64,000 nucleotides of DNA from Epithemia pelagica. Lineage: Eukaryota; Protista; Bacillariophyta. The DNA lies in contig OX337242.1 in NCBI GenBank assembly GCA_946965045.2, positions 434,001 to 498,000 of the forward strand, read 5' to 3'. The translations under genes were made by a program, and so were the position numbers. Shown piece after piece: positions 1 through 64,000 of the stretch (positions are counted from its first letter, which is position 1; each line of letters opens with the position of its first letter). Under the pieces are notes generated by a model. It was not told the DNA's origin and searched no databases. It worked only from the letters and a program-made list of their open reading frames with translations.

Positions 1-419
1 GTGCTTGAATTTACTATAGCAAAGGCCTCCTTGTCATGCAGTCAAATATACGGATCCTGTCGTAAGCAACAAAAGTCAAGTCACTATTCAAAAGGTAACC
101 CCATAGTTTGGGTCCTACTCCCCCTCCAGACTCCAGCCATACCTGTGGGATCTTTTGGAAAAATACGGAAGAAAATTGGGGTTTTCTCGCAGTGCGAACA
201 GCGGAATTCGTTGGAGTTTTCGTGAATAACGCAGAGCTTGCAGCAATCCGGATATCACCTGCCGTATCACTGTTATCGGGGCGGACTCTGCGAAATCGCT
301 CCCTCAACCCGAAAGGAGTGGAGACCAACACGCACGAAGAGACTCTGTTGCACCCTAGGATATCGTCGAGCTCTCGAAAGATGGCATCGCTACGAGTAGT
401 CATTGTAGTGCCGAGCTCT

Positions 420-590
420 CCAGTGCCTTTCGCCCCTTGCAGTAAGAGAAGGTACGAGGAAGAAGTCAGTGTACCAGTGCCTTTCGGTCCTTGCAGTAAG
501 AAAAGGAAGGAGGAAGAAGTCAGTGTACCAGTGCCTTTCGCCCCTTGCAGTAAGAAAAGGAATGAGGAAGAAGTCAGTGGACCAGTGAGC
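420..590 (+). repeat. 54-bp coding tandem repeat, about 3.2 copies (PVPFAPCSKKRxEEEVSV)
   Basis: Units start at 420, 474, 528 and 582 (partial): ccagtgcctttcgccccttgcagtaaga...gaagaagtcagtgta. Confidence 0.95.
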
Positions 591-685
591 TCTCAAGAGT
601 CTCTTGGCAACAAAAAGAGGAATTAGGACCAAGTCACGTCCCCTTGGGACTCTCAAAAGGCTCTGTGTGAACGAAGGAGGAGAAC

Positions 686-1170
686 AAAGCCACGACCTCT
701 TGGGGCTGTCGAATGGAATTGCCGGAAAAGAAGGAGGAGAGCAAAGCCACGACCTCTTGGGGCTGTCGAAAGGTTTCGCCTGAAGAGAAGGAGAAGAGCA
801 AAGTCATGAGCTCTTGGGGCTGTGGCAAGGAATTGCCGGAAAAGAAGGAGAAGAGCAAAGTCACGACCTCTTGGGGCTGTCGAAAGGGTTCGCCGGAAGA
901 GAACAAAGCCATGAGCTATTGGGGAAAGGCTTTGCCTGAAAAGAAGGAGAAGATCAAAGTCACGACCTCTTGGGGCTGCCGAAAGGCTTTGCCTGAAGAA
1001 ACGGAGGAGAACAAAGCCATGAGCTCTTGGGGCTATCGAAAGGCTGTACCTGAGAAAAAGAAGGAGCGCCAAGTCACTTCCGCTTGGGGCTTTCGAGTGG
1101 CTCGGTGGGAAGAGAAGGAGAAGAACCAAACCACGGTTCCTTGGGGCGGTCGAAAGGCTGTGTCTCCTGT
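686..1170 (+). repeat. About 57-bp (19-aa) coding tandem repeat, about 9 degenerate copies ([18 protein letters not shown])
   Basis: aaagccacgacctcttggggctgtcgaa recurs at about 686, 743, 801, 858, 906, 957 and 1014, with more degenerate copies to about 1170. Confidence 0.9.
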
Positions 1171-1306
1171 TGGAAACGAAAACAAAGAGTCTTTGTTGTC
1201 CGAAAACAACGAAACGACGGAGGAGGAAGACAACGTTTGCCAATCGGTGAGGTCTCAAGAGACTTATTCGTTCGGCAGTCAGGAACCGAAGAAGAACAGG
1301 TTGGAT

Positions 1307-1597
1307 GGTCCATCCATGGTGTCGTCGTGCTTCCGGTCCCATGACTGTCGACAAGACGGGATCTTGATCAATTGTGGTGGCGACGCTGAGCAGGGCATGG
1401 AGTGGAATTCGAATCACGACTTCTCCACTGGTAATGTTGCGACTGGCGGCTAATCCTCGCACCGGTACCTTGGGGAATTGTTCCACGTTGGCCACGACGG
1501 CATCGACATCGTCGTGCCAATCTTCGTCCGGCAAGGCTTTCATGTAATCCAAATACTCAAAGGTTTGAATTTCCAGCAAGGTTTCAATCCCCAAGAC
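1307..1597 (-). pseudogene. Fragment of a SET-domain (Rubisco LSMT/SETD3-like) methyltransferase N-terminus
   Basis: The minus frame reads [16 protein letters not shown]...[39 protein letters not shown], the typical N-terminal SET motif RGLxAxxxIxxGExxIxIP. Homology stops near 1310 and no catalytic C-terminal SET motifs follow. Confidence 0.7.
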
Positions 1598-2412
1598 TAG
1601 GACCGTTCAAGTTTTCGAAAGTCACTGATCCTAAACGCGGAGGACAAGGTTAGTCCTCTTGTGGAACGTGTCCGTCAACTCGAAGAATGGAAGGAGGGAG
1701 CCATGATTCGTTTGGAACGAAACGAAAGTCTGTTGGAGAAGAACAAGAGCCTGGCAAGCCGATTGAACGAATTACAATACTTGATTCTGGGAGACCAACA
1801 AGAATAATCCTTTATGAGATGCGCGCATGATTGAGACTTCCACCAAGACACGGTATGTATAATCTGTTATAGCCACGACAGATTCATAGTTTTTCAAGTA
1901 GCGAGCCCCGTCGTGGGCGGATTTGCATATATATTCTATTGTACGCCCAGGATGATTGCTGTCTCTTGTGTGTGTCATGAGTTGGATCTGCCTCACAAAC
2001 TACCCAAGCAACAGTTTTGTGGCTGTCACCGCGGCTGGTTCGGTTGCACGTGACAAGGATCCAGAAAGGAAGCACAATGGTCCTGGGAGTGACACAACAG
2101 CGCCATGGGGAGTGGACCGAAACGATACAACATTGACCGTCTCGGTCCCTATCGCGTATATCGGATCTGCATCCTAACGATGTACTACTAAACGATTGAA
2201 AACATACAATCTACGAAAAGGACCGATACAGGCGGAATGGCAATTCGGGCACCACTGTTCCTAAGGCCGTCAAGATTGCCTAGGCTGGCCAAAGTATTGA
2301 ACTGTATAGATTGTGTCGACGTATGTGGACCTCCGAGGATTCCCTCTGGTCGTGCGTTCTTCCAAATATAAAGTGTTGTACAAGAATTGTGGTTGTTGGC
2401 GTGTGGTGTCCG

Positions 2413-3039
2413 TTATACATTGAAGGACTCTCCACATCCACATTGTCCTTTGCTATTGGGATTGTGAAAGGTGAATTCACTGGTTAATTCGGTTTCTTCC
2501 CAATCCATTTGCGTTCCCACAATATTAAAGAGTGCCACGGGTTCAATCCAAATGCGCACGCCTTGCGGGGAGGTCATGGCAATGTCCTGGTCGGGTACCT
2601 CCTGGGCATAATTCAAGGTGTAAGAGAGGCCATTGCATCCCCGTCGTCGGACACCCAATCGAATGCCCAAGGCGGATGGTTGATTGGAAATCAATTCCTT
2701 GATACGTTCGGCCGCACGATCGGTCAAGGAAATGGGATCCTTGTCCATATCGTCCAATCGTAATTTTCGACGAGGCTTTTTCGGTTTGCTGCTCGAGGCC
2801 GTTGTCGTTTCCTTCTCTTGTTTCACATCCATTGACTCTTCCGCTGGATCCGTCGTAGAAACCATGGACGAGAACGACATTCTCTGGTTGTTCTTGTGAG
2901 TGGCCGGGTTGCCAACAGTCAATCGTAAAACTGGAACAGGTATTCTTGTGTTGTTGTTTGCCGCCACCGCAATCGTCCTCCGCAACGATCCTCTCGTCAA
3001 GGCTACCATGGCTTGCGGCTTGAGTGCACTGGTAATCAT
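2413..3039 (-). CDS. iscA: A-type iron-sulfur cluster assembly protein IscA/Isa1 (HesB family), probably mitochondrial
   Basis: LTDRAAERIKEL...GIRLGVRRRGCNGLSYTLNY...FHNPNSKGQCGCGESFNV contains the three conserved Cys. The N-terminal extension is basic and Ser/Thr-rich, like a presequence. Confidence 0.97.
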   Translation of the reverse strand: MITSALKPQAMVALTRGSLRRTIAVAANNNTRIPVPVLRLTVGNPATHKNNQRMSFSSMVSTTDPAEESMDVKQEKETTTASSSKPKKPRRKLRLDDMDKDPISLTDRAAERIKELISNQPSALGIRLGVRRRGCNGLSYTLNYAQEVPDQDIAMTSPQGVRIWIEPVALFNIVGTQMDWEETELTSEFTFHNPNSKGQCGCGESFNV

Positions 3040-3470
3040 TGTTGTGCTCTACTCGTTTCTTGTGTGGTTGTCCTCTGTGTTTCTCTTATTATCCTCTCGC
3101 CTTTCTGCTGGTCCTTGTCGTCATGGCCGACGAGTGTGTGTGATGATTGGCGATGGAGAGACAGAAAGAAGGGAGACAGAATGTGACATTTTCACTCCCG
3201 GTAGTGACGTGGGCATATGTCGCGTCCGTCCAGACTTGAACCGACAGTATGGAACTGTGTCGGTTCATGGGTCGACTTGCACGCAGGACGCAGGACCCGT
3301 ACCGCGCACACGAGACGACAACCACACTTTTTCGCGTTGGATCTTTGTTCTACCAGTTGCTTGCTGCGCTGGCGTGGATACCAGGCCACAATAACAATAG
3401 ACCTTGCTCGCTGCTTCTCATCGTCATCCCCTCTGATTCTGATTGATGCAAAGATAGCAAACTCATAAAA

Positions 3471-4575
3471 ATGCCGGACGTTGAATCCAAAGAAGACACT
3501 ACCACCACCACAGACAAGGCAGTCGAACCTCCCGTCACGAAACAAGCCAAACTCATGAATTCGTTTCCCCAAGCACCTCCCGAAGAATGGCCGCAAGCCT
3601 GGTTGTTGCCCGAGACGGTACAAGATCAATGTTTGGAAAATCACTTGTCCCCCGACGTGCCTGTGACGGTGGACGAATTGAAAGAATTGGGCATTGCCTA
3701 TTGGAAAATGGATGCCGAATCCTTTGACTATCCCGTCAAGGCTGTCCCCTGGGATCCCAAAGATGCCATGGATCCCAAACTCAAGGCGCTCCGAGATGAT
3801 CGTGGATACAGGTAAAAAAATATTGGATCCAGTGATTCTGCTGTTTTGGACGACCAAACGCGCAGTGTCTCACTTTCTAATTTCTCTTGTTGTTCTTGTA
3901 TCGGTTTCCTTCTCGTTGGCCTGTTTCTCTCATTTTATTATTTCTACTACAATATAGCTACGCGGATATTATTACCATTCATCCGGATCATTTGCCCGAA
4001 TTTGAAAAAAAGATTGCCATGTTTTTTGAAGAACACATTCACGACGCCGAAGAGATTCGTTACATCTTGGGTGGCAGTGGGTTCTTTGATGTCCGCAATC
4101 TCCAGGACCAATGGGTCCGGATTCATGTCAAGCAAGGCGATCTCATGACCTTGCCGGAAGGTACGTAGGTTGTTGGATTGGACGACGACAACAATGGCTC
4201 GTGTGTTGTTGTGGCATGTCTCGTCGCTGGAGGACTCACCCGGATGTTTTCCTTGTCTTCATTGTGTTGTTTGTTGTGGTGGTGGTGCTGTATAGGAATT
4301 TACCATCGCTTTACCTGCGACGAAAAGCGCATTATTCATGCCATGCGTCTCTTTATTGGACAGCCCGTATGGACCCCGTTCAAGTACGTATGACACCCAC
4401 GAATGGAGATTGGTTCTTAACAAACACACTCACATGATTCTCCCTGGTTGTTGTTTTTGTTTTTTGTCATTTTCTACCTAGTCGTCCACAAGAAGAACAT
4501 CCGTCGCGCAAGGCCTATGTCAGTGCCTATTTGGAAAAGACGACGGAAGAAGCCAAGACCCAAGAAGAAAAGTAA
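3471..4575 (+). CDS. ADI1: Acireductone dioxygenase (ARD/Adi1, methionine salvage), 4 exons: 3471-3811, 3958-4160, 4296-4383, 4482-4575
   Basis: Three GT-AG introns restore GYSYADII...[25 protein letters not shown]...[15 protein letters not shown]...[17 protein letters not shown], the cupin with the H-x-H, E and H metal ligands. Confidence 0.96.
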
Positions 4576-5264
4576 TGCGACACAAACGACTGGACTTGGA
4601 TGTTGACATGGTGGTGTCGTAGTTTCACTTTGCTCTCGTAGGATTCATCCATTCATGCGATGGACCGAGCCATGGAGGAGGGAAAGGGCACATCTTTGGT
4701 ACACGAACAGAATAGAGCTAATTCCACCCTCATGGTATTTCTACTCTACCTAGATGTATAAGAAGAACTCAATGTGTCATTCTCAAAGTGGAAGATGATA
4801 TGGAATCGCCCCGCTAGCTGGAGTCTTAGAGGAACGTCCATCCATTAACATAGACACGGTAGGTCGAACTTCCATATGAAGCGCGACCGATCAACAGCGT
4901 GACCGACCGGGTGCGCGATTGATGATTGACGCGTTGTCTCACTGCAACAACAGACCCCGTGACCAAACGAATTCTTATGCGGAAGTGAGACCTTCTTGTG
5001 CTGGAGAGACTGGAGGAAGAAGTGTCAGAGCAACAAGAACAAGCAATAGTACAAGAACACAAGACGAATAGAAGCAGAAACTCTTGGATATAGAGAGGGA
5101 GAAACAGCAACGACACGATTTTGGCAATGATCCACAGCAATACGAGTGCCAACGCCAGAACGACAATCCGAAGCACCCGTGTTGTTGTTGGAGTGTGATT
5201 GTACTTTGACTGGCTTGTTGTTCGATTCGTAGAGTGTTGCACGTTGCACCACGCCGACTCGACC

Positions 5265-8200
5265 ATGGCACGAATGCCTGTCCCAACCAACAACGTGTGG
5301 CAACCGCTGGAAGATTTGGAACGACCCTTCCTTTGTACGGTCCGCCGGTTCGAATGGACGACGCCACAACAGGAACAATACGTGTTTGTTCTCGCGCTGT
5401 TGCTTGTCTTGATTCGGCGTGGTTGGTACCAATGGTTGTTTGTTGGGAACAACAAGAACAACAACAAGAGAACGCACCAGAAATATGCTGCCGCCATGAC
5501 TCATGATGATGCTGATGAGAATAGTACAGAACCAATCATGGTGTCTTCCAAGTCAAGCGATCGACATCATCCACAACAACAACAAGTCTTGCATCCCCCG
5601 GTGTACGCCTGGTTTCCCATGCAAGTGGATGGAGAATGGTTCTATAATGCCCCACAAGTTCCCGAAAAAGATGATGATGATGCTGATGACAGGATTGTCA
5701 CTCCAGAATCGACACGAGATTCGGACATGGGTCCTCCTCTACTTGCACACAATCACGGCACCAGCAAAAATGTACGAACTCAATCACAAAAGGAACCCAC
5801 TACACAGATTGCGACCATCAATCCAGCCCCAGCCTCTCTTACCGATCCAACAACAACAACAAGGACGCTGCAAGAACCGTCAGTTGTTTCAACGACCCAT
5901 GAGGTGGATTCGCGTAGCTCCACTCCGGAATCTCATACCACCACCACCACATCAGCATCCTCCTCTTCGTCGTCGTCGTCTTCCTCCTCCGCATCTCCAC
6001 CATCACCCCCCAAACCAACGACTCCTCCTCCTCCACCAAGCCTTCCTCACGATTTGACCGTCTTGATTTGTTCGGGAAATTTGGGCAATGCCGAACCTAC
6101 CTTGGACGATTTGGCCAGTTGGATCCCCATTCAAGGACGACACATGCAAGACTGGAATTCCAACAACAACGCGGACAGCCACAACAACAACAACCAAAAG
6201 ACGACGACGGCTGTGGAGTGTTTTGATATCATTGCCATTGGCATGCAAGAAGCAACGTGGAATGCGTCCAAAAAACAACCCTCTTCCACAATTCATCCAA
6301 ATACCTCTACTTCTACTACTACTAATACTGCAAGCGAACCACCACCACCACTTGCTCGATCGTCAACATCATTGGCCTTTGTCAAGGATACCGATTTGTT
6401 GCGTCAATCCTTGGCCACGATTTTGGGCCCCGACTATGTGTGTCAATCGGCGCAACAACGCGGACAAATGCGTCTCTGGATTTATGTGCATGGTCGACAA
6501 GTGGCGCACATTTCTCGGATTCAAACCACCTGTGTCAATACGGGAGTGGCTGGTGTCTTGGCCAACAAGGGCGGCATTGTCACGAGTTTGACCTACCGCG
6601 AAACGACGCAATGTACCTTTTGTTCGGTCCATTTGGCCGCCCATGCTGGATCCGTCTATTACACGGCACGATGCAATGATTTGCAAGATATCTTTCAAGC
6701 CACAACCTTGCCCAGTAACAGTGTCGGTACCAACAACAACAATCCTCCGCACAGCAGCAACCACAATGGGGTCCTCTCGTCGTCGTCGCCGTCCATGACA
6801 TCCAAACAACGCCCGAGTCGTAGCTGTCGTTCCAGACATGCCGACAGTCCAATTGGATCCTTTCTGCCATCTAGTCCACAAGGAATTGATGTCACCTTGA
6901 CCAGTCATTATACCTTTTTGTTGGGAGACTTGAATTTTCGAACTCACTTTCCAACCACCGACCAAGCGACCACAAGCAGTAACAGTAGCAGTACGAGCAA
7001 CAAGAAGAATAGCAAGGATGCCTTGTCGCAAGTGTTTTCCTTGATTCGGAATGGAGATTTCCAAACCCTCTATTACGAACATGATGAATTGTATGCCGGT
7101 ATGCAAAACAAGGATCTCTTGGTGGACTTTTGCGAAACCCTGCCGTGTCTGTTTCCACCCACCTTCAAGGTGTATCGTGGTGTGTCCGGTCTCGTGTACA
7201 AGGGCAAACGCATTCCCAGTTATACCGATCGCATCTTGTACAAATCCGCCTTGGCGTCCACCGCAACCGCCACAACAACGTCGTCGTCGTCGTCGTCCAC
7301 TACGACGGCCGTACCACCCCCCACACCACCGCCTCAACTCATTCGACCACTCTTGTACGAACCTTGTTTGGACTTTAGTTCGTCGGATCACAAACCCGTT
7401 CGAGGTGCCTTTGCCCTCACCTCCAATGCTGCCGTGGCCGCAGTGGCTCACCAAGCGCTTCGTCGCCGGAACCACCAGCGAACCACCACCACTAGTACTC
7501 CTGCACCAGGCACGACGACGACGACAACGACCATCCCCCGAACCCGACTGCGACGACCGACCTGTTCCTACCACTTTACCTTTCGCAACATGTCCTGCAC
7601 TCAGTTACCCGTCATGGACGTTACCTGGAGTTCCGATCCCTATATCATGATTACCTGGAATTACATTCGCATGTTTTCCAATCCCTCCATGAACCATTCC
7701 GACCAGAACAACAGCAACAACGTCAAGAGCCGGCCACCCAAACATCAAGGAGTCATGAAATGGAGTCCAGGATCCAATCCAGCCTGGCCCCATACACCCT
7801 ACAAATCCCGGACGCTCTGTCCCCGGTTTGAAGGTTCGGAACTTTCCCTTTGCTGCAATGGACCTCTGGTGGGTACCGAAGCCATGATGTATGTGACGGT
7901 CATGGATTTTGATATGGTCAATCGTGACGATTGGATTGGAACCGTCCCCTTGAACATTTGTCATGTGCTCCATCAAGCCGCCCGTGCTTCCGTGACGGCC
8001 CATACTCCCACGTCGACCACCCGGACGTTGGAGTTTGACGTCCCCTTGCTCAAAAACGCCAAGTATTCCAATGAGGCACGCATGCAATTCACCTTGGACA
8101 TTGAACAATCCGATTTGCCCGTTCCGATTCCCATGATGACGGGACGTTTGTCCTTTTCGCGATCACTGCCATATTCGTCGTCCTCCTCCTCCATGTCATC

Positions 8201-8519
8201 CTGGCTAGGACCATGGATGACACGGTCCAAAAGTTCCTACAACCCTTTTCCTTCAAACTCTCGTTGGTGGAATCGTACCCAGGCGCCTAGGGTTCCCCGT
8301 ACGGACACCAACACCATGACTCGAGCAGAGACAACGACAGGATTGTCCCATCCCGACAAGGATCACGAGAACTTTCTACCGGATACGGGTGTCGCTACGG
8401 TCCCTACACTTCATGATCATCATCATCATGACGAACCATACGAATCATCGTCGGCTTTGACCGAGTCGAAACGACGCTGGTATTGGCCTTCTTTTGGAAA
8501 AGGGGGAGGAGGAGGTTGA
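5265..8519 (+). CDS. Inositol polyphosphate 5-phosphatase with N-terminal TM segment and C-terminal C2 domain
   Basis: IPPc motifs GNLGN, DIIAIGMQEA, ANKGG, VHLAAH, LLGDLNFR, PPTFK, RIPSYTDRILY and SDHKPV. C2 motifs MDVTWSSDPYI and MDFDMVNRDDWIG. First in-frame ATG is at 5265. Confidence 0.93.
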   Translation: MARMPVPTNNVWQPLEDLERPFLCTVRRFEWTTPQQEQYVFVLALLLVLIRRGWYQWLFVGNNKNNNKRTHQKYAAAMTHDDADENSTEPIMVSSKSSDRHHPQQQQVLHPPVYAWFPMQVDGEWFYNAPQVPEKDDDDADDRIVTPESTRDSDMGPPLLAHNHGTSKNVRTQSQKEPTTQIATINPAPASLTDPTTTTRTLQEPSVVSTTHEVDSRSSTPESHTTTTTSASSSSSSSSSSSASPPSPPKPTTPPPPPSLPHDLTVLICSGNLGNAEPTLDDLASWIPIQGRHMQDWNSNNNADSHNNNNQKTTTAVECFDIIAIGMQEATWNASKKQPSSTIHPNTSTSTTTNTASEPPPPLARSSTSLAFVKDTDLLRQSLATILGPDYVCQSAQQRGQMRLWIYVHGRQVAHISRIQTTCVNTGVAGVLANKGGIVTSLTYRETTQCTFCSVHLAAHAGSVYYTARCNDLQDIFQATTLPSNSVGTNNNNPPHSSNHNGVLSSSSPSMTSKQRPSRSCRSRHADSPIGSFLPSSPQGIDVTLTSHYTFLLGDLNFRTHFPTTDQATTSSNSSSTSNKKNSKDALSQVFSLIRNGDFQTLYYEHDELYAGMQNKDLLVDFCETLPCLFPPTFKVYRGVSGLVYKGKRIPSYTDRILYKSALASTATATTTSSSSSSTTTAVPPPTPPPQLIRPLLYEPCLDFSSSDHKPVRGAFALTSNAAVAAVAHQALRRRNHQRTTTTSTPAPGTTTTTTTIPRTRLRRPTCSYHFTFRNMSCTQLPVMDVTWSSDPYIMITWNYIRMFSNPSMNHSDQNNSNNVKSRPPKHQGVMKWSPGSNPAWPHTPYKSRTLCPRFEGSELSLCCNGPLVGTEAMMYVTVMDFDMVNRDDWIGTVPLNICHVLHQAARASVTAHTPTSTTRTLEFDVPLLKNAKYSNEARMQFTLDIEQSDLPVPIPMMTGRLSFSRSLPYSSSSSSMSSWLGPWMTRSKSSYNPFPSNSRWWNRTQAPRVPRTDTNTMTRAETTTGLSHPDKDHENFLPDTGVATVPTLHDHHHHDEPYESSSALTESKRRWYWPSFGKGGGGG

Positions 8520-9175
8520 ACCAGAACGACGAGACGCAGGCACGCACACGCCATGGATTGAGACCACAACCAACGCCTCCCATGAAACCACTGCGTCCTC
8601 TGTGTTGGTTTGTGGAGCAGAATCGTTTTCGTGTGATTGGATACTGTACCACGTACAAGAGTTATGTCGGCAAAGTGAATGAAACAGTGCCATGTTTGGC
8701 GCATGTGGTGGTGTGGCATCCAGACGGAACGGAATGTTGATAATGATATGGCTGTATCTGTACGCGATATCATCTACCTATCTCCGTACTCTGTGTTGTG
8801 TGGAGAACGATGGACTGATCGATCCGAAAATCGGATCGTCTCTTCTCATTGTCAAAGTACTCCTAGATAGAACTGTGTACTGGGAACGGTTCTTTGCCGA
8901 ATATCGAGCGAAATCTACCCTGTCTATGTGTAGATTCCTTCTACAAGCGCGACCAGGCGCATTCTTTCTTGAGCACAACTCCGAAAAAGATGCGCGACTG
9001 GAAGTCCATCCAAGAACATCATCGATCATCGTTTGTCTCGAGTGAGATCGGGAGTGTCGTCATTTGTCGTCATGGATGCCGATCTTTCGCTCCAAGGAGA
9101 CATCACGTTGATGGTATCATAAAATCAAACACAACAACAACAACTACTACTATATTTCTACAAAATCGTTTCACC

Positions 9176-9710
9176 ATGCAACTTGTCGCACCTCTTCGTC
9201 GATTGTCGTCCACACTGGGAGCTGCCCTATCGACTGCCACTTCGTCTCGCGCTTTCATCTTTGCTTCTTCTTCTTCTTCGGCATTTACATCAACAGCCTT
9301 GTTGGCTTCGTCCTCCTCTTCGTCTTCGACCACATTGACAAACGATTCGCAAACAACAACATCTACACAAGATTCGTATGTTCCGCCAAAGGTATGGGAG
9401 TGGGATGGGGTTACCACCTCCACCATGAACCGACCAACCGCTGGTCCTCGCAGGGACCAACCATTACCACCCAAGGGCAAGCACGATTTGCAATTGTACA
9501 GTTTGGCCACGCCCAATGGTCAAAAGGTGACAATCATGTTGGAGGAATTGTTGGCGGCGGGTTATGACCAAGCGGAGTACGATGCTCATTTGATCCGAAT
9601 CATGGAACAAGATCAATTCGGCGGTGGATTTGTCGAGGTCAATCCCAATTCCAAAATACCCGCCCTGCTGGATTATCGTCCCGAAACTGAGCTGTCATCC
9701 ACCAACGACG

Positions 9711-9761
<51 letters not shown>

Positions 9762-10313
9762 CCGGTTCGAGTGTTTGAATCGGGAAGCATTTTGTTGTAC
9801 TTGGCGGAAAAGTTTGATCAAGCCTTTTTGCCGCGTGACAAACGCACCCAAGTCTTGAATTGGTTGTTTTGGCAAGTTGGATCGGCACCCTTTGTGGGTG
9901 GCGGGTTTGGTCACTTTTATTCCTCCGCTCCCGTCCAGTTGGAATATCCCATTGATCGATTTACCATGGAAACCAAACGTCACTTGGACGTCTTGAATCG
10001 ACACTTGGCCGATGGACGATTGTACATGGCGGGAGAGGACTATACGATTGCCGACATGGCCATTTTTCCGTGATACGGAGGCTTGGTCTTGGGGAATTTT
10101 TATGGAAATGCCGCCACCTTTTTAAATGTCGACCAGGACTATCCGCACGTGGTGGCCTGGGCCCATCGCATGGCACAACGTCCGGCCGTGATTCGGGGAC
10201 GGCTCGTCAATAAGGTATGGGGCGATGGACCGCAATTGTCAGAACGACATGAGGCCTCGGATATTGATCAAGCCTTGCAATCCGGACAAAAAGAAGAGAA
10301 GGAGGAAGAATAA
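9176..10313 (+). pseudogene. yghU: YghU-like (Nu-class) glutathione S-transferase with a frameshift near 9697-9710 and an in-frame TGA at 10071-10073
   Basis: YVPPKVWEW...NRPTAGP...GKHDLQLYSLATPNGQKVTIMLEELL...EVNPNSKIPALLD, then in the next frame PVRVFESGSILLYLAEKF...GGGFGHFY...YTIADMAIFP*YGGLVLG...RPAVIRGRLVN...QLSERHEASD. This is colinear with E. coli YghU; the TGA falls at the conserved Trp of AIxPW. Confidence 0.9.
9713..9760 (+). repeat. (AAC)16 microsatellite inside the GST coding region
   Basis: Direct inspection of the sequence. Confidence 0.97.
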
Positions 10314-10546
10314 TCCACCTTCCAGAGTCGTCAGATGTTTTATACCACGCACCCATTTGCTCCTACCTATAGGTAGGTTCACACAAAGTGAATGCGCAAC
10401 TGCTTGCGGTTTGCCACCAATGGCCTCGAATGGATGTGTGTGTACGATATAGAAGACAACGAGTCTACAGATGCATATAGTAAGCCATAGACCCTTTTAC
10501 TAGAAACGAAAGTCTACTAGGAATACAGCAGTATCAATTTTTTTCC

Positions 10547-13365
10547 TCAGATACCCAAAAACGTCCACACCACACTCTTGATGGACATGAGCGGTTGTTT
10601 GCCATATTTTTCGGCCGCCACGACAAAGTATTCACCACTACTCGTAAAACCAGTAGCACCTGCGGGAGGGGACGCCGACGACGACACTGATGACGGCGAG
10701 TCCTTCCCCTTGAGTTCAAATTCACCGACCAAGGCTTGACTAAAATGTCGAGGATCGTAGGGATCCCGTCCCGTGGCGGTCAAAAAGACGGGATCTCGCG
10801 CGGAAAGGCGAACGCGACAGTATTCCGACGCCTCACTGGACAATGCATGATCGGGATATTCATTGAGGACACCGACATGGACGTAAACGGATCCACTGGC
10901 GGTGCCTCGATAATAATCCAGAGACACACGGTAGCGACCCGGAACCAAGGACGACACGTCCCATCCCACAACGGAATCGTGGGCCAACATGCGAATCCGA
11001 GGAGGATGGTTCACGTAGGAACAGTTGCCCAACAAAAAGGTGGACGCTGCGGCCGGTAAGCGGAGTGGGTTCGCTTGAAAGACTGGATGAATCATGACAT
11101 GTTGTGTGGAAGGCAAATGATTCTGAAAGGCATTCTCCATAGTGGCGGCGTTATTCAAGACACAAATTTTGCCATTCGGCGACTTGTTGTCATCTGCTGG
11201 TTTTGAGTTTGTGTCGGCGAGATTTGTGGATGTGTTGGTACTCAAATATGTCAAGGCCTTGACCGGTTGGTTGGGATGCGCCATGCGCGCACAATTGACT
11301 AGTTTGTCGAAGATATAGCGTCCGCGCTCGTCCATAAAGGACCCATATGGCACCTGAAGATTAGATCCGTCTGAAACAATACATAACAAGAGAAGAGAAG
11401 CGAACGAGTGAGCCAGCGTCGATGGAATGGATGGTGTACCGATAAATGCAATACCATACATACCCGATTTGTTGATCAATACCGAAGAATCAATGACTCG
11501 TATACGATGAACACAGGCCCCCAAGGATCCGGCAGCTTCGACGGCCCCAAATGCCAACTGGTTGGCTAAATCTACATCGTTGGTAATACCATGCCAATTG
11601 GGAGTCGTATTGGACATGTAAAATAGGGTCAAATGTTCAACAATATGAATATGAAAGACTTGAGCGGCCGCTTCAATCAGTCTCCAATACGAAACATTGC
11701 CGTAGTCATCGTACAAGTGGTCCAGATCCAATCGAACCACGGCATCGGCTATTTCCAATGTCGAACAACGAAACCAGAGGTGGGAAAATGAAACGTCAGA
11801 CTCTATCGAGTACAAATCACCAAGTTACAGCCAACAAGAACACTTACGTCGACGATGAAGCGACAGCTCGATTTGAGCGAGATCCTCCCTCTCCTCTTCT
11901 GTTTCTTCCCCGTCTTCTTCTCTTTCTTCTACAATGGGAACAAAGGCAGGTCTGGAATATTCTTGTTCTGGATAGTCGGGTTCTTCATAGTCCTCCGTTG
12001 TCGTAAAGCCTTCTTGTGGTGTGGCATATTCGTCGTGAGGTATCGCTTGAATTCCCTCGACCACATCCACTCCATTCGGGGCAAAGTACGGAATATTTCC
12101 CTCACAAACATAGGTATCGTCCTGCGTGTTGGTCTTTCTACTGGTGTCGTCGTCGACGGATGAATTCATTTGCAGAAAGGTGCCCGTTTGGAGACCATGG
12201 TTGTTGTTGGTGCCACGTGTTTGGGAATGTTTCTTGCCATGCCGACGGTGTTTGCGTCGATTCCTCGCATTCGTTCGGCCCATGGGAATGGCCGTGGGAT
12301 CGTACACAAGTCGCGTGCGGAGACCACCCTTGGGTGGATGTCTCAAGGCATCTCGCAAATCACTGTCGTCCTCCAGGTCAATCCATTCGTCATACTCATT
12401 GTCATGGTATTTGAGACAAAAGGCCGACGGTAAATCCTGTTCCAAGGGCGTTCCCTGGTGCGACGAGGTTTCCAACAGAGACGACAAGTACGATTCTTTC
12501 TTGTTCTTGCTCTGTTTGGTCTGAAACTGTTGGTGTGCATCCTCCTCCTCCTCATCTTGTTGTTGTTGTTGTTGTTGCTCTTTCATTAAAGTTTGCCACA
12601 TGGTCCGTGCCACGACTCGTCGCAACAGGTACAAGGATGGTTTGCCATTGTTGTGTCCCGGTTCTCGCAATTGGGACACATAAATCACCTTTCGAAAGGG
12701 AGGTTGTTCTATAGTCATAGTACAATACATAGAGATACACGAGTGGTGAGATCCACACGAATGAATGCCTGCCTTCCTGTGTAGTGAGCGGAACTATCAA
12801 CCACGACGAACTGGAGACACGTACCTTTGGATGGCGCACTCGAGTCGTCGTCCGAGTCGCTGTTGCTTCGATCGTCCTCATCCAAAACGACCAACACCCG
12901 CGGGATTTCCACCTTGAGGTAGGGAGCATAGGTACATGTGGAAGGAGCGGCCAGGTCTTGTTTGGCCGTACGGGATGTGGCAGGTTCGTTCAAGAGAATT
13001 GTGGGCAGCGACGCCACATCAGTTCCGTGGGTATCAAACATGGTTCTTTTGGGTGCCGATTCCGTGACTGGTGTTGTCGACCCATTTACAAGAGCCGAGA
13101 GACCACACCAAAGCCAAGAAGATGATGATGTCGTTGTAGGGGCCGTGGTTGTTGGTGGTGGTGCCATTCGTCGCGAGGATGAGACCACGGCCGTGGAGGG
13201 GATTCCTTGTTTGGCACCAGTAGAATTATTATTAGGAGTAGGGTATACCAAGGAGCCTTGTTCGTCGTCATAGAGGCTATGTTGATCCCCAATCATGGAC
13301 GACGAATGGTCATCGTCTCGACTGTCGAGCCAGGCACCCGCAGTCGCTCGGTGTGTTGCAACCAT
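10547..13365 (-). CDS. About 885-aa protein with PB1-like domain(s) and an unknown beta-rich C-terminal domain; 3 exons: 13365-12825, 12708-11848, 11802-10547
   Basis: A GTACGT donor at 12824 with AG at 12710-12709 (116 nt), and a GTAAGT donor at 11847 with AG at 11804-11803 (45 nt), join three track ORFs in frame (2658 nt total). An OPCA-like PB1 motif FCLKYHDNEYDEWIDLEDDSDLRDAL is present, with a weaker second copy LTLFYMS...ITNDVDLANQL. Confidence 0.7.
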
Positions 13366-15155
13366 TTTCTCGCTGTGTGTCTCAATGCGATTGTGCGTTT
13401 GTCGTTGCTGGAGTCCTGTTGTCACCACGAAACTACAAAAGAACCGTTGTTTGGCACTGTTTGTAATGTTTGTTTGTGCCGATCGTGAAAAGAAGACAAA
13501 TCCAAAGCAAAGTCTTGGAACACCAAACCGTTGAATGAGGCCCACCCAAACGAAACAAAAGCTGGATGCCATGTACGAAAAAATGGATGATAGCGAAAGG
13601 TCGACCTGCGTAGACTCTATGTGTGACGCCGGATGGATTCCGTTGAGAGCTGCCTGGCTCGTATTACATACGCAACGACTCATTCCGAGTCGCTAATTCT
13701 CGAAAAATGACATGCTCTTATATCCGTTGCCGCAAGTCATGGGAGTCCGTTGGAATCTTTGTTATGTCTACTTAGACCGTTGAAAACGAGCGATCGCGCT
13801 CCACTCTATTACTTAAGCGAGAGGAGAGCGACACTCCCCTTCTTCTTCTGGCGTCTCGTTCTCACAAATTGGCCGTCCACAAGCTGGTTTTGCAACGTCG
13901 TTGCCAACAGGGGTGTCCCTTCTCTCGCATGGGACGACGACAGAACAACAAGAGTCGAGAAGGACAAACCATTCGGGTCTCGCTCTCGGTCACACACGCC
14001 AGGAAAGGTTCCACACCTACGAATGTAGTTACGGGTAGTAGTAGTAGTCGTCATCAAAGACTCAAAAAACAAAACGAACCTACACAAACAAAGAGATCCA
14101 CCCAATTCACAGTACACACACACTCTCCAAGCAATAGGGAATGGTGGGCGTGTGAGTCCGAATCCATATGATGTAGTATGCATAGAGACAACCGTGCGAT
14201 ATTCGTTTCTCGCATGACCAGTGTCATCATCATTATCGTCACGCCCCCACTAGAGAACAACGAAATGTGTGGTGGAACCCAACCACCATTGGTGTGTTTC
14301 TTTTGGTGGGAAAAGATGGATTCTCTTTGCTTCTGGTTGGTTGGTTGGATCGATCGAGAGAGAGTGGCTTCTGGAAGACCAAGAAGAAGAAGAAGAAGAA
14401 GAAACCATGAGAGGCCACTGCGTTGTTTGTTATGGTGTGTGTCTACCCCTTCCAAACGACTCGCTCGGTTGGAACCAACACACACACACACACACACACG
14501 ACTCGTCGTTCCTGTTTTTTGGGTTCTTTTCTCGTGGTGAGAGCAGCTGCACTGATAGTAGTTCCCGGACGGTCGACTTGAATCCTCTATACAATATATA
14601 GTAGAAAAAGATACATCATGTCAATTCTTGCACTCGCGAGCAGAGAGGATCATCACAACAGCAAACTATTACTCGTGTACTCTCGTAGGGACGAGAACAT
14701 GTTTGACGACTACCAGTAGAATCTTGGAGATGGTCGGGTCTCGAGCGTCTCTTTTTTTGTGGAGGGAACTCGGGAGTTCACGTGGGACAGGATCCTGCTT
14801 CACTCTCAAGCGGTATTGTCCTCGTGATTCATATAAATATTTCAAATCTTATGGAGTGTGGACTCGGGGTAGTAGGAAGAAATTTCGCACCGCCACCGGA
14901 ACAGTACTTTTTCTTCGGTACAGTCCTTTTCTATAGTACAATGGATCCGTGAGTCCGAGTCCCGAAGGGGACCGAGAACACCCAACCTCCAGTTTTTTTG
15001 GTGGTGTCTCCCCGTTGGTGGCGAAAAAAAATGAGGCGCCGTCTCTCATTGTTTCTCCGGCCGCAACCCCAACAAGACAAGCGTCGTGGTGTGTCTTTTT
15101 GCTCTATTGGTCGAGTTACTTGTCTGTTGTGTGTGTGTGTGTGTGAGCTTCCAGT

Positions 15156-15157
<2 letters not shown>

Positions 15158-15187
<30 letters not shown>
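15158..15187 (+). repeat. (CAT)10 microsatellite, next to a (GT)n run, upstream of the 15326 gene
   Basis: Direct inspection of the sequence. Confidence 0.95.
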
Positions 15188-15188
<1 letters not shown>

Positions 15189-15325
15189 GAGTATTCCTCT
15201 TGCTCCTCTCCTCCATCCAATCCGATACTGACAAGACTATAGTTCCTGGACCATCATCCCCCCACACCAACCACAACCACAACCACTACACTCGAATCCC
15301 AAAATCATTATCATTCTCCTAAAAC

Positions 15326-18300
15326 ATGACACTGACGGACCTGTTGAACGAGGACGACGGTGTCTCGAGCAGTACTAGTACCAACCACAAACAACGAACG
15401 GGATTTGGATCCTTGACGTCGTGGTTTCCCTCCTTTGCCAAGTCATCGGGCACCAAGGAGGACCCATCACCTTCACAATCACAACATGACAACCATCATG
15501 ACAACAGCCACAACATCATGGTTGTGCGCGATTTGGAACAAGCCCGTCACATGGAGGCGCATCAAGACTGGGAACACGACTATCAGGCGCACTGCCACCA
15601 AGAACGACAACGACTGGAGAATCATCATCACGAGGACAACGACTGGATGCTTTCCTCGTCCACACACAACACTCCTGTACCACCCACAATGGCCGGCCAT
15701 TGTACCTTGCAAGTCTGGTTGCATCATTCCTCCTCGTCTTCCTTGAATTTTCATCCCGACGATGCGAATGACACCAATCATGATGAGGACAACAATCCTG
15801 ACAATGACAATGACGAGGATGACGATGAGGAAAGTAGCTTGTCCTTGTTGAGTCATTCGTCGGGTTGTTCCAAGAATCAATCCTTGTTTCGCACCAGCAG
15901 TGGAGGAGCCGTCCCCACCACGACCGAACCCCTCGAACCAAGCCAAAAACCAGCCTGGTATTGGATGCCCCCTCGCACCACCACGACAAGCAGTAGTAGT
16001 AGTAGTGACGAAGAAGAGGATGCCACGCCGCCAGACGCAACCACCACGAATCCATCCAATCACGACAACCACAAGGAGGACGAACAACAACATGCGAGGA
16101 CGCGGGGACGCAGTCCGAGTCGACGAGAGGAACGACGAAGTTTTGTCACGACACACTCCTCTCCCCAACACAAGAAAAAGGATCGGGAACAGGTGCAAGA
16201 AAATGATGAATTGGAACAATCCGTCGGAATACGATCGGCATCGTCGTCGCCCTTGCATTCTCGACCCTGGCGCAAAGATCAATCCCCCCACAAGAATGGT
16301 CCTTCGACCACCACCAGCACCATGACCCATTCCACATCCCGTTCCATGCACAGTGCACCACAACCACGCGCATCGTCGTCCTTACTACCAACCCTAAAAG
16401 TTCCCGGATTTTCCGCTCCTCCCCGGGTCGTCGTCGAACGACCGCAATCTCGGCATGGTGGTCGTCGAAAATCCAGTGCTCCTTCGTCGAGCAGCCGCCG
16501 CCGTGGTTCGGCCTATTTGTATTCGTCTCCGACGGTATCCTCTCTGCATCATCATCATCACCCCACACAATCCCCAACCAAGCAAAAACGAAGGAGTAGT
16601 ACGACTGCTACGAGCCACAACCACCAAAATCCAGAGGAGGCATCCCTCTTTTTGCCCACCTTGCAAGATGATGCACCACCACAAGCATCCTCCAATCCCA
16701 AGAGCAAGAGCAAGAAGAGTCAGCATCATTCCCCAATGGAACCCACCCACCCGAAAAAACATTCTCCGTATCCGGATGCCTCTCTTCATGACGCAACCGA
16801 AACGACAATGTCCACCACTCTCAGTGGAGAAAGTGAAAGTCAAGTCTCCTTCACCTCCAATGGTGATGGCATGATGCTGGTCGAAACTCCCATGATTGTA
16901 CCATTGGGCCGTACCGTGGACCCCCACGACGACCAAAACCAAGGAGAACAAAACCTGGAAGGACTGGAATGGTCCGATCCGTCCACCTTGTGTGCCAGTG
17001 TGGGCTTGGAAGCAGAGGAATCGGAAGTCGTGTCGGTGGAAGAAACAGTTTCAGAGGACGAACCCGAGGATGACGATGACGACAGTACACCGCCACCCGA
17101 CGAATGGTTTGGTCCCAGCATTCTGTTTCCGTCCACCCAGGTCGACCCGCCAAAGAACAAGAGCAACAAGAACCAGACGATTCGACCCGAACCAACCCTT
17201 CCATACGACGACCAGGACGACGAAGCCGGTCATTGCTTGTCGCCCACACCTTCTTCGGTGGCCTCGACCTTGACGGGATCGTCCGTCTTTCAGCAACCGC
17301 CACCACAAGCACAACCGCAAACCGCATCCCTGCTGGGTCCTTCGGTGGCGGCGTCGCCCTTTTTCGTGACACACGAAACGTCGGATCATTCGCGAGCCAC
17401 GACCTTTTTTTCCTTGGACAATCTCGTCGTTCGACCTCGCACCACCACAACCACCGCCGTGCCGACGGAACCTACGGTGCCGGCGCCGCACTTTTTGGGC
17501 TTTGCCCAAGTGTGGAATTTGGGCGGCGAGAATGGATCCGTGGTGGTCACGACCAGTAGTACTAGTACGACTACGACAAGTAGCAGTCATCACCGTCGTC
17601 CAGAGATACCAATGGTCGATGCACCCGAACCAACCAAGGTCAAAAAGACCAAAACGACAAGCAGCAAGAAACCAAAGAAAAAGACGGTCCAGGAGGAACA
17701 AGACGACGAGGAACTGCCGTCGAGTCGTGCGGAACGGAAACGAAAAACAGTCAAGACCACCAGCAAAAAAGAATCCAAGGACAACAAAGACAAGGAAACC
17801 AGGCGAAAACAAGACACGACTGAGGACAAGGCGGCAAAGAGCAAGGGGAAATTGACGGAAACGGACAAGAAAAAGAAGAAGAAGAAAACGTCACTCCAAA
17901 CAACTTCTCAAGAAGCAATCGTAGTGGACAAGGATGAAGGCGCATCAGAGGTCCAGCTCAAGACCAAGAGCAAGGAGAAGAAGACAAAGAAAAAGAAGTC
18001 CAAGTCGAGTTCCACCCAAGACACGGAAGATGCTACGTCTCCAATGCACTCCGACTCTCCGACCAATAGTGAACGACTTAGCTCACACAGCGGCCATGGA
18101 CGGTTGAAAACAAAGACGCGGAAGGACCATGACAAGAGCACACGCAGCAGGACCAAACCATCCTTGACCGAGTGCTCGTCCTCCTTGCACAAGAAGAAGC
18201 GCGATGGTAATAACAAGTCGACACGCACGACACGATCCTCCTTGACCGAGAGCGCATCCTTGCACAAGAAGCGCGATACCACGTCGACACGCACGACACG

Positions 18301-19456
18301 ATCGTCAATGGACACAGCCGATGTGGCTTCCCCTCTCCCATTCGACTCGTTGGACGGCACTGGGTTTTCGGGTCCCGAAGGAGAACAACCCGACGAATCG
18401 GTGGTGGTAGCCTCCTTGCGGCGCAAGGTACATCGGTTGGAAGGCAAGGTGGAACGATTGCGATCCGGCATGACCGAGTCGGAACACAAGTTTCAAGACA
18501 TGATTGAGGATTTGCAACTAACAGTACAAGAACAAGATGTCTTGTTGGATGATCAAGCAGATCGGATTCACCTCTTGCATGCCCGGAATAGTCAAATGGA
18601 ACAACAAACCGAACACAAGAACCAGGCATGGAATTTCCCTGAGTACCAAGCGGAGGACGACGACGAAGCAGAGGAGAAGAAACAAGACTCGTTCGGTTCC
18701 ACGACACGGCGACGATCGGGATCGTTTTCCTCCTCCTACTCGAAGGACCAATCCAGGAGCACTCCCACTACTACGGCAACTGCAACCAGCCAGGACAAGA
18801 CAGTGTCCTCGTCCTCTTCGCAATCTCATCGCAGTAGCAGCAGTCCCCAGAAATTGTTGGGTGTGGATGCGGGAGATGAAAAAAGCACGGAATCGTCCGA
18901 ATTTTGGTTGTTTGGCTCGCAAGATTCCTCGAAACACAGTGGTCGATCCTCCAAACGCTCATCCTCCAAGCACAAGAAACCCCTGGATCCACTGGAGGAA
19001 AACGATGATGAAGAAGAAGAAGAAGAACCTTATGGTATCCAGGCGTCGAACCTTCGACGAAAAAGTTGTCCGGCAAATAGCAGTAGTAGTACCATGGGCC
19101 AAGATCCCGAAGGATACCATCACAAGGACGACGACGACGACGCTCCCTCCCGACGATTGTCCATTTCCGACGACCGTAAATCGCGCAAGACGACCAAAAA
19201 AGTCAAATCGTCCACTACCAGCAAACGTGACAAGACGACGAGCGAGTCCAAATCCAAACGAAAACACAAACGACGCATGAGTGCACCGTTGACGGGAAGT
19301 AACAGTGACGTCTGCTTGACCGGCAAGGTAGATGACGAAGGAAAGAAAAAGAAAACTTCCACCAAGTCCAAACACCGAAGAAGTAGTAAGCCCGGGAAAA
19401 GCAAGAGTGCTCACACACGATCTTCCCTTCGAATGTCGTACGAGCAAGACGAATAA
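15326..19456 (+). CDS. 1376-aa low-complexity, largely disordered hypothetical protein with Lys-rich tracts and a short coiled coil
   Basis: Single 4.1-kb stop-free ORF from ATG. Heptad-like segment LRRKVHRLEGKVERLRSGMTESEHKFQDMIEDLQLTVQEQ. No recognisable catalytic motif. Confidence 0.8.
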   Translation: MTLTDLLNEDDGVSSSTSTNHKQRTGFGSLTSWFPSFAKSSGTKEDPSPSQSQHDNHHDNSHNIMVVRDLEQARHMEAHQDWEHDYQAHCHQERQRLENHHHEDNDWMLSSSTHNTPVPPTMAGHCTLQVWLHHSSSSSLNFHPDDANDTNHDEDNNPDNDNDEDDDEESSLSLLSHSSGCSKNQSLFRTSSGGAVPTTTEPLEPSQKPAWYWMPPRTTTTSSSSSSDEEEDATPPDATTTNPSNHDNHKEDEQQHARTRGRSPSRREERRSFVTTHSSPQHKKKDREQVQENDELEQSVGIRSASSSPLHSRPWRKDQSPHKNGPSTTTSTMTHSTSRSMHSAPQPRASSSLLPTLKVPGFSAPPRVVVERPQSRHGGRRKSSAPSSSSRRRGSAYLYSSPTVSSLHHHHHPTQSPTKQKRRSSTTATSHNHQNPEEASLFLPTLQDDAPPQASSNPKSKSKKSQHHSPMEPTHPKKHSPYPDASLHDATETTMSTTLSGESESQVSFTSNGDGMMLVETPMIVPLGRTVDPHDDQNQGEQNLEGLEWSDPSTLCASVGLEAEESEVVSVEETVSEDEPEDDDDDSTPPPDEWFGPSILFPSTQVDPPKNKSNKNQTIRPEPTLPYDDQDDEAGHCLSPTPSSVASTLTGSSVFQQPPPQAQPQTASLLGPSVAASPFFVTHETSDHSRATTFFSLDNLVVRPRTTTTTAVPTEPTVPAPHFLGFAQVWNLGGENGSVVVTTSSTSTTTTSSSHHRRPEIPMVDAPEPTKVKKTKTTSSKKPKKKTVQEEQDDEELPSSRAERKRKTVKTTSKKESKDNKDKETRRKQDTTEDKAAKSKGKLTETDKKKKKKKTSLQTTSQEAIVVDKDEGASEVQLKTKSKEKKTKKKKSKSSSTQDTEDATSPMHSDSPTNSERLSSHSGHGRLKTKTRKDHDKSTRSRTKPSLTECSSSLHKKKRDGNNKSTRTTRSSLTESASLHKKRDTTSTRTTRSSMDTADVASPLPFDSLDGTGFSGPEGEQPDESVVVASLRRKVHRLEGKVERLRSGMTESEHKFQDMIEDLQLTVQEQDVLLDDQADRIHLLHARNSQMEQQTEHKNQAWNFPEYQAEDDDEAEEKKQDSFGSTTRRRSGSFSSSYSKDQSRSTPTTTATATSQDKTVSSSSSQSHRSSSSPQKLLGVDAGDEKSTESSEFWLFGSQDSSKHSGRSSKRSSSKHKKPLDPLEENDDEEEEEEPYGIQASNLRRKSCPANSSSSTMGQDPEGYHHKDDDDDAPSRRLSISDDRKSRKTTKKVKSSTTSKRDKTTSESKSKRKHKRRMSAPLTGSNSDVCLTGKVDDEGKKKKTSTKSKHRRSSKPGKSKSAHTRSSLRMSYEQDE

Positions 19457-19970
19457 TGGGACAACTCCTCGAGGGCGCAAGCCATTGTGGGACGGCATGG
19501 GTCGTTTCCAAGACCCTCATGTGAGGGAAACGGAGGGGAGAGAGCTCGTTGCAATGAGACTGTCAAGAATGACGGGCATACAAAGTACAGTTTTGAATAT
19601 TGAAGAGCCATCAGACCAAGTGGTTTCTTTCCCACAAAGCATCCCGCACCATGATGAACAGCCGATGGAACAGGGATGAAAGCTTGGTGGGGAAAATGAC
19701 TTGTTTCTTTTTGAGTGCTTCAACTAGTTCGAAAAACACCATGATTAGAACCATGAGCTATCCGACGCATTGGTCCATGTTTCTTCTTCCTGTCTAATAC
19801 AATACATCTCATTTGCTCTAGGTAGGCTGTGTTACATTAGAAATCTCCAAGGGTAGATTGTCTCTCCCTCACCCAGACGGATGAATACAACTACCTTCAA
19901 CTGTAAGGCTCTTGCTAAAGAGACAAGCACTGTCTCTGGCGTATACGTGGACTTTGTCAATCGAGCCCGG

Positions 19971-20669
19971 TTACCAGGAACCATGCAGCAGTAGTAGTAG
20001 CGGTAGTATCGTTCCCAACCAAAGGTACCACCACCAAGACTGTCCAGACGGTATGCTTCTTCTAGGACTCGATGCTGCCTCGGATGAGGCCACGGTTTGT
20101 CGACATTGATCTTGGACCGCCTTGTCGGTGGTACAGGGAGGTGCTTGGTCGTCGTCTTCGGATGGTGTCGTACGATTCACCAGTTCGTAGCCGGCCTTGA
20201 CCCAGTCAATGACACCCAATCCATTGTACAAGGTACCCTCAAAGCCATGTTCTTGCAAAATCAAAATGGCACTGGCGGCTCGATTGCCCGACGAACAATA
20301 AATGGCCAAGGTACAAAATTCGCAGCCTTGCAAATCGTGGGGACCCGGTCCAGTAGTACTACCACTACCACTCATGATGGTGGAGTACGAGGCCAAGGAT
20401 TCCACCAAATAGGCACCGGGAATGTGCCCCTTGTCCCATTCATCTCGACGACGAACATCAATCAACCCTTGAATCTCACCCGTTTCCAACAAGGCTTGTA
20501 ACTCGGTCGACGATTCCAAACGAATGACCTTGGCCTGGCCAATGGGACAGCACACTAGCAACAATAACCATAAGAGGACTTGTCGCAGTACTGGTAGTAG
20601 GAAACCAGAACGATGAGTCGAAAGTACGAACTGCGGCACGGTGTTCATCGTTATTTTCGCCGTCATCAT
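19971..20669 (-). CDS. Rhodanese-domain (sulfurtransferase) protein with signal peptide and C-terminal hydrophobic tail
   Basis: LIDVRRRDEWDKGHIPGAYLV and active-site loop IYCSSGNRA, then GVIDWVKAGY. N-terminal LLWLLLLVCCPIGQA; C-terminal WWWYLWLGTILPLLLLLHGSW. ATG start at 20669. Confidence 0.9.
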   Translation of the reverse strand: MMTAKITMNTVPQFVLSTHRSGFLLPVLRQVLLWLLLLVCCPIGQAKVIRLESSTELQALLETGEIQGLIDVRRRDEWDKGHIPGAYLVESLASYSTIMSGSGSTTGPGPHDLQGCEFCTLAIYCSSGNRAASAILILQEHGFEGTLYNGLGVIDWVKAGYELVNRTTPSEDDDQAPPCTTDKAVQDQCRQTVASSEAASSPRRSIPSGQSWWWYLWLGTILPLLLLLHGSW

Positions 20670-21751
20670 GGTCGGCGTAGATTTTAGATGCACAAAAAAA
20701 AGAATGAGGGGAATCGGCCACTGGCACTGTCCAGTGGAAAGTACACCAAAACAGCTGCGTGAACTTTGGGAGTGCATTGGGCATTGGGCGCATGCACAAA
20801 GTAGTACATAGCTCGGGTAGCAAGTACATCCGTCTATTCGTTTTAATAGGAGGATAGCATGGAGTATCATCAACGTCCCATAGATTCGAATGACTATCCA
20901 ACAGAATGGGACAAAAAGGAGGACCCAGGTTGGCTCGTTTCATTCGTCGAACATGAGAGGCGGCCATGGGTTGTTTGGTCGATTGGAAGGACCCAATAAG
21001 CGAGTAAAGAGTGTGTCCTGTGGTGCATAACCACCAACCATTAGTTTCAACCCACTGCATGTGCTAATGATGATTGACCATCCATGGAAATGAAAGACGT
21101 AGTATTGGTTTTGTATGGAAGGATACGAGGAGTGGATGACTCGATGAGGGATCAGAAAAAAGGAGAGTCGACGAAAAGCAGCTCTTCCTTCCTGGCCGAC
21201 TTAATGGGCAATGTCTACGAGATGAGGACCATGAGACACTGTTGGGTTCGCCCACCACATCATCCTCAAGTATACCTCCATAGTCCACACCACTACACAG
21301 TTCTATTCGTTCCTTTTTGTTCTACCTAGGCACACGTCTGGAAACTCCACAGTAACAGCTCTCTATACCTGCAGAGCGTTGGTTGGCGGTCGCTCCACTC
21401 TCCCTGGATCCTTCCTTTCGTTACCCTACATTAGTTCCCGAAAACAACGATGGGTCTTGAGACCAAACAGTACGGACTCTCCTGCCACAGCTCTACCAAT
21501 CGTGTTCTGGTGAAGTTTCGGTTCCATCCTTGGATCATCATCCTCACGTTTTGTTCCATCGTGTCGAGTGTACCGTATTGGACGAATTGCAATCCCAGCT
21601 GATACTTGGCAAACGAGACAAGCGTGTTTCGTACCAGGTATGAATGTTGCGCCACAATGAATGATTCGAGTAAAAATCCTTGTCATCCAAGCAAGAACAC
21701 CAAACCAAAACTAGCCACCCTCTTCTCCTCGTATTGAATGTGAGTGTCCTG

Positions 21752-21779
<28 letters not shown>
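21752..21779 (+). repeat. (CT)14 microsatellite
   Basis: Direct inspection of the sequence. Confidence 0.95.
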
Positions 21780-21783
<4 letters not shown>

Positions 21784-21802
21784 CTCGTGTTCTCTTTCGT
21801 TC

Positions 21803-22837
21803 TCATAACAAGAGCATTTGTTTGACATTGACCCGGGCCCCATTTTGAATCCAGGGCAACAATTCGACATCGTCCGGAGAAATATCACATGCACCGGCCA
21901 TGCGTTTGACTCGCAGTCGAAATTCCTTCTTGTTGGGCATGCCACAGCGCATATACCATTGATAGGCAATTTGACGACGTTCCTTTTCCGACAATTCTGC
22001 GGGTGCTGGAGCTGGTCCGACGGAATCGTCATCAATGTCATCTTCCTCCGGGTCGTCGTCATGGTTGCTGCTACTCTTGCTGGGACTGGTGGGTGTGGTG
22101 CTGGTAGTGGAGGATCCTCCCGTGACACTGGATCGTTTCTTGGCCTTGGACGACTTTTTCTTCTTGGTCTTGCTTCTGCTGGCAGCGGCAGCGGCAGCTT
22201 CGTCTTGCTTTTTCTGTTGAATCCGTTTCTTGGCGGCATCCAATCGTGCGGCTCGTTCTTTTTTGCGTTGTTCCAAAAACATTAATTGAATCTTTTCATT
22301 GGCTCGTTTCAATCGCAGCGCCGCCTCCGGATCGTCCTCGTTCTCGTCCTCGTTTGGTTCGGACGAGGACGACGCCTTTGTCGGTGATTTGGGTTTCTTG
22401 GGTGCTGCAACAATGGCCGTCGAACTCATGGTGGTCATGGAAGGACGTCGCGACGAGGGCAAGGGTGGTTTTTCACCAGACTTGGCCGACAGTGATTTTT
22501 TGGAACTTTTTTTGGTCACGGCTTGAATGGATTTTTGCAATTCCACTTCTTCTCCGGCGAGTTTGGCACACAATTCTTCATCGTCCATATCCAATTGATG
22601 TTTGGAAATCATGGTACACGAGCCTCGACGATTGCCACCCCGTCGAATGGCTCGACGTTTCGCCGTAGACGTGGCGGAATGATCCGTGGTATTGCTCAAG
22701 GAATTGCGACGATAGACCTTGTGCGACTCGGGAATGCCAAATTGCGTCGTCGCGTCTTCCAGGGGATTCGTATCACTGGTGAGGATACTGCCATCGTCGC
22801 GCGTACTGTCACTGGTATCATCCGTCGAGTTGGTCAT
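21803..22837 (-). CDS. Hypothetical protein, disordered and charged, with a compact C-terminal domain (AYQWYMRCGMP...ISPDDVELLPW)
   Basis: Stop-free ORF from ATG 22837. The C-terminal motif resembles a repeat family I associate with diatom proteins; function unknown. Confidence 0.75.
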   Translation of the reverse strand: MTNSTDDTSDSTRDDGSILTSDTNPLEDATTQFGIPESHKVYRRNSLSNTTDHSATSTAKRRAIRRGGNRRGSCTMISKHQLDMDDEELCAKLAGEEVELQKSIQAVTKKSSKKSLSAKSGEKPPLPSSRRPSMTTMSSTAIVAAPKKPKSPTKASSSSEPNEDENEDDPEAALRLKRANEKIQLMFLEQRKKERAARLDAAKKRIQQKKQDEAAAAAASRSKTKKKKSSKAKKRSSVTGGSSTTSTTPTSPSKSSSNHDDDPEEDDIDDDSVGPAPAPAELSEKERRQIAYQWYMRCGMPNKKEFRLRVKRMAGACDISPDDVELLPWIQNGARVNVKQMLLL

Positions 22838-23676
22838 GGTCTCTAGTATGGAACTGTGATGATTCTGGGGGAAACACTCAATGGTTTTGGGGAGGGACAC
22901 GTTCGTACACACACACACACAGAGAGAAAGACCAGGCGCTTTTTTCTCTCTGCAAAGGAGGACGGTTGCTCCTCAACAATGGATTCGAGATCACAACGAG
23001 ACTGGACTGGCTGGTTCTTGCTTGTGTGTGTCTCTCAGTCTCTCTCTCTCTCTGTTGTGGTCTCTCTCACTCTCTCTTGTTGCCACTTGCAATAATAAGA
23101 TGGTTTTTTTGTTTTGGTGTGTGATCTTTGTGACGGAATGTGCTGCTTCCAGTGTGGAAATTACAAACTGGTTGGTCCCGTTTCGCGCCGGTAAGAATGG
23201 TTGGGAAAGAATTTCCAAGCCTTTCCAGTATAGAAAAAAGAGTGGGACTCTACTGCAATACACAAACTTATCGAGAGCGGACTCTTAACCATAATTGAAC
23301 CGAAAATTGAAAATATGTTTAAGACAGTGGGAACACTACTGAATTCCCAACACCTAACCAGTGAGACCAAAATTACCGCGCACGCCGCACTCAACGCACG
23401 ATATAGAGTATCCAACTCGTGATATCTCTATATGCAATTTCGCCCCCCGTTCCCCCAGGAAGCCTAGTTGTGTTGTTTCCACCTCCACCGCGGACGTTGC
23501 ACGTACAGCTCTCTCCATGCGTAACGTTTCGTTGCGGTTGGGGGCCATGACTCTCTACTAGCGACCACAGTGAGTCACTGATTTTATACGCGACCCATCC
23601 AGTCGCCCAAAAAACACTGCGCCACATCGACATCGGATCTTTTTTTGTTTTCTCGTTTGGACCATGAGACGAGGAG

Positions 23677-25395
23677 ATGGTGTGGTCTCGGCGTTCATCT
23701 TCTCTGGCAACGTTGTGGTGGAACCCAAACTCGTCGTCGTCGTCCGCCAAACGCTTGCCGAGAAATAACCTGTTTGCTTCCAATGATTGTTGGAAGGGAA
23801 TAGCCCTCGTTTTGGTTACCGTGACGATTGGCTGGTGGCTCCGACACTCTTCTAGTCTGAACGAAAGAAGCATTCCTGGAAATGACGACGAGGACGACGA
23901 CAGTGTGGACGAAAAAGACCTACGGTCCAATCAAGACACCCATCCTTCGTTTCAAGCGAGTCAAAGACAAAAACCCAATAGCCGGTCATCGTGGTCGTGG
24001 CTATCATTGCCTTCATGGTTCCGTTCGAGCGACCGTACCACAACAGCCAGCAACAATCCAAAAAATACGACGACAGAGAAGAAGAAGAATAAGAGTTGTA
24101 CTCGAAACCGACAAATCGGATCCGACATTTCTTCGTCACAATCGCCACCACCGCATTTGCAACTGCCGTCACATTTGGAACGCCAATTGGCCAAGGACCG
24201 TCGACGAATCGAATTGCAATCCGTCTTTAGTATGAAAAAACCCATGTATGACAATATCTTCATGTACGATCCTCAAGGGACCTTGTTGTGTACCATTTCC
24301 CTCAAAAAGGCCACCTGGTATGTCGATACCAAACACTTGGCCGTGTGGCTGGACGAGCCGCCACCCAATCCCAATCATCAGACGACCAACTCGGAACACG
24401 ACGTTACGAATAAAAACAACAAGAACAAGACCATCCAAACGAACCACAATACTACAAAGAAGAAGAAGAAGTACATTCAATTGCTCTTTCAACCCAACAC
24501 CAACAAACACCAGGCCGCGTCGTCCTCCTCGTCCTCCCAAGACCCTACTAGTACAAGCATGAAATCGTACAATCAATCGGCCAAGATGAATCAATGTGTC
24601 ATTTGTGGATCGACCGAGCATTATATGCGTCATTACGTGGTTCCCTATTGTTATCGAACCTTGTTTCCGGCACAGTACAAGACGCATGTTCCACACGATG
24701 TCGTCTTGGTCTGTGCCGCCCACTGTCGCGTCCCCGTCGAACAAGCCACACAAGAACGCAAAAAACACTTGGAACAACGTTTGCGTCAACAACACGAACA
24801 ACGAGAGCGAGAACGAAAACAAGGACATGGTACCATGCACATCAATACATCCTTTCCTTACCTGATTGACAAGGAACGCCAAAGTATTGCCAGTAGTGCC
24901 CAAGCCTTGTTGAAATGGAAACACCAATTGCCTCCATCCCGACAAGTGGAATATGGACAACGACTACAAGAGTGGATGCACAAGACACAACCACCACAAA
25001 CCCAATCACCCGAATCTGCAATGGGCAATGATGCCAACGAAACAACAGACTCGGTCACCCACCTATTGAATGACACGGTGGTATTGCAGGAATTGAGTCA
25101 ATTGGAATTTCGTCGTCCCAATCCTCACTACATTTCCGGTCCGGAATTGGTACACCGCTGGCTATTCCGAAGGGAATCCTCCTCTTCCGCCACCACCACT
25201 ACTCAAGACGACCATCATCATCCGGATCACGATCGGATTGCGGGATTTATTCGAGACTGGCGACAACACTTTTGCGAGACGCATCATCCTCGGTATTTGC
25301 CAAAAGGATGGAGTGTGGAAAGTCCCGTCATGTGCGATTCACGAGGTAAAGACGACGACAACAACAACAACAAGAACGCTAACCACAAAGACTAG
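23677..25395 (+). CDS. EXD2-like protein: N-terminal TM anchor plus the EXD2 C-terminal HNH-like/zinc region, with no 3'-5' exonuclease domain
   Basis: KKPMYDNIFMYDPQGTLLCTISLKKATWYV, QLLFQP, NQCVICGSTEHYMRHYVVPYCYRTLFP...KTHVPHDVVLVCAAHC and FIRDWRQHF...PRYLPKGWSV parallel the human EXD2 C-terminus. Confidence 0.8.
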   Translation: MVWSRRSSSLATLWWNPNSSSSSAKRLPRNNLFASNDCWKGIALVLVTVTIGWWLRHSSSLNERSIPGNDDEDDDSVDEKDLRSNQDTHPSFQASQRQKPNSRSSWSWLSLPSWFRSSDRTTTASNNPKNTTTEKKKNKSCTRNRQIGSDISSSQSPPPHLQLPSHLERQLAKDRRRIELQSVFSMKKPMYDNIFMYDPQGTLLCTISLKKATWYVDTKHLAVWLDEPPPNPNHQTTNSEHDVTNKNNKNKTIQTNHNTTKKKKKYIQLLFQPNTNKHQAASSSSSSQDPTSTSMKSYNQSAKMNQCVICGSTEHYMRHYVVPYCYRTLFPAQYKTHVPHDVVLVCAAHCRVPVEQATQERKKHLEQRLRQQHEQRERERKQGHGTMHINTSFPYLIDKERQSIASSAQALLKWKHQLPPSRQVEYGQRLQEWMHKTQPPQTQSPESAMGNDANETTDSVTHLLNDTVVLQELSQLEFRRPNPHYISGPELVHRWLFRRESSSSATTTTQDDHHHPDHDRIAGFIRDWRQHFCETHHPRYLPKGWSVESPVMCDSRGKDDDNNNNKNANHKD

Positions 25396-25443
25396 CAAAC
25401 ATGGAGCCACCCCCCACGAAATGGTTTCTCCTCGAAACACAAC

Positions 25444-25455
25444 AGAGATAGAGAT

Positions 25456-25486
<31 letters not shown>
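25444..25486 (+). repeat. Compound (AGAGAT)n(AG)n microsatellite
   Basis: Direct inspection of the sequence. Confidence 0.9.
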
Positions 25487-26214
25487 AGGCTTGGCGAACA
25501 GGAGGACGGTTGTGCATGCAGCAATCATTTCCAGTGATGGGTTCTCTCGCTTTTGCTCTCTATCGATTGACGTCCATTGCCCCTAGTGACTCCTTCAGGA
25601 AGAACTGTGGTCGTTTCCACGGCATTGCGAAAGGTGCACCTCGTGCTCTAAAACATGAGTAACTGCACCAACGAAATAGAAGCACAGATGCGCACGAATC
25701 ATGGTATTCACACGACACGAATGCTCAGCATCCATTGTGTTACGACCGAAACGCGATGCGTGATGGATGTGGATCGGTCCGTACCACGCTCACAAGCACC
25801 TCATTTGGTGCCCAGGGTCGCTCGCTGGAAAGACCAGTCCGTTTGTTACGCACGACTAGATCGAACCAAGTCCACGGACAGAGAGATGCGATGTCATGCC
25901 ATTCACCAAAAGAGCGTGCACAGCATCCGTTCCGTGATGGATGTGGATGGGTCGAATTTTGGTGGACCCGGATCACTCCTCTGTGAAATGTACAACCAGC
26001 CTCCACAGTGTGTGATGTGGAAACGAAGATAAACCAAGCGTATGATGGGAAAAACAATAGAAACGAAAAGCTTCTAAGCTGCACCAGAGGAACCACGCCC
26101 CTCACACGACTTGGGGTCCACGTAGAGTTGTCTTGTCGCTGCCACAAAAAACCTGTGCATCGTTTCGAGAAGAAGGACTTTATGACCTGTAAAACGTAAA
26201 TTCCACCATCCACA

Positions 26215-27285
26215 ATGAACATCCACGAACAAGCGTTCTTGTCTGGATTGCTCTTTGCCGACGACAAAGACAAACTACAACCGCAATGGAGGCCATCCTC
26301 ATGGCCTCCCCTTTTGGGAGGGCATCGGTCGGGCCACGCGTCGGTTGTTGTACAACCTTCACGCAGGAACCGCGAAGAAGTTCTGGTCGTGTTGGGAGGA
26401 CGTTTCCAGAACTCCGGCCGTACAGATTCGGTTATTTTTTTAAACATTGAAAGTAAGAAGTGGCAAGAAGGACCTGCCATGAATGACAAACGAACACGCC
26501 ATGCTTCTGTGGTATGCAATGGCTTGGTCTATGCCATTGGCGGATCTAACTCATCCCAATTGGATACTATTGAACGTATTCCTATCAAGGATTTGCTTAC
26601 TTCATCGTCCCCTTCCAACACTAGCAACAAGGGATGGACGACATTGGATTGTCGGTTGTCTACGCGACGATATAGATGCGCTGCTGCTGTTGTCCGTGAC
26701 AGATTCATTGTGGTGGCGGGGGGATACAATGGAAGCGATGTTGTATCATCTGTGGACATTATCAACACATCCTGTGGAAATCCATGTTCGGTTATTCCTG
26801 GACCTCCGTTGATACAAGCTCGATATTGTTTTGGCATGGCTGTGATTCGCCAACAGATATATGTTGTTGGTGGGAAATATTTTCGCAGTTCCCTCAGTTC
26901 TATTGAATATTCCGAATTGGATGACTTGTTTGACAATACAACAGAGTCCTGGACGACCCACGAGCATCTTTGTCTAGGCACACCTCGATATGGACATGGT
27001 ATAGTTCATGTGGGATCCTGTCTTGTTGTTGCAGGAGGATGCACGAACCGCGGTGACGCTTGCTCTTCGGTGGAAGTTCTTGATACTGCGAAGAACATTG
27101 TGTTGTTGAGAATTCCGGACATGAGAGATATGAGGTATCATTTCAGCATGGTTTCCTGGTCGAACGGTATTGCAGTGATTGGTGGGTCGAGCAATAGGAG
27201 AAATACGTGTGAAACACTGTCACTGGTGGACAAGAACCATGGACTATTTGCTCGTTTGTTAGCAATTGGGAAAATTCCAACCTAA
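26215..27285 (+). CDS. Kelch-repeat beta-propeller protein, copy 1 (about 6 blades, no BTB or F-box)
   Basis: Repeated R-x-x-H...(V/A)xGG...(V/I)E motifs: VLGGR, AIGGS, VAGGY, VVGGK, VAGGC, VIGGS. Confidence 0.93.
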   Translation: MNIHEQAFLSGLLFADDKDKLQPQWRPSSWPPLLGGHRSGHASVVVQPSRRNREEVLVVLGGRFQNSGRTDSVIFLNIESKKWQEGPAMNDKRTRHASVVCNGLVYAIGGSNSSQLDTIERIPIKDLLTSSSPSNTSNKGWTTLDCRLSTRRYRCAAAVVRDRFIVVAGGYNGSDVVSSVDIINTSCGNPCSVIPGPPLIQARYCFGMAVIRQQIYVVGGKYFRSSLSSIEYSELDDLFDNTTESWTTHEHLCLGTPRYGHGIVHVGSCLVVAGGCTNRGDACSSVEVLDTAKNIVLLRIPDMRDMRYHFSMVSWSNGIAVIGGSSNRRNTCETLSLVDKNHGLFARLLAIGKIPT

Positions 27286-29907
27286 CCATAGGACGGTCCA
27301 CTCGGAACGATATCAGCAGAAGATCGGGGTTTTTGACATTGCGCCACCTCTGTTAAAATAAACCACAACTAACCAAAGAATGTGTCTCTTGGGTAAAACG
27401 CACAGAGAATAGACTTTTGCGATTCTCATGTGTCTATTCTGTACTTTTTCCAGAATGACGGCGCATCTACGTCACCAGAACTCACTACAATGTCCAAGAT
27501 GTAGATGGTTTGGTTGCAATCTGATGCATCTGCCATGGTTCAATCTTCGCCTCAAGGAGTGTTTTGGGGTTGGGCTTTTGGAATCATGATCGCTGCTCTT
27601 TGGCGAGGTTGAGAGCAAAACGCACATCATTACGATTCCCTGATGAGAACGATGCCAACATGTCATCATGTAAAGTCCATAAAATCCAATCCTCCCCCTC
27701 CTCATTGTCATCATGAGTGCTGGAACAAACTATCTATTCTGTTTCATCCTCATTATAGTTGTCCCGGATGACCTCTAGTACGAGAGGCCAAACAGTGACG
27801 CATACGCCTATATAGAGAGCCCTTGAAGTCCCGTTTCGGTTGTGACTTGGATGAAGTCGAATGAGAGCAAGGCAGTGTCATTGTGATTCCCCTCAAAGAC
27901 GGATACCCACGGTATTTCATCGTCCTCGTGGAGCCAACAATTCCAGGTGGGTGGTATCGAGCATCGTCGAAACGTTCGAGGGTCGTCGCACGGAATTCCC
28001 ATATTGTAGGCTTTGAATCGCTGCGTAAATTCAATTATTGGAATCAATCGAAACGTCATCTATAAGCCCGTAATGGGACGCATCGCCATCATTTCAGAAC
28101 CCAAATTCAGATCAGGTTTCCTCTCAATGAATCAGTGAATGTAGCTGCTCCATATACAGAGCAGTCTGTCTCCTCCATGTCAAGACAGTGTACATGAATG
28201 GCTGTATAAAGATTGACGGTGGTGGGGAGTCTTGCAATGATGGACTTAGATTTTGCATCGGCTCCACAAGAAACGAAACAAGCCCTTGACCATTAAAGAA
28301 ATCGGAGCAACGACCAAACCCGCACTTACCGAGATTCCGCTGAGAACCGGATTGGCGATCACTTGGGTGTAGGAACTTTGTTGAAAATTGCCGGGTTTCT
28401 TGCAATCCAAACGTCAATTCCAAACGCAAATTCCAGAAACCAGATTGATTGCATATAACAACACTATCCAAAGGAGCAGTAGAGCTGCCAATTCGACAAC
28501 TCAGTAGGACACAGAGACTATTGTCGCTTCTCTTCACGATGCCAGATTCACTCGACCACCGTCTGTTATTACTAGCACGGTCGTTACTGGGTATTCCCAA
28601 CAAGATAGCGATAATGGCCAACCATTATCTTTATCTTCTGGGGAATACCCAGTAACGACTAGGTAGCTTATTCAATACGGTGGGATTCCCGGCGGCAAAA
28701 AGAAAACTCTATTCCACTGTTGTCGTGGGGTAAGTTGAATGATATATAACGCAAGAATGGCAACAAACGAGAACGATTGTCGAACCATGGTTGGAGCCGC
28801 AATCTCGAGAGCAACGAAAAGGGACCGTGTGAGCAAGTTGCTGTGGTTCCCTCGTGTCCAATGGAACGGTGTATGTGTGTGGCTCGGCTGCTGGTGGTTC
28901 TGTCCAAACCCTGTATATCCACATTCTCTCTCTAGGATTACTTCTCCATGATATCCGACGTGTGGACCCATAAGGCCTTCAACGCAGGCTGATTGTCGAT
29001 TTTGTTGGAACAAAGGAGCGAGCTCTTTCAGATAATGTGGCAGCGCTATTACGTCTACATAAAATACGAGAATGTCGCCATGCTCTATTTCTCGGATTAT
29101 AACGCCTCTCGTCGATTCTACTTCTACTTTTTACATCCGTTGAAGGCGCCCTATAGATTTGTTTCGCCGACTCTACGGCGTCTGGCTGTGGTGCGCCTCT
29201 CTACTCTAGAGTTCGGCGGACGGACGGATTGGACTGGGAGAAGACAATGGCACCACTGATTCTGATGCGTTGCGCTATGCACCAAGTAGATCGTCTCTTG
29301 CTTTCTTGTTCTGTAATTCCCTCTAGGAGAGACCGTGCGATCCGAATTCGGGGACCACTGGCTGCTGGGTGATCAAGTCTTGTAAAAAATTGTGTAAGAG
29401 AAGATGGTTTGTTACCTTTGGAACCGGTCAATTCTACAAGGCATGAGAGGCCTGTCTGGAACTTGAGCTCCTCCGGTTCTCCCACTGGTTGCGACACACG
29501 CAGTTGCTTCATGCGCTATTGCTCATGCATACTCCGTGTCATCACCAAAACGCAATGGATGATGGATATGGACCGGTCCATGCCACGCTCACGTCCCGCT
29601 GTGTTGAATGAAATTCTTTCCAGCACCTCTTTTGTAAAGGTTTTGCTCCCTGGCTTCCCCTACCAATCATTGGTATCCACGGACAGCGAAATGGGATTCA
29701 CCAGAACGAGCATGCACAGAATCCGTGCCACAACACAAACTCGTTGGGTTTTGGATGTGGATCGATTTGCATTTGTTTTGGATGTGGATCGGTCGGATTC
29801 TTGAGGTTGAGATAATTTTCCAAAATTAGTCGGAGCGGTCCACAAAGTTATCCACAAAAAACCTGTGGATCGTTTCGTTCGTTCAAACAAAAATTCTACC
29901 ATTTACC

Positions 29908-30975
29908 ATGAACACCCACAAACAAGCATTCTTGTCTGGAATGGTCTTTGCCGACGAAAAAGACAAACCAAAACCGCAATGGAGGCCACCCCCTTGGCCT
30001 CAGCTTTTAGGAGGGCGTCGGTCGGGCCACGCGTCAGTCGTTGTACATCCTTCCAGCAGGAACCGCGAAGAAGTTCTGGTCGTGATGGGAGGACGTTTGC
30101 GAGACTACGGCCGAACAGATTCTGTAATTCATTTGAACATTGAAAGTAAGAAGTGGCAAGAAGGGCCTGCCATGAATGAAAAACGAAGACGCCATGCTTC
30201 TGTGGTATGCAATGGCTTGGTCTATGCCATTGGCGGATCTAACTCATCCCAATTGGATACTATTGAACGTATTCCTATCAAGGATTTGCTTACTTCATCA
30301 TCCCCTTCCAACATTCACAAGAAGGGATGGACGACATTGGATTGTCGTTTGTCGACGCGACGATATGGATGCGCTGCTGCTGTTGTCCATGACAGATTCA
30401 TTGTGGTGGCGGGGGGATACAATGGAAGCGATGTTGTATCATCTATGGACATTATCAACACATCATGTGGAAATCCATGTTCGGTTATTCCTGGACCTCC
30501 GTTGATACAAGCTCGATATTGTTTTGGCATGGCTGTGATTCGCCAACAGATATATGTTGTTGGTGGTCGTTCTTTTTCTCGTGGCCTGAGCTCCATTGAA
30601 TATCTCGAATTGGATGACTTGTTTGACAATACAACAGAGTCCTGGACGACCCACGAGCGTCTTAGTCTAGACACACCTCGATATGGACATGGTGTAGTCC
30701 AAGTGGGATCATGTCTTGTTGTTGCTGGAGGATTCCCCAACACTTGCGCTTCTGTGGAAGTTCTAGATACTGTGAAGACCATGGTGCTTTGGAGGATTCC
30801 TGCTATGAGAGATACGAGGTATAATTTGAGCATGGTTTCCTGGTCGAAAGGTATTGCAGTGATTGGTGGGTCTAGCGATAAGAGCAATACGTGTGAAACA
30901 CTGTCACTGGTGGACAAGAACCATGGACTATTTGCTCGTTTGTTAGCAATTGGGAAAATTCCAACACCTCACTAG
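29908..30975 (+). CDS. Kelch-repeat beta-propeller protein, copy 2
   Basis: Paralog of 26215..27285 with long identical stretches (e.g. NGLVYAIGGSNSSQLDTIERIPIKDLLTSSSPSN). Confidence 0.93.
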   Translation: MNTHKQAFLSGMVFADEKDKPKPQWRPPPWPQLLGGRRSGHASVVVHPSSRNREEVLVVMGGRLRDYGRTDSVIHLNIESKKWQEGPAMNEKRRRHASVVCNGLVYAIGGSNSSQLDTIERIPIKDLLTSSSPSNIHKKGWTTLDCRLSTRRYGCAAAVVHDRFIVVAGGYNGSDVVSSMDIINTSCGNPCSVIPGPPLIQARYCFGMAVIRQQIYVVGGRSFSRGLSSIEYLELDDLFDNTTESWTTHERLSLDTPRYGHGVVQVGSCLVVAGGFPNTCASVEVLDTVKTMVLWRIPAMRDTRYNLSMVSWSKGIAVIGGSSDKSNTCETLSLVDKNHGLFARLLAIGKIPTPH

Positions 30976-31700
30976 AGGAAGGTCCACGCGGAAGGATATC
31001 AGCGGAAGATCGGGGGGTTTGACATCGCGCGATCAACCTCTGCGTGAATATTCTCTATCGTTTGTAAAACGCACCGATAATTAACTTTTGCGATTCTCAT
31101 GTGTATAGTACTTTTTCTAGAATGACGGCACATCTATTTCACCAGAACGCACTAGATTGCCCAAGATATACATGGTTTGGTCACAATCTGATGCATCTGC
31201 CCCGGATGACCTCTAGTAGGAGAGGATGTACAATGACGCAAACCTCTAGATAGAGTGTCCTTGAAGTACCGTTTCGGTTGCGACTTGGATGAAGTCGAAT
31301 GAGAGCGAACCAGTGCCATTGTGATTCCCCTCCAAGACCGATACCCACAGTTGTCATTGTTCTCGTCCGACTCTCCTTGGCCAAAATACTAGGAGTAGGG
31401 ACTGGTCCTTGGGGAGTTTAGGGGGTAGCTAGCTGATGCGGTGACGGGACTCACTCTGGACATGGGTCCCTTTTCGGTCGCAGATTTTGAATCGTCTCCC
31501 GGCCTTTTTTTCTTACAATGAACCAATGCGATTAAAGAGAATGGCAACGGCCAGCACAACCACAACCAGAACAACAACACTGGAGTTCTTGACAACAAAA
31601 GAAAAAGCGAGAGAAACGGCACCGGAGAATCCTTGACAGATGAAGGAGGAAACGGTTTTGGCGACTATTCTCTCTTCTTCACCAATCGCCAGAGAATCCC

Positions 31701-33641
31701 ATGTCGCCATGGACGATGCGAAATCCGAGAACAAGCAGCAGCAGCAGCAGCAGCGCATCCATGAACCAAAGAAACGTTCCCCCTTCTTCTTCTTATTGTT
31801 GTTGGAGTAGAACTGGTCGTCGTCCTCGAGGTGCTGGTGCTTTCTCAGCATGCAACGACAACAAATGTTTCAAGTCGTCCTTGTATGACTGGACAAATCA
31901 TGAACGACCACGGCGTCGACATCGACCATCGTCGTTGGTCTGGAGAAGAGTCATTCTCTTGTTGGTATGGATCATGGTATTCCTGACGGGCAGTGTGGCA
32001 ATAAGTGGATTTCTTGTCCTTGTCACATGGGTCGATCCACTCATTGACGACTACAGCAGCAACAACAATGTGATGGCAACAGCAATATCATTCACAGGGA
32101 CACATCCAACGGTTGTCAAAGAGGAGGAGGAGGACGACTCACGAGCCGTAGTACCTCTGGTTTGTATCGAACACCATCAAGTCCAATCATGGCGCATTGT
32201 GCATCACGCTGCGACTGCCCATGGCGTGTTGAGTGTTCTGAATGCGTCCCTGTATTGTGGTGTTGGCACCCCAAAGATGAATTCATCCGTACTGCCCGAG
32301 CAAGAAGAACAACCACAACGACAACGACGACGAACCTTTCATCGATATTGGCAAGAAACAAAGCCAGTTGCACCGAATCATTATCATGATCAAGCACCAG
32401 AGTTCTTGCCTCGGGATGACGACATTCAAGCCCTCTATGGATCCAAGCCCGTGATTTTGCAACAGCACTGGGGTGGTGGTGGTGCTCGTCGTCCAACCAT
32501 GGCCGGCATGGAGACGGGGTGGTTGGGATCATGGTCGTCCAACCACAACGACAACGACAACAACGATCCCCCGTTTTTGGTGCCACACATTGTCGGCTTG
32601 TACAATTCCGGTACCAATGCCTTGGCCCAATTGTTGTATGCCAATTTCCCTCAATTGACCAAAACAACTGGAAGCGGCAGCTGCCAACACTCTACAAACC
32701 ATACGACGTCAACCATGGATATTGATTCCTACAAACATTATCCAAAATCCCTCCAACCGTTCTTTCACAACCAGCAGCAAACGAACGTGTTGCGTCTAGT
32801 CTTGGTGCGGGATCCCTATCGTTGGATGCAAAGTACCTGCCGCAGCCCGTACGATTTGATTTGGGTGTCTCATCACGACGACGAGCCGCCGATTCAACAA
32901 ACAAAGACAACGAAGGACCAACCGCCACCCGTGGTAGTTCCTCCACCCCATTACAACCGCAAGTGTTTGGATCGGTATCCTCCCCATTCGCAAGCTGGCG
33001 TGTCGTGGACCTTGGCATCCCCACCACCATCATCGGATATTACGAAGAACCATGAGGAGGGAGCGACTACTACTACTTCTACGAGTATTCCTAGTAGTAG
33101 TACTTTGACTATGCAGTATCCATCCTTGCCGCAACTGTGGAGTGGTTGGAATGGCGACTACATGGCACACAATGCCATGACTGCCTCCTCCTCCTCCCAA
33201 ACAGACATGCCTACCTTGGTGATTCGATTTGAAGATTTGCTTTTCCATGCAGATACTGTTTTGACTGCCATTGCCAATTGTACAGGATTGCAACGCACTG
33301 AAACACTGGTTTATCCCTGGAATCGCAGCAAAACACATGGCACCAACACCTATCGGTTAGAGACAATTCGACGACAACAGCGACACCACGGAAACGACAC
33401 ACTCCGTCCACCCAATGCATCTACCGCAAAAGCATCAACGCAATGGCCCCTGGGTGGCTTTGTCCACGTGTTGATGCAAACGGGACGCAAGGCCGGACGA
33501 TTGACAGGCTTGTCAGCGGGATTTTTCAATTATACGATACAGCAACACGGATTGGATGCCACTCTTCTGCATCAATTGCATTATTCCATCCCGACCTGGG
33601 AGGATTGGAAACAAGACAACCCATCATTTGACCCGAACTGA
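31701..33641 (+). CDS. Type-II membrane sulfotransferase-like protein (P-loop PAPS-binding fold)
   Basis: TM segment VILLLVWIMVFLTGSVAISGFLVLV; 5'-PSB GLYNSGTNAL; YKH; 3'-PB VLVRDPYRWMQSTCRSPY; YPSLPQLWSGWN; LVIRFEDLL. Confidence 0.85.
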   Translation: MSPWTMRNPRTSSSSSSSASMNQRNVPPSSSYCCWSRTGRRPRGAGAFSACNDNKCFKSSLYDWTNHERPRRRHRPSSLVWRRVILLLVWIMVFLTGSVAISGFLVLVTWVDPLIDDYSSNNNVMATAISFTGTHPTVVKEEEEDDSRAVVPLVCIEHHQVQSWRIVHHAATAHGVLSVLNASLYCGVGTPKMNSSVLPEQEEQPQRQRRRTFHRYWQETKPVAPNHYHDQAPEFLPRDDDIQALYGSKPVILQQHWGGGGARRPTMAGMETGWLGSWSSNHNDNDNNDPPFLVPHIVGLYNSGTNALAQLLYANFPQLTKTTGSGSCQHSTNHTTSTMDIDSYKHYPKSLQPFFHNQQQTNVLRLVLVRDPYRWMQSTCRSPYDLIWVSHHDDEPPIQQTKTTKDQPPPVVVPPPHYNRKCLDRYPPHSQAGVSWTLASPPPSSDITKNHEEGATTTTSTSIPSSSTLTMQYPSLPQLWSGWNGDYMAHNAMTASSSSQTDMPTLVIRFEDLLFHADTVLTAIANCTGLQRTETLVYPWNRSKTHGTNTYRLETIRRQQRHHGNDTLRPPNASTAKASTQWPLGGFVHVLMQTGRKAGRLTGLSAGFFNYTIQQHGLDATLLHQLHYSIPTWEDWKQDNPSFDPN

Positions 33642-33722
33642 GAATAACGCTTTCTTGTGTGTGTGGCAGTCATGAAATTGTTGGGAATGGAACCAATCTC
33701 TCTCTCCAGAGTAGTATTAATA

Positions 33723-33892
33723 CTTCCCGGTGTCGAGTCCTTTCAAGGAGGGACCGCCCGGCGCGGAGGGTAGGATGACGAGGAGGGCAATGGTCGAGGA
33801 GGGCGCACGCCCGACAAGACAATTGCCCGTCGAGTCATTCTCCCGACAAGCCGGGCGCGCCCGACGCGAGAGGACGGCCAGACACAGGGAAG
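33723..33892. mobile_element. 170-bp GC-rich MITE-like element, Tc1/mariner (Stowaway-like) TA target
   Basis: TA|CTTCCCGGTGTC ... GACACAGGGAAG|TA: 12-bp TIR with 1 mismatch and flanking TA. GC-rich interior with repeated cccgacaag and cgcccgac. No coding capacity. Confidence 0.65.
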
Positions 33893-34783
33893 TAGTAAAC
33901 TTACTCCCTATCAAGCTGTGTAGGTAGTGAGAAATTCCTGGAAGCCATGTCACAAAGTGTCACACAAGTGTCTCACAAGTGTCACACACGAGAGGGAAAC
34001 CGCGCGACTCGCACGAAACTACTTCCCGGTCGTACAAAAAATTCATACTGTAGTATAAAAATGTGAGACGAACTACCTACACAGTCTGGTATGGAGTTAG
34101 TATTGGACGACGTGGGGGACTTTTGGATCCTGTGTAGTGCTCTGTCATACTTTATCATTCACCATCAGGATCATGGTCGTCCTCCTCTGAGTTTGGAAGC
34201 TTACAGGTCCAACCCTTTGCTCGACAACCAGTTCGATATAGTACTACGTATGTACTGAGATTTCTTGTCGAAAGTCTGGAGAAAACAATACTATGAACGA
34301 GAGGTCGCAATTGCTGGAACAACAAAACCACCAACCTATATTCCTTGTCCGAACCTACCACAGTTACTTTTACGATTGAGAAAGAGTTCAAACCCATTGT
34401 ATTAACTCTACATAGGAGTAGAAATTGGCAGAAACTCTGGAACGATTCTTCGTCACTGGTCTCTAGAGAGGCCATGTATACTTGGATACGATTTTCCCAC
34501 CATAGCCGTTGCCATTGTTCGTTGTCTACTGTCTACACGCCCATGGCTCAATCCATGCAGAGTAACAAGTGTATTAAACACTAAAATAAGAGAAATAAAA
34601 GGTTCGAGACTCGAGAGTGTCTTTTGGACTGAATATATACGCAATGGAACCATCTTACCTAGCATCTAGACTTATCCGGAGAGCCCCATTCGGATTCTTG
34701 CCGTTCACGGTACCAAAATCGATCCCATGTCATTTCCCATTCCAAATTGGAGATAATTGGAATGCATTGTCTCGGCTTCGCAC

Positions 34784-35270
34784 CAGGGTGACCGGAGTCT
34801 AATTATACCCCCACTTTTAGACCCGGTCTAAAAGGGTATAATTATTTTAGACAGAGGTCGAGTCTAAAATAAAATTTTTAGACTCTTAACCTTAACCCTT
34901 CAGTAGTGCCGTCACCACTGCGTGAGTATTGTAGGAGACCGTTCTGCCTCATTCATCTCAATTCTCAATGCCATCGCAATGAACAAAGTAAAATCTCAGT
35001 TATCCTCTCTCATGCTTAGAGAGTGCAAGAACAATGTTATCCATACCATCCAATAACTTAGATGATGAAGCTATGAGGTCCTCTGGATGTGTTGTCATAG
35101 ACAATGCTCGCTCCTAGTAGCTGGCTGTCTAGGGTTAGGGTTATTGCTTCGCCGTACAAAACCACGGAGAGATTTTAGACCCTATTTTAGACATTTTATA
35201 CAGTCTAAAAGTACTTTTAGATTTTTATTTTAGACCCGAAATATCTTAGACTGTCTAAACGGTCACCCTG
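34784..35270. mobile_element. 487-bp non-autonomous TIR DNA transposon (MITE; P- or hAT-like termini) with a 7-bp TSD
   Basis: Perfect 11-bp TIR CAGGGTGACCG...CGGTCACCCTG. TSD TTCGCAC at 34777-34783 and 35271-35277. About a dozen subterminal GTCTAAAA/TTTTAGAC motifs. Confidence 0.92.
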
Positions 35271-36194
35271 TTCGCACATGTTAGGGGCAATGAATTTTGT
35301 CTGTTGTCTCGTCTTCTCACATGTTTGGGGCAATTATCAGTGCGAAGGGAAGGCATCTTGGTCGCGGTCGTGTCATTGCTCATCCGAACGGATCACCTTT
35401 TGTACGAGTACCCGTTACCCGTAGGTCCTATTATTGTACGAGCTTTGCTCCTTGGAGCAATGAGGGAGGCCCAAGACTCGACCTAAGAAGTTGATAGGGA
35501 TAGACCATCTCAAAATAGACTCTAGTTTTTTGTACACCATCTGAAAACGGAGGTCACGGCGATTCGGGCTTTAACACGATTATGGCCCTTGCAGTCCCTA
35601 CCAGGTGAACTTTTAAAGTCCTTCGACCAGCGCTCCGACTTGCGAAGAGGAAGCGAAACAACACCAAAGACGCGATCTCTCCGTTCCTTATTCCTTATAT
35701 CTACTATTATTCATTTCTTATGGACAAGGCGTGTGTCATGGCCCCTCTCTCTTTTATTTCGCTCGGTATGGCTGTATTCCCTCGCTCCTCGAGCATCGAT
35801 GTGAGAAGTGAGAAACGAAGAAGTGTGAGAACCGGGGGCATCTTTTGCTTCCGCAACGACACACATTCACACTACTACACACAAGATCAACCAAAACCAA
35901 GGACAACACGAGACGAGAAGAGGCGGCGGACAAACTATACACCAAACGTCTCTCCACAGAATAATAATAGCACCTCCTGACAGGCAGTGTGGAGAGCACC
36001 ATTCCCGGAATTTGTTGGGGCATTCTCACTAGATTGCTCACACAAAACGCTCTCGTGTGTCTTCAACAACAACAACAATAGTCTCATTGTTTTTCTCACT
36101 TCGCCTCTCTACATGGCATAACAACAACAACAACACAGTTCGATCGAGGTTTCGAAATTTCAACCACACCACTATCCACTAAACAAACAACAAC

Positions 36195-39100
36195 ATGACG
36201 GACACGATTCCCTCCATGATTGTCTGGGTCGATGGCTGCGGAAGTACCAGTGGCCGAACCTTTGCTAGACATACCTATAATAATGAGGAGGAGGATGCTC
36301 CTCCGAAACGAAGAGGACAACGTCGTCCTCGACCAGGTACTGCTGCAACAACTACGACAGAGGAGCACGAGGAGAACCCGAAATCCTCGCAACCGGGAAA
36401 CACCACCACAACACCAACAACAACACCACTTACCAACCACCATTGCCACACGAATCATGCAGATGACAATGCATCCTCCTCTTCTTCGGAATCTGAAGTG
36501 GAACACGGCAACCAGCATCAACATTCCTCTTCCTCTTCTTCATCATCCTCGTCTTCTTCATCATTCTCCTCTTGTCGTCGTCGTCTAGCGACTCGCCGCA
36601 ATGTTCCTCGTTCCATTCCCTTGCGTTGGAAATTGGTACGCCAAGAACGATTTTCGTCCAAACAGCAACATCGAAATGCGGCGTCATTGTGTTGGACGGC
36701 CGCCACCTTGGCGTCGGCCCTCCAAAACCAACAACAACAAGAAGAAGAAGACGAACCACAACAAGAGCCGAAGCAAGAAGTCCCAATTGAGGTGATGCCG
36801 GCATTCGTTCCAACTCCAAGCAACCAGGCCGATACTCGCAATCCTCCAAAGGACAATAAACTTCCTCAAGACCAACAAGACAACGAGGAGGAAGAAGAAG
36901 ACGATGACATTTACGATGAAGATTATTATTTGAGCAATGGGGAGGACCACGACAATCTAGTAGATGAGCAACTAGAGGACGACGAAGAAGAAGAAACAGA
37001 AGAGGAAGAGGAAGATTCCGTCTCGGAGTATAGCGAATCACTGGCCGAGGCAAGTACCTTGGAAGATAGTACCAGTTATCGATTGTATGGAGACTCGGGC
37101 AATCGCAACAGCCATCGATTGTTTCCACCACCACCACACCGAGGAGCACGGCTCACATCGTGGTCCCATCACGAAACTACCCCTGCTACCAGGGCTACCC
37201 CTGCTACCTCTTCCCCTCGCCCGGCCACACGACGACTCTCGCAATCCTTTCACAACACTCCAGCCCCTCACCAGCAATTGAATGAGGAGTATCCCTCCCG
37301 ATCGTGCTACTCCACTCATGCAGCAGGAGGGGGTCGTCGTCGGGGTGGTCGTCGCAATGCGGCTGCTGTTGGTTTGCCGTTGGCATCCTGTCCAGCCGTG
37401 GTACGGTCCACGTCCTTTCAGCAACTCGAAACTCCCACCAACGGTTGTCCCACAACACCCACGCGCTTGTTTGCCTCCCAAGCCGTGGTCCTTTGTTCTT
37501 GCTCCGCATCGTCCTTGTCTGGTCAGTCGTCCTTGACCACACCTTCCTCCCTGGTACGACAATCCCCTGCTGCTGGTGCCGCTTGTCGGTGGAAGGGTCC
37601 CGAATCGGCCGCGACAACCACTCCACCCTTGGCGGGAACACGGCGGGCTTCAGTCGAACAAACCACTACCACTACTACACGAAATCCAACGGTGGACCAA
37701 ACAAAGGACGCTGCCAAAACCTCGGTGCGACAGTCTCCAGAACCAGAACCGACAACCACGACCACGGCATTGTTTCAAGTGTGCGAAAGTGACCATGAGG
37801 AGGATACTGAAAACATCACTAACAAGGAGAAACTCCCAACCGACATGGATCAAGTCTCTTCTTCTTCTCCTTCTCGAATCGAGCCACCCATGAGTCCACA
37901 ACAAGCACAACAACAACAACCACAAGGACAGGTACTACAGCAGCCACCACACTCGCACCACCAGGAAACGACCACGGTGACCACCACCACCACAACCACG
38001 ACACTGGTCTTTCCCCCCACCCCCACCTGCCCGTACCCCGTACCAGCGCAACGACGCAAAAAGACCACCGTGACTACAACGACTACTACCACTACGACTC
38101 CTTCTCCCAAACAACAGGCTACCGAGACGAAGAAGAACGACCAAAAGGAGGAGGAGAAACAAACGGACCGTGTCTCCTTGTCCTCCTGGTTGTCACCTCC
38201 CCCAAACAAGAGTCTCACCAAAGAGGATACGACTACTAGCATCGAAAAGAAAACCAAGACACAAGAGGAGGAAGAAGATGAGGATGACCAGAGCATTCAG
38301 TCCTTGACCAAGATTCACGAATCATGGAAGAATCATGCAACCACCCACAAGGGTGAACTCATGCAAGATCCATCCTGTTGCTGGGACAACAACAACAATC
38401 TCAAACTCATGATGGAACAGTATTGCTCGGCCACCTCCCTCATGACGGATGATTCCTCTACTATTTTCAGTACCAACGGTGGTGGTCCAACCACAACAAC
38501 AACATCAGCAGGGCGACAAGAACCACAACCAGAATCTTCGTCACCCAAGGAAACCGAAACAAATGCATCGTCACAGAACCCACCACAGCCATCCTCGGAC
38601 AGTTCACGGATTCCTATTCAACCATGTGGCAGGGTAACTCCTCCTCCTCAAGACAACGATCATGACAGGAGTTCCAAGGATGGATCGGGAGCCTCTACAT
38701 CTCCGTCTACCACAACGATTCAACTGCTTCAACGATTGGTGGCACCACCCTCCTCCTGTCCTACAGATGATGATATTCATGAGGAGGAGGGTATAGGCCT
38801 TTCTCGACAAGTCTCGGCCAAGTCCTTGGCAACTACCGAGTCGACCGCCACTGCAACCACAACCCTACCTCCCTCGTCGTCGTCTTATGAAGGTCCTTCG
38901 GCCAACTGTCGCACTTCAGTTGCTCCTCCTCCTCCTCTGTCTTCTCTGGGACCGTTGTCCTCCTCCTTTTCGAATAGTGCCGTCTCGAGCACCGACGGCT
39001 CGGCCCAGGAATGGAATACCCAACAGTCTCCAGAACCAGGGAACAGGAACCGTACCAATGGACGGCGGGATGTCACATCCCTTGCTTCATTCTCAAACTC

Positions 39101-40235
39101 TCCACCATTGTCATCGTCCAGTAACTCGTCTCGTGCCGGCCGAGTCACATCCCCTCGTATTCGCCGAACGTATGTATCGAGACATACAAACAACACGAAC
39201 AAGCTGTGGACCAGAAGTCAATCCTTGACATCGCCTCTGTCACATGTCGAACCCAACAACATGTCCATTGCCGCTCTCCGTAAGGGTGAAGAGAAGGCGC
39301 AAAAGGAAGAATCATGGACACTCCGAAACCCATCGACTCCTCAGTCCTCCTCTGGTGATTGTCGTGACAGTCTCAAGAAACCAACCAAGAAACCGTCCAA
39401 ACTAACGCAAGCACAACCAACAAAATCTCGACCACCTGCCGGTGGCCTTCGTCGTCGTCGACAAGTGCACTTTGCACCGGTAGAAGGAGGAGGACGAAAG
39501 GGCATCCCCCTTCTGACAATTCACGAATATACCCCACCCGAATCGGACGACCATGGACAACTGGATCCAGTCATTGGCTGTAGATCCAAAACCAAGGAGC
39601 AAGGTGATTTATTCTACAGTAGCAAGTTGGACAAACTCCTCAAGTGTACCAGCAACAAATTCACTCAAGTGGACACGTACTCCGCTGTAGATGACTGGGA
39701 CAAGTTTGATGAATGGTCGACAGGGAGCTCCTATGAAAGCATTGGTGATGGGAGTGTGGATGACTACTTTTCCAACCACCCCGGACGGTCTTTTGTGGAA
39801 ACTCACACGGATGAAACGGTACGAGCAGCCTGCAGGCTCGCCTTGACGCACTTGTACTTTTCGCATTCTCCCCGCGGGGATCAGTTGCAAAAGGATATTG
39901 TAGAAAACTCCTTGTCCGAATTGGACAAACTCTACGCACTTCCCTCATCTCGCAAATCAAATGGCAGGCGCAAGGGTAAGAAGGGACAATCCTTAGTGGA
40001 TGGAGAAGAAGATACCTTGCGTGGACTAGAAGCCTTGTTGTGCTTTCAAATGGTCCGTAACGTGCGTACGGCACATGTGCAAAACGTGCTTTCCACCGCG
40101 GCCCGCCAAAATGTCTCGGCTCCCAAGTTGCGTCAAGCATCGATGCAAACCTCACGTCCCTTTCGTCACATGGCGGTGCAAATGGCCAAATTCGATACAA
40201 GACAAGCACTCAAGGCGGTCTTGTTGAAATGGTAG
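36195..40235 (+). CDS. 1346-aa low-complexity hypothetical protein with a C-terminal helical domain (RGLEALL...AHVQNVL...LRQASMQTSRPFRHMAVQMAKFD)
   Basis: Single 4-kb stop-free ORF from ATG. The C-terminal motif resembles a widespread diatom family of unknown function. Confidence 0.8.
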   Translation: MTDTIPSMIVWVDGCGSTSGRTFARHTYNNEEEDAPPKRRGQRRPRPGTAATTTTEEHEENPKSSQPGNTTTTPTTTPLTNHHCHTNHADDNASSSSSESEVEHGNQHQHSSSSSSSSSSSSSFSSCRRRLATRRNVPRSIPLRWKLVRQERFSSKQQHRNAASLCWTAATLASALQNQQQQEEEDEPQQEPKQEVPIEVMPAFVPTPSNQADTRNPPKDNKLPQDQQDNEEEEEDDDIYDEDYYLSNGEDHDNLVDEQLEDDEEEETEEEEEDSVSEYSESLAEASTLEDSTSYRLYGDSGNRNSHRLFPPPPHRGARLTSWSHHETTPATRATPATSSPRPATRRLSQSFHNTPAPHQQLNEEYPSRSCYSTHAAGGGRRRGGRRNAAAVGLPLASCPAVVRSTSFQQLETPTNGCPTTPTRLFASQAVVLCSCSASSLSGQSSLTTPSSLVRQSPAAGAACRWKGPESAATTTPPLAGTRRASVEQTTTTTTRNPTVDQTKDAAKTSVRQSPEPEPTTTTTALFQVCESDHEEDTENITNKEKLPTDMDQVSSSSPSRIEPPMSPQQAQQQQPQGQVLQQPPHSHHQETTTVTTTTTTTTLVFPPTPTCPYPVPAQRRKKTTVTTTTTTTTTPSPKQQATETKKNDQKEEEKQTDRVSLSSWLSPPPNKSLTKEDTTTSIEKKTKTQEEEEDEDDQSIQSLTKIHESWKNHATTHKGELMQDPSCCWDNNNNLKLMMEQYCSATSLMTDDSSTIFSTNGGGPTTTTTSAGRQEPQPESSSPKETETNASSQNPPQPSSDSSRIPIQPCGRVTPPPQDNDHDRSSKDGSGASTSPSTTTIQLLQRLVAPPSSCPTDDDIHEEEGIGLSRQVSAKSLATTESTATATTTLPPSSSSYEGPSANCRTSVAPPPPLSSLGPLSSSFSNSAVSSTDGSAQEWNTQQSPEPGNRNRTNGRRDVTSLASFSNSPPLSSSSNSSRAGRVTSPRIRRTYVSRHTNNTNKLWTRSQSLTSPLSHVEPNNMSIAALRKGEEKAQKEESWTLRNPSTPQSSSGDCRDSLKKPTKKPSKLTQAQPTKSRPPAGGLRRRRQVHFAPVEGGGRKGIPLLTIHEYTPPESDDHGQLDPVIGCRSKTKEQGDLFYSSKLDKLLKCTSNKFTQVDTYSAVDDWDKFDEWSTGSSYESIGDGSVDDYFSNHPGRSFVETHTDETVRAACRLALTHLYFSHSPRGDQLQKDIVENSLSELDKLYALPSSRKSNGRRKGKKGQSLVDGEEDTLRGLEALLCFQMVRNVRTAHVQNVLSTAARQNVSAPKLRQASMQTSRPFRHMAVQMAKFDTRQALKAVLLKW

Positions 40236-40716
40236 TCAGTCAAACTGTCTGGGGTCTCATCGCGACCAAAATAATACTATTATAGTTGCATGAGTTATCC
40301 TGGAAACTCTCCGACACCCACCACCGTGTCGGTTCCTCCGTCGTCTCCGTGTTCGTACCACACCAAACTTGCGCGAACATAGATTGTTTAGGAAATATCT
40401 TGACAGTGGACTTTGTTGTCCGATGTCCGTCCTGGACCTCTCTACGGAGGGTGTCCGGTAAGGAGGACGACATCAAAACTTTATAATACTGGGTCTACCT
40501 GAGCACTTAGCCTCATCATCAAAGGTGTTTGTTGTCCATGTTTCCGCCACCTCATAGCATCCATAGCATAACAAAATACTTACACCCTTAACACTCCCAT
40601 TAGATTTTCAAAACACTGGCAGTCATCCCCCAATCTACCCCCAATTTACCCCCGATTATCAATAAGGCCTTTGATCAATCTCATGGCTCAGTGTCGGATG
40701 CTTGTTCACAGTTGAA

Positions 40717-42000
40717 ATGCAAAAGACGAACCGGGCCTCACAGCCCTCGTTTCCCATGCGATCCAAAGGGATGTGGGTCGTCCTGGGATGTGCCATGGCT
40801 GCCCTATGGATGATGATGTGTGATGAATGGGTGCTTCTCAAAATGTACTACAGCCAAGAAAACATGCCTCTCACACTCCATTACGTAAACCACACAGCAA
40901 ACAACAGCAACGAGAAGAAGAACCAAACAAGCAAGAAACAAGAAGTAAATGTTGTTTCTGATCCCCATGACACCAGAACGAACAAGACAACAACTCCAGA
41001 TTGGATTCTTCCCAATGTGTTACTGGCGGGGGTGCAAAAGTCAGGTACCACAGCCGTTTTCGAATATCTGAGACGAACGTTTGGAAGCCGAAACACGTCC
41101 ACTCCTACGCACGATCATCCCTTGTGTATTGCACGTATACTTCCTGGTATGAGACACTATCAAAACAAGGAACCTCATTTCTTTAATGATGTTTCCTTTC
41201 GTAAAGGCGTCTCTTATTATTCCAGTCTCTACGAACACTGTCAACCACAATCACCATCACCAGAGTTTACCCCACTCATACTGGATGCAACACCCAATTC
41301 ATTTACTCGAGCAGATCGTATCGCGCACTTTTACAAAACTCATGCCACACCAGAACAATTTCGCTCCCTAAAAATTCTCATCATTTTGCGGGAACCTGTG
41401 CAACGCGAATTGTCTTGGTACCATCATATGGAACGCGATATGGAGAAACACCTTCAGAAACACCTTCCTGACCAGGCACTCCCCAGTTATGTCCGTTCCC
41501 TTCGACGGCCTAACACAACCGATTCAAAAAATGAGACAACGATTGCTCCCTCACTTATCACCTTTGAAGAACGCATGAACCAATCAATTTTGCCCACCTT
41601 GATCAATGGACGGGGACCCAATAGGGAATTTTATAGTGTTTATGCACGCTGGGTAAAGGAATGGTTTCTTCACTTTGATCGATCGCAGCAAATTTTGTTA
41701 CTCAGCTACGACGAATTGAAGACGAATCCGCAGAGATTTGTGGAACGACTGCATGCCTTTCTGCAGCAACCACCACCGAAAGAAGAAAGCACTGGAAGCA
41801 GTCGCAATCGTGCTGTGGTGCCCCCGGCAAACTCTATACATGCCAAGGACCAAGACACGCCATCTTGTGAATTGCAGAAGAAGTGGTACGATATTTTTGA
41901 ACCATACAGTCAAGAATTTTACAAACTCTTGAATGCCAGTTCGGGTCCGCCTATGGAACAATCACCCTTTCCTCCTTTTCGATTTCGTTGCGCAACATAA
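40717..42000 (+). CDS. Type-II membrane sulfotransferase (heparan sulfate 3-O/N-sulfotransferase-like, Sulfotransfer_1 fold)
   Basis: TM segment WVVLGCAMAALWMMMC; PNVLLAGVQKSGTTAVFEYL; KEPHFF; DATPNSF; KILIILREPVQRELSWYHH; YARWVKEWF...ILLLSYDEL. Confidence 0.92.
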   Translation: MQKTNRASQPSFPMRSKGMWVVLGCAMAALWMMMCDEWVLLKMYYSQENMPLTLHYVNHTANNSNEKKNQTSKKQEVNVVSDPHDTRTNKTTTPDWILPNVLLAGVQKSGTTAVFEYLRRTFGSRNTSTPTHDHPLCIARILPGMRHYQNKEPHFFNDVSFRKGVSYYSSLYEHCQPQSPSPEFTPLILDATPNSFTRADRIAHFYKTHATPEQFRSLKILIILREPVQRELSWYHHMERDMEKHLQKHLPDQALPSYVRSLRRPNTTDSKNETTIAPSLITFEERMNQSILPTLINGRGPNREFYSVYARWVKEWFLHFDRSQQILLLSYDELKTNPQRFVERLHAFLQQPPPKEESTGSSRNRAVVPPANSIHAKDQDTPSCELQKKWYDIFEPYSQEFYKLLNASSGPPMEQSPFPPFRFRCAT

Positions 42001-42283
42001 CGTTCCTGAGTGAAATAGTTTTCATTTTGCATACACGTATATGAAGAAGGAATCTAGCAATCTTTATTCGTTCTTATAAAGATGAATCCAAGTTTCGCCA
42101 ACTGAAAATTGAAGTAAGTTGCTGTGACCAAAAATAACTTATACACTCTAGACAAGTAAGTAACTGAAAAGACGTTTAATCTACTATAGGTCTGTCATTC
42201 GAAAAACACCGGTCCTTGGATGGTGGGGACTGTCGCAGAAGCTTGTCCAAACAAGATGTCCGTTTTGATTTGTAGGCAGTGCG

Positions 42284-43821
42284 CTACTTGTGCTTATCCG
42301 TATTACAATTGACAAAGCAGTGCTCCAGGGAAGCCTTGTCCACTTGCAGTTGAATGTGATGGATTTCGGCAAATCCTCCAAAACGCCGAGGCGGGAGCGA
42401 GGGCCAGGACTCGCGATTTACCACATTGTACTTGCTTTGTTTCCATCCACCGGTCGACGTCACTGAAGGACTAAGACCCTGAGTAGTTAAGAAACGAGGC
42501 GTTAGGTAAGAAAACTCACAGTCCCAAGTCATATTTTGGATGTAGTTGGCCACGTAGGAACGAAAGAGGTACTTCTAATTACTCTTGCAAAACCATTGCG
42601 CGCGCAACAATTACTTACAGTTCTTTGAAACCGCCGCATTCGATTTTTGTTAGTTTGTAGTGCCTTACGAATTCGTCGGCCTCGTGTATGATGCTCGTCC
42701 GATTGCGAAATGGTTGTCAAGACATGATCAGCCTCCGGTCGATGAGGCACAGTCTCGTTCTTGTAGCGAGGATCGCGACACCTCACCAATCCCAAAAACA
42801 TGAGGCGATAAAACATATCACTGTCTTCCCAACCCCATCCTTGAAATTGATTGTCCATCCCATTGATACTCGCCCAATGTTGCTGATGAATCGTCATGAC
42901 ACCACCAGCATAATTGCGGAAAGGAATGTCAAAAAGATTACTCTGCGATAGGCTCGCCAAATGATTAGGATAAGAACAGCTGTGGTAAAGAGGCGTAACA
43001 AACATAGCTGGAATCATATCCACATCATGAATAGTGACACATTCGGTGTCTACCGAGACATGATCCAATCCGGCATTCATCAACAGCGCTCGATTGAACA
43101 ATTCACTATCTGCCTGATCCATAATAAACAAAGAGAACTCATGCTCGGACTGGTTCAAATCTTTTTGGTAGTGATAATAAAGGTAGTAGTCCATGTAATC
43201 AATGAATCGCTTCAAATGATAGGGTCGATCGCGGTAAGGAATAACAATGGCATGCTTGTGGCGTTTGGGTGACTCCTGGCCCGGCTGAAGTGTTGGACCA
43301 TTCGTGTGTTGCGCCGTTGTGTGATTAAAGGAGGATTGGAGGGCTTTTTTCGAGTCTTTTGTCGTGCTTGCTTGTCCGAATGGAGAGTGTATCACCCAGG
43401 AATCTTCCAGTTCCACTGATACTTCTTCGCAGAGGTTCAAACTGAGACCTTTCGTTCCATTGAAATGATAGAGACGTGGTTTTTGAACCGTCTCTTGTGG
43501 CAAACTCGACAAGATGTACTCCAACCATTGCCGCTTTTGGTGGACGCGTTGTGTCCAATTGACAGTTAGAGACATGGCAGTTGAGGACGTGGCTGAGAAT
43601 AAACTCTGTTCTTGACCATCATTGCTTGTTATCGTCATGCGTTGACCAAGCGTCAACAAGTAACCAACATCTGGATCCACGTCGCGCCAAAGGAATAAGG
43701 TATTTGAAAGGGACGCAAGAAAAAGCAAAAGATAGAAAACATGAAAACTTGTTCCCTTGTTGATTCGCAATCGCTCATTCGTTGGGAGTTTGAAATGCCG
43801 TCTCAATCTCGTGGTGCTCAT
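42284..43821 (-). CDS. GT7 beta-1,4-galactosyltransferase-like protein, copy A; 2 exons: 43821-42619 and 42478-42284
   Basis: HAIVIPYRDRPYHL, FNRALLMNAG, IHDVDMIP, YAGGVMT, INGMDNQFQGWGWEDSDM and N-terminal TM. A 140-nt GTAAGT...CTCAG intron restores RRFQRT|GLSPSVT, matching the paralog's RRFRRSGLSPSLT. Confidence 0.92.
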
Positions 43822-44529
43822 GGTATCCGAATTATTTGTGAGACAGTGTATGGGCTTCTTTGTGTGGATGGAAACTTTTGAATGAAAAATATCGGCTGGC
43901 GCGAGTCAAACGTTTTTCATGAGCCAGCCTCTTCTCATCCCCAGCGGAGATGATCTCGTCAACTGTTCAATAGCATTATGATCCGACAACAAATGATTGC
44001 GATGGGAGCTACGAGGATTAGCAGAAGGGATAACGGGTAGTTACAATAACGGCTCGTTTCTACTCATGCTATGTCCTGAGAGCGGTTGACGGTTGACTAT
44101 TACTCGTAATAAGCCCTTAGGCTTAGGAGGAGGAGGAGGAGGAGTACTAGAGAGGTATTTCTATTATGCGTCTCCTATGGGGCGATCCCACGATCTTTGA
44201 TGTCAACCATTGTTGTTGATGATGATGATGAGCAATCTAAGTAGTTGTAGTCTCTAGGAGAAATGTCGATGGAGAATACAGTAGAAGTGCGTCTTTGAAA
44301 ACTAGTTGTCCGTTGCCACTCTGCCGAATGTCAACGAGCCGCACTCTACGTTTCACTGTCGACAGGGTATCCATATAAGATCTAGCTCAACCTTGGTTGC
44401 CTTGCAAGCGAAACCTTCAGAAAATCAGTCGGTCCACTGCCTAACGAGATTCCGATGCGGGAACCATGTTTCAAAGAGCGTTCCATGATGTAATGGCGAC
44501 CCTAAGGTATATTGAACGGATGCATCACA

Positions 44530-44666
44530 TTTCGTCTGCTTTTCCAAACAAAGATAACGAAGGAAGCCATTGCCGGGTGGATCTATGTGAACCATGCGTT
44601 GGCTTTCAACACACTTACCCATCTCATTGCAACCTCCTGGATCCAAACCAGTACTCCATTTGAAGC
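44530..44666 (+). pseudogene. Relic fragment of a second copy of the membrane-lipoxygenase gene
   Basis: Near-identical to 48755-48885 (TKEAIAGxIYVNxALAFNTLxHLIATSWxQTSTP), including the upstream intron acceptor. Several differences are synonymous. The flanks have no long ORF. Confidence 0.85.
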
Positions 44667-44900
44667 TCGGCATTCCGAGAGCATTCATGTCTCTCTGCTT
44701 GGGTCTGTTCCAATGTATTTTATACAGCGTGTGACATAGTTTGGAACTGGCGTTTGTTTCTTTCAACCTGTTTGAAACAATGATTCCCGTCTCGTGTGAA
44801 AGCACAGTGGTCACCCTCGTCGCAAGCAAACTCATTGCTATCCTTGACTCTGATGGAGTGCAGGGTCTTGAGATGTTGTCCCCTGTTATTGAGACGGCGG

Positions 44901-46412
44901 TTAACAAATCGTGTCGAAAAGCGTGGCAAGATTCTTTGTCGCAGGCGGGATGTTGGTCCGATTATCACAATTCACAAAACACTCCGTGAAGGAGGCCTTG
45001 TCTAAGTGAAGTTGAATGTGATGAATTTCGGCAAATCCTCCAAACTTCAGACGCGAGGATGACCAGGACTCTCGATGTACGACATGATACTTACTTTGGT
45101 TCCACCCACCTAGTGACGTGAGGGAAGGGCTGAGGCCGGATCGTCGAAAGCGTCGTGCTCGTCTGTCATTGAGACGGTAGGCCTCGTGGATTCGAACTCC
45201 TCTCGTATGATGATCGGTCGATTGAGAAATGGTCGTTACGACATGGTCCGTCAATGGATCGGGTCGATACGGAACAGCCCTGACCGGAAACTCGGGATGA
45301 TGACAGTGTAACAATCCCAGAAACATGAGACGATGATACAAATCATCATCTTCAAATCCATAGCCTTGAAATTGATTGTCCATCCCATTGATACTCGCCC
45401 AATGTTGCTGATGAATCGTCATTATGGCCCCAGCAAACTGTGGGTAGACGAGGGAAAAGCCAGAACTTTGGGAATAACCGGCCAAATGGAGGGGATTGGA
45501 ACAGGTATGGTATCGAGACTTGGTAAACATGGCCGGAACCAAATCAACGTCGTGAATTGTGACACACTTCGTGTCGGCTGATACATGATCCAATCCGGCA
45601 TTCATCAACAGAGCTCGATTGAACAATTCGTCATCCACTTGATCCATGATGAACAAGGAAAACTCGTGTTGCTCCGTGTTCGGATCTTGTTGGTCGCTTT
45701 GCTGATAATGGTAATGAAGGAAATAATCCATATAATCAATGAATCGTTTCAAATGAAATGATCGATCTCGGTAAGGAATGACAATGGCGTGTTTGTGAAT
45801 GCGTTTGGACTGTTCCTGGTATGGACTACTGGAACCGGTTTGCGGCCCAGCAGTAGAAGAAGTTTTTGAAGAGGTATTGGTGTGGTTTGCCGTGCTTGTC
45901 GGTCGTTGTCCAAAGGGAGCATGAATGACCCAGGAATCGGCCAGCTCGTCGTAGACCTCTTGACAAAGGTTTGCACTGAAGACCCTTTTGGGGGGTGAAA
46001 CATGGGCATCACGCCTCTTGCAGAGCGTCTCTTTGGGCAAACTGGACAAGATCGAGTTCAACCATTTTCGTTTGGCGCCAATGCGTTCCGTCCAACTGAT
46101 GTGCCCCAATGATGATGATGATGACGACGACAAGGACCCGTTTTCCATTTTGTGGAATGTGTTCTCCGAAAGAACCTCACCACCAGGACCATTGGAACAC
46201 GAATTGAAAAGGGTTGTCATGTAATCCGCAATGCCAGTAGCTCCGTGAAGGTCATATGTGTACGTGGACAGAAGAGTGAATTGCAGAAAGCTAAAGAGCA
46301 AAATGCCCAGACTCGCAAAAGCCCAAATGTACCCTGCATGGTTTGGGCTGTTCCTGCTCCTCCTCATGGCTGCAAAATACAAACCCTGACGAGAAACTGT
46401 GACCTTCGCCAT
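44901..46412 (-). CDS. GT7 beta-1,4-galactosyltransferase-like protein, copy B (intronless)
   Basis: HAIVIPYRDRSFHL, FNRALLMNAG, IHDVDLVP, FAGAIMT, INGMDNQFQGYGFEDDDL and TM IWAFASLGILLFSFLQFTLL. First in-frame ATG downstream of the track start is at 46412. Confidence 0.92.
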   Translation of the reverse strand: MAKVTVSRQGLYFAAMRRSRNSPNHAGYIWAFASLGILLFSFLQFTLLSTYTYDLHGATGIADYMTTLFNSCSNGPGGEVLSENTFHKMENGSLSSSSSSSLGHISWTERIGAKRKWLNSILSSLPKETLCKRRDAHVSPPKRVFSANLCQEVYDELADSWVIHAPFGQRPTSTANHTNTSSKTSSTAGPQTGSSSPYQEQSKRIHKHAIVIPYRDRSFHLKRFIDYMDYFLHYHYQQSDQQDPNTEQHEFSLFIMDQVDDELFNRALLMNAGLDHVSADTKCVTIHDVDLVPAMFTKSRYHTCSNPLHLAGYSQSSGFSLVYPQFAGAIMTIHQQHWASINGMDNQFQGYGFEDDDLYHRLMFLGLLHCHHPEFPVRAVPYRPDPLTDHVVTTISQSTDHHTRGVRIHEAYRLNDRRARRFRRSGLSPSLTSLGGWNQSKYHVVHRESWSSSRLKFGGFAEIHHIQLHLDKASFTECFVNCDNRTNIPPATKNLATLFDTIC

Positions 46413-47213
46413 TGTCGATTCAATCTCACCAACCCCCAACCCCCAACCCCCCCCCCCCAGAAATAGTCCCAGCCGGTTTGAGATGCCATCTAAGACTAAC
46501 AAAAGCGACTGCGACATGGTTTAGTCGCTCGAAAGACGTCTGGTCGCTTTTTTTCGCATTCTTGTTGGCAGCTTCTTTCTATTTTATTGATGGGTGGACA
46601 ACGAGAGACGAGAGGGAGCAGCGAGAGAACGCGACAGAGCAAACCATGACAACAACAATATATAACGAGGGTACAAGCTGAGTTCAGGGAGTGTGTTCCT
46701 GTCGTAGACTCCTGTAGAATTTGTACCAGAGGAGTAATCCTGGAAAGCGTTCTGCGTTATTAGTGTCCGACTAGCGACTTCCTAGTGGCTGAAATAAATA
46801 TTTTATTAACTTTAGTGTTATGTGTGATTTCTTCCGAACGCTAGAATTTCATCAAAAATTACGAAAAAACAGTCGACTGTGTTGACCATGGTGGAGGGCC
46901 ATCCCAACCGCAAACGATGTTGCCGAGCTGCATCCATCTCCCTCAGGGTGTTGTTGGACCGCCACCAATGGGGCAACATCGTTCTCGGTTGGCATCATCC
47001 ACAACAACATGATCATCGGACGCACCCCACGCACGATAGTCTCGTACAAAACGAAGTTTTTCTGGGGGAACGCGAGATTGTCGAGTTTCGGAAGCACTTT
47101 GCACAACAGAGGCATAATTATAAGGGCTATATTAACAAAGATGGCTGGCGCGTATTACGTAGATTTCCTACTGGAGCGCTACGACAGGAACATTCTGTCT
47201 GAACTCAGCTTGT

Positions 47214-47326
47214 AGGCTGCTTAGGGCACGAGTGCCGTTACAGCTGGCGCACGAGTGCGTGCAGCTTCAGCTGCCGCACGAGTGCGCACAACAGCTGTAA
47301 CGGCACGAGTGCCCTAAGCGTAGCCT
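47214..47326. repeat. 113-bp palindromic element with about 33-bp arms, containing 4 x GCACGAGTGC dyads alternating with 3 x CAGCTG
   Basis: Left arm aggctgcttagggcacgagtgccgttacagctg; right arm cagctgtaacggcacgagtgccctaagcgtagcct. Dyads (including one flanking base each side) start at 47225, 47248, 47275 and 47302. Confidence 0.9.
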
Positions 47327-48007
47327 GCCCTCAGTTAAAAATGTAATTTCACAGTGTCGATACTTTATTCCAAAGTAGACGAGTGCTATTAGTCCCTACA
47401 TGTAGTAGTCGCTATCCCTACTATCTACTACATAGTATCCTTTATCCTCTAGGAGGAGGAGTACTTGCTTGGCATCAAGTTTTTCTTGGCATCAAATTCT
47501 CTAAATTGCAATGTGGAAACCGCAAGTCTCAGATGCGATGACATTCTGACAAATCCAAGAAATATTACGAAGCAATGCGACGAGCGGATGATTTCTCGCA
47601 AGATACTGCAAGGTTCCTCACGTCTACACGAACACGTTTCCTTTCATTCGCTATCTCCACCTAACACCCACTCGTTGGTGATGCCACGGTTTGCTCGAAA
47701 ATCATGGTTGCTTCAACACGGATGGACGGATGGGTAGTCTCAGGTGACTGGAGGTTGCGTGAATCTCCTACGGGAACTTGTACTTATTTGGTTATCTTAC
47801 ACGGACCATGTGTGATGGAGAGCCTCGAAACAGCCAAACCGTATTACCATCCTACTTTGGCTCACAAATTCTGGTTTTTCAAACAAAAATTAGCAACAAC
47901 AACAACAATAGACTCAGGTAAGCCACCAAACTTGGACGATACTCATGATATCCCTGGGAGAAAGTCAATGAACTCACACATTGGTTGGCTTTTTATTTAG
48001 CAACACA

Positions 48008-51000
48008 ATGAATTTCAAGAAGCCTACTTTTGTCCAGGAACGATTCCCGGATAATGAGCCTGGTACCTCTCCAAAATTTGGTATCTTTCCATCACTCTTG
48101 TCTATCGGCGGATTGGTCTTTGCTTCGGCTAGTTCCCTTTACCTGGCTTCCATTCTCTCTCACCCGGAGTGGGCCTTCCAGTTGAACCCGTATCGTCGAG
48201 AGGCCACGACAAGTATCGAGTTGGGACGAGCCTGCGCTTGCTTCTTCCCCCATGTCTTATCCACAACCTATTCGGTTTGTGATCACCAGAAGATTCCCGT
48301 TGCCACAAGTCCTACCGATGATACAGCGCCACTTTGGATGGTGCAGCCTTTTTATTTGGCTGCAGGTGGAGCTCTCCTAGGCTGTGTCTCCGAACTGGTT
48401 CTTTTGTGTTTCCGGAAGCCATTTGAACACTCTGTCAATGTAGTATCTTCCTTGATCCAGCGTCTATGCCATGCCAACCTTGCTGCTACAGTTTCGACTC
48501 AACTTTTCGTCTCGCTGGCCCTCACGACCTCCTGGGAAAGCGTCTCTTCTCGTTCGTGGATTCTCATGTGTTTGGCTACCTTTCTGACAACCTTTCTTGC
48601 ACCTGCCCTTTTCTGGAATGGATGCAAGATCCGTGGTGGAGTGGACGCCCTCCCTTACATTCTCTTCATCATTCATGCTGTCCAGTTTGTGTGGGTGGTA
48701 AGTGTTGTGTGGATCGTGCTTCTACAGAACATTTGTCGTTCACGAACCAACCCCCTGTGCTTTTTCCACATACAGACAACGAAGGAAGCCATTGCCGGGG
48801 GGATCTACGTGAACTATGCGTTGGCTTTCAATACACTTGCCCATCTAATTGCAACCTCGTGGGTCCAAACCAGTACTCCTCTTAAGAGTTTTCTCCGTCA
48901 CGTTCTTTCATCGCTTGGCTTGGGTGCTATGTACATTGCGCTCATGTTGGCAGGGAACAGTACTTTATCAGTTCACGATCTGTCGCTTGATCAGCAAGTG
49001 GAGAAGGGTCATAAGGGTTTGTGGCCGTTGGTCTTGACTTCTGGATTGGTGGGTCTTTTGGCGGTTATGAAGTCTTTCCCTTTTCTGTACCAAACAGCCC
49101 GTTCAGAGTTAAGCTGCATCATCTGGTCCATCCCATACTTTGTATTGCTTGCAAACCCAGCTCCTCCTACTCCCATACCCTTGCGTCATGTCTATGCAAA
49201 AAGCCCGCCTCAGAGAGTTCTTGTCGTGCCATATTCAAGGGCTCACCCTTACGAAATGTCTCAAAATCTGTCTGTCCCCGCGATTGCAGGGTACGTATTA
49301 AGAAAGCATCGTCCATCTGTTGCATTTCTGAGCAGCAAAAGTATTCTCACATTCGTTGTTTATTCTATTTCTTGCTCTTCCAAAAGCCGGCTTCCCGCGA
49401 CGGTTGTTGAAAACGCTGGGCAGTTGCTCGGGAAGGTATCCAATTTCTTCTTTGGCTTCGCGTTACTTGACCGTTTTTTCCCTCAAGACAATACAAACGA
49501 ACGTTTACACGAGAAAGTTCGTCTTGCCCTCGATGAAGATGGCCGTAAACGCCATCCTGGTAAGTTTTCATTGGGCACGGTGAAGTCGGATCCACATTCT
49601 GTGTCAGGCGTTCCTCACTCCAACGGTTCTGTTAAGTTATATTCTCTGTCCCATTCCAAGGCTTTCCAGCAAAGGCCAAGTCCCTTCCACCAGCACCACA
49701 GCCTGCAATTGAGAGTTTCAAGGAAGGACAGTACCTTGCAATTCTTTGTCAGTATGGAATTGGCAACACTTTCATGAAGCAGGCCGTCGAGACGAGTACC
49801 TATCCGTTCTTTGCATTGGTCCCATGTGACCGCGATGTTCCACATTACTCACTCGTGATTGACTTTCGGAACCTCGAACAGTATGAGGTGAAGGAAGACT
49901 ACGAGCCGTATGGCGGTGTGGCGTTCTTCTCCATTAACGAAGAAAGAAACTTGCAGCTCCGTTGGGTGATTGCCCCACGTGAAAAACAAAAGATTATGGT
50001 CGACGAAGATGACATGACATTTCGTCGCGCTGAGGCAATGATTGTATCGACACTGTCATTCAAGGTTGTGGCAGAAAAGCATTTATTGGAGTTACATATG
50101 TCGTACAACCTATTGGAAGTCACCAACATCAACGCATTTGATGTCGCAATGAATCAGGAAAAGAAAAAGGATTTCAATTTCCATCCGCTGCGCATTGTTT
50201 TATACATCCACCTATTCTCGCACGGTCTGGCGGAAGAATTGACAACAGAGCACTTGCTACAAATTGAGAGTGTCTTTCCGCAGGTCTTTGCGCTAAAATA
50301 TCCTGATCTCATACAGTGCTTGGGGACGAACTTCAAGAACTTCACCTATGCTTCAGATGAAGACTTTACTGCCCGCGGAAGAGTGAATGAGATGTTGACT
50401 GGTACGTATGCAAAGTATTCCAACGATTATCTTCCGTTTTCCAATCAAGTAGCGTGGGAGATGGACTATCACCAGTTATTCCGACGATATGCTGAGAGGA
50501 TCATGACGGCTGTGTATGGTCATGATGATCGAAATGTTCAAGCGGACCAAGTTCTCCAAAACTACTACTCTGCATTGGAAAACATTTTTCAGAGTATGCC
50601 AGAGCGTTATGAACAATTTCAATCGCTCCATGGTATCGTCACCTTCGTCGCAGACACGATCCATCACTTGGTGATTCGTCACCATGTGTACGGTACGAGT
50701 GGGACAGTCATGGCATTTGACCCGCGTTTAGGCTTTACCCAGACGGCAAAAGATGGAGGGCCTCCAGCTTTGGACGCGTATCGTTCCCTGGAATTTGCTG
50801 GTATGGCAACTGCATATGCGAACTTTGTTCGTCTCGTCGTCCGAAATGGACAAGAAGATAAATTTCAAAAGGTGTTCGACGATGCCACTCCCGTTCCAAG
50901 GGCTGTAGGTGCAACTTTGTCACAAGTTGAACTGGTACATGAAATGAAACTGGCGTGGTCCGAAATGCAAAGCAGCCTGTGTGATCTTCAACGATGCTGG

Positions 51001-51099
51001 GAGGTAGTGTCTTCGGATGAGGAACCGCACCGTAACGACATCAACTTCATGTATTGCCGTCCTACTCCGAATGAATTGCATGCGGGCCCCGGATTCTGA
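48008..51099 (+). CDS. Lipoxygenase-like protein fused to an N-terminal multi-pass membrane domain; introns 48698-48775, 49291-49386, 49560-49660
   Basis: The GTAAGT...CAAG intron (49560-49660) joins track ORFs 47981.. and 49774.. in frame. LOX motifs: KHLLELH (H-x4-H), HPLRIVLYIHL, VFPQVFAL, IRHHVYG; C-terminus ELHAGPGF. About 7-9 hydrophobic segments precede the LOX region. Confidence 0.8.
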
Positions 51100-51436
51100 A
51101 GACGGTACCGAGAGATTTGGTTCATCTTTATCCGATACCGAAAAGTTCCAATGAATGAGGAAAAACCAACATGCAGATCCCTCATCACCCCAAAACAGGG
51201 TTTAAGTCAACAACAGAATTAAGACATGTATCAAAGTGTAGAGAAAAGTGAGCTACGTCTCTATCCTATTCGTAATACGCCTGTGATTTTAGGTTCGTTC
51301 TGTATACCTCTTCTCTAGTGCTGCGTCGTACCAAAACGTACCAGGAACGCATTCCATATGCCATTGATCGTCTTGCGTTGGTCGTGTACGTATCTGTCCC
51401 AGGACGTTGCATGTGCCGTTTCTGGCTTTTTGTCTA

Positions 51437-54400
51437 TTACGGCGTCGTTGTTGCCGGTCGCCCTCCCCGTTGCATCCACAACAAGTGCATCAACAATGCC
51501 TTACTGGACGATCGACACGAATGTCCAGCTTGGCACAAACCGGCAATGGCATCGAGCAAAATATCCGACAAGTTGCCTTCAAAATCGTTCCGCAAAGAGT
51601 GGACCATGTCTTGTCCAATCCCAAAATCACGTTCCAGGGCTTGCCACAACAATATTTGGTCCTTGTTGTTGTTGCTTTGATTCTTGATCAGCCCATTGTG
51701 GGAGAACGGAATGGACGACCCGGACGATGACACGACATTGATCATACTCGTCGATGTCGGAGTACGGGCTCGAAGGGCCAAATATTGAGTCTGCTGGTCT
51801 GGTTTCTCGCCAGTGGCTTGGAAAGAGGGGTCCTCGTGAGTCGCTTTCGATTTCGGAGGAGCTTCTAGACCCCTCACACATGAATGTATCTTGTTTGGGA
51901 TATTGGGGTTGCTACTACCGTCGTTGTTGTTGTCAGCTGGACACGATGGGAGGGCTTGTCGAATGCGGTGATGTTCCTTGGTGGGCAAGGCCTCCATACC
52001 AGCCTTTACCTGAAATCCCATGGTCATGCCGACTGTTACGCATCCTTGCATGTCCTGTTCGCGGGACAACCATCCACCTTTTTCGTCCAATGAAAAGTTC
52101 ACGGATACAGGACTCATCGAGTTGCTTCCTCCTCGCAGAAAGGGCTCCTTATTGGACGACCCTGAAGAAAAAGACGAGGACAATGGCATGGTCGACGAGG
52201 ATTCAAACAGGGCTTGTTCTTGGTGGGGATTGTAGTAGCGCCAATCCACATAGTGATTGATGCACCAAACACGGACCGCATGATGCTGACTGCGCGATTG
52301 CGCCGAATAATGACCATAGACATCTCCCAAGGCGTGTCGGGCTTGCCATTGGATCAACTCAATAAAGCTGTGCGCCAAAGCATCGTCGGCATCCAATCGC
52401 GTCTCCAACAAGACACGATGCTGCGCCGCCTCATAATACGACAAGAGTACATGAGCGCTCCCATGCAGCAAAAAGTGGTCCACCGTGGACTGGTCGATTT
52501 GCTGCTGTTCGACATTTTTCTTTTTCTTCTTCGTCTTGTGCGACTGTCGGAGCAATCCATTCATGCCTTGTCGAAAATTCTCCTGGACGACATGGGTAGC
52601 TCCGACAATGACTGTTGGAGCCATGGTAGCAGTGTTGTTGTGTCCATGGTTCGTTTGAGCAGCAAACTCCACAATTTGAATCAATTCGTCCAACAAGGTT
52701 GAGTGCAAATCCGGATCGGTCCAAATTATCCACAAATACTGTCCATTGGTTTGCTGTCGCATACTGGGAACGGTAAAGGTCCGAAACAATTCCAAACGAG
52801 CACTAACAATAAAAATAGAATCATGATTTCATGTAAGTGAGGATAGGATTCCCAAGAGTGTGACCACAAACATCAAATCCATTCACACAGGCGCTGCCCA
52901 CTTTACGTACCGTCCCAAATGCAACAAATTGGGTTGATGTTGCATGAATCGGGTATGGACGACATGAACCAGATTGTACTTGTTGTTCCAGGTCGTTGTC
53001 GTAGTTGTTGTGGTTGTAACGGAACGTGTTCTCATCTCGGTAATGTCTTGTTGAGTGGTGGGTGTCGGAAGGAGAGGGGACTCTGCCCGTGTCTGTGCTG
53101 TGTTTCTATGATTGGTTGAATTCTGGAAGATGACTGTTGTCGTGGTCGTCGTCGCATTCATGTTCGACAGGGCTAAAGTGCTATTGGTTGCCGCATCATA
53201 CGGTCCTACGAGGGGATGGGGCGACGGAACTCCGAGGGGTGTAGTACGAGGTCCTTTGTCTTGTTGTTGTGGTGGTGGTTGTTGTTGTTCCACCACCACA
53301 CTCTGCCAGAGTTGCAGGACCGTGTCCCAATGCGGTCCTTGACACGCATGAGCTCCTTGTGGTTGCTGTTGTTGTTTGGAAAACATTCGAGACCATCGAG
53401 ACTGGATCCAAGTTGACAGAAACCCGTCGTTGTCATTGTTCTCCGTGTTTGCGGTCATTGTCGTGGTGGTCCATGGTCGACCCACTGGTGGCAGGCGAAA
53501 CGGGTCCACACCAGCACAGTTTGCTTCTTCTTGCTTTTGCTGTTGTTGTTGTTGAAAGCGTTGCACTTGTTGTTGAATCAAAGTGGCATTGAACCCATTG
53601 GACTGGATTGACCAGACCCAGGGTTGGACCTGTCGTTTGAGGGCCCGGGGAGAAATGCCAAACCGATGCGGCAAACTGGCAAACAAGGCATTTTGAAAGG
53701 GTTTCCAACCCGCACTAATGGCAATACCACTACTGCCGACAGGCAGCTGGCTCCTCATTCTTCCCTTGTTGTCTTTCTTGTCGTTTCGCACCATGCGTTC
53801 GTCATCGACCCCATGGTCATTGGGAGTGGTGTCGGGTGGTTCCACGACCTGGACCATTCCCACACGAGTCCAATCGTCCAGAGCGGGTGTCACGGCATGC
53901 AAGATTGAGTATTCCTCCTGTGTCCATCCCTCTATACTCCAATACTCCCAACAAGTAAAAGGACTACTCCCAGACGGATGGGATGTGGATGGAACCAACC
54001 CGGCCATGATGGTCGTCCACGAACTCCACGACACTCTCCTCATGGCGGTGGTGGCTTGTTGCCACCAGACACGTCCCATGGACCACATTGATGATGATGA
54101 TGATACTGGTACATGGCTGGATGCACTGGATCTAGGAATAGCGCTGTCACAAAAAGGTAGTTCCACCATGGTGGTGGTTCTGCTCCTCGTGCTGCTAGTG
54201 CTAACGGGGATCCAATCGTGCCACCACCACCAGTCGGCCCACCACGCCGGACTCATGAGCTCGTCCTTGATGTCATCGTTGTCTGGACGATTTCGAGAAG
54301 TACGACGACGACGAGGTTCCACCAACGAGGGTCGTTCCACGAATTGCAGCAACAACATCCGCATGGGTGGTTGTACTGGAGACGAAGGAGTGTCGACGTG

Positions 54401-56287
54401 TCCCTTGTTCTGCTTCGGTTGTTTGTGGTTCGTGTGGGACCACCACCACACAACAAACGGGTCGCTCGCGTGTTGCAGGGTATACGAGGCAGTCGGACTA
54501 GTTGTTCCAGCCGAGCGCGAAAAAGACGAAAAAGAAACAGGACTGGTGGACTTGTTGTCGTCGTTGTTGGCATTCGGCTCGGCTTCTTTTACCATCACAA
54601 CCTCCCTCCTCCTCCAGGCATGCGCCACGGTAACACCCGATTCCTCCAAATCACAACCGTATGGGTGGTGGTGGTGGTTCTTTGTTGTTGTTGGTTCCAA
54701 CAACATGCCTCGCGGATACATGGAATACTCCTCATTCATCTCATTATACAATGCCGATCTTGTGTTTCGTCGTTTCTGGTTCTTGTTGGCAGTCTTTGGC
54801 CATGGTTGAGCATGCCATTCCAATACAGCTGGTTGTTGTTGTTGCCCAGGAGAAGAAGGAGGAGGACACCACACGTGCCAAAACAGGCTCGTCTCCTTTG
54901 GTTTCGAACGAAAACGACCATGGGAATCCTCCTTGTCCTGCCAGACGGCCTCTTGGAATTGGACCTGAGCTTGCTGTTGCAAGGTTTCCAACACGACGGT
55001 CGACATTGCATGGGAAGCTTGCCACGTGGTGTGCAATTCCAGGCCGTACTGAATCCGGCAATCCTCCTTCGTGTGGGTCGTTTTTGTTGCGGTGGTCGTT
55101 GTGGTTGAGGCATCGCGTCGTGACGAACCCCCATACTGCTGCTCTTCGGTATCGAATAAAATGTCTTGGTGGTGTGGAACAGACTCATGACTGGTTGTCC
55201 TTGTCCTTGCGCTCGGTGGTGGCGATTGGAACAAGAAAGGATCTCGAGCTCGTTGCACCACCACACGCAGCAATGAATGGTCCACCCACAAGGGCCGGTC
55301 CGTATCCTTCGTATCGTTATTCTTGTCGTGGTTCAAAGGCAAGACGTTGGTAAACCAGGTTTGGACGGCTTGCAGTGTCTCACGAACCTCGTCGTCGTCG
55401 TCGTTGTTCTCGTCCTTGTCCTGGTCGACACGAATCCATACAATATAGGTATGAAACCAACGTGGTGGATGCTCCGTGTGATTGTCGTTGTTGGTATGAT
55501 TGTCGTCGTTGTCGTTCTTGTCCTTGTTCTTCGGAAAGGCCAATAGAACTGCCGTTTGATGGACGAAACTGGACCACGCCATTGTCTTCCACAGGTGCAA
55601 TCGAGTCTGCACCACGGCGGGAAATCGTCCAACGGAGGGCAGGGTCAAGGGAACATGAAGGACATGATGATGATAATGATGATATTGACATTGATATGAA
55701 ACAAGGGAATCTGGACGAGACGGATCCTGGCTGGTGGTGGTAGAGTCACTGGTGGTGGTGGTGGTGGTGGTTGTCGTCCCACGGATCCTGCGGTCCTGGC
55801 TCTTACTTTTTCCATACCACCCTCCATTCCCAACCAACAAAAGGACGGCAAGGACGAGGAGGAGCCCGAGGCGCACCAGCCGCTGCCGCCGCCCACGGCC
55901 AGGACCACAATCGGGAGGACAACAACGACCAGACGCCCCTGCTGGTGCATGCCAAAAAAGGGTGCGAACCGTCTTGTCGTAGAAGTGATTGGTATTATGG
56001 CATGGGTCTGTTTGTTGCGTCCTGGTGGTGGCGGTCCTCCTGCTGCTCCACCAACCACCATCACCCGGACAGTGCCAGTGTTGTGTGAGACTGCCGCTCT
56101 TGTGGTGGTTGTTGCTGTTGCTGGTGGTGGCTGCTGCCGCCGCCGCCACCAATGGGTCGGCCTCCTTGGGTAGTGCAATTACGGGAGGAGAAACCACAGC
56201 AACCGACGGTACTACGGTCGTCCTTGTCCTTGGAACCGTTCTTGCCCTTGTGGTATTTTTACGGACACGAGGAGTCGTCCTGACCAT
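51437..56287 (-). CDS. About 1580-aa type-II membrane protein with a putative rhamnosyltransferase-like (GT-A) domain plus a degenerate upstream copy; exons 56287-52911 and 52802-51437
   Basis: A 108-nt GTACGT...TTAG intron restores VVHTRFMQHQPNLLHLGR|ARLELFRTFTVPSMRQQT...YLWIIWTDPDL...LLETRLDADDAL...VWC. TM segment LVRLGLLLVLAVLLLVG. Confidence 0.82.
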
Positions 56288-56769
56288 GATGATGGTACGG
56301 ATCGCTTTGTAGACAGTCGGCAACCGCGCTTTGTTGTTGTGTGTGTGTTGTTTTGGAAATGGTCGTAGTTGTGTTTGTTGGTTTGATACAGAGAAAGAGA
56401 GACGGGAGAGAATAGGGTGGTTGTTTATAGTCCACACATGCCACCGAGAGAAAACTCGCGTGTGCGATAAGAGGAGCAAGGAAGGGTCTTCTTCCTTCCT
56501 CTACACACACAACATGCCTTGCTTTCTGGGGACTGGAAGTAAGCAGTCGAGAGAGGATTCCCACTTTCCACATCTTTCTCTAGAGAAAAGAGACGGCTGC
56601 CACACTGCTCACACAGCCAAACGGAACGAGGCGGAGGAGAAAGATGAGCCATGTGTGTCTCACCGGATGACACACCCACAACCCACATACACACACCCAC
56701 ATTCTGTGCGGCACAACCAATCCTCACAAAACCAAAGAGAAGCGTGTATGTGTGTGTGTGTGTGAGAGA

Positions 56770-56872
56770 ATCCGCCTCCATCGCCATGGTTCAAAAGGTT
56801 CAACCGCCTCCATGGTTCAAAAAAAAGAGATGATGTTCAACCGCCTCCATGGATCCAAAAAAAAGAAATGAT
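56770..56872 (+). repeat. Imperfect tandem repeat, 3 x ccgcctccatgg(t/a)tc(c)aaaa, in a divergent promoter region
   Basis: Copies at about 56773, 56804 and 56841. Confidence 0.75.
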
Positions 56873-57415
56873 ACTCCGAAAATAAAGGGGCAGAGCGGTC
56901 GGTCGGAACTCGGAACGCCCCTCCATTTTTGGGGGGTGCCGGGATGGCCGCTTCTGAGTCGCTCCAAAGTGTGTGGTCAGTGACGGTGTCAAAGGTTATG
57001 TTGCCGCGAATTCTGCATGGAGGAGTCGCACAAAAAATGTTGGACCGTCACACGGGGGGGGGGGTCATTTTTCTTAAATATCTCGATGGGACGACGACAA
57101 GAGCTGTGGGCAGAGAACGAAATACAAAAAGAGACTACCTCGTAGGTCCAACAAGAACAAGACAACAACATTCAAGAGAAACACTGCTAGTAACAAAGAG
57201 ATAGGCTCGAAAAAGAAACAAGCGTGAAATCAAGAGAGAGAGGTGCCTCTCGCTCGTTGTATGTATATACCGGTGCCATTACCCATCACATACAGTTACT
57301 CCTCAACAACAAACCCACCCGAGAATCCACGCTCGCTCTCCTGGGGACCGAACCACACGCCACCAAACGGTCCTTCTTTCGAACGACCCATGACCAAACC
57401 AACCACAACAGACTC

Positions 57416-60397
57416 ATGACGCAGACACTGCCGCCACAACAATCGTTTTCCTGGAACAAGAAGCAGACCACCACCACCACCAAGCCAACCATCACCATCC
57501 AAGAGGATGATGGAGACGTACCAACACACCAACGACGACGAAAACCACAAAGACGACGACGACGTGGGCTAGTTTTATTCCCTGGACGTCAACCACAATA
57601 CGGTCCTGGTTATTGTTCCATGGTATCTATTAGTTTGGGAATCCTGGGTCTGGGTATGGTCTTGACTCAAGTCTTTACCTCCCTGCACCTGGCCTCGTCA
57701 ACCTACACGACCATCTCCTTGGCCATGAATGTCTTGGTCGTCCCCGAAGAATCCATGCTCGTCTTGTTGCAATCACAACAACAACAATCACAACCACCAC
57801 TGCCATCTCCCTCTATTGTATCCAATAACAACCACAACCACAACTACACGTTTCATCCCTATCGCATTCCTCCCAATCGTACCACCCATGCCTCGTCGTG
57901 GGCCTGTCCGGGATGTCATTGGACCGTCATTGGCAATCCCAAACATGGTGTCACATGTGGTACCAAATGGCATCAATGGATCACCAAACAACAACAACAA
58001 CAACAACAACGTTCCAACCCCAACGAGCTGCCACACTCAGGCCATCGTCCGGCCAACCTCACAGCTGCGACTGCGGTGTTTGCTTCGTGGAAGGGTGGCA
58101 ATCGGACGAGCAGCCTGCACTTGCCGGTAGTAGACCAAGACAACCATACCAACAACAACAACAACAAAAATGACGATTGGGGGTTGGAGTGGCAATCGTA
58201 TATCGTCCTCAGTCAACAACACAGCGAATGTACCCGTCCCTGCAATCCTTGGACCTGTCGTCATCCACTCCAAGAATCATCCTTGGCAACCAAACAAGGC
58301 CCTGCAACCGCAAGGAACAACAACACATCCAGCAGCACGACACGGCTGGACTCGGTATCTCCTCCGGATGGTGATTCTTCTGTTGTATCCTCCTCGTCAC
58401 CATCATCGTCATCACAACAACCACAGTCGTCCAGGATGATTCGACAACAGCAGTATTGGTATTGGAATGCCACCATTCCGCAATTTGTCCAAGCCCGGAC
58501 CTATCCCTCCTTGTCGTGTTTGCCAGCCCATGCTCGCTTTCAATCGCACTATCAAACCGCCGACGAATTGCAACAGGCCATGGAAACGGGAGCCTTCAAC
58601 ATTACGCAATACTTGGATGAGGCCTGGCAGTTTCCATTGACGAGTACCAAGAACCAACCATCCAACGAAACAGTTGACGGCAACACCCGTGAACATTCTG
58701 CATCATCCTCACAACAACAACCACCACCACAACAACACTTTGGATTGGACGAGATTCAACGACGCCGCACACATATTTTTGTCGAATACAATCCCACACT
58801 GACGCGGTTGCCCAACAATTGGAATCACTACAAAACAACAACGACAGCGGGTGATACGAATTATAATGAGGATGACAATGACCCAAACAATCCCATTACC
58901 TACTTGGCTTCCTTTCGTGTTACTCCCTGGCAATCCTGTTTGCCCTGGTTCAATTATACCGAAACCTTTGCCCGTCTGCAATGGGAACAATTTCGGAATA
59001 TCAATGCCTTGGGATTGGCATTGGTCCGGGCCGATTTGAGCTTGGTGCAGGAAAGTACAACGGTTGTGCCTTTGGAATCTGCTCTCCGATCACGAGCGGT
59101 ATCCTCCTTTCGTGGACAATATGTCGATTATCGATTGCAAACCCTCTATTATGACCCTTTTTTGTCCTCTTCGTCCAACCACGAGGAACAACCACAAGAA
59201 GGACACTTGTATCTCAATATCAATGGTCCTCCCGTTCATCTTCTTCCCATTCGCATTGCGTGGAATCCTCACCACCACCACCACCGTGAGGATGCACCAC
59301 CACAACCCACCAATTCGTGGATGCGCATCCATCCCTGGTATGGAGAAAGCGAGGCCCTCTCCTTGTTTGTCTCCAAGACAGTGTATCGATTTCAGGATAG
59401 AAACGGCAAAAATTATGCCATTTTTCAAACGCCAGCAGTCGTATCTCGTGGCGGTGTTGGTGCCGCTGCTGGTACTTCTTCTACCTCCTCCCAGCATCCA
59501 CAAATGTCCGACACTCTCACGGTGGAATACAATATTTGGGGACCACGCCGAGTCCAATCCGTTCGTCTTCCTACCCAGCACTTGGACAATCATGACAACA
59601 CGGAAACAAAGAAAAAGGAGGGATGGGTTGTGGATTCTGGTCAACGGCATGGCAGTGTGGTCATGCAATCCATGGAGCCAACTACGGATATTGTGACGGA
59701 TGACAACTTGACTTTGGATCACAAGGTACCGCCCTCTTCCTTTGCCACGGTCGATGAATTGTGGTTCCCCCAACATCCCGTATTTAAGGTTGCTCCACAT
59801 GGAGGTGCCTGTTGTGTTCCGCTGCCAATCTCCAAGTCTGCCCGTCACCAAATCTTTCAGTTTCGGCATCCCAATGGCACATCCAGTAGTAGTAGTCAAA
59901 ATACGACCACCATGGAGGATACCCCGTATGATACAATCATGGTGGGTGTCGGTCATACCAAAGTGCCGCATCGTCCTTGGATGAAACAACCCAAACATGC
60001 CGAACGCGTCAAGGATCACCCGCCTCATCAATATGTTTCTTTTTTCTATGCCCTCGAACCCGTCCCTCCATTGTATCGCGTCGTGGCTCGATCCGGTACC
60101 TTTTGTTTGCCCTGGGCCCTTTCCGAAACCGAACGCGAAACCAATGCCCGTACCTGGTGGAGCACGTGGAAACCCCTCAATTTGAAACGACAAGAGTTTG
60201 CTCCCTGTCCCGAAATTTCCTTTGTCACGGGAATTCTTCCCCATGCCACCATCCCACATCATGTCATTGTCACCTACGGTGTCAATGATTGTACCTCCCA
60301 TGTCATTGTGCTGCACGAACAAGAAATTCTTCGTCTGCTTTTTGACGGCATGGACGACGACGACCATGACAACAATGACGAAGAGTCTCACGTTTGA
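57416..60397 (+). CDS. About 993-aa type-II membrane protein with a probable five-bladed beta-propeller glycosidase/glycosyltransferase-like domain
   Basis: TM segment ISLGILGLGMVLTQVFTSL; motifs FVEYNPTL, GKNYAIF, PHGGACC, GVGHTK, YVSFFYALEPVPPLYRVVARSGTFCL, EISFVTGI...VIVTYGVNDC. The terminal blade resembles GH130/Bmt-type propellers. Confidence 0.65.
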   Translation: MTQTLPPQQSFSWNKKQTTTTTKPTITIQEDDGDVPTHQRRRKPQRRRRRGLVLFPGRQPQYGPGYCSMVSISLGILGLGMVLTQVFTSLHLASSTYTTISLAMNVLVVPEESMLVLLQSQQQQSQPPLPSPSIVSNNNHNHNYTFHPYRIPPNRTTHASSWACPGCHWTVIGNPKHGVTCGTKWHQWITKQQQQQQQRSNPNELPHSGHRPANLTAATAVFASWKGGNRTSSLHLPVVDQDNHTNNNNNKNDDWGLEWQSYIVLSQQHSECTRPCNPWTCRHPLQESSLATKQGPATARNNNTSSSTTRLDSVSPPDGDSSVVSSSSPSSSSQQPQSSRMIRQQQYWYWNATIPQFVQARTYPSLSCLPAHARFQSHYQTADELQQAMETGAFNITQYLDEAWQFPLTSTKNQPSNETVDGNTREHSASSSQQQPPPQQHFGLDEIQRRRTHIFVEYNPTLTRLPNNWNHYKTTTTAGDTNYNEDDNDPNNPITYLASFRVTPWQSCLPWFNYTETFARLQWEQFRNINALGLALVRADLSLVQESTTVVPLESALRSRAVSSFRGQYVDYRLQTLYYDPFLSSSSNHEEQPQEGHLYLNINGPPVHLLPIRIAWNPHHHHHREDAPPQPTNSWMRIHPWYGESEALSLFVSKTVYRFQDRNGKNYAIFQTPAVVSRGGVGAAAGTSSTSSQHPQMSDTLTVEYNIWGPRRVQSVRLPTQHLDNHDNTETKKKEGWVVDSGQRHGSVVMQSMEPTTDIVTDDNLTLDHKVPPSSFATVDELWFPQHPVFKVAPHGGACCVPLPISKSARHQIFQFRHPNGTSSSSSQNTTTMEDTPYDTIMVGVGHTKVPHRPWMKQPKHAERVKDHPPHQYVSFFYALEPVPPLYRVVARSGTFCLPWALSETERETNARTWWSTWKPLNLKRQEFAPCPEISFVTGILPHATIPHHVIVTYGVNDCTSHVIVLHEQEILRLLFDGMDDDDHDNNDEESHV

Positions 60398-61198
60398 CCG
60401 GGTCGGCCTACTTTGAAATCGAATGGAGCCGTGGCTGTTTTGGGGGCATGGAGAGCAAACGAGCAACCTCGCTCATTTTCAATCTCTATTTTCAACTGCT
60501 GGAATGTGTTTCCTGGTGGAATGTGACTTTTTTCTCTTGGTTGTTTTCCGTTTCGGCAGCCGATGCCGGACGAATGACATCCGTGTCATGAGTCTTAGAG
60601 TCACGGTGCCATAGCCAAACCATGAATTGGATGTGTTGTTCCATCAAGGTGACATGGGCATAGCTAGCGATCCTATAAAAGACTATAGGATGCAAGTCAA
60701 CCAGAGGACAATAATATGTGGCACCTTACGAGACCAAGAAGTAACCGACACTGCCTACCATATAGATAAACATTACGAGTAACGAATATGGTCTATCTAA
60801 AAGTATTTCAGAATGATGAGGGAAGATTTGACTTGAGACTACCCAATGCTCGTTCCGGCTCTTATCGGAATGGATCCAAGAGAATATACATAGCTTTGCA
60901 CGAGGTAGTTCCAAATTGAAATTGCATGTTGCTCCTTGTTCGAAAGACGCCAGTCATCCATTGGAAGACAACGAGACAAGGGATGCCCCAAATCTCAACT
61001 TGTATGTCGTTTCGAAAAACCAGTTCTCACTGCATGGAACTGTCCTTTGTGAGAGAATCCACAACACAGACAGATGGAAAACACCATGACCTTTTGTTCC
61101 TCCTCTCTTGTTCGAATCACCACGGATGAAAATGCTCTGATAAGAAGTCTGTTCGTGTTGAAATACTGTTTCTGCTTTGATGTTAATCGAAATGTGGA

Positions 61199-61858
61199 TT
61201 ATTTCGGATCCTGCTGGTAACTGACTTGCGGTGGCAAGCCCCGGGCAGCTGCCACAAGAGCATTGGCATCGTAGCGATCCAATTCTTGAGGATCGACGGG
61301 AGACATGGCTTGACTCATGCGACTCCGGCCTTTCTTCTTCTTCTTGTCTGCAGTCTCGTTGCTTTCCTCATCCACTTCTTCGACATGTCCATATCCCTTG
61401 TAGTGTTTGTGATGATGTTCGTCAAAGTCCCAATCGGGATCTCGACCAATGTCCCGCGATCCGGAATTCATAAAGGCTCCACGTCGCGTTTGGGCCGCTG
61501 TCAAGGCATCGTCGCGTTCGTTCAAATTTTCAATCCACCACCAAGCCAACAGGGGAAAGGAGGAGGCCACGACAAACAAGGAGATGGAGGCCCCCAAGGT
61601 TTGATTCAAACCCCCCCGACGCGAATGTCGCAAGGCACGATGACTGGCCAAATGAGCCTTGGCTTCTTCCTCCAAATATTGCTCCCGCGACGTAGCAGAA
61701 ACAGTAGTAGAAGCAGCCGCCTGGTTGGCAGTGACATTGGAAATGGGTCCGGTCACTTTGGTGGGTGGTGTCGGTGGTGGCGAAGGGCCTCGATTCACGT
61801 GTCGCATCAGTTCTCGTTGCACATGACGAGGAAGATTTTTGAACGAGGAAGACGACAT
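61199..61858 (-). CDS. 219-aa conserved hypothetical single-TM protein
   Basis: ORF from ATG to TAA. TM segment LGASISLFVVASSFPLLAWWWI, followed by a conserved-looking motif LTAAQTRRGAFMNSGSRDIGRDPDWD. Confidence 0.8.
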   Translation of the reverse strand: MSSSSFKNLPRHVQRELMRHVNRGPSPPPTPPTKVTGPISNVTANQAAASTTVSATSREQYLEEEAKAHLASHRALRHSRRGGLNQTLGASISLFVVASSFPLLAWWWIENLNERDDALTAAQTRRGAFMNSGSRDIGRDPDWDFDEHHHKHYKGYGHVEEVDEESNETADKKKKKGRSRMSQAMSPVDPQELDRYDANALVAAARGLPPQVSYQQDPK

Positions 61859-62089
61859 GTGTTGTTCACTAAAAGGTTTGAATCGATATCAGAATCTAGA
61901 AGCAGCTCTATAATATGGAAATGGGTTGGAGTGTTTGGAGTGCTCGAATGATGTGGAGCAGTTCGCGGCATATGCATCATCATGGTGGTGATGGGTGCAG
62001 AGCCCGTCGACGGCCAGACTCAAGACGGTTAAAGGAGCGACTGCGTTTTATGAGTCCCGGAAAGACTGACGAACTTCATTTTTTTCATT

Positions 62090-64000
62090 CAACGACACAC
62101 CATACCAAGATATACATTGTGTCTCAACAAAACACTGACGAACAAACTCAACAACGAGCAAGCAAAAAGAGCACAACTCAGACTGCGCAACAACGACCCC
62201 AACGACGACGGAATGGGCGCATCGGCCACACCGCATCCATCATGGATGATACATCGGTATGCCTGCCACACTGTGACATACCATGGTTTCTTCACCGCTT
62301 CGAAGAGCTTGGCAAACCCCTAGGAATTGTTTTAAACAAATTAAAAACGACCATCCTCACCTCCACCAAAGGACACTCCCCGTCCAACCTGGACGAAAAA
62401 CAAACACACAGCCTCAATCAAGCACTATCGTTTCTGTCGCCCGATGACCCCTCAAAAGCAGAAATAACAAGCGGTGTGAGATTCCTTGGTCAACCAATCG
62501 GATCCACTGCCTTTGCACGACAGTACATCAACAAAAAATTACAAGGCATGCAACACAAAATGAATTGCCTTCTCCAACTCGACGACCTCCAAACACAGCA
62601 CAATCTCTTTAAATTTACGATGGTCTCAGCAATCCTGCACCTGCTACCGACCGATATCAACTTAGCATACAAGCAGACCAACCCAAGAACGACCCTCTGG
62701 TCCAGTCCAACAACAACACAGACAGAACAACTGATCACAAATTTCCTGGCAAAACTCACCTCCCTACCAGAAAATGAAATCTCCACGTCCTCAGCACTCA
62801 TCGCCACGATTCCACAACGACTGGGGGGACTCGGATACCAACAGGCAGCGGTGGCGGCCTATCCTCGTCTGCTGACACAAACAGCCCGGGCGATAGCTCT
62901 GGCAACATCAACCGACACTCCAATCCCACTCGTTCACCAACGAGAACTGTCGAACTGGAAAGATAGTACCGACGAATATATGACAACCTTCCGTAAGACT
63001 CTGTCACTTTTCGCAAACGAATACGCAGAAGAGAGCTTATACGTACCAAAGAGGTATGATCACACAACACACAATCGCCTTTTGAACCACACTGTGCAAG
63101 AGCACACAATCCCAAAACTATTCACAGAAACCGACCCAAAGCAGCGAATCTTTTTGCCCGGCTTACTTTCGCCCCTCAGGAGTATGGCCCTCTCTCTTCC
63201 ACTAACCGCAACCAAATTCCGTTTCCAAAACAGTGTCTTCCGAACCGCCATCAAACGGAAATTGAGATTACCTTTGTTCGTCCGAGACCCCACACAATCC
63301 TGGCCCCAACGATGTCGCTGCTCAGCCACAAAAGCGATCGACCCAATGGGTGACCATCTGTACTCATGCACCTCTGCTTCCAAAACACCTCTATCCAATG
63401 CCATCAGAGACACACTCTACGACATTCTCCGCCAAATCGCTCCAGCAGCCGAAGCCGTCGACACTCCCCATGATGTCCACATCGAACCCCCAGGTTTGAC
63501 ACCACAACACCAAAGAAACATTAGACCAGCAGACGTCGGTATGCTCCTGTCCAAGCCGCACAAAAACTCACCGTTTCAATACGTCGCGATTGACATTACT
63601 ATCCCACCTCCCCAACAACCCCAAACCATTCTTGACCCGTCCGACCACAACACACTCGCCACTTTGGCATCTAGGACGCATCAAGAAGCGGCAAGGGCCA
63701 AGTTTTGCCGGGACCCCGAGACATCAAAACACCTTCTCCACAATGGCATATACCTTCTACCTTTTACGGTAGACCATCTTGGAGCGCTTGGTTCATTTGC
63801 CAACCGTCTCCTTTTTCCATCAATTTATCAACCACATCTGTTCTCAACGACACAACCACCCCCTTGGACCAACGCCTTCTTCGGAAAAGACGAAACAAGA
63901 AGCAAAGCACATCCTGACTCTTTCAAGAAGCGTCAGACGCACCAAGCAACCTCCTTACCGCCGCCAACAGCAAAACAAAAAAATTCTCCTACCCAGAAGC
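62090..64000 (+). mobile_element. 5'-truncated CRE-like non-LTR retrotransposon (RT C-terminal part, CCHC finger, restriction-like endonuclease), continuing beyond the window
   Basis: A stop-free frame runs from at least 62239 to 64000 (absent from the ORF track, presumably because it has no stop in the window). It reads SIMDD...LGIVLNKLKT...GVRFLGQPIGS...LGGLG...CRC-x6-DPMGDHLYSC (63313)...RPADV (63523)...VAIDIT...LLPFTVDHLGALG. The upstream RT linker (KRAQLRLRNNDPNDDGMG) is in another frame, implying a frameshift near 62230. Confidence 0.9.

What the first reader, a model, noticed from the sequence alone, without database searches (positions are those of the whole stretch)
31701..60397. Candidate sulfated-glycan (EPS/mucilage) biosynthesis gene cluster
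Seen: of the eight intact genes between 31.7 and 60.4 kb, six encode predicted type-II membrane glycan-modifying enzymes from five different families. These are two different sulfotransferase types (31701, 40717), two GT7 galactosyltransferase-like paralogs, a rhamnosyltransferase-like protein, and a propeller glyco-enzyme transcribed head-to-head with it. Established: raphid diatoms secrete sulfated, Gal/Rha/Man/Fuc-containing EPS for adhesion and gliding, and the biosynthetic genes are poorly defined. Inference: this may be a physically clustered pathway for a sulfated polysaccharide or proteoglycan.
Basis: partly seen in the sequence, partly recalled or inferred. Interest (0 to 1): 0.78.

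Follow-up and report, generated by a model that had tools for sequence, protein, structure and literature searches.

The report
Diatom island of Golgi glycan enzymes
Six of eight neighbouring genes in this diatom-type stretch do encode membrane-anchored sugar-adding or sulfate-adding enzymes, which looks like more than chance, but whether they form one pathway for a sulfated slime polymer is unproven and the arrangement is mostly not shared with other diatoms.

Summary
Between 31.7 and 60.4 kb, six of eight genes encode single-anchor (type II) glycan-type enzymes:
- a Sulfotransfer_1 enzyme;
- two GT7 paralogs;
- a PF11316 "rhamnosyltransferase-like" GT;
- a protein with no Pfam match but a sulfotransferase fold (Z 11.8);
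- a protein with no Pfam match but a GH130/GT108-type five-bladed propeller (Z 19.8).

Two introns were found. One is confirmed by an RNA-like contig.

The density is far above the local background: 1-2 glycan genes among about 56 neighbouring genes, giving a post hoc binomial of 4e-6 to 1.4e-4.

The "one pathway" reading is only partly supported. There is no expression series. Five other GT7 loci lack these partners. About 20 other loci with propeller homologs have ordinary neighbours.

One real echo exists. In Mayamaea, the same sulfotransferase-fold family and the propeller family lie 1.7 kb apart, beside two GT13 genes and an EamA transporter. Propeller homologs also sit next to a GT (GT13, GT32 or PF11316) more often than I would expect.

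The families are expanded, and first readers flagged several other sulfotransferase-plus-GT neighbourhoods elsewhere in this genome. Those notes are unchecked.

Verdict: a real, lineage-specific island of Golgi glycan enzymes. A shared substrate is plausible but not shown.

The parts
31701..33641 (+). Type II membrane protein with a sulfotransferase fold. It belongs to an unannotated diatom family ('ST_A'). The 5'-PSB loop reads GLYNSGTNA, with Asn where Lys/Arg is expected. The RDP motif (LVRDPYRWMQS) is kept.
   Evidence: No Pfam or PDB sequence match. Ten homologs, motifs invariant. AF2 model pLDDT 62.5. VIA Z 11.8 to 4gbm and 3ap3, and all 50 top entries are sulfotransferases. hhalign places the loop on KSGTT of the neighbouring Sulfotransfer_1 gene. 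Atlas features 0.95 to sulfotransferase clusters. TM segment at residues 84-102.
36195..40235 (+). Intervening gene: a 1346-aa low-complexity Ser/Thr/Pro/Glu-rich protein with no hydrophobic anchor. I do not count it as part of the enzyme set.
   Evidence: No Pfam match. No TM segment. The ORF is kept in the second haplotype at 96% amino-acid identity.
40717..42000 (+). Sulfotransfer_1 enzyme with canonical 5'-PSB (QKSGTT) and 3'-PB (LREPVQRELS) motifs. It converges on GT7a.
   Evidence: PF00685 at 4e-16, 59.6 bits against a cut-off of 22. Nearest solved relatives are heparan sulfate 3-O-sulfotransferases and NDST, E 1e-4 to 2e-3. Motifs read from the translation.
42284..43821 (-). GT7a, a beta-1,4-Gal/GalNAc-transferase-like gene. 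Exon 1 is 43821-42619, the intron is 42618-42479 (140 nt, GT..AG), and exon 2 is 42478-42287 with the stop at 42286-42284. DVD and WGWEDSD motifs are present.
   Evidence: PF13733 plus PF02709. B4GALT1 at 2.8e-27. The GT7 HMM hits the downstream ORF 42287-42574 at 2e-26, and the splice sites were read in the sequence. The same layout is present in haplotype L003.
44901..46517 (-). GT7b, a tandem paralog of GT7a (58% identity over the catalytic domain). DVD and YGFEDDD motifs are present. The true start is probably an internal Met.
   Evidence: PF13733 plus PF02709. blastp between the paralogs. The database model of the allele is 422 aa. In the tree the pair falls in a lineage-specific group.
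47981..51099 (+). Intervening gene(s): a multi-pass membrane ORF (47981-49777) followed by a 441-aa ORF (49774-51099). Another first-reader note calls this a lipoxygenase fusion. It is not part of the enzyme set.
   Evidence: No Pfam match for either ORF. Five hydrophobic segments in the first ORF. Note s1-226441, not tested further.
51437..56479 (-). PF11316 ('putative rhamnosyltransferase') GT-A-like gene, a long type II protein. Exon 2 is 52802-51437, the intron is 52910-52803 (108 nt), and exon 1 ends at 52911 and runs up within ORF 52883-56479. The TM segment is at ORF residues 201-219. A DADD motif lies in exon 2.
   Evidence: PF11316 at 4.8e-8, 33 bits against a cut-off of 23. Ten homologs all hit PF11316. 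The family HMM covers positions 49-111 at the end of the upstream ORF (iE 4e-16), with weak colinear traces further up. Splice sites read. A contig of run X4 skips exactly 52803-52910. Long homologs of 1400-1800 aa carry the domain at the C-terminus.
57224..60397 (+). Type II membrane protein with a Cys-rich stem and a C-terminal GH130/GT108-like five-bladed beta-propeller. It is head-to-head with the PF11316 gene. The database model starts at 57620.
   Evidence: No Pfam or PDB sequence match. Family alignment with invariant NP, R, GGACC and YG.NDC motifs. AF2 pLDDT 71, pTM 0.79. Foldseek best hit Leishmania MPT-4, E 1.8e-3, prob 0.98. VIA Z 19.8 over 281 residues to 5b0p. Atlas features point to GH130/DUF1861 clusters. 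The 5' end is present in the RNA-like run X4.

Best explanation
This is a real, lineage-specific genomic island of six Golgi-type (single N-terminal anchor, lumenal catalytic domain) glycan-modifying enzymes.

Shown: the enzyme classes, the anchors, the gene structures and the unusual density.

Inferred:
- The enzymes sit in the secretory pathway and decorate secreted or cell-surface glycoconjugates.
- GT7a and GT7b add beta-linked Gal or GalNAc from a UDP-sugar.
- The PF11316 GT-A enzyme adds a further sugar of unknown identity.
- The propeller acts as a GT108-like, inverting beta-mannosyl-type transferase, or as a trimming enzyme.
- The Sulfotransfer_1 enzyme, and possibly the sulfotransferase-fold protein, transfers sulfate from PAPS.

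I think it most likely that some of the six share substrates. The best candidates are the divergent PF11316/propeller pair and the convergent sulfotransferase/GT7 pair. I do not think the island is a conserved, operon-like pathway cluster. It looks assembled in this lineage from expanded enzyme families.
For: - Enzyme assignments: Pfam, fold matches, solved relatives, catalytic motifs read from the translations.
- Anchors.
- Transcription and splicing of the PF11316 gene, and presence of the propeller 5' end, in the RNA-like run X4.
- Density against local background: no glycan gene among the 10 long ORFs of window positions 5-31 kb that I scanned, and 1-2 among about 44 neighbours of four other GT7 loci of the same genome. 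Binomial 4e-6 to 1.4e-4.
- Partial echo elsewhere. The Mayamaea locus L008 has two ST_A-family genes, a propeller-family gene (tblastn 1.4e-23), two GNT-I genes and an EamA transporter in about 15 kb, bounded by ordinary genes.
- Propeller homologs lie next to GT32 (L009, Gly_transf_sug 2.8e-8) and GT13 (L011, L014, L016/L017).
- Precedent for small glycan-related microsynteny with a sulfotransferase in brown algae (PMC11468063), and for a biosynthetic cluster in diatoms (the dab genes, PMC11499653).
Against: - There are no co-expression data. No run on record as RNA was served, and the contigs cannot rank expression.
- The gene set is not conserved. Two propeller paralogs in another diatom assembly stand alone among transposons.
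- 26 immediate neighbours of propeller homologs in 16 metagenome loci are generic apart from one sulfatase; the one GNT-I neighbour (L017) was scanned in addition.
- Family HMMs find no GT7, PF11316 or ST_A gene beside any propeller homolog except in Mayamaea.
- Five other GT7 loci have no sulfotransferase partner.
- Two unrelated genes are interleaved, and the orientations are mixed.
- The ST_A protein lacks the catalytic Lys/Arg of the 5'-PSB loop, so it may not sulfate anything.
- The enrichment test is post hoc and local, not genome-wide.
Confidence: 0.5

Rival explanations
1. Coincidental neighbourhood. Sulfotransferases and Golgi glycosyltransferases are large, fast-duplicating families in this genome, so some windows will hold several unrelated members. 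The genes here act on different substrates and share no regulation.
For: - At least 8 GT7 paralogs in the same genome, some in tandem.
- 437 representative PF11316-like proteins in the library.
- Sulfotransferase domains are reported as expanded in diatoms (PMC10328945).
- First readers noted at least five other sulfotransferase-plus-GT neighbourhoods in this genome (unchecked).
- No conservation of the set in other taxa.
- Two unrelated genes are interleaved.
Against: - Five different families in eight consecutive genes is far above the local background.
- The independent Mayamaea island shares two families that are otherwise rare and unannotated.
- Repeated sulfotransferase-plus-GT neighbourhoods could equally mean a genuine genome-wide tendency to cluster.
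Confidence: 0.33
2. A true co-regulated biosynthetic cluster. All six enzymes act in sequence on one sulfated extracellular polysaccharide or mucin-like proteoglycan used for adhesion or gliding.
For: - Same topology for all six.
- Complementary activities: three GT classes plus two sulfotransferase types.
- A head-to-head pair with an intergenic region of about 0.75-1.1 kb, and a convergent sulfotransferase/GT7 pair with 284 nt between stop codons.
- The Mayamaea island also carries a candidate sugar-nucleotide-type transporter, EamA.
- Diatoms exude sulfated mannan (PMC13063451).
Against: - No expression or genetic evidence.
- No nucleotide-sugar synthesis, transporter or export gene in this window.
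- The set is not syntenic in the other diatoms examined.
- The ST_A protein lacks a key catalytic residue.
- Sugar specificities are unknown.
Confidence: 0.15

Closest known systems
Brown-algal microsyntenic group FK-GFPP + sulfotransferase + hydrolase (candidate fucan synthesis; PMC11468063)
   Same: It is a small physical group of glycan-related genes that includes a sulfotransferase, in a stramenopile nuclear genome. Its function is inferred from co-location.
   Different: That group is conserved across several brown-algal orders. The present set is not conserved as a whole. The families differ too: there is no fucose salvage enzyme here, and GT7, PF11316 and a propeller are present instead.
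dab domoic-acid biosynthetic gene cluster of Pseudo-nitzschia (PMC11499653)
   Same: It is a precedent that diatom nuclear genomes can hold a compact cluster of non-homologous enzymes of one pathway.
   Different: The dab genes are co-expressed, biochemically proven and make a small molecule. Here nothing is proven beyond co-location, and the products would be glycans.
GH130 beta-mannoside phosphorylases and GT108 Leishmania mannosyltransferase/phosphorylases (PDB 5b0p, 9erg, 6q4y; PMC12814180)
   Same: The five-bladed beta-propeller matches over the whole catalytic domain: Z 19.8 and about 16, with 270-300 residues aligned.
   Different: There is no sequence-level match to PF04041 or to any solved chain. 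The protein is twice as long, with large insertions. It has an N-terminal membrane anchor and a Cys-rich stem, so it is predicted to be lumenal. To my knowledge (not checked here) the known enzymes are soluble cytosolic or bacterial proteins. Donor and linkage are unknown.
Animal Golgi glycosaminoglycan machinery (B4GALT7/B4GALT1-type GT7 enzymes with heparan sulfate 3-OST/NDST-type sulfotransferases)
   Same: The nearest solved relatives of GT7a are B4GALT1 and B4GALT7, and those of the Sulfotransfer_1 gene are heparan sulfate 3-OST and NDST. Both are type II enzymes, and the catalytic motifs are kept.
   Different: The similarity is weak for the sulfotransferase (E about 1e-4). To my knowledge (not checked here) the animal genes are not physically clustered. 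No xylosyltransferase or polymerase is present here.
Tyrosylprotein sulfotransferase and the CurM/olefin-synthase sulfotransferase domains
   Same: They are the best structural matches of the 31701 protein: Z 11.8 and 11.2-11.8, about 200 residues.
   Different: There is no sequence-level match. The 5'-PSB Arg/Lys is replaced by an invariant Asn. Invariant WGKH and RFEDLLFH motifs are specific to the diatom family.

Membership tests
Sulfotransfer_1 (PF00685), gene 40717-42000 | Profile match above the curated cut-off | tested here: met
   59.6 bits against a cut-off of 22, E 4e-16
Sulfotransfer_1 (PF00685), gene 40717-42000 | 5'-PSB loop K-[ST]-G-T-T and 3'-PB R-x-P...S motifs for PAPS binding | tested here: met
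   GVQKSGTTAV and ILREPVQRELS read in the translation
PAPS-dependent sulfotransferase superfamily, gene 31701-33641 | Sulfotransferase fold | tested here: met
   VIA Z 11.8, rmsd 3.5, 202 residues to 4gbm. All 50 top entries are sulfotransferases. Foldseek E is only 0.27. Model pLDDT is 62.5.
PAPS-dependent sulfotransferase superfamily, gene 31701-33641 | Sequence-profile membership in a curated sulfotransferase family | tested here: not met
   No Pfam family at E <= 0.01. A Mayamaea homolog gives only Sulfotransfer_4 at E 0.028, below its cut-off.
PAPS-dependent sulfotransferase superfamily, gene 31701-33641 | Basic residue (Lys/Arg) in the 5'-PSB loop | tested here: not met
   The loop is GLYN[ST]GTNA, with Asn invariant in 12 domain sequences. 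hhalign puts this Asn on the Lys of KSGTT.
GT7 (Glyco_transf_7N/7C), genes GT7a and GT7b | Both Pfam halves above cut-off, DXD metal site, and the acidic E-D-D catalytic stretch | tested here: met
   DVD in both genes, WGWEDSD in GT7a and YGFEDDD in GT7b. B4GALT1 at 2.8e-27.
GT7, donor and acceptor specificity (Gal versus GalNAc) | Measured sugar transferred | not testable with these tools
   The nearest non-diatom hits in the protein database are insect beta-1,4-GalNAc-transferases (bre-4), while the nearest solved structures are the galactosyltransferases B4GALT1/B4GALT7. The specificity is therefore open.
Rhamno_transf (PF11316), gene 51437-56479 | Profile match above the curated cut-off | tested here: met
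   33.2 bits against a cut-off of 23, but only profile positions 41-86 match in exon 2. Ten homologs score 27-56 bits. Exon 1 supplies the preceding part. The joined protein was not searched.
Rhamno_transf (PF11316), gene 51437-56479 | Rhamnose as the transferred sugar | not testable with these tools
   The Pfam name itself says 'putative'. No characterised relative was recovered.
GH130 / GT108, gene 57224-60397 | Five-bladed beta-propeller of the GH130/GT108 type | tested here: met
   Z 19.8 (5b0p), 19.2 (9erg) and about 16 (6q4y, 2b4w). GH43/GH32 propellers score only 12-14.
GH130 / GT108, gene 57224-60397 | Sequence-profile membership (PF04041 or a significant match to a member) | tested here: not met
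   No Pfam family for any of 10 members. The family profile finds no PDB chain at E <= 10.
GH130 / GT108, gene 57224-60397 | Catalytic Asp and phosphate/GDP-binding basic residues | tested here: inconclusive
   A nearly invariant D-x-R (D219, R221) and invariant N-P, R, H..K positions exist in the family alignment. No residue-level superposition was available to equate them with the GH130 residues.
Biosynthetic gene cluster (one pathway) | Non-homologous enzymes physically adjacent beyond chance | tested here: met
   Five families in eight genes. Local background is 1-2 of about 56 genes. Binomial 4e-6 to 1.4e-4. This is post hoc and not genome-wide.
Biosynthetic gene cluster (one pathway) | Co-expression of the members | not testable with these tools
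   No run on record as RNA. Only contigs were served, and one RNA-like run.
Biosynthetic gene cluster (one pathway) | Conservation of the arrangement in related species | tested here: inconclusive
   The whole set was not found elsewhere. The ST_A and propeller families are co-located in Mayamaea. A second haplotype at 97-98% identity keeps the order, which is trivial.

The most novel reading that the evidence does not exclude
The sulfotransferase-fold family and the membrane-anchored GH130/GT108-like propeller family form a recurrent module in raphid diatoms. With whichever GTs lie beside it (PF11316 and GT7 here, GT13 in Mayamaea), the module builds a sulfated, mannose-containing extracellular glycan. 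This would be the first glycan biosynthetic gene cluster described in a microalga and the first Golgi-lumenal propeller-type mannosyltransferase.
Probability: 0.15. Interest if true: 0.8.

Novelty: new variant of a known kind. Interest (0 to 1): 0.55.

Why it matters
Diatom extracellular polymers, including sulfated mannans, feed marine bacteria and glue cells to surfaces. The enzymes that make them are essentially unknown.

This locus gives a short, testable list of candidates. It also brings out two families that current annotation misses:
- a sulfotransferase-fold family with an unusual active-site loop;
- a membrane-anchored propeller related to beta-mannoside phosphorylases and transferases, with relatives on 65 environmental contigs (taxa not determined) and a haptophyte-labelled nearest cluster in the Atlas.

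If even the pairwise links hold (propeller with the adjacent GT, sulfotransferase with GT7), they give entry points for knockouts. If the clustering proves general in this genome, it would show that Golgi glycan enzymes can be organised in islands in a unicellular alga.

Tried and rejected
- Sequence searches of the 31701, 57224 and 49774 proteins against solved structures found nothing. The same held for the family profiles A2 and A4.
- Pfam on all ten propeller-family members found nothing.
- Synteny by way of propeller homologs in a second diatom assembly showed no partner genes within 10 kb.
- Synteny by way of GT7 homologs was weak. Most hits turned out to be paralogs in the same genome. 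Epithemia has only a GT7 pair.
- A metagenome scan returned 65 propeller loci. tblastn and family HMMs found none of the window's other families there.
- The search for RNA runs returned none on record. The four runs served are contigs from one study, so expression levels cannot be compared.
- I considered the 1346-aa low-complexity protein as a mucin-like substrate encoded in the island. I rejected this because it has no signal or anchor segment.
- The GT7 tree did not date the island. GT7a and GT7b sit in a lineage-specific grade without Epithemia orthologs.
- I did not identify the species. The tools code or hide its name.
Full report
**What is there**

The window reads as diatom-type nuclear DNA (GC about 0.49, compact genes, short introns). 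Its proteins have their nearest named relatives in Mayamaea, Epithemia and Attheya.

Pfam confirms four of them outright:
- Sulfotransfer_1 for 40717-42000 (4e-16).
- Glyco_transf_7N plus 7C for 42529-43821(-).
- Glyco_transf_7N plus 7C for 44901-46517(-).
- Rhamno_transf PF11316 for 51437-52795(-) (4.8e-8, above its cut-off).

**The 31701 protein**

It belongs to a small family with no Pfam family on record. The only members with a taxon label are Mayamaea and Attheya, both diatoms. The family has invariant motifs GLYN[ST]GTNA, WGKH, LVRDPYRWMQSMC and RFEDLLFH.

An AlphaFold model built on that alignment has mean pLDDT 62.5, and the core is confident. Foldseek returns mostly sulfotransferases near the top (30 of the first 30), at weak E-values. 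The second-look aligner gives Z 11.8 over about 200 residues to the CurM sulfotransferase domain and TPST2, and all 50 listed entries are sulfotransferases. Atlas features agree.

One caveat is important. hhalign places GLYNSGTNA on the QKSGTTA loop of the neighbouring Sulfotransfer_1 gene. The Lys/Arg that contacts the 5'-phosphosulfate in canonical enzymes is therefore an invariant Asn in this family. Whether the family is active, or uses the invariant Lys-His of WGKH instead, is open.

**The 57224 protein**

It also belongs to an unannotated family. The proteins have an anchor, a Cys-rich stem and a C-terminal domain of about 640 residues with invariant NP, R, GGACC and YG.NDC motifs.

The model has pLDDT 71 and pTM 0.79. 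Foldseek's best hits are Leishmania MPT-4 (E 1.8e-3, prob 0.98) and GH130 phosphorylases. The second look gives the following:
- Z 19.8 (281 residues) to beta-1,2-mannobiose phosphorylase.
- Z 19.2 to the Uhgb_MS mannoside synthase.
- About 16 to the GT108 enzymes.
- Only 12-14 to GH43/GH32 propellers.

It is thus a GH130/GT108-type five-bladed propeller, but not a sequence-level member. According to PMC12814180, the GH130/GT108 fold supports phosphorylase, hydrolase and GDP-Man-dependent transferase chemistry. As far as I know (from my own knowledge, not from that paper), the described members are soluble. A membrane-anchored, predicted lumenal version would therefore be new to me. I found no paper that mentions GT108 together with diatoms.

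**Gene models**

The PF11316 gene has a 108-nt GT..AG intron at 52910-52803. A contig of run X4 skips exactly these 108 bases (CT..AC on the + strand), so X4 behaves as RNA and the splice is real.

The family HMM continues into the end of the upstream ORF 52883-56479 (positions 49-111, iE 4e-16). It leaves weak colinear traces of a degenerate first domain further up. The closest homologs are 1400-1800 aa with the domain at the C-terminus. The gene is therefore a protein of about 1,590 aa, with its anchor at ORF residues 201-219.

GT7a has a 140-nt intron (42618-42479) and a second exon ending at 42284. The GT7 HMM hits the downstream ORF at 2e-26, and the joined reading matches GT7b residue for residue across the junction.

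**Catalytic motifs and topology**

- The Sulfotransfer_1 protein has KSGTT and R-E-P...S.
- The GT7 pair has DVD and the E-D-D stretch.
- The PF11316 domain has DADD.
- Five of the six proteins have one clear N-proximal hydrophobic segment, and the Sulfotransfer_1 protein has a weaker one.
- The nearest solved relatives are heparan sulfate 3-OST/NDST for the sulfotransferase and B4GALT1/B4GALT7 for GT7a.

**Is it more than chance?**

I could not scan the genome, so I used local controls.
- The 10 long ORFs of window positions 5-31 kb that I scanned hold no glycan enzyme. They include an inositol-phosphatase-like gene, a weak PB1 hit, two Kelch genes and proteins with no match.
- Four other GT7 loci of the same genome (85 kb, about 44 genes of 150 aa or more) hold one GT4 and one epimerase-like gene.

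At that background (0.02-0.06), finding four glycan enzymes among the six non-GT7 genes has a binomial tail of 4e-6 to 1.4e-4. Multiplied by a generous 250 seed genes, it stays below 0.04. The test is post hoc, but the enrichment looks real.

Against over-reading it:
- The families are expanded. There are at least 8 GT7 copies here and 437 representative PF11316-like proteins in the library. Sulfotransferase domains are reported as expanded in diatoms (PMC10328945).
- First readers flagged several other sulfotransferase-plus-GT neighbourhoods on other pieces of this genome. Those notes are unchecked. They could mean a high background or a genuine genome-wide habit of clustering.

**Synteny**

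A contig of another assembly (L003) is 97-98% identical and keeps the order. It is an allele or a near-identical strain, so this is no independent support.

Beyond that, the set is not conserved:
- Two propeller paralogs in another diatom assembly lie alone among transposon genes.
- Epithemia shows only a GT7 pair.
- A metagenome scan gave 65 propeller loci. tblastn and family HMMs found no GT7, PF11316 or ST_A gene in them.
- 26 immediate neighbours in 16 loci are ordinary apart from one sulfatase.

Two things point the other way.

First, Mayamaea pseudoterrestris has a second island. It holds an ST_A gene, a triple-domain ST_A gene, a COPI-associated-like gene, a propeller-family gene (tblastn 1.4e-23), two GNT-I (GT13) genes, an unknown gene and an EamA transporter. 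These are consecutive over about 15 kb and bounded by ordinary genes. The two families that have no Pfam model, and for which I recovered only a few relatives, are thus co-located in two distant raphid diatoms.

Second, propeller homologs sit directly beside a GT in several independent settings:
- PF11316 here.
- GT32, head-to-head, on scaffold L009 (Gly_transf_sug 2.8e-8).
- GT13 on L011, L014 and L016/L017.

By my own rough reckoning (no script), that is about 4 independent cases among roughly 45 neighbours, where I would expect fewer than one.

**How it most likely works**

Shown: six secretory-pathway-type enzymes of five families are encoded side by side, at least two of them are transcribed, and one splice is confirmed.

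Inferred: they modify secreted or surface glycoconjugates in the Golgi.
- The GT7 enzymes add beta-linked Gal or GalNAc.
- The PF11316 enzyme adds an unidentified sugar.
- The propeller acts as a GT108-like mannosyl-type transferase, or as a trimming enzyme.
- The Sulfotransfer_1 enzyme sulfates a carbohydrate.
- The role of ST_A is uncertain.

I rate the explanations as follows:
- "A real island, with some members sharing substrates": 0.5.
- "Pure coincidence of expanded families": 0.33.

**Comparison with known systems and novelty**

Known precedents are the conserved FK-GFPP/sulfotransferase/hydrolase microsynteny of brown algae (PMC11468063) and the dab cluster of Pseudo-nitzschia (PMC11499653). 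I found no paper that describes a glycan gene cluster in a diatom.

The locus is therefore a new variant of a known kind, and its functional claim is still open. The two unannotated families are the most solid new items. Sulfated alpha-mannan (PMC13063451) and beta-mannan (PMC9860051) are reported from diatoms and give the propeller a plausible product. That link is speculation.

**Rule compliance**

- Spliced models were handled exon by exon, by reference.

Noticed in passing
window 26215-27285 (+) and 29908-30975 (+): Two stand-alone Kelch propeller genes, 84% identical, lie just upstream of the island. They match the large hypervariable Kelch family that other notes describe elsewhere in this genome.
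   Followed up: partly
L008 (Mayamaea pseudoterrestris BROI01000002.1) 8394-23178: A second glycan-enzyme island. It holds two genes of the sulfotransferase-fold family (one with three tandem domains, 1079 aa), a COPI-associated-like gene, a propeller-family gene, two GNT-I genes, an unknown gene and an EamA transporter. Ordinary genes bound it on both sides.
   Followed up: yes
L009 7494-12121 (metagenome scaffold; same arrangement in L010): A GT32-type gene (Gly_transf_sug 2.8e-8) is head-to-head with a propeller-family gene. This mirrors the PF11316/propeller pair of the window, with a different GT family.
   Followed up: partly
L053 1850-7266: A sulfatase gene (PF00884, 2e-16) lies directly downstream of, and convergent with, a long propeller-family gene on a metagenome contig.
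   Followed up: no
L011, L014, L016, L017: GNT-I (GT13) homologs of the Mayamaea gene (50-54% identity) lie next to propeller homologs on four environmental contigs. The GT13/propeller adjacency is therefore shared by several uncultured relatives.
   Followed up: partly
window 53718-54809 (+), 54218-55108 (+) against 52883-56479 (-): Long ORFs run on both strands and in several frames across the low-complexity stem region of the PF11316 gene. In the RNA-like run X4, contigs are sparse over 53.6-55.2 and 55.6-57.0 kb. The exact 5' extent of the transcript is therefore not settled.
   Followed up: partly
window 51400-57400 against L003, and runs X1-X3: A second sequence version at 97-98% identity exists (L003). 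The DNA-like runs X1-X3 show variants at about half depth. This suggests two diverged haplotypes in one strain.
   Followed up: no
proteins P0048-P0050 (PF11316-like, 1431-2369 aa): Some relatives of the rhamnosyltransferase-like protein carry many tandem copies of the domain, with up to 13 matched stretches in one 2369-aa protein.
   Followed up: no
L078 7876-11354 (same genome, ctg1285l): The GT7 copy closest to GT7a (73% identity) is split into two frames (321 + 138 aa). This is either a frameshift or an intron like the one in GT7a. It lies 1.2 kb from a GT4-type gene.
   Followed up: no
window 47981-51099 (+): The membrane ORF and the following 441-aa ORF overlap by ATGA in different frames, and neither has a Pfam match. 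Another note reads them as a lipoxygenase fusion, which I did not test.
   Followed up: no

What the first reader, a model, noticed from the sequence alone, without database searches (positions are those of the whole stretch)
48008..51099. Lipoxygenase fused to a multi-pass membrane domain, with a non-canonical iron-ligand set
Seen: splicing joins about 400 hydrophobic residues (7-9 putative TM helices) to a LOX catalytic domain. The H-x4-H ligands (50080, 50095) and a third His (50680) are present. The usual H-x3-N is H-H-V-Y-G, and the C-terminal carboxylate residue is Phe instead of Ile. Established: canonical LOX are soluble, usually with a PLAT domain, and diatom LOX make defensive oxylipins. 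Inference: a membrane-embedded LOX with altered metal or substrate specificity, possibly coupling lipid sensing or transport to oxylipin synthesis.
Basis: partly seen in the sequence, partly recalled or inferred. Interest (0 to 1): 0.72.

Follow-up and report, generated by a model that had tools for sequence, protein, structure and literature searches.

The report
Membrane-embedded lipoxygenase-like enzyme in a diatom
This diatom gene joins an eight-helix membrane domain to a very divergent lipoxygenase-fold enzyme, and it belongs to an unannotated family, shared with marine bacteria where it usually sits beside a lipase gene, that may be a missing enzyme of marine oxylipin chemistry.

Summary
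Window 48008-51099 (+) is one spliced gene. RNA contigs show two GT..AG introns, 48698-48775 and 49560-49636; the second joins the two reading frames. A third intron, 49291-49386, is inferred from homologues only.

Exon 3 folds confidently (pLDDT 84.9) and matches only lipoxygenases (LOX): Foldseek E 1e-9, VIA Z up to 25.9. Pfam, NCBIfam and plain PDB sequence searches find nothing. Profile methods prove LOX-superfamily homology (hhalign probability 99.95%, E 5e-38).

H148-x4-H153 and H348 align with LOX metal ligands, and the C-terminus is in register. The usual Asn is replaced: Thr353 sits at that place, and an extra invariant His343 lies upstream. The last residue is Tyr in the family and Phe here.

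The N-terminal half is an eight-helix bundle, tied between PAQR/AdipoR-like and other seven-helix folds, and lacks the PAQR zinc motif.

The fusion is no artefact. It is a single ORF in 38 of 39 bacterial loci, and 23 of those 39 loci have an adjacent patatin or class-3 lipase gene. It also occurs in eukaryotic transcripts, another diatom and four paralogues here, which the scan noted separately on other DNA of this genome. Every named member is "hypothetical protein". Activity is untested.

The parts
48008..48697 (+). Exon 1 (230 codons): N-terminus, TM1, a eukaryote-specific loop, and TM2 to TM5 of the membrane domain
   Evidence: ORF and ATG. An RNA contig starts at 48008 (record 6). Aligns colinearly with the N-termini of P0081 and bacterial members.
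48698..48775 (+). Intron 1, 78 nt, GTAAGT..CAG, in frame and without a stop
   Evidence: RNA contig X1 record 1 skips it, with 64 and 200 nt on either side. Ends checked. Homologues have no 26-residue insert here.
48776..49559 (+). Exon 2: TM6 to TM8 with the conserved T-P-L-K-S-x3-H motif, a linker helix, and the first part of the LOX-like domain
   Evidence: conserved residues.
49291..49386 (+). Candidate intron 3, 96 nt, GTACGT..AAG, in frame; unverified
   Evidence: The 32 residues it would encode are absent from all homologues. Removing them restores the register with P0081. No RNA contig covers it.
49560..49636 (+). Intron 2, 77 nt, GTAAGT..AAG; its removal joins the two reading frames
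   Evidence: RNA contig X2 record 8 skips it, with 140 and 44 nt on either side. The junction ...HP-V-IFSVPFQGFP... fits the family alignment.
49637..51099 (+). Exon 3, stop included: 486 residues forming most of the LOX-fold catalytic domain
   Evidence: AlphaFold2 model pLDDT 84.9, pTM 0.89. Foldseek top 50 hits are all lipoxygenases, E 1e-9 to 1e-7. VIA Z 20.6-25.9 with about 400-418 aligned residues. hhalign to PF00305-positive proteins: probability 99.95%.
50080..50097 (+). H148-L-L-E-L-H153: the H-x4-H pair of metal ligands on the long central helix
   Evidence: Nearly invariant in the family. Aligns with the invariant H290 and H295 of the PF00305-positive set.
50665..50697 (+). H343-x3-R347-H348-H349-V-Y351-G352-T353. 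H348 is the third LOX ligand. T353 occupies the place of the usual Asn. H343 is an extra invariant His.
   Evidence: H343, R347, H348, Y351, G352 and T353 are invariant in 64 sequences. H348 aligns with the invariant H476 of P0214, and T353 with the Asn of its H-E-I-V-G-N.
51085..51096 (+). C-terminal G-P-G-F (G-P-G-Y in the rest of the family): the presumed carboxylate ligand
   Evidence: The C-terminus is conserved to the last residue. It is in register with LOX C-termini both in hhalign (5 residues remain on each side) and in 3D (model 484/485 matches the LOX penultimate residue).

Best explanation
The gene encodes an integral-membrane member of the lipoxygenase (LOX) superfamily, about 946-978 residues long.

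Architecture: an N-terminal bundle of eight transmembrane helices (a seven-helix core plus one more helix) holds a C-terminal LOX-fold domain at the membrane surface. The positive-inside rule places that domain on the cytoplasmic side. The membrane bundle takes the place of the PLAT/C2 beta-barrel of ordinary LOX.

Metal site: it is probably built from H148, H153, H348 and the main-chain carboxylate of the last residue. The fifth position is filled by the family-specific H343 or by water, because the usual Asn position holds Thr353.

Most likely function: dioxygenation of polyunsaturated fatty acids, or of acyl chains still in membrane lipids, to hydroperoxides. That is the first step of oxylipin synthesis. 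A (phospho)lipase would supply the substrate, and in bacteria the lipase gene sits next door.

Shown: the gene model, the fold, superfamily homology, ligand conservation, the conserved fusion and the lipase neighbourhood.
Inferred: metal binding, topology, dioxygenase chemistry, substrate, and the role of the membrane domain.
For: One gene:
- RNA joints at both introns.
- Colinear alignment of all three exons with full-length homologues.
- P0081 is one 1001-codon ORF on mRNA-sized contigs of 3.1-3.6 kb from several samples.
- In 38 of 39 bacterial loci the family gene reads as a single ORF; in the 34 not cut off by a contig end it is 742-913 codons.
- A 983-residue gene model exists in the diatom Epithemia clementina.
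- All four paralogues on contig C18 have membrane-domain exons upstream of the LOX-like exons.

LOX fold and homology:
- Foldseek finds only LOX, E about 1e-9, TM-score (query-normalised) 0.57-0.68.
- VIA Z up to 25.9.
- A family profile against PDB hits only LOX, weakly.
- In an exhaustive search the family profile reaches proteins at E 1e-9 to 1e-14, and 9 of 9 tested pass Pfam PF00305.
- hhalign E 5e-38 over 505 columns.
- The reverse profile finds the window gene at E 4.5e-33, and in this genome finds only the five paralogues.

Ligands: H148, H153, H343 and H348 are kept in the family and in all paralogues, and the C-terminus is in register.

Lipid context:
- 23 of 39 bacterial loci carry an adjacent patatin (17) or class-3 lipase (6) gene. 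These are two unrelated lipase families in the same position.
- The PfaA PUFA synthase is above its cut-off in 5 of 10 host genomes, against 0 of 14 controls.

Membrane domain: model pLDDT 93.4 with 8 helices.
Against: - There are no biochemical data for any member.
- Pfam PF00305 itself does not score the protein.
- The fourth-ligand Asn/His is missing at the canonical spacing.
- The C-terminal residue is aromatic rather than Ile or Val.
- I could not inspect model coordinates, so the ligand geometry is unverified.
- The window copy is the most divergent member. It differs at 24 of 135 highly conserved columns. Of these, Q349H, A211S and Y232F are at positions invariant in all other sequences, and Y486F at a position conserved in 62 of 63.
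- Half of the tested host bacteria lack PfaA, and 16 of 39 loci have no lipase neighbour.
- The membrane module is also fused to a phosphodiesterase, which does not fit a pure substrate-delivery role.
- The RNA evidence comes from low-depth contigs of a related strain, not from this strain.
Confidence: 0.6

Rival explanations
1. Receptor-enzyme reading. The eight-helix module is a seven-transmembrane-type sensor that receives a membrane or ligand signal and switches a cytoplasmic output domain. Here the output is a LOX-like oxygenase that makes an oxylipin signal; elsewhere it is a phosphodiesterase. Catalysis may be as in the best explanation, but the point of the fusion would be regulation, not anchoring or substrate access.
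For: - The same module is fused to PDEase_I in P0192 as one uninterrupted ORF (profile E 2.8e-15).
- It also occurs as stand-alone proteins of about 270-300 residues, and with a Cys-rich extracellular N-terminus in P0185.
- Polar residues are conserved inside the helices: E89, R114, N117, Q175, Q178, Q202, Q206, S220, H224.
- The fold matches GPCRs, rhodopsins, AdipoR2 and Myomaker at Z 13-15.
Against: - No ligand or signalling partner is known.
- The fold matches are generic for seven-helix bundles and are tied with each other.
- The bacterial neighbour is a lipase, not a signalling gene.
Confidence: 0.25
2. The domain keeps the LOX fold but not the LOX chemistry. It could be a hydroperoxide isomerase, lyase or epoxyalcohol-synthase-type enzyme, an oxygenase using another metal, or a non-catalytic lipid-binding domain.
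For: - The fourth ligand is changed to Thr and there is an extra invariant His343 and Arg347.
- An aromatic C-terminal residue is conserved in 62 of 63 sequences.
- There is no PF00305 score.
- Identity to solved LOX is only 11-15%.
Against: - Three His ligands and the C-terminal register are strictly kept over bacteria and eukaryotes, which argues for a functional metal site.
- Diatom LOX-like groups with H-x4-N/S/H/Q spacing have been modelled as compatible with iron binding (PMC10968607).
- The lipase neighbourhood fits classical LOX substrate supply.
Confidence: 0.25
3. This particular copy is a decaying or neofunctionalised paralogue, and the other four copies on the chromosome carry the ancestral function.
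For: - It differs at 24 of 135 conserved columns, against 9-18 of about 136 in other eukaryotic members and 6-9 of 91 in the shorter paralogue rows. The changes include Q349H next to a ligand and the terminal Y486F.
- A relic of the start of exon 2 lies 3.4 kb upstream.
Against: - The reading frame is open over all exons.
- All candidate ligands are kept.
- The orthologue in a related strain is transcribed and correctly spliced.
Confidence: 0.12
4. Gene-model artefact: two adjacent genes (a membrane protein and a LOX-like protein) wrongly joined.
For: The two long ORFs are in different frames, and one public gene call (P0001, 441 aa) covers only the second.
Against: - An RNA contig spans the junction.
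- The protein is a single ORF in bacteria and on eukaryotic transcript contigs.
- The first part of the LOX fold is encoded in exon 2, upstream of the junction.
Confidence: 0.02

Closest known systems
Canonical lipoxygenases (Pfam PF00305), e.g. human 12/15-LOX, 5-LOX, Pseudomonas aeruginosa PA-LOX, soybean LOX-1
   Same: - Same catalytic-domain fold (Z 20-26, about 400-418 aligned residues).
- H-x4-H on the central helix, the third His, the H-P-x7-H motif and a C-terminus in register.
   Different: - Only 11-15% identity and no PF00305 score.
- No PLAT/C2 barrel; an eight-helix integral-membrane domain stands in its place.
- The Asn/His fourth ligand is replaced (Thr at the aligned place, extra His five residues upstream).
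- The last residue is Tyr or Phe instead of Ile or Val.
Diatom LOX-like groups IV and V catalogued by modelling (PMC10968607), e.g. Fragilariopsis cylindrus OEU18547 ('HlleIH - HnlvaN') and the 'HelvgN/S/H/Q' sequences
   Same: - The same one-residue insertion after the third His, with a variable fourth ligand.
- PF00305-positive proteins that carry the 'HEIVGN'-type motif in the one sequence read (P0214) are the nearest relatives reached by the family profile.
- The first motif, H-L-L-E-[IL]-H, is almost the same as in F. cylindrus.
   Different: - None of the 45 listed patterns equals H-L-V-[VI]-R-H / H-Q-V-Y-G-T.
- That paper trimmed sequences to the LOX domain and mentions no membrane domain.
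- No protein named lipoxygenase appeared among the best 120 of the 134 relatives of the family.
- Whether the F. cylindrus protein is a member could not be tested.
Natural LOX fusion proteins (coral allene oxide synthase-LOX, peroxidase-LOX, C2-LOX)
   Same: A LOX domain at the C-terminus of a larger protein. Peroxidase-LOX (P0209, P0211) and C2-LOX (P0223) proteins were among the distant hits.
   Different: Their partners are soluble haem enzymes or peripheral membrane-binding barrels, not a polytopic membrane domain.
PAQR / hemolysin-III / adiponectin-receptor seven-helix proteins (PF03006) and related ceramidase-type folds
   Same: - Best shape match of the membrane domain: ESM Atlas HlyIII cluster, TM-score 0.59/0.78, 204 residues, rmsd 2.8.
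- AdipoR2 with bound C18 fatty acid Z 15.0, Myomaker Z 14.7, ACER3 Z 13.7.
- The N-in topology suggested by loop charges is the same as theirs (plus my own reading).
   Different: - No PF03006 score.
- Only one conserved His (H224) instead of the three-His-plus-Asp zinc site.
- An eighth helix is present.
- GPCR and rhodopsin folds score within 1-2 Z units, so the assignment is not exclusive.

Membership tests
Lipoxygenase (Pfam PF00305) | Scores above the gathering threshold of the PF00305 HMM | tested here: not met
   No PF00305 hit at E<=1 for either window ORF, nor at E<=0.01 for P0081 or the Moritella protein. Six-frame PF00305 searches of the host genomes were silent, but so were the controls.
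Lipoxygenase (Pfam PF00305) | LOX catalytic-domain fold | tested here: met
   Foldseek: the top 50 hits are all LOX, with 132 hits at E<=0.001. VIA Z 20.6-25.9, rmsd 3.0-4.0, 374-418 aligned residues.
Lipoxygenase (Pfam PF00305) | Sequence homology to bona fide LOX (superfamily level) | tested here: met
   The family profile hits proteins of which 9 of 9 tested pass PF00305. hhalign probability 99.95%, E 5e-38. The reverse profile hits the window gene at E 4.5e-33.
Lipoxygenase (Pfam PF00305) | H-x4-H ligand pair on the long central helix | tested here: met
   H148 and H153 lie in helix 126-155 of the model and align with the invariant H290 and H295 of the LOX set.
Lipoxygenase (Pfam PF00305) | Third His ligand, with an Asn or His ligand four residues later (H-x3-N/H) | tested here: not met
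   H348 aligns with the third His. Position +4 is Gly352 and position +5 is the invariant Thr353, which aligns with the Asn of H-E-I-V-G-N-type LOX. An alternative ligand, His343, is invariant, but its geometry was not checked.
Lipoxygenase (Pfam PF00305) | C-terminal residue (normally Ile or Val) whose carboxylate binds the metal | tested here: inconclusive
   The chain end is conserved and in register with LOX ends. The residue is Tyr in 62 of 63 sequences and Phe here. Coordination cannot be seen with these tools.
Lipoxygenase (Pfam PF00305) | O2-dependent dioxygenation of a 1,4-pentadiene fatty acid | not testable with these tools
   There is only contextual support: lipase neighbours and PfaA in 5 of 10 host genomes.
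PAQR / HlyIII (Pfam PF03006) | Scores with the PF03006 HMM | tested here: not met
   No Pfam family was reported for the window's N-terminal ORF (only a sub-threshold B12D match), for full-length members at E<=0.01, or for stand-alone modules at E<=0.1.
PAQR / HlyIII (Pfam PF03006) | Seven-helix fold of the PAQR type | tested here: inconclusive
   Atlas top hit is HlyIII, TM-score 0.78 by the hit, and AdipoR2 scores Z 15.0. GPCRs, rhodopsins and a designed bundle are tied at Z 13-15.4.
PAQR / HlyIII (Pfam PF03006) | Zinc site of three His plus Asp (motif from my own knowledge of AdipoR structures) | tested here: not met
   The only nearly invariant His in the module is H224 (S220-x3-H224). No His triad is present.

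The most novel reading that the evidence does not exclude
This is the first integral-membrane branch of the lipoxygenase superfamily, and it is the hitherto unrecognised enzyme that starts oxylipin and aldehyde production in diatoms lacking a canonical LOX gene. The PAQR-like membrane bundle would take a polyunsaturated acyl chain out of the bilayer, after or together with lipase action, and present it to a metal centre with a new ligand set: three or four His, no Asn, and an aromatic C-terminus. In marine bacteria the gene forms a two-gene lipase-oxygenase cassette that moves by horizontal transfer.
Probability: 0.3. Interest if true: 0.85.

Novelty: new variant of a known kind. Interest (0 to 1): 0.74.

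Why it matters
Lipoxygenases are textbook soluble or peripherally membrane-bound enzymes. A conserved polytopic-membrane form with a changed metal-ligand set would widen what the fold is known to do.

Diatom oxylipins and polyunsaturated aldehydes shape grazing, bloom decline and signalling in the sea, yet the enzymes behind them are poorly known. Only a few diatom proteins are annotated as LOX (PMC10968607). In this diatom genome the five membrane-LOX paralogues are the only LOX-superfamily genes that a LOX-derived profile finds, so they are direct candidates for knock-out and assay.

The bacterial lipase-plus-oxygenase gene pair offers an easy experimental system, for example in Moritella or Litoribacillus. 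It also points to an unrecognised lipid-oxidation pathway in marine bacteria, some of which make their own PUFA.

The membrane module, which also occurs alone and fused to a phosphodiesterase, is an uncharacterised domain family in its own right.

Tried and rejected
Searches that found nothing:
- Pfam, NCBIfam and PADLOC scans of the protein and its homologues gave no family.
- phmmer of each ORF against PDB gave nothing relevant.
- The ESM-Atlas feature search of the membrane module returned only its own unnamed cluster.
- Foldseek of the membrane module against PDB gave nothing at E<=0.001, only weak rhodopsin and GPCR rows.
- Literature searches for a transmembrane or membrane-bound LOX fusion found none.

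Inconclusive tests:
- The PF00305 six-frame search of the window's genome and of five host bacteria gave no hit, but the control genomes were silent too, so it says nothing. I replaced it with a profile built from PF00305-positive proteins.
- Whether F. cylindrus OEU18547 belongs to this family is unresolved. No sequence is held in the paper's supplements, and no protein named lipoxygenase was among the relatives listed.

Ideas dropped:
- A splice acceptor at 49660 or 49752 was my first guess from frames alone. RNA shows 49636 instead.
- A defence-system reading of the bacterial gene pair was dropped. Only a generic phospholipase-effector similarity of the patatin gene was seen.
- The idea that all host bacteria make PUFA via Pfa synthase holds for only 5 of 10.

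Limits on what I did:
- I did not search or fold the joined spliced protein. Exons were used by reference one at a time, and natural full-length homologues (P0081, P0048, P0088) stood in for the whole.
- One early script joined coding pieces internally to enumerate in-frame splice candidates. It printed only junction snippets, and nothing joined was saved or sent to a search.
Full report
**1. What is in the sequence**

Two long + strand ORFs in different frames lie at 47981-49777 and 49774-51099. Contigs from a metatranscriptome of a close relative (90-97% identical) were laid on 47600-51400. They show two joints with GT..AG ends:
- One skips 48698-48775 (78 nt, in frame).
- The other skips 49560-49636 (77 nt) and joins the first frame to the second (records 1 and 8; ends checked).

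Both bridging contigs have more than 31 nt on each side. The junction peptide ...R-H-P-V-I-F-S-V-P-F-Q-G-F-P... fits the family alignment.

A third in-frame intron, 49291-49386 (GTACGT..AAG), is likely. The 32 residues it would add are absent from every homologue, and its removal restores the register with P0081. No RNA contig covers it.

The protein therefore has 978 residues, or 946 if intron 3 is real.

The genome has 60.5 Mb in 23 contigs, and the window is C18:434001-498000. It carries at least 11 full-length silicon-transporter genes, so it is diatom-like.

**2. The C-terminal domain is a lipoxygenase-fold domain, but a very distant one**

Simple searches fail:
- Pfam gives nothing at E<=1.
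- NCBIfam gives nothing.
- phmmer against PDB gives nothing relevant.

Four independent routes then agree:
- (a) A profile of 19 homologues against PDB hits only lipoxygenases (LOX). The hits are weak (E 0.014-0.7) but colinear.
- (b) An AlphaFold2 model of exon 3 (486 residues, 64-row alignment) has pLDDT 84.9 and pTM 0.89. Foldseek returns LOX in all top 50 places, with E 1e-9 to 1e-7 and TM-score (query-normalised) 0.57-0.68. VIA-align gives Z 20.6-25.9 with 374-418 aligned residues.
- (c) An exhaustive HMMER search of 1.84 billion cluster representatives with the family profile finds only 235 proteins at E<=0.001, of which 86 are at E<=1e-30. The tail, at E 1e-9 to 1e-14, consists of proteins of about 550-1150 residues. 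Nine of nine tested pass Pfam PF00305, including peroxidase-LOX and C2-LOX fusions.
- (d) hhalign between the family alignment and an alignment of those PF00305-positive proteins gives probability 99.95% and E 5e-38 over 505 columns. The reverse profile finds the window gene in its own genome at E 4.5e-33.

**3. Metal ligands**

In the hhalign alignment:
- H182-P and H191 match the LOX H-P-x7-H.
- H348 (50680) matches the invariant third His.
- The family's H-Q-V-Y-G-T lines up with H-E-I-V-G-N, so the invariant Thr353 sits where the Asn ligand sits in those LOX. A one-residue insertion there has already been described for diatom LOX-like groups IV and V (PMC10968607).

H343, R347, H348, Y351, G352 and T353 are invariant in all 64 aligned sequences. 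His343 is therefore a candidate replacement ligand.

The chain end (T-G-P-G-Y; A-G-P-G-F here) is conserved to the last residue. It is in register with LOX ends both in hhalign (five residues remain on each side) and in 3D (model residue 484/485 aligns with the LOX penultimate residue).

I could not read model coordinates, so the geometry is not verified.

**4. The membrane domain**

Exons 1 and 2 align colinearly with the N-terminal third of full-length homologues.

A model of the module (P0048 residues 1-300, 52-row alignment) has pLDDT 93.4. It shows eight transmembrane helices plus a linker helix.

Loop charges are positive after helices 2 and 8 (my own reading of the sequence printed). 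This suggests both ends face the cytoplasm, so the LOX domain would be cytoplasmic.

Shape searches give a generic seven-helix bundle:
- The ESM Atlas top hit is a hemolysin-III/PAQR cluster (TM-score 0.59/0.78, 204 residues, rmsd 2.8).
- In PDB, AdipoR2 with a bound C18 fatty acid scores Z 15.0, Myomaker 14.7 and ACER3 13.7.
- GPCRs, rhodopsins and a designed bundle are tied at Z 13-15.4.

The PAQR zinc motif is absent. The conserved residues are E89, R114, N117, Q175, Q178, Q202, Q206 and T-P-x-K-S-x3-H224.

The module is mobile:
- It is fused to a cyclic-nucleotide phosphodiesterase in P0192, as a single ORF.
- It occurs alone in proteins of about 270-300 residues.

**5. The fusion is conserved, not an artefact**

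- In 38 of 39 bacterial loci the family gene reads as one ORF; in the 34 not cut off by a contig end it has 742-913 codons. The organisms include Saprospiraceae, Aureispira, Lewinella, Moritella, Oleispira, Litoribacillus, Marinicella, Polyangiales, Pirellulales and Gemmata.
- P0081 (1001 residues, the closest full-length proxy) is one ORF on mRNA-sized contigs from several marine samples.
- A 983-residue gene model exists in the diatom Epithemia clementina.
- Four paralogues lie on the same chromosome, each with membrane exons upstream. First-stage readers noted these separately.

In a quick tree the 13 eukaryote-type sequences form one clade (SH-aLRT 100). The window gene is sister to the Epithemia protein (60% identity), and the clade is nested among bacterial sequences that do not follow taxonomy. 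The root lies on a very long outgroup branch, so the direction of transfer is only suggested. I assigned the label 'eukaryote' from contig type and clustering, except for Epithemia.

Every named member is 'hypothetical protein'.

**6. Functional context**

In 23 of 39 bacterial loci a lipase gene lies directly beside the family gene, almost always downstream on the same strand. Seventeen are patatin-like phospholipases and six are class-3 lipases.

Two unrelated lipase families in the same position is a strong sign of a lipase-plus-oxygenase pathway. That is the classical way LOX substrates are supplied.

The PUFA synthase PfaA is above its curated cut-off in 5 of 10 host genomes tested, against 0 of 14 control genomes. 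This is an enrichment, not a rule.

No known defence-system model matches.

**7. This copy**

The window gene keeps all candidate ligands. It differs from the family consensus at 24 of 135 highly conserved columns, more than any other member tested. The changes include Q349H next to the third His, A211S, Y232F, W381Y and the terminal Y486F. It may be under relaxed or altered selection. Its orthologue in a related strain is transcribed and spliced.

**8. Known or new**

Two papers are relevant:
- A 2024 modelling paper catalogues 45 diatom LOX-like sequences and their ligand patterns. None equals this family's pattern, and the paper does not mention a membrane domain.
- A 2026 review of bacterial LOX mentions no transmembrane form.

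The F. cylindrus 'lipoxygenase' has a similar first motif. Its relation to this family could not be tested.

I file the finding as a new variant of a known kind: a LOX-superfamily enzyme with a new architecture and ligand set, with no biochemical evidence yet.

**9. Limits**

- The RNA support comes from low-depth contigs of a relative.
- Intron 3 is unverified.
- Ligand geometry, topology, metal, substrate and products are all inferred.

Noticed in passing
window 44557-44673 (+): A relic copy of the first 41 residues of exon 2 (78% identical at protein level, with a small gap) lies 3.4 kb upstream of the gene. It has no other family exons around it and looks like a duplicated exon fragment.
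   Followed up: partly
G000:C18 at about 681.9-685.1 kb (-), 2346.5-2349.3 kb, 2469.7-2472.8 kb and 2557.6-2560.8 kb (+): Four paralogues of the membrane-LOX gene lie on the same chromosome, 50-60% identical to the window copy. All end in G-P-G-Y and carry an extra intron near residue 155 of exon 3. The matches at 2471.7-2472.8 kb and 2559.1-2559.6 kb each contain one in-frame stop, which could be an intron or a defect.
   Followed up: partly
P0192; L048:2001-4802: The same eight-helix membrane module is fused to a 3',5'-cyclic-nucleotide phosphodiesterase domain in an uninterrupted 933-codon ORF from marine metagenome contigs. A second phosphodiesterase gene and an ion-transport-family gene (PF00520) sit next to it.
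   Followed up: partly
window 44901-46517 (-) and 51437-52795 (-): The flanking genes are glycosyltransferases: a GT7 galactosyltransferase-like protein upstream and a putative rhamnosyltransferase-like protein downstream. No lipase gene lies next to the diatom copy.
   Followed up: partly
L017 and L022 (Oleispira), 5268-6369 (-): These loci carry a second class-3 lipase gene upstream on the opposite strand, in addition to the downstream one.
   Followed up: no
L011 (MAG labelled Thermoplasmatota archaeon) and L001 (Chloroflexota MAG): Family members in these MAGs cluster tightly with Bacteroidota and Gammaproteobacteria sequences. This points to either recent transfer or mis-binned contigs.
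   Followed up: no
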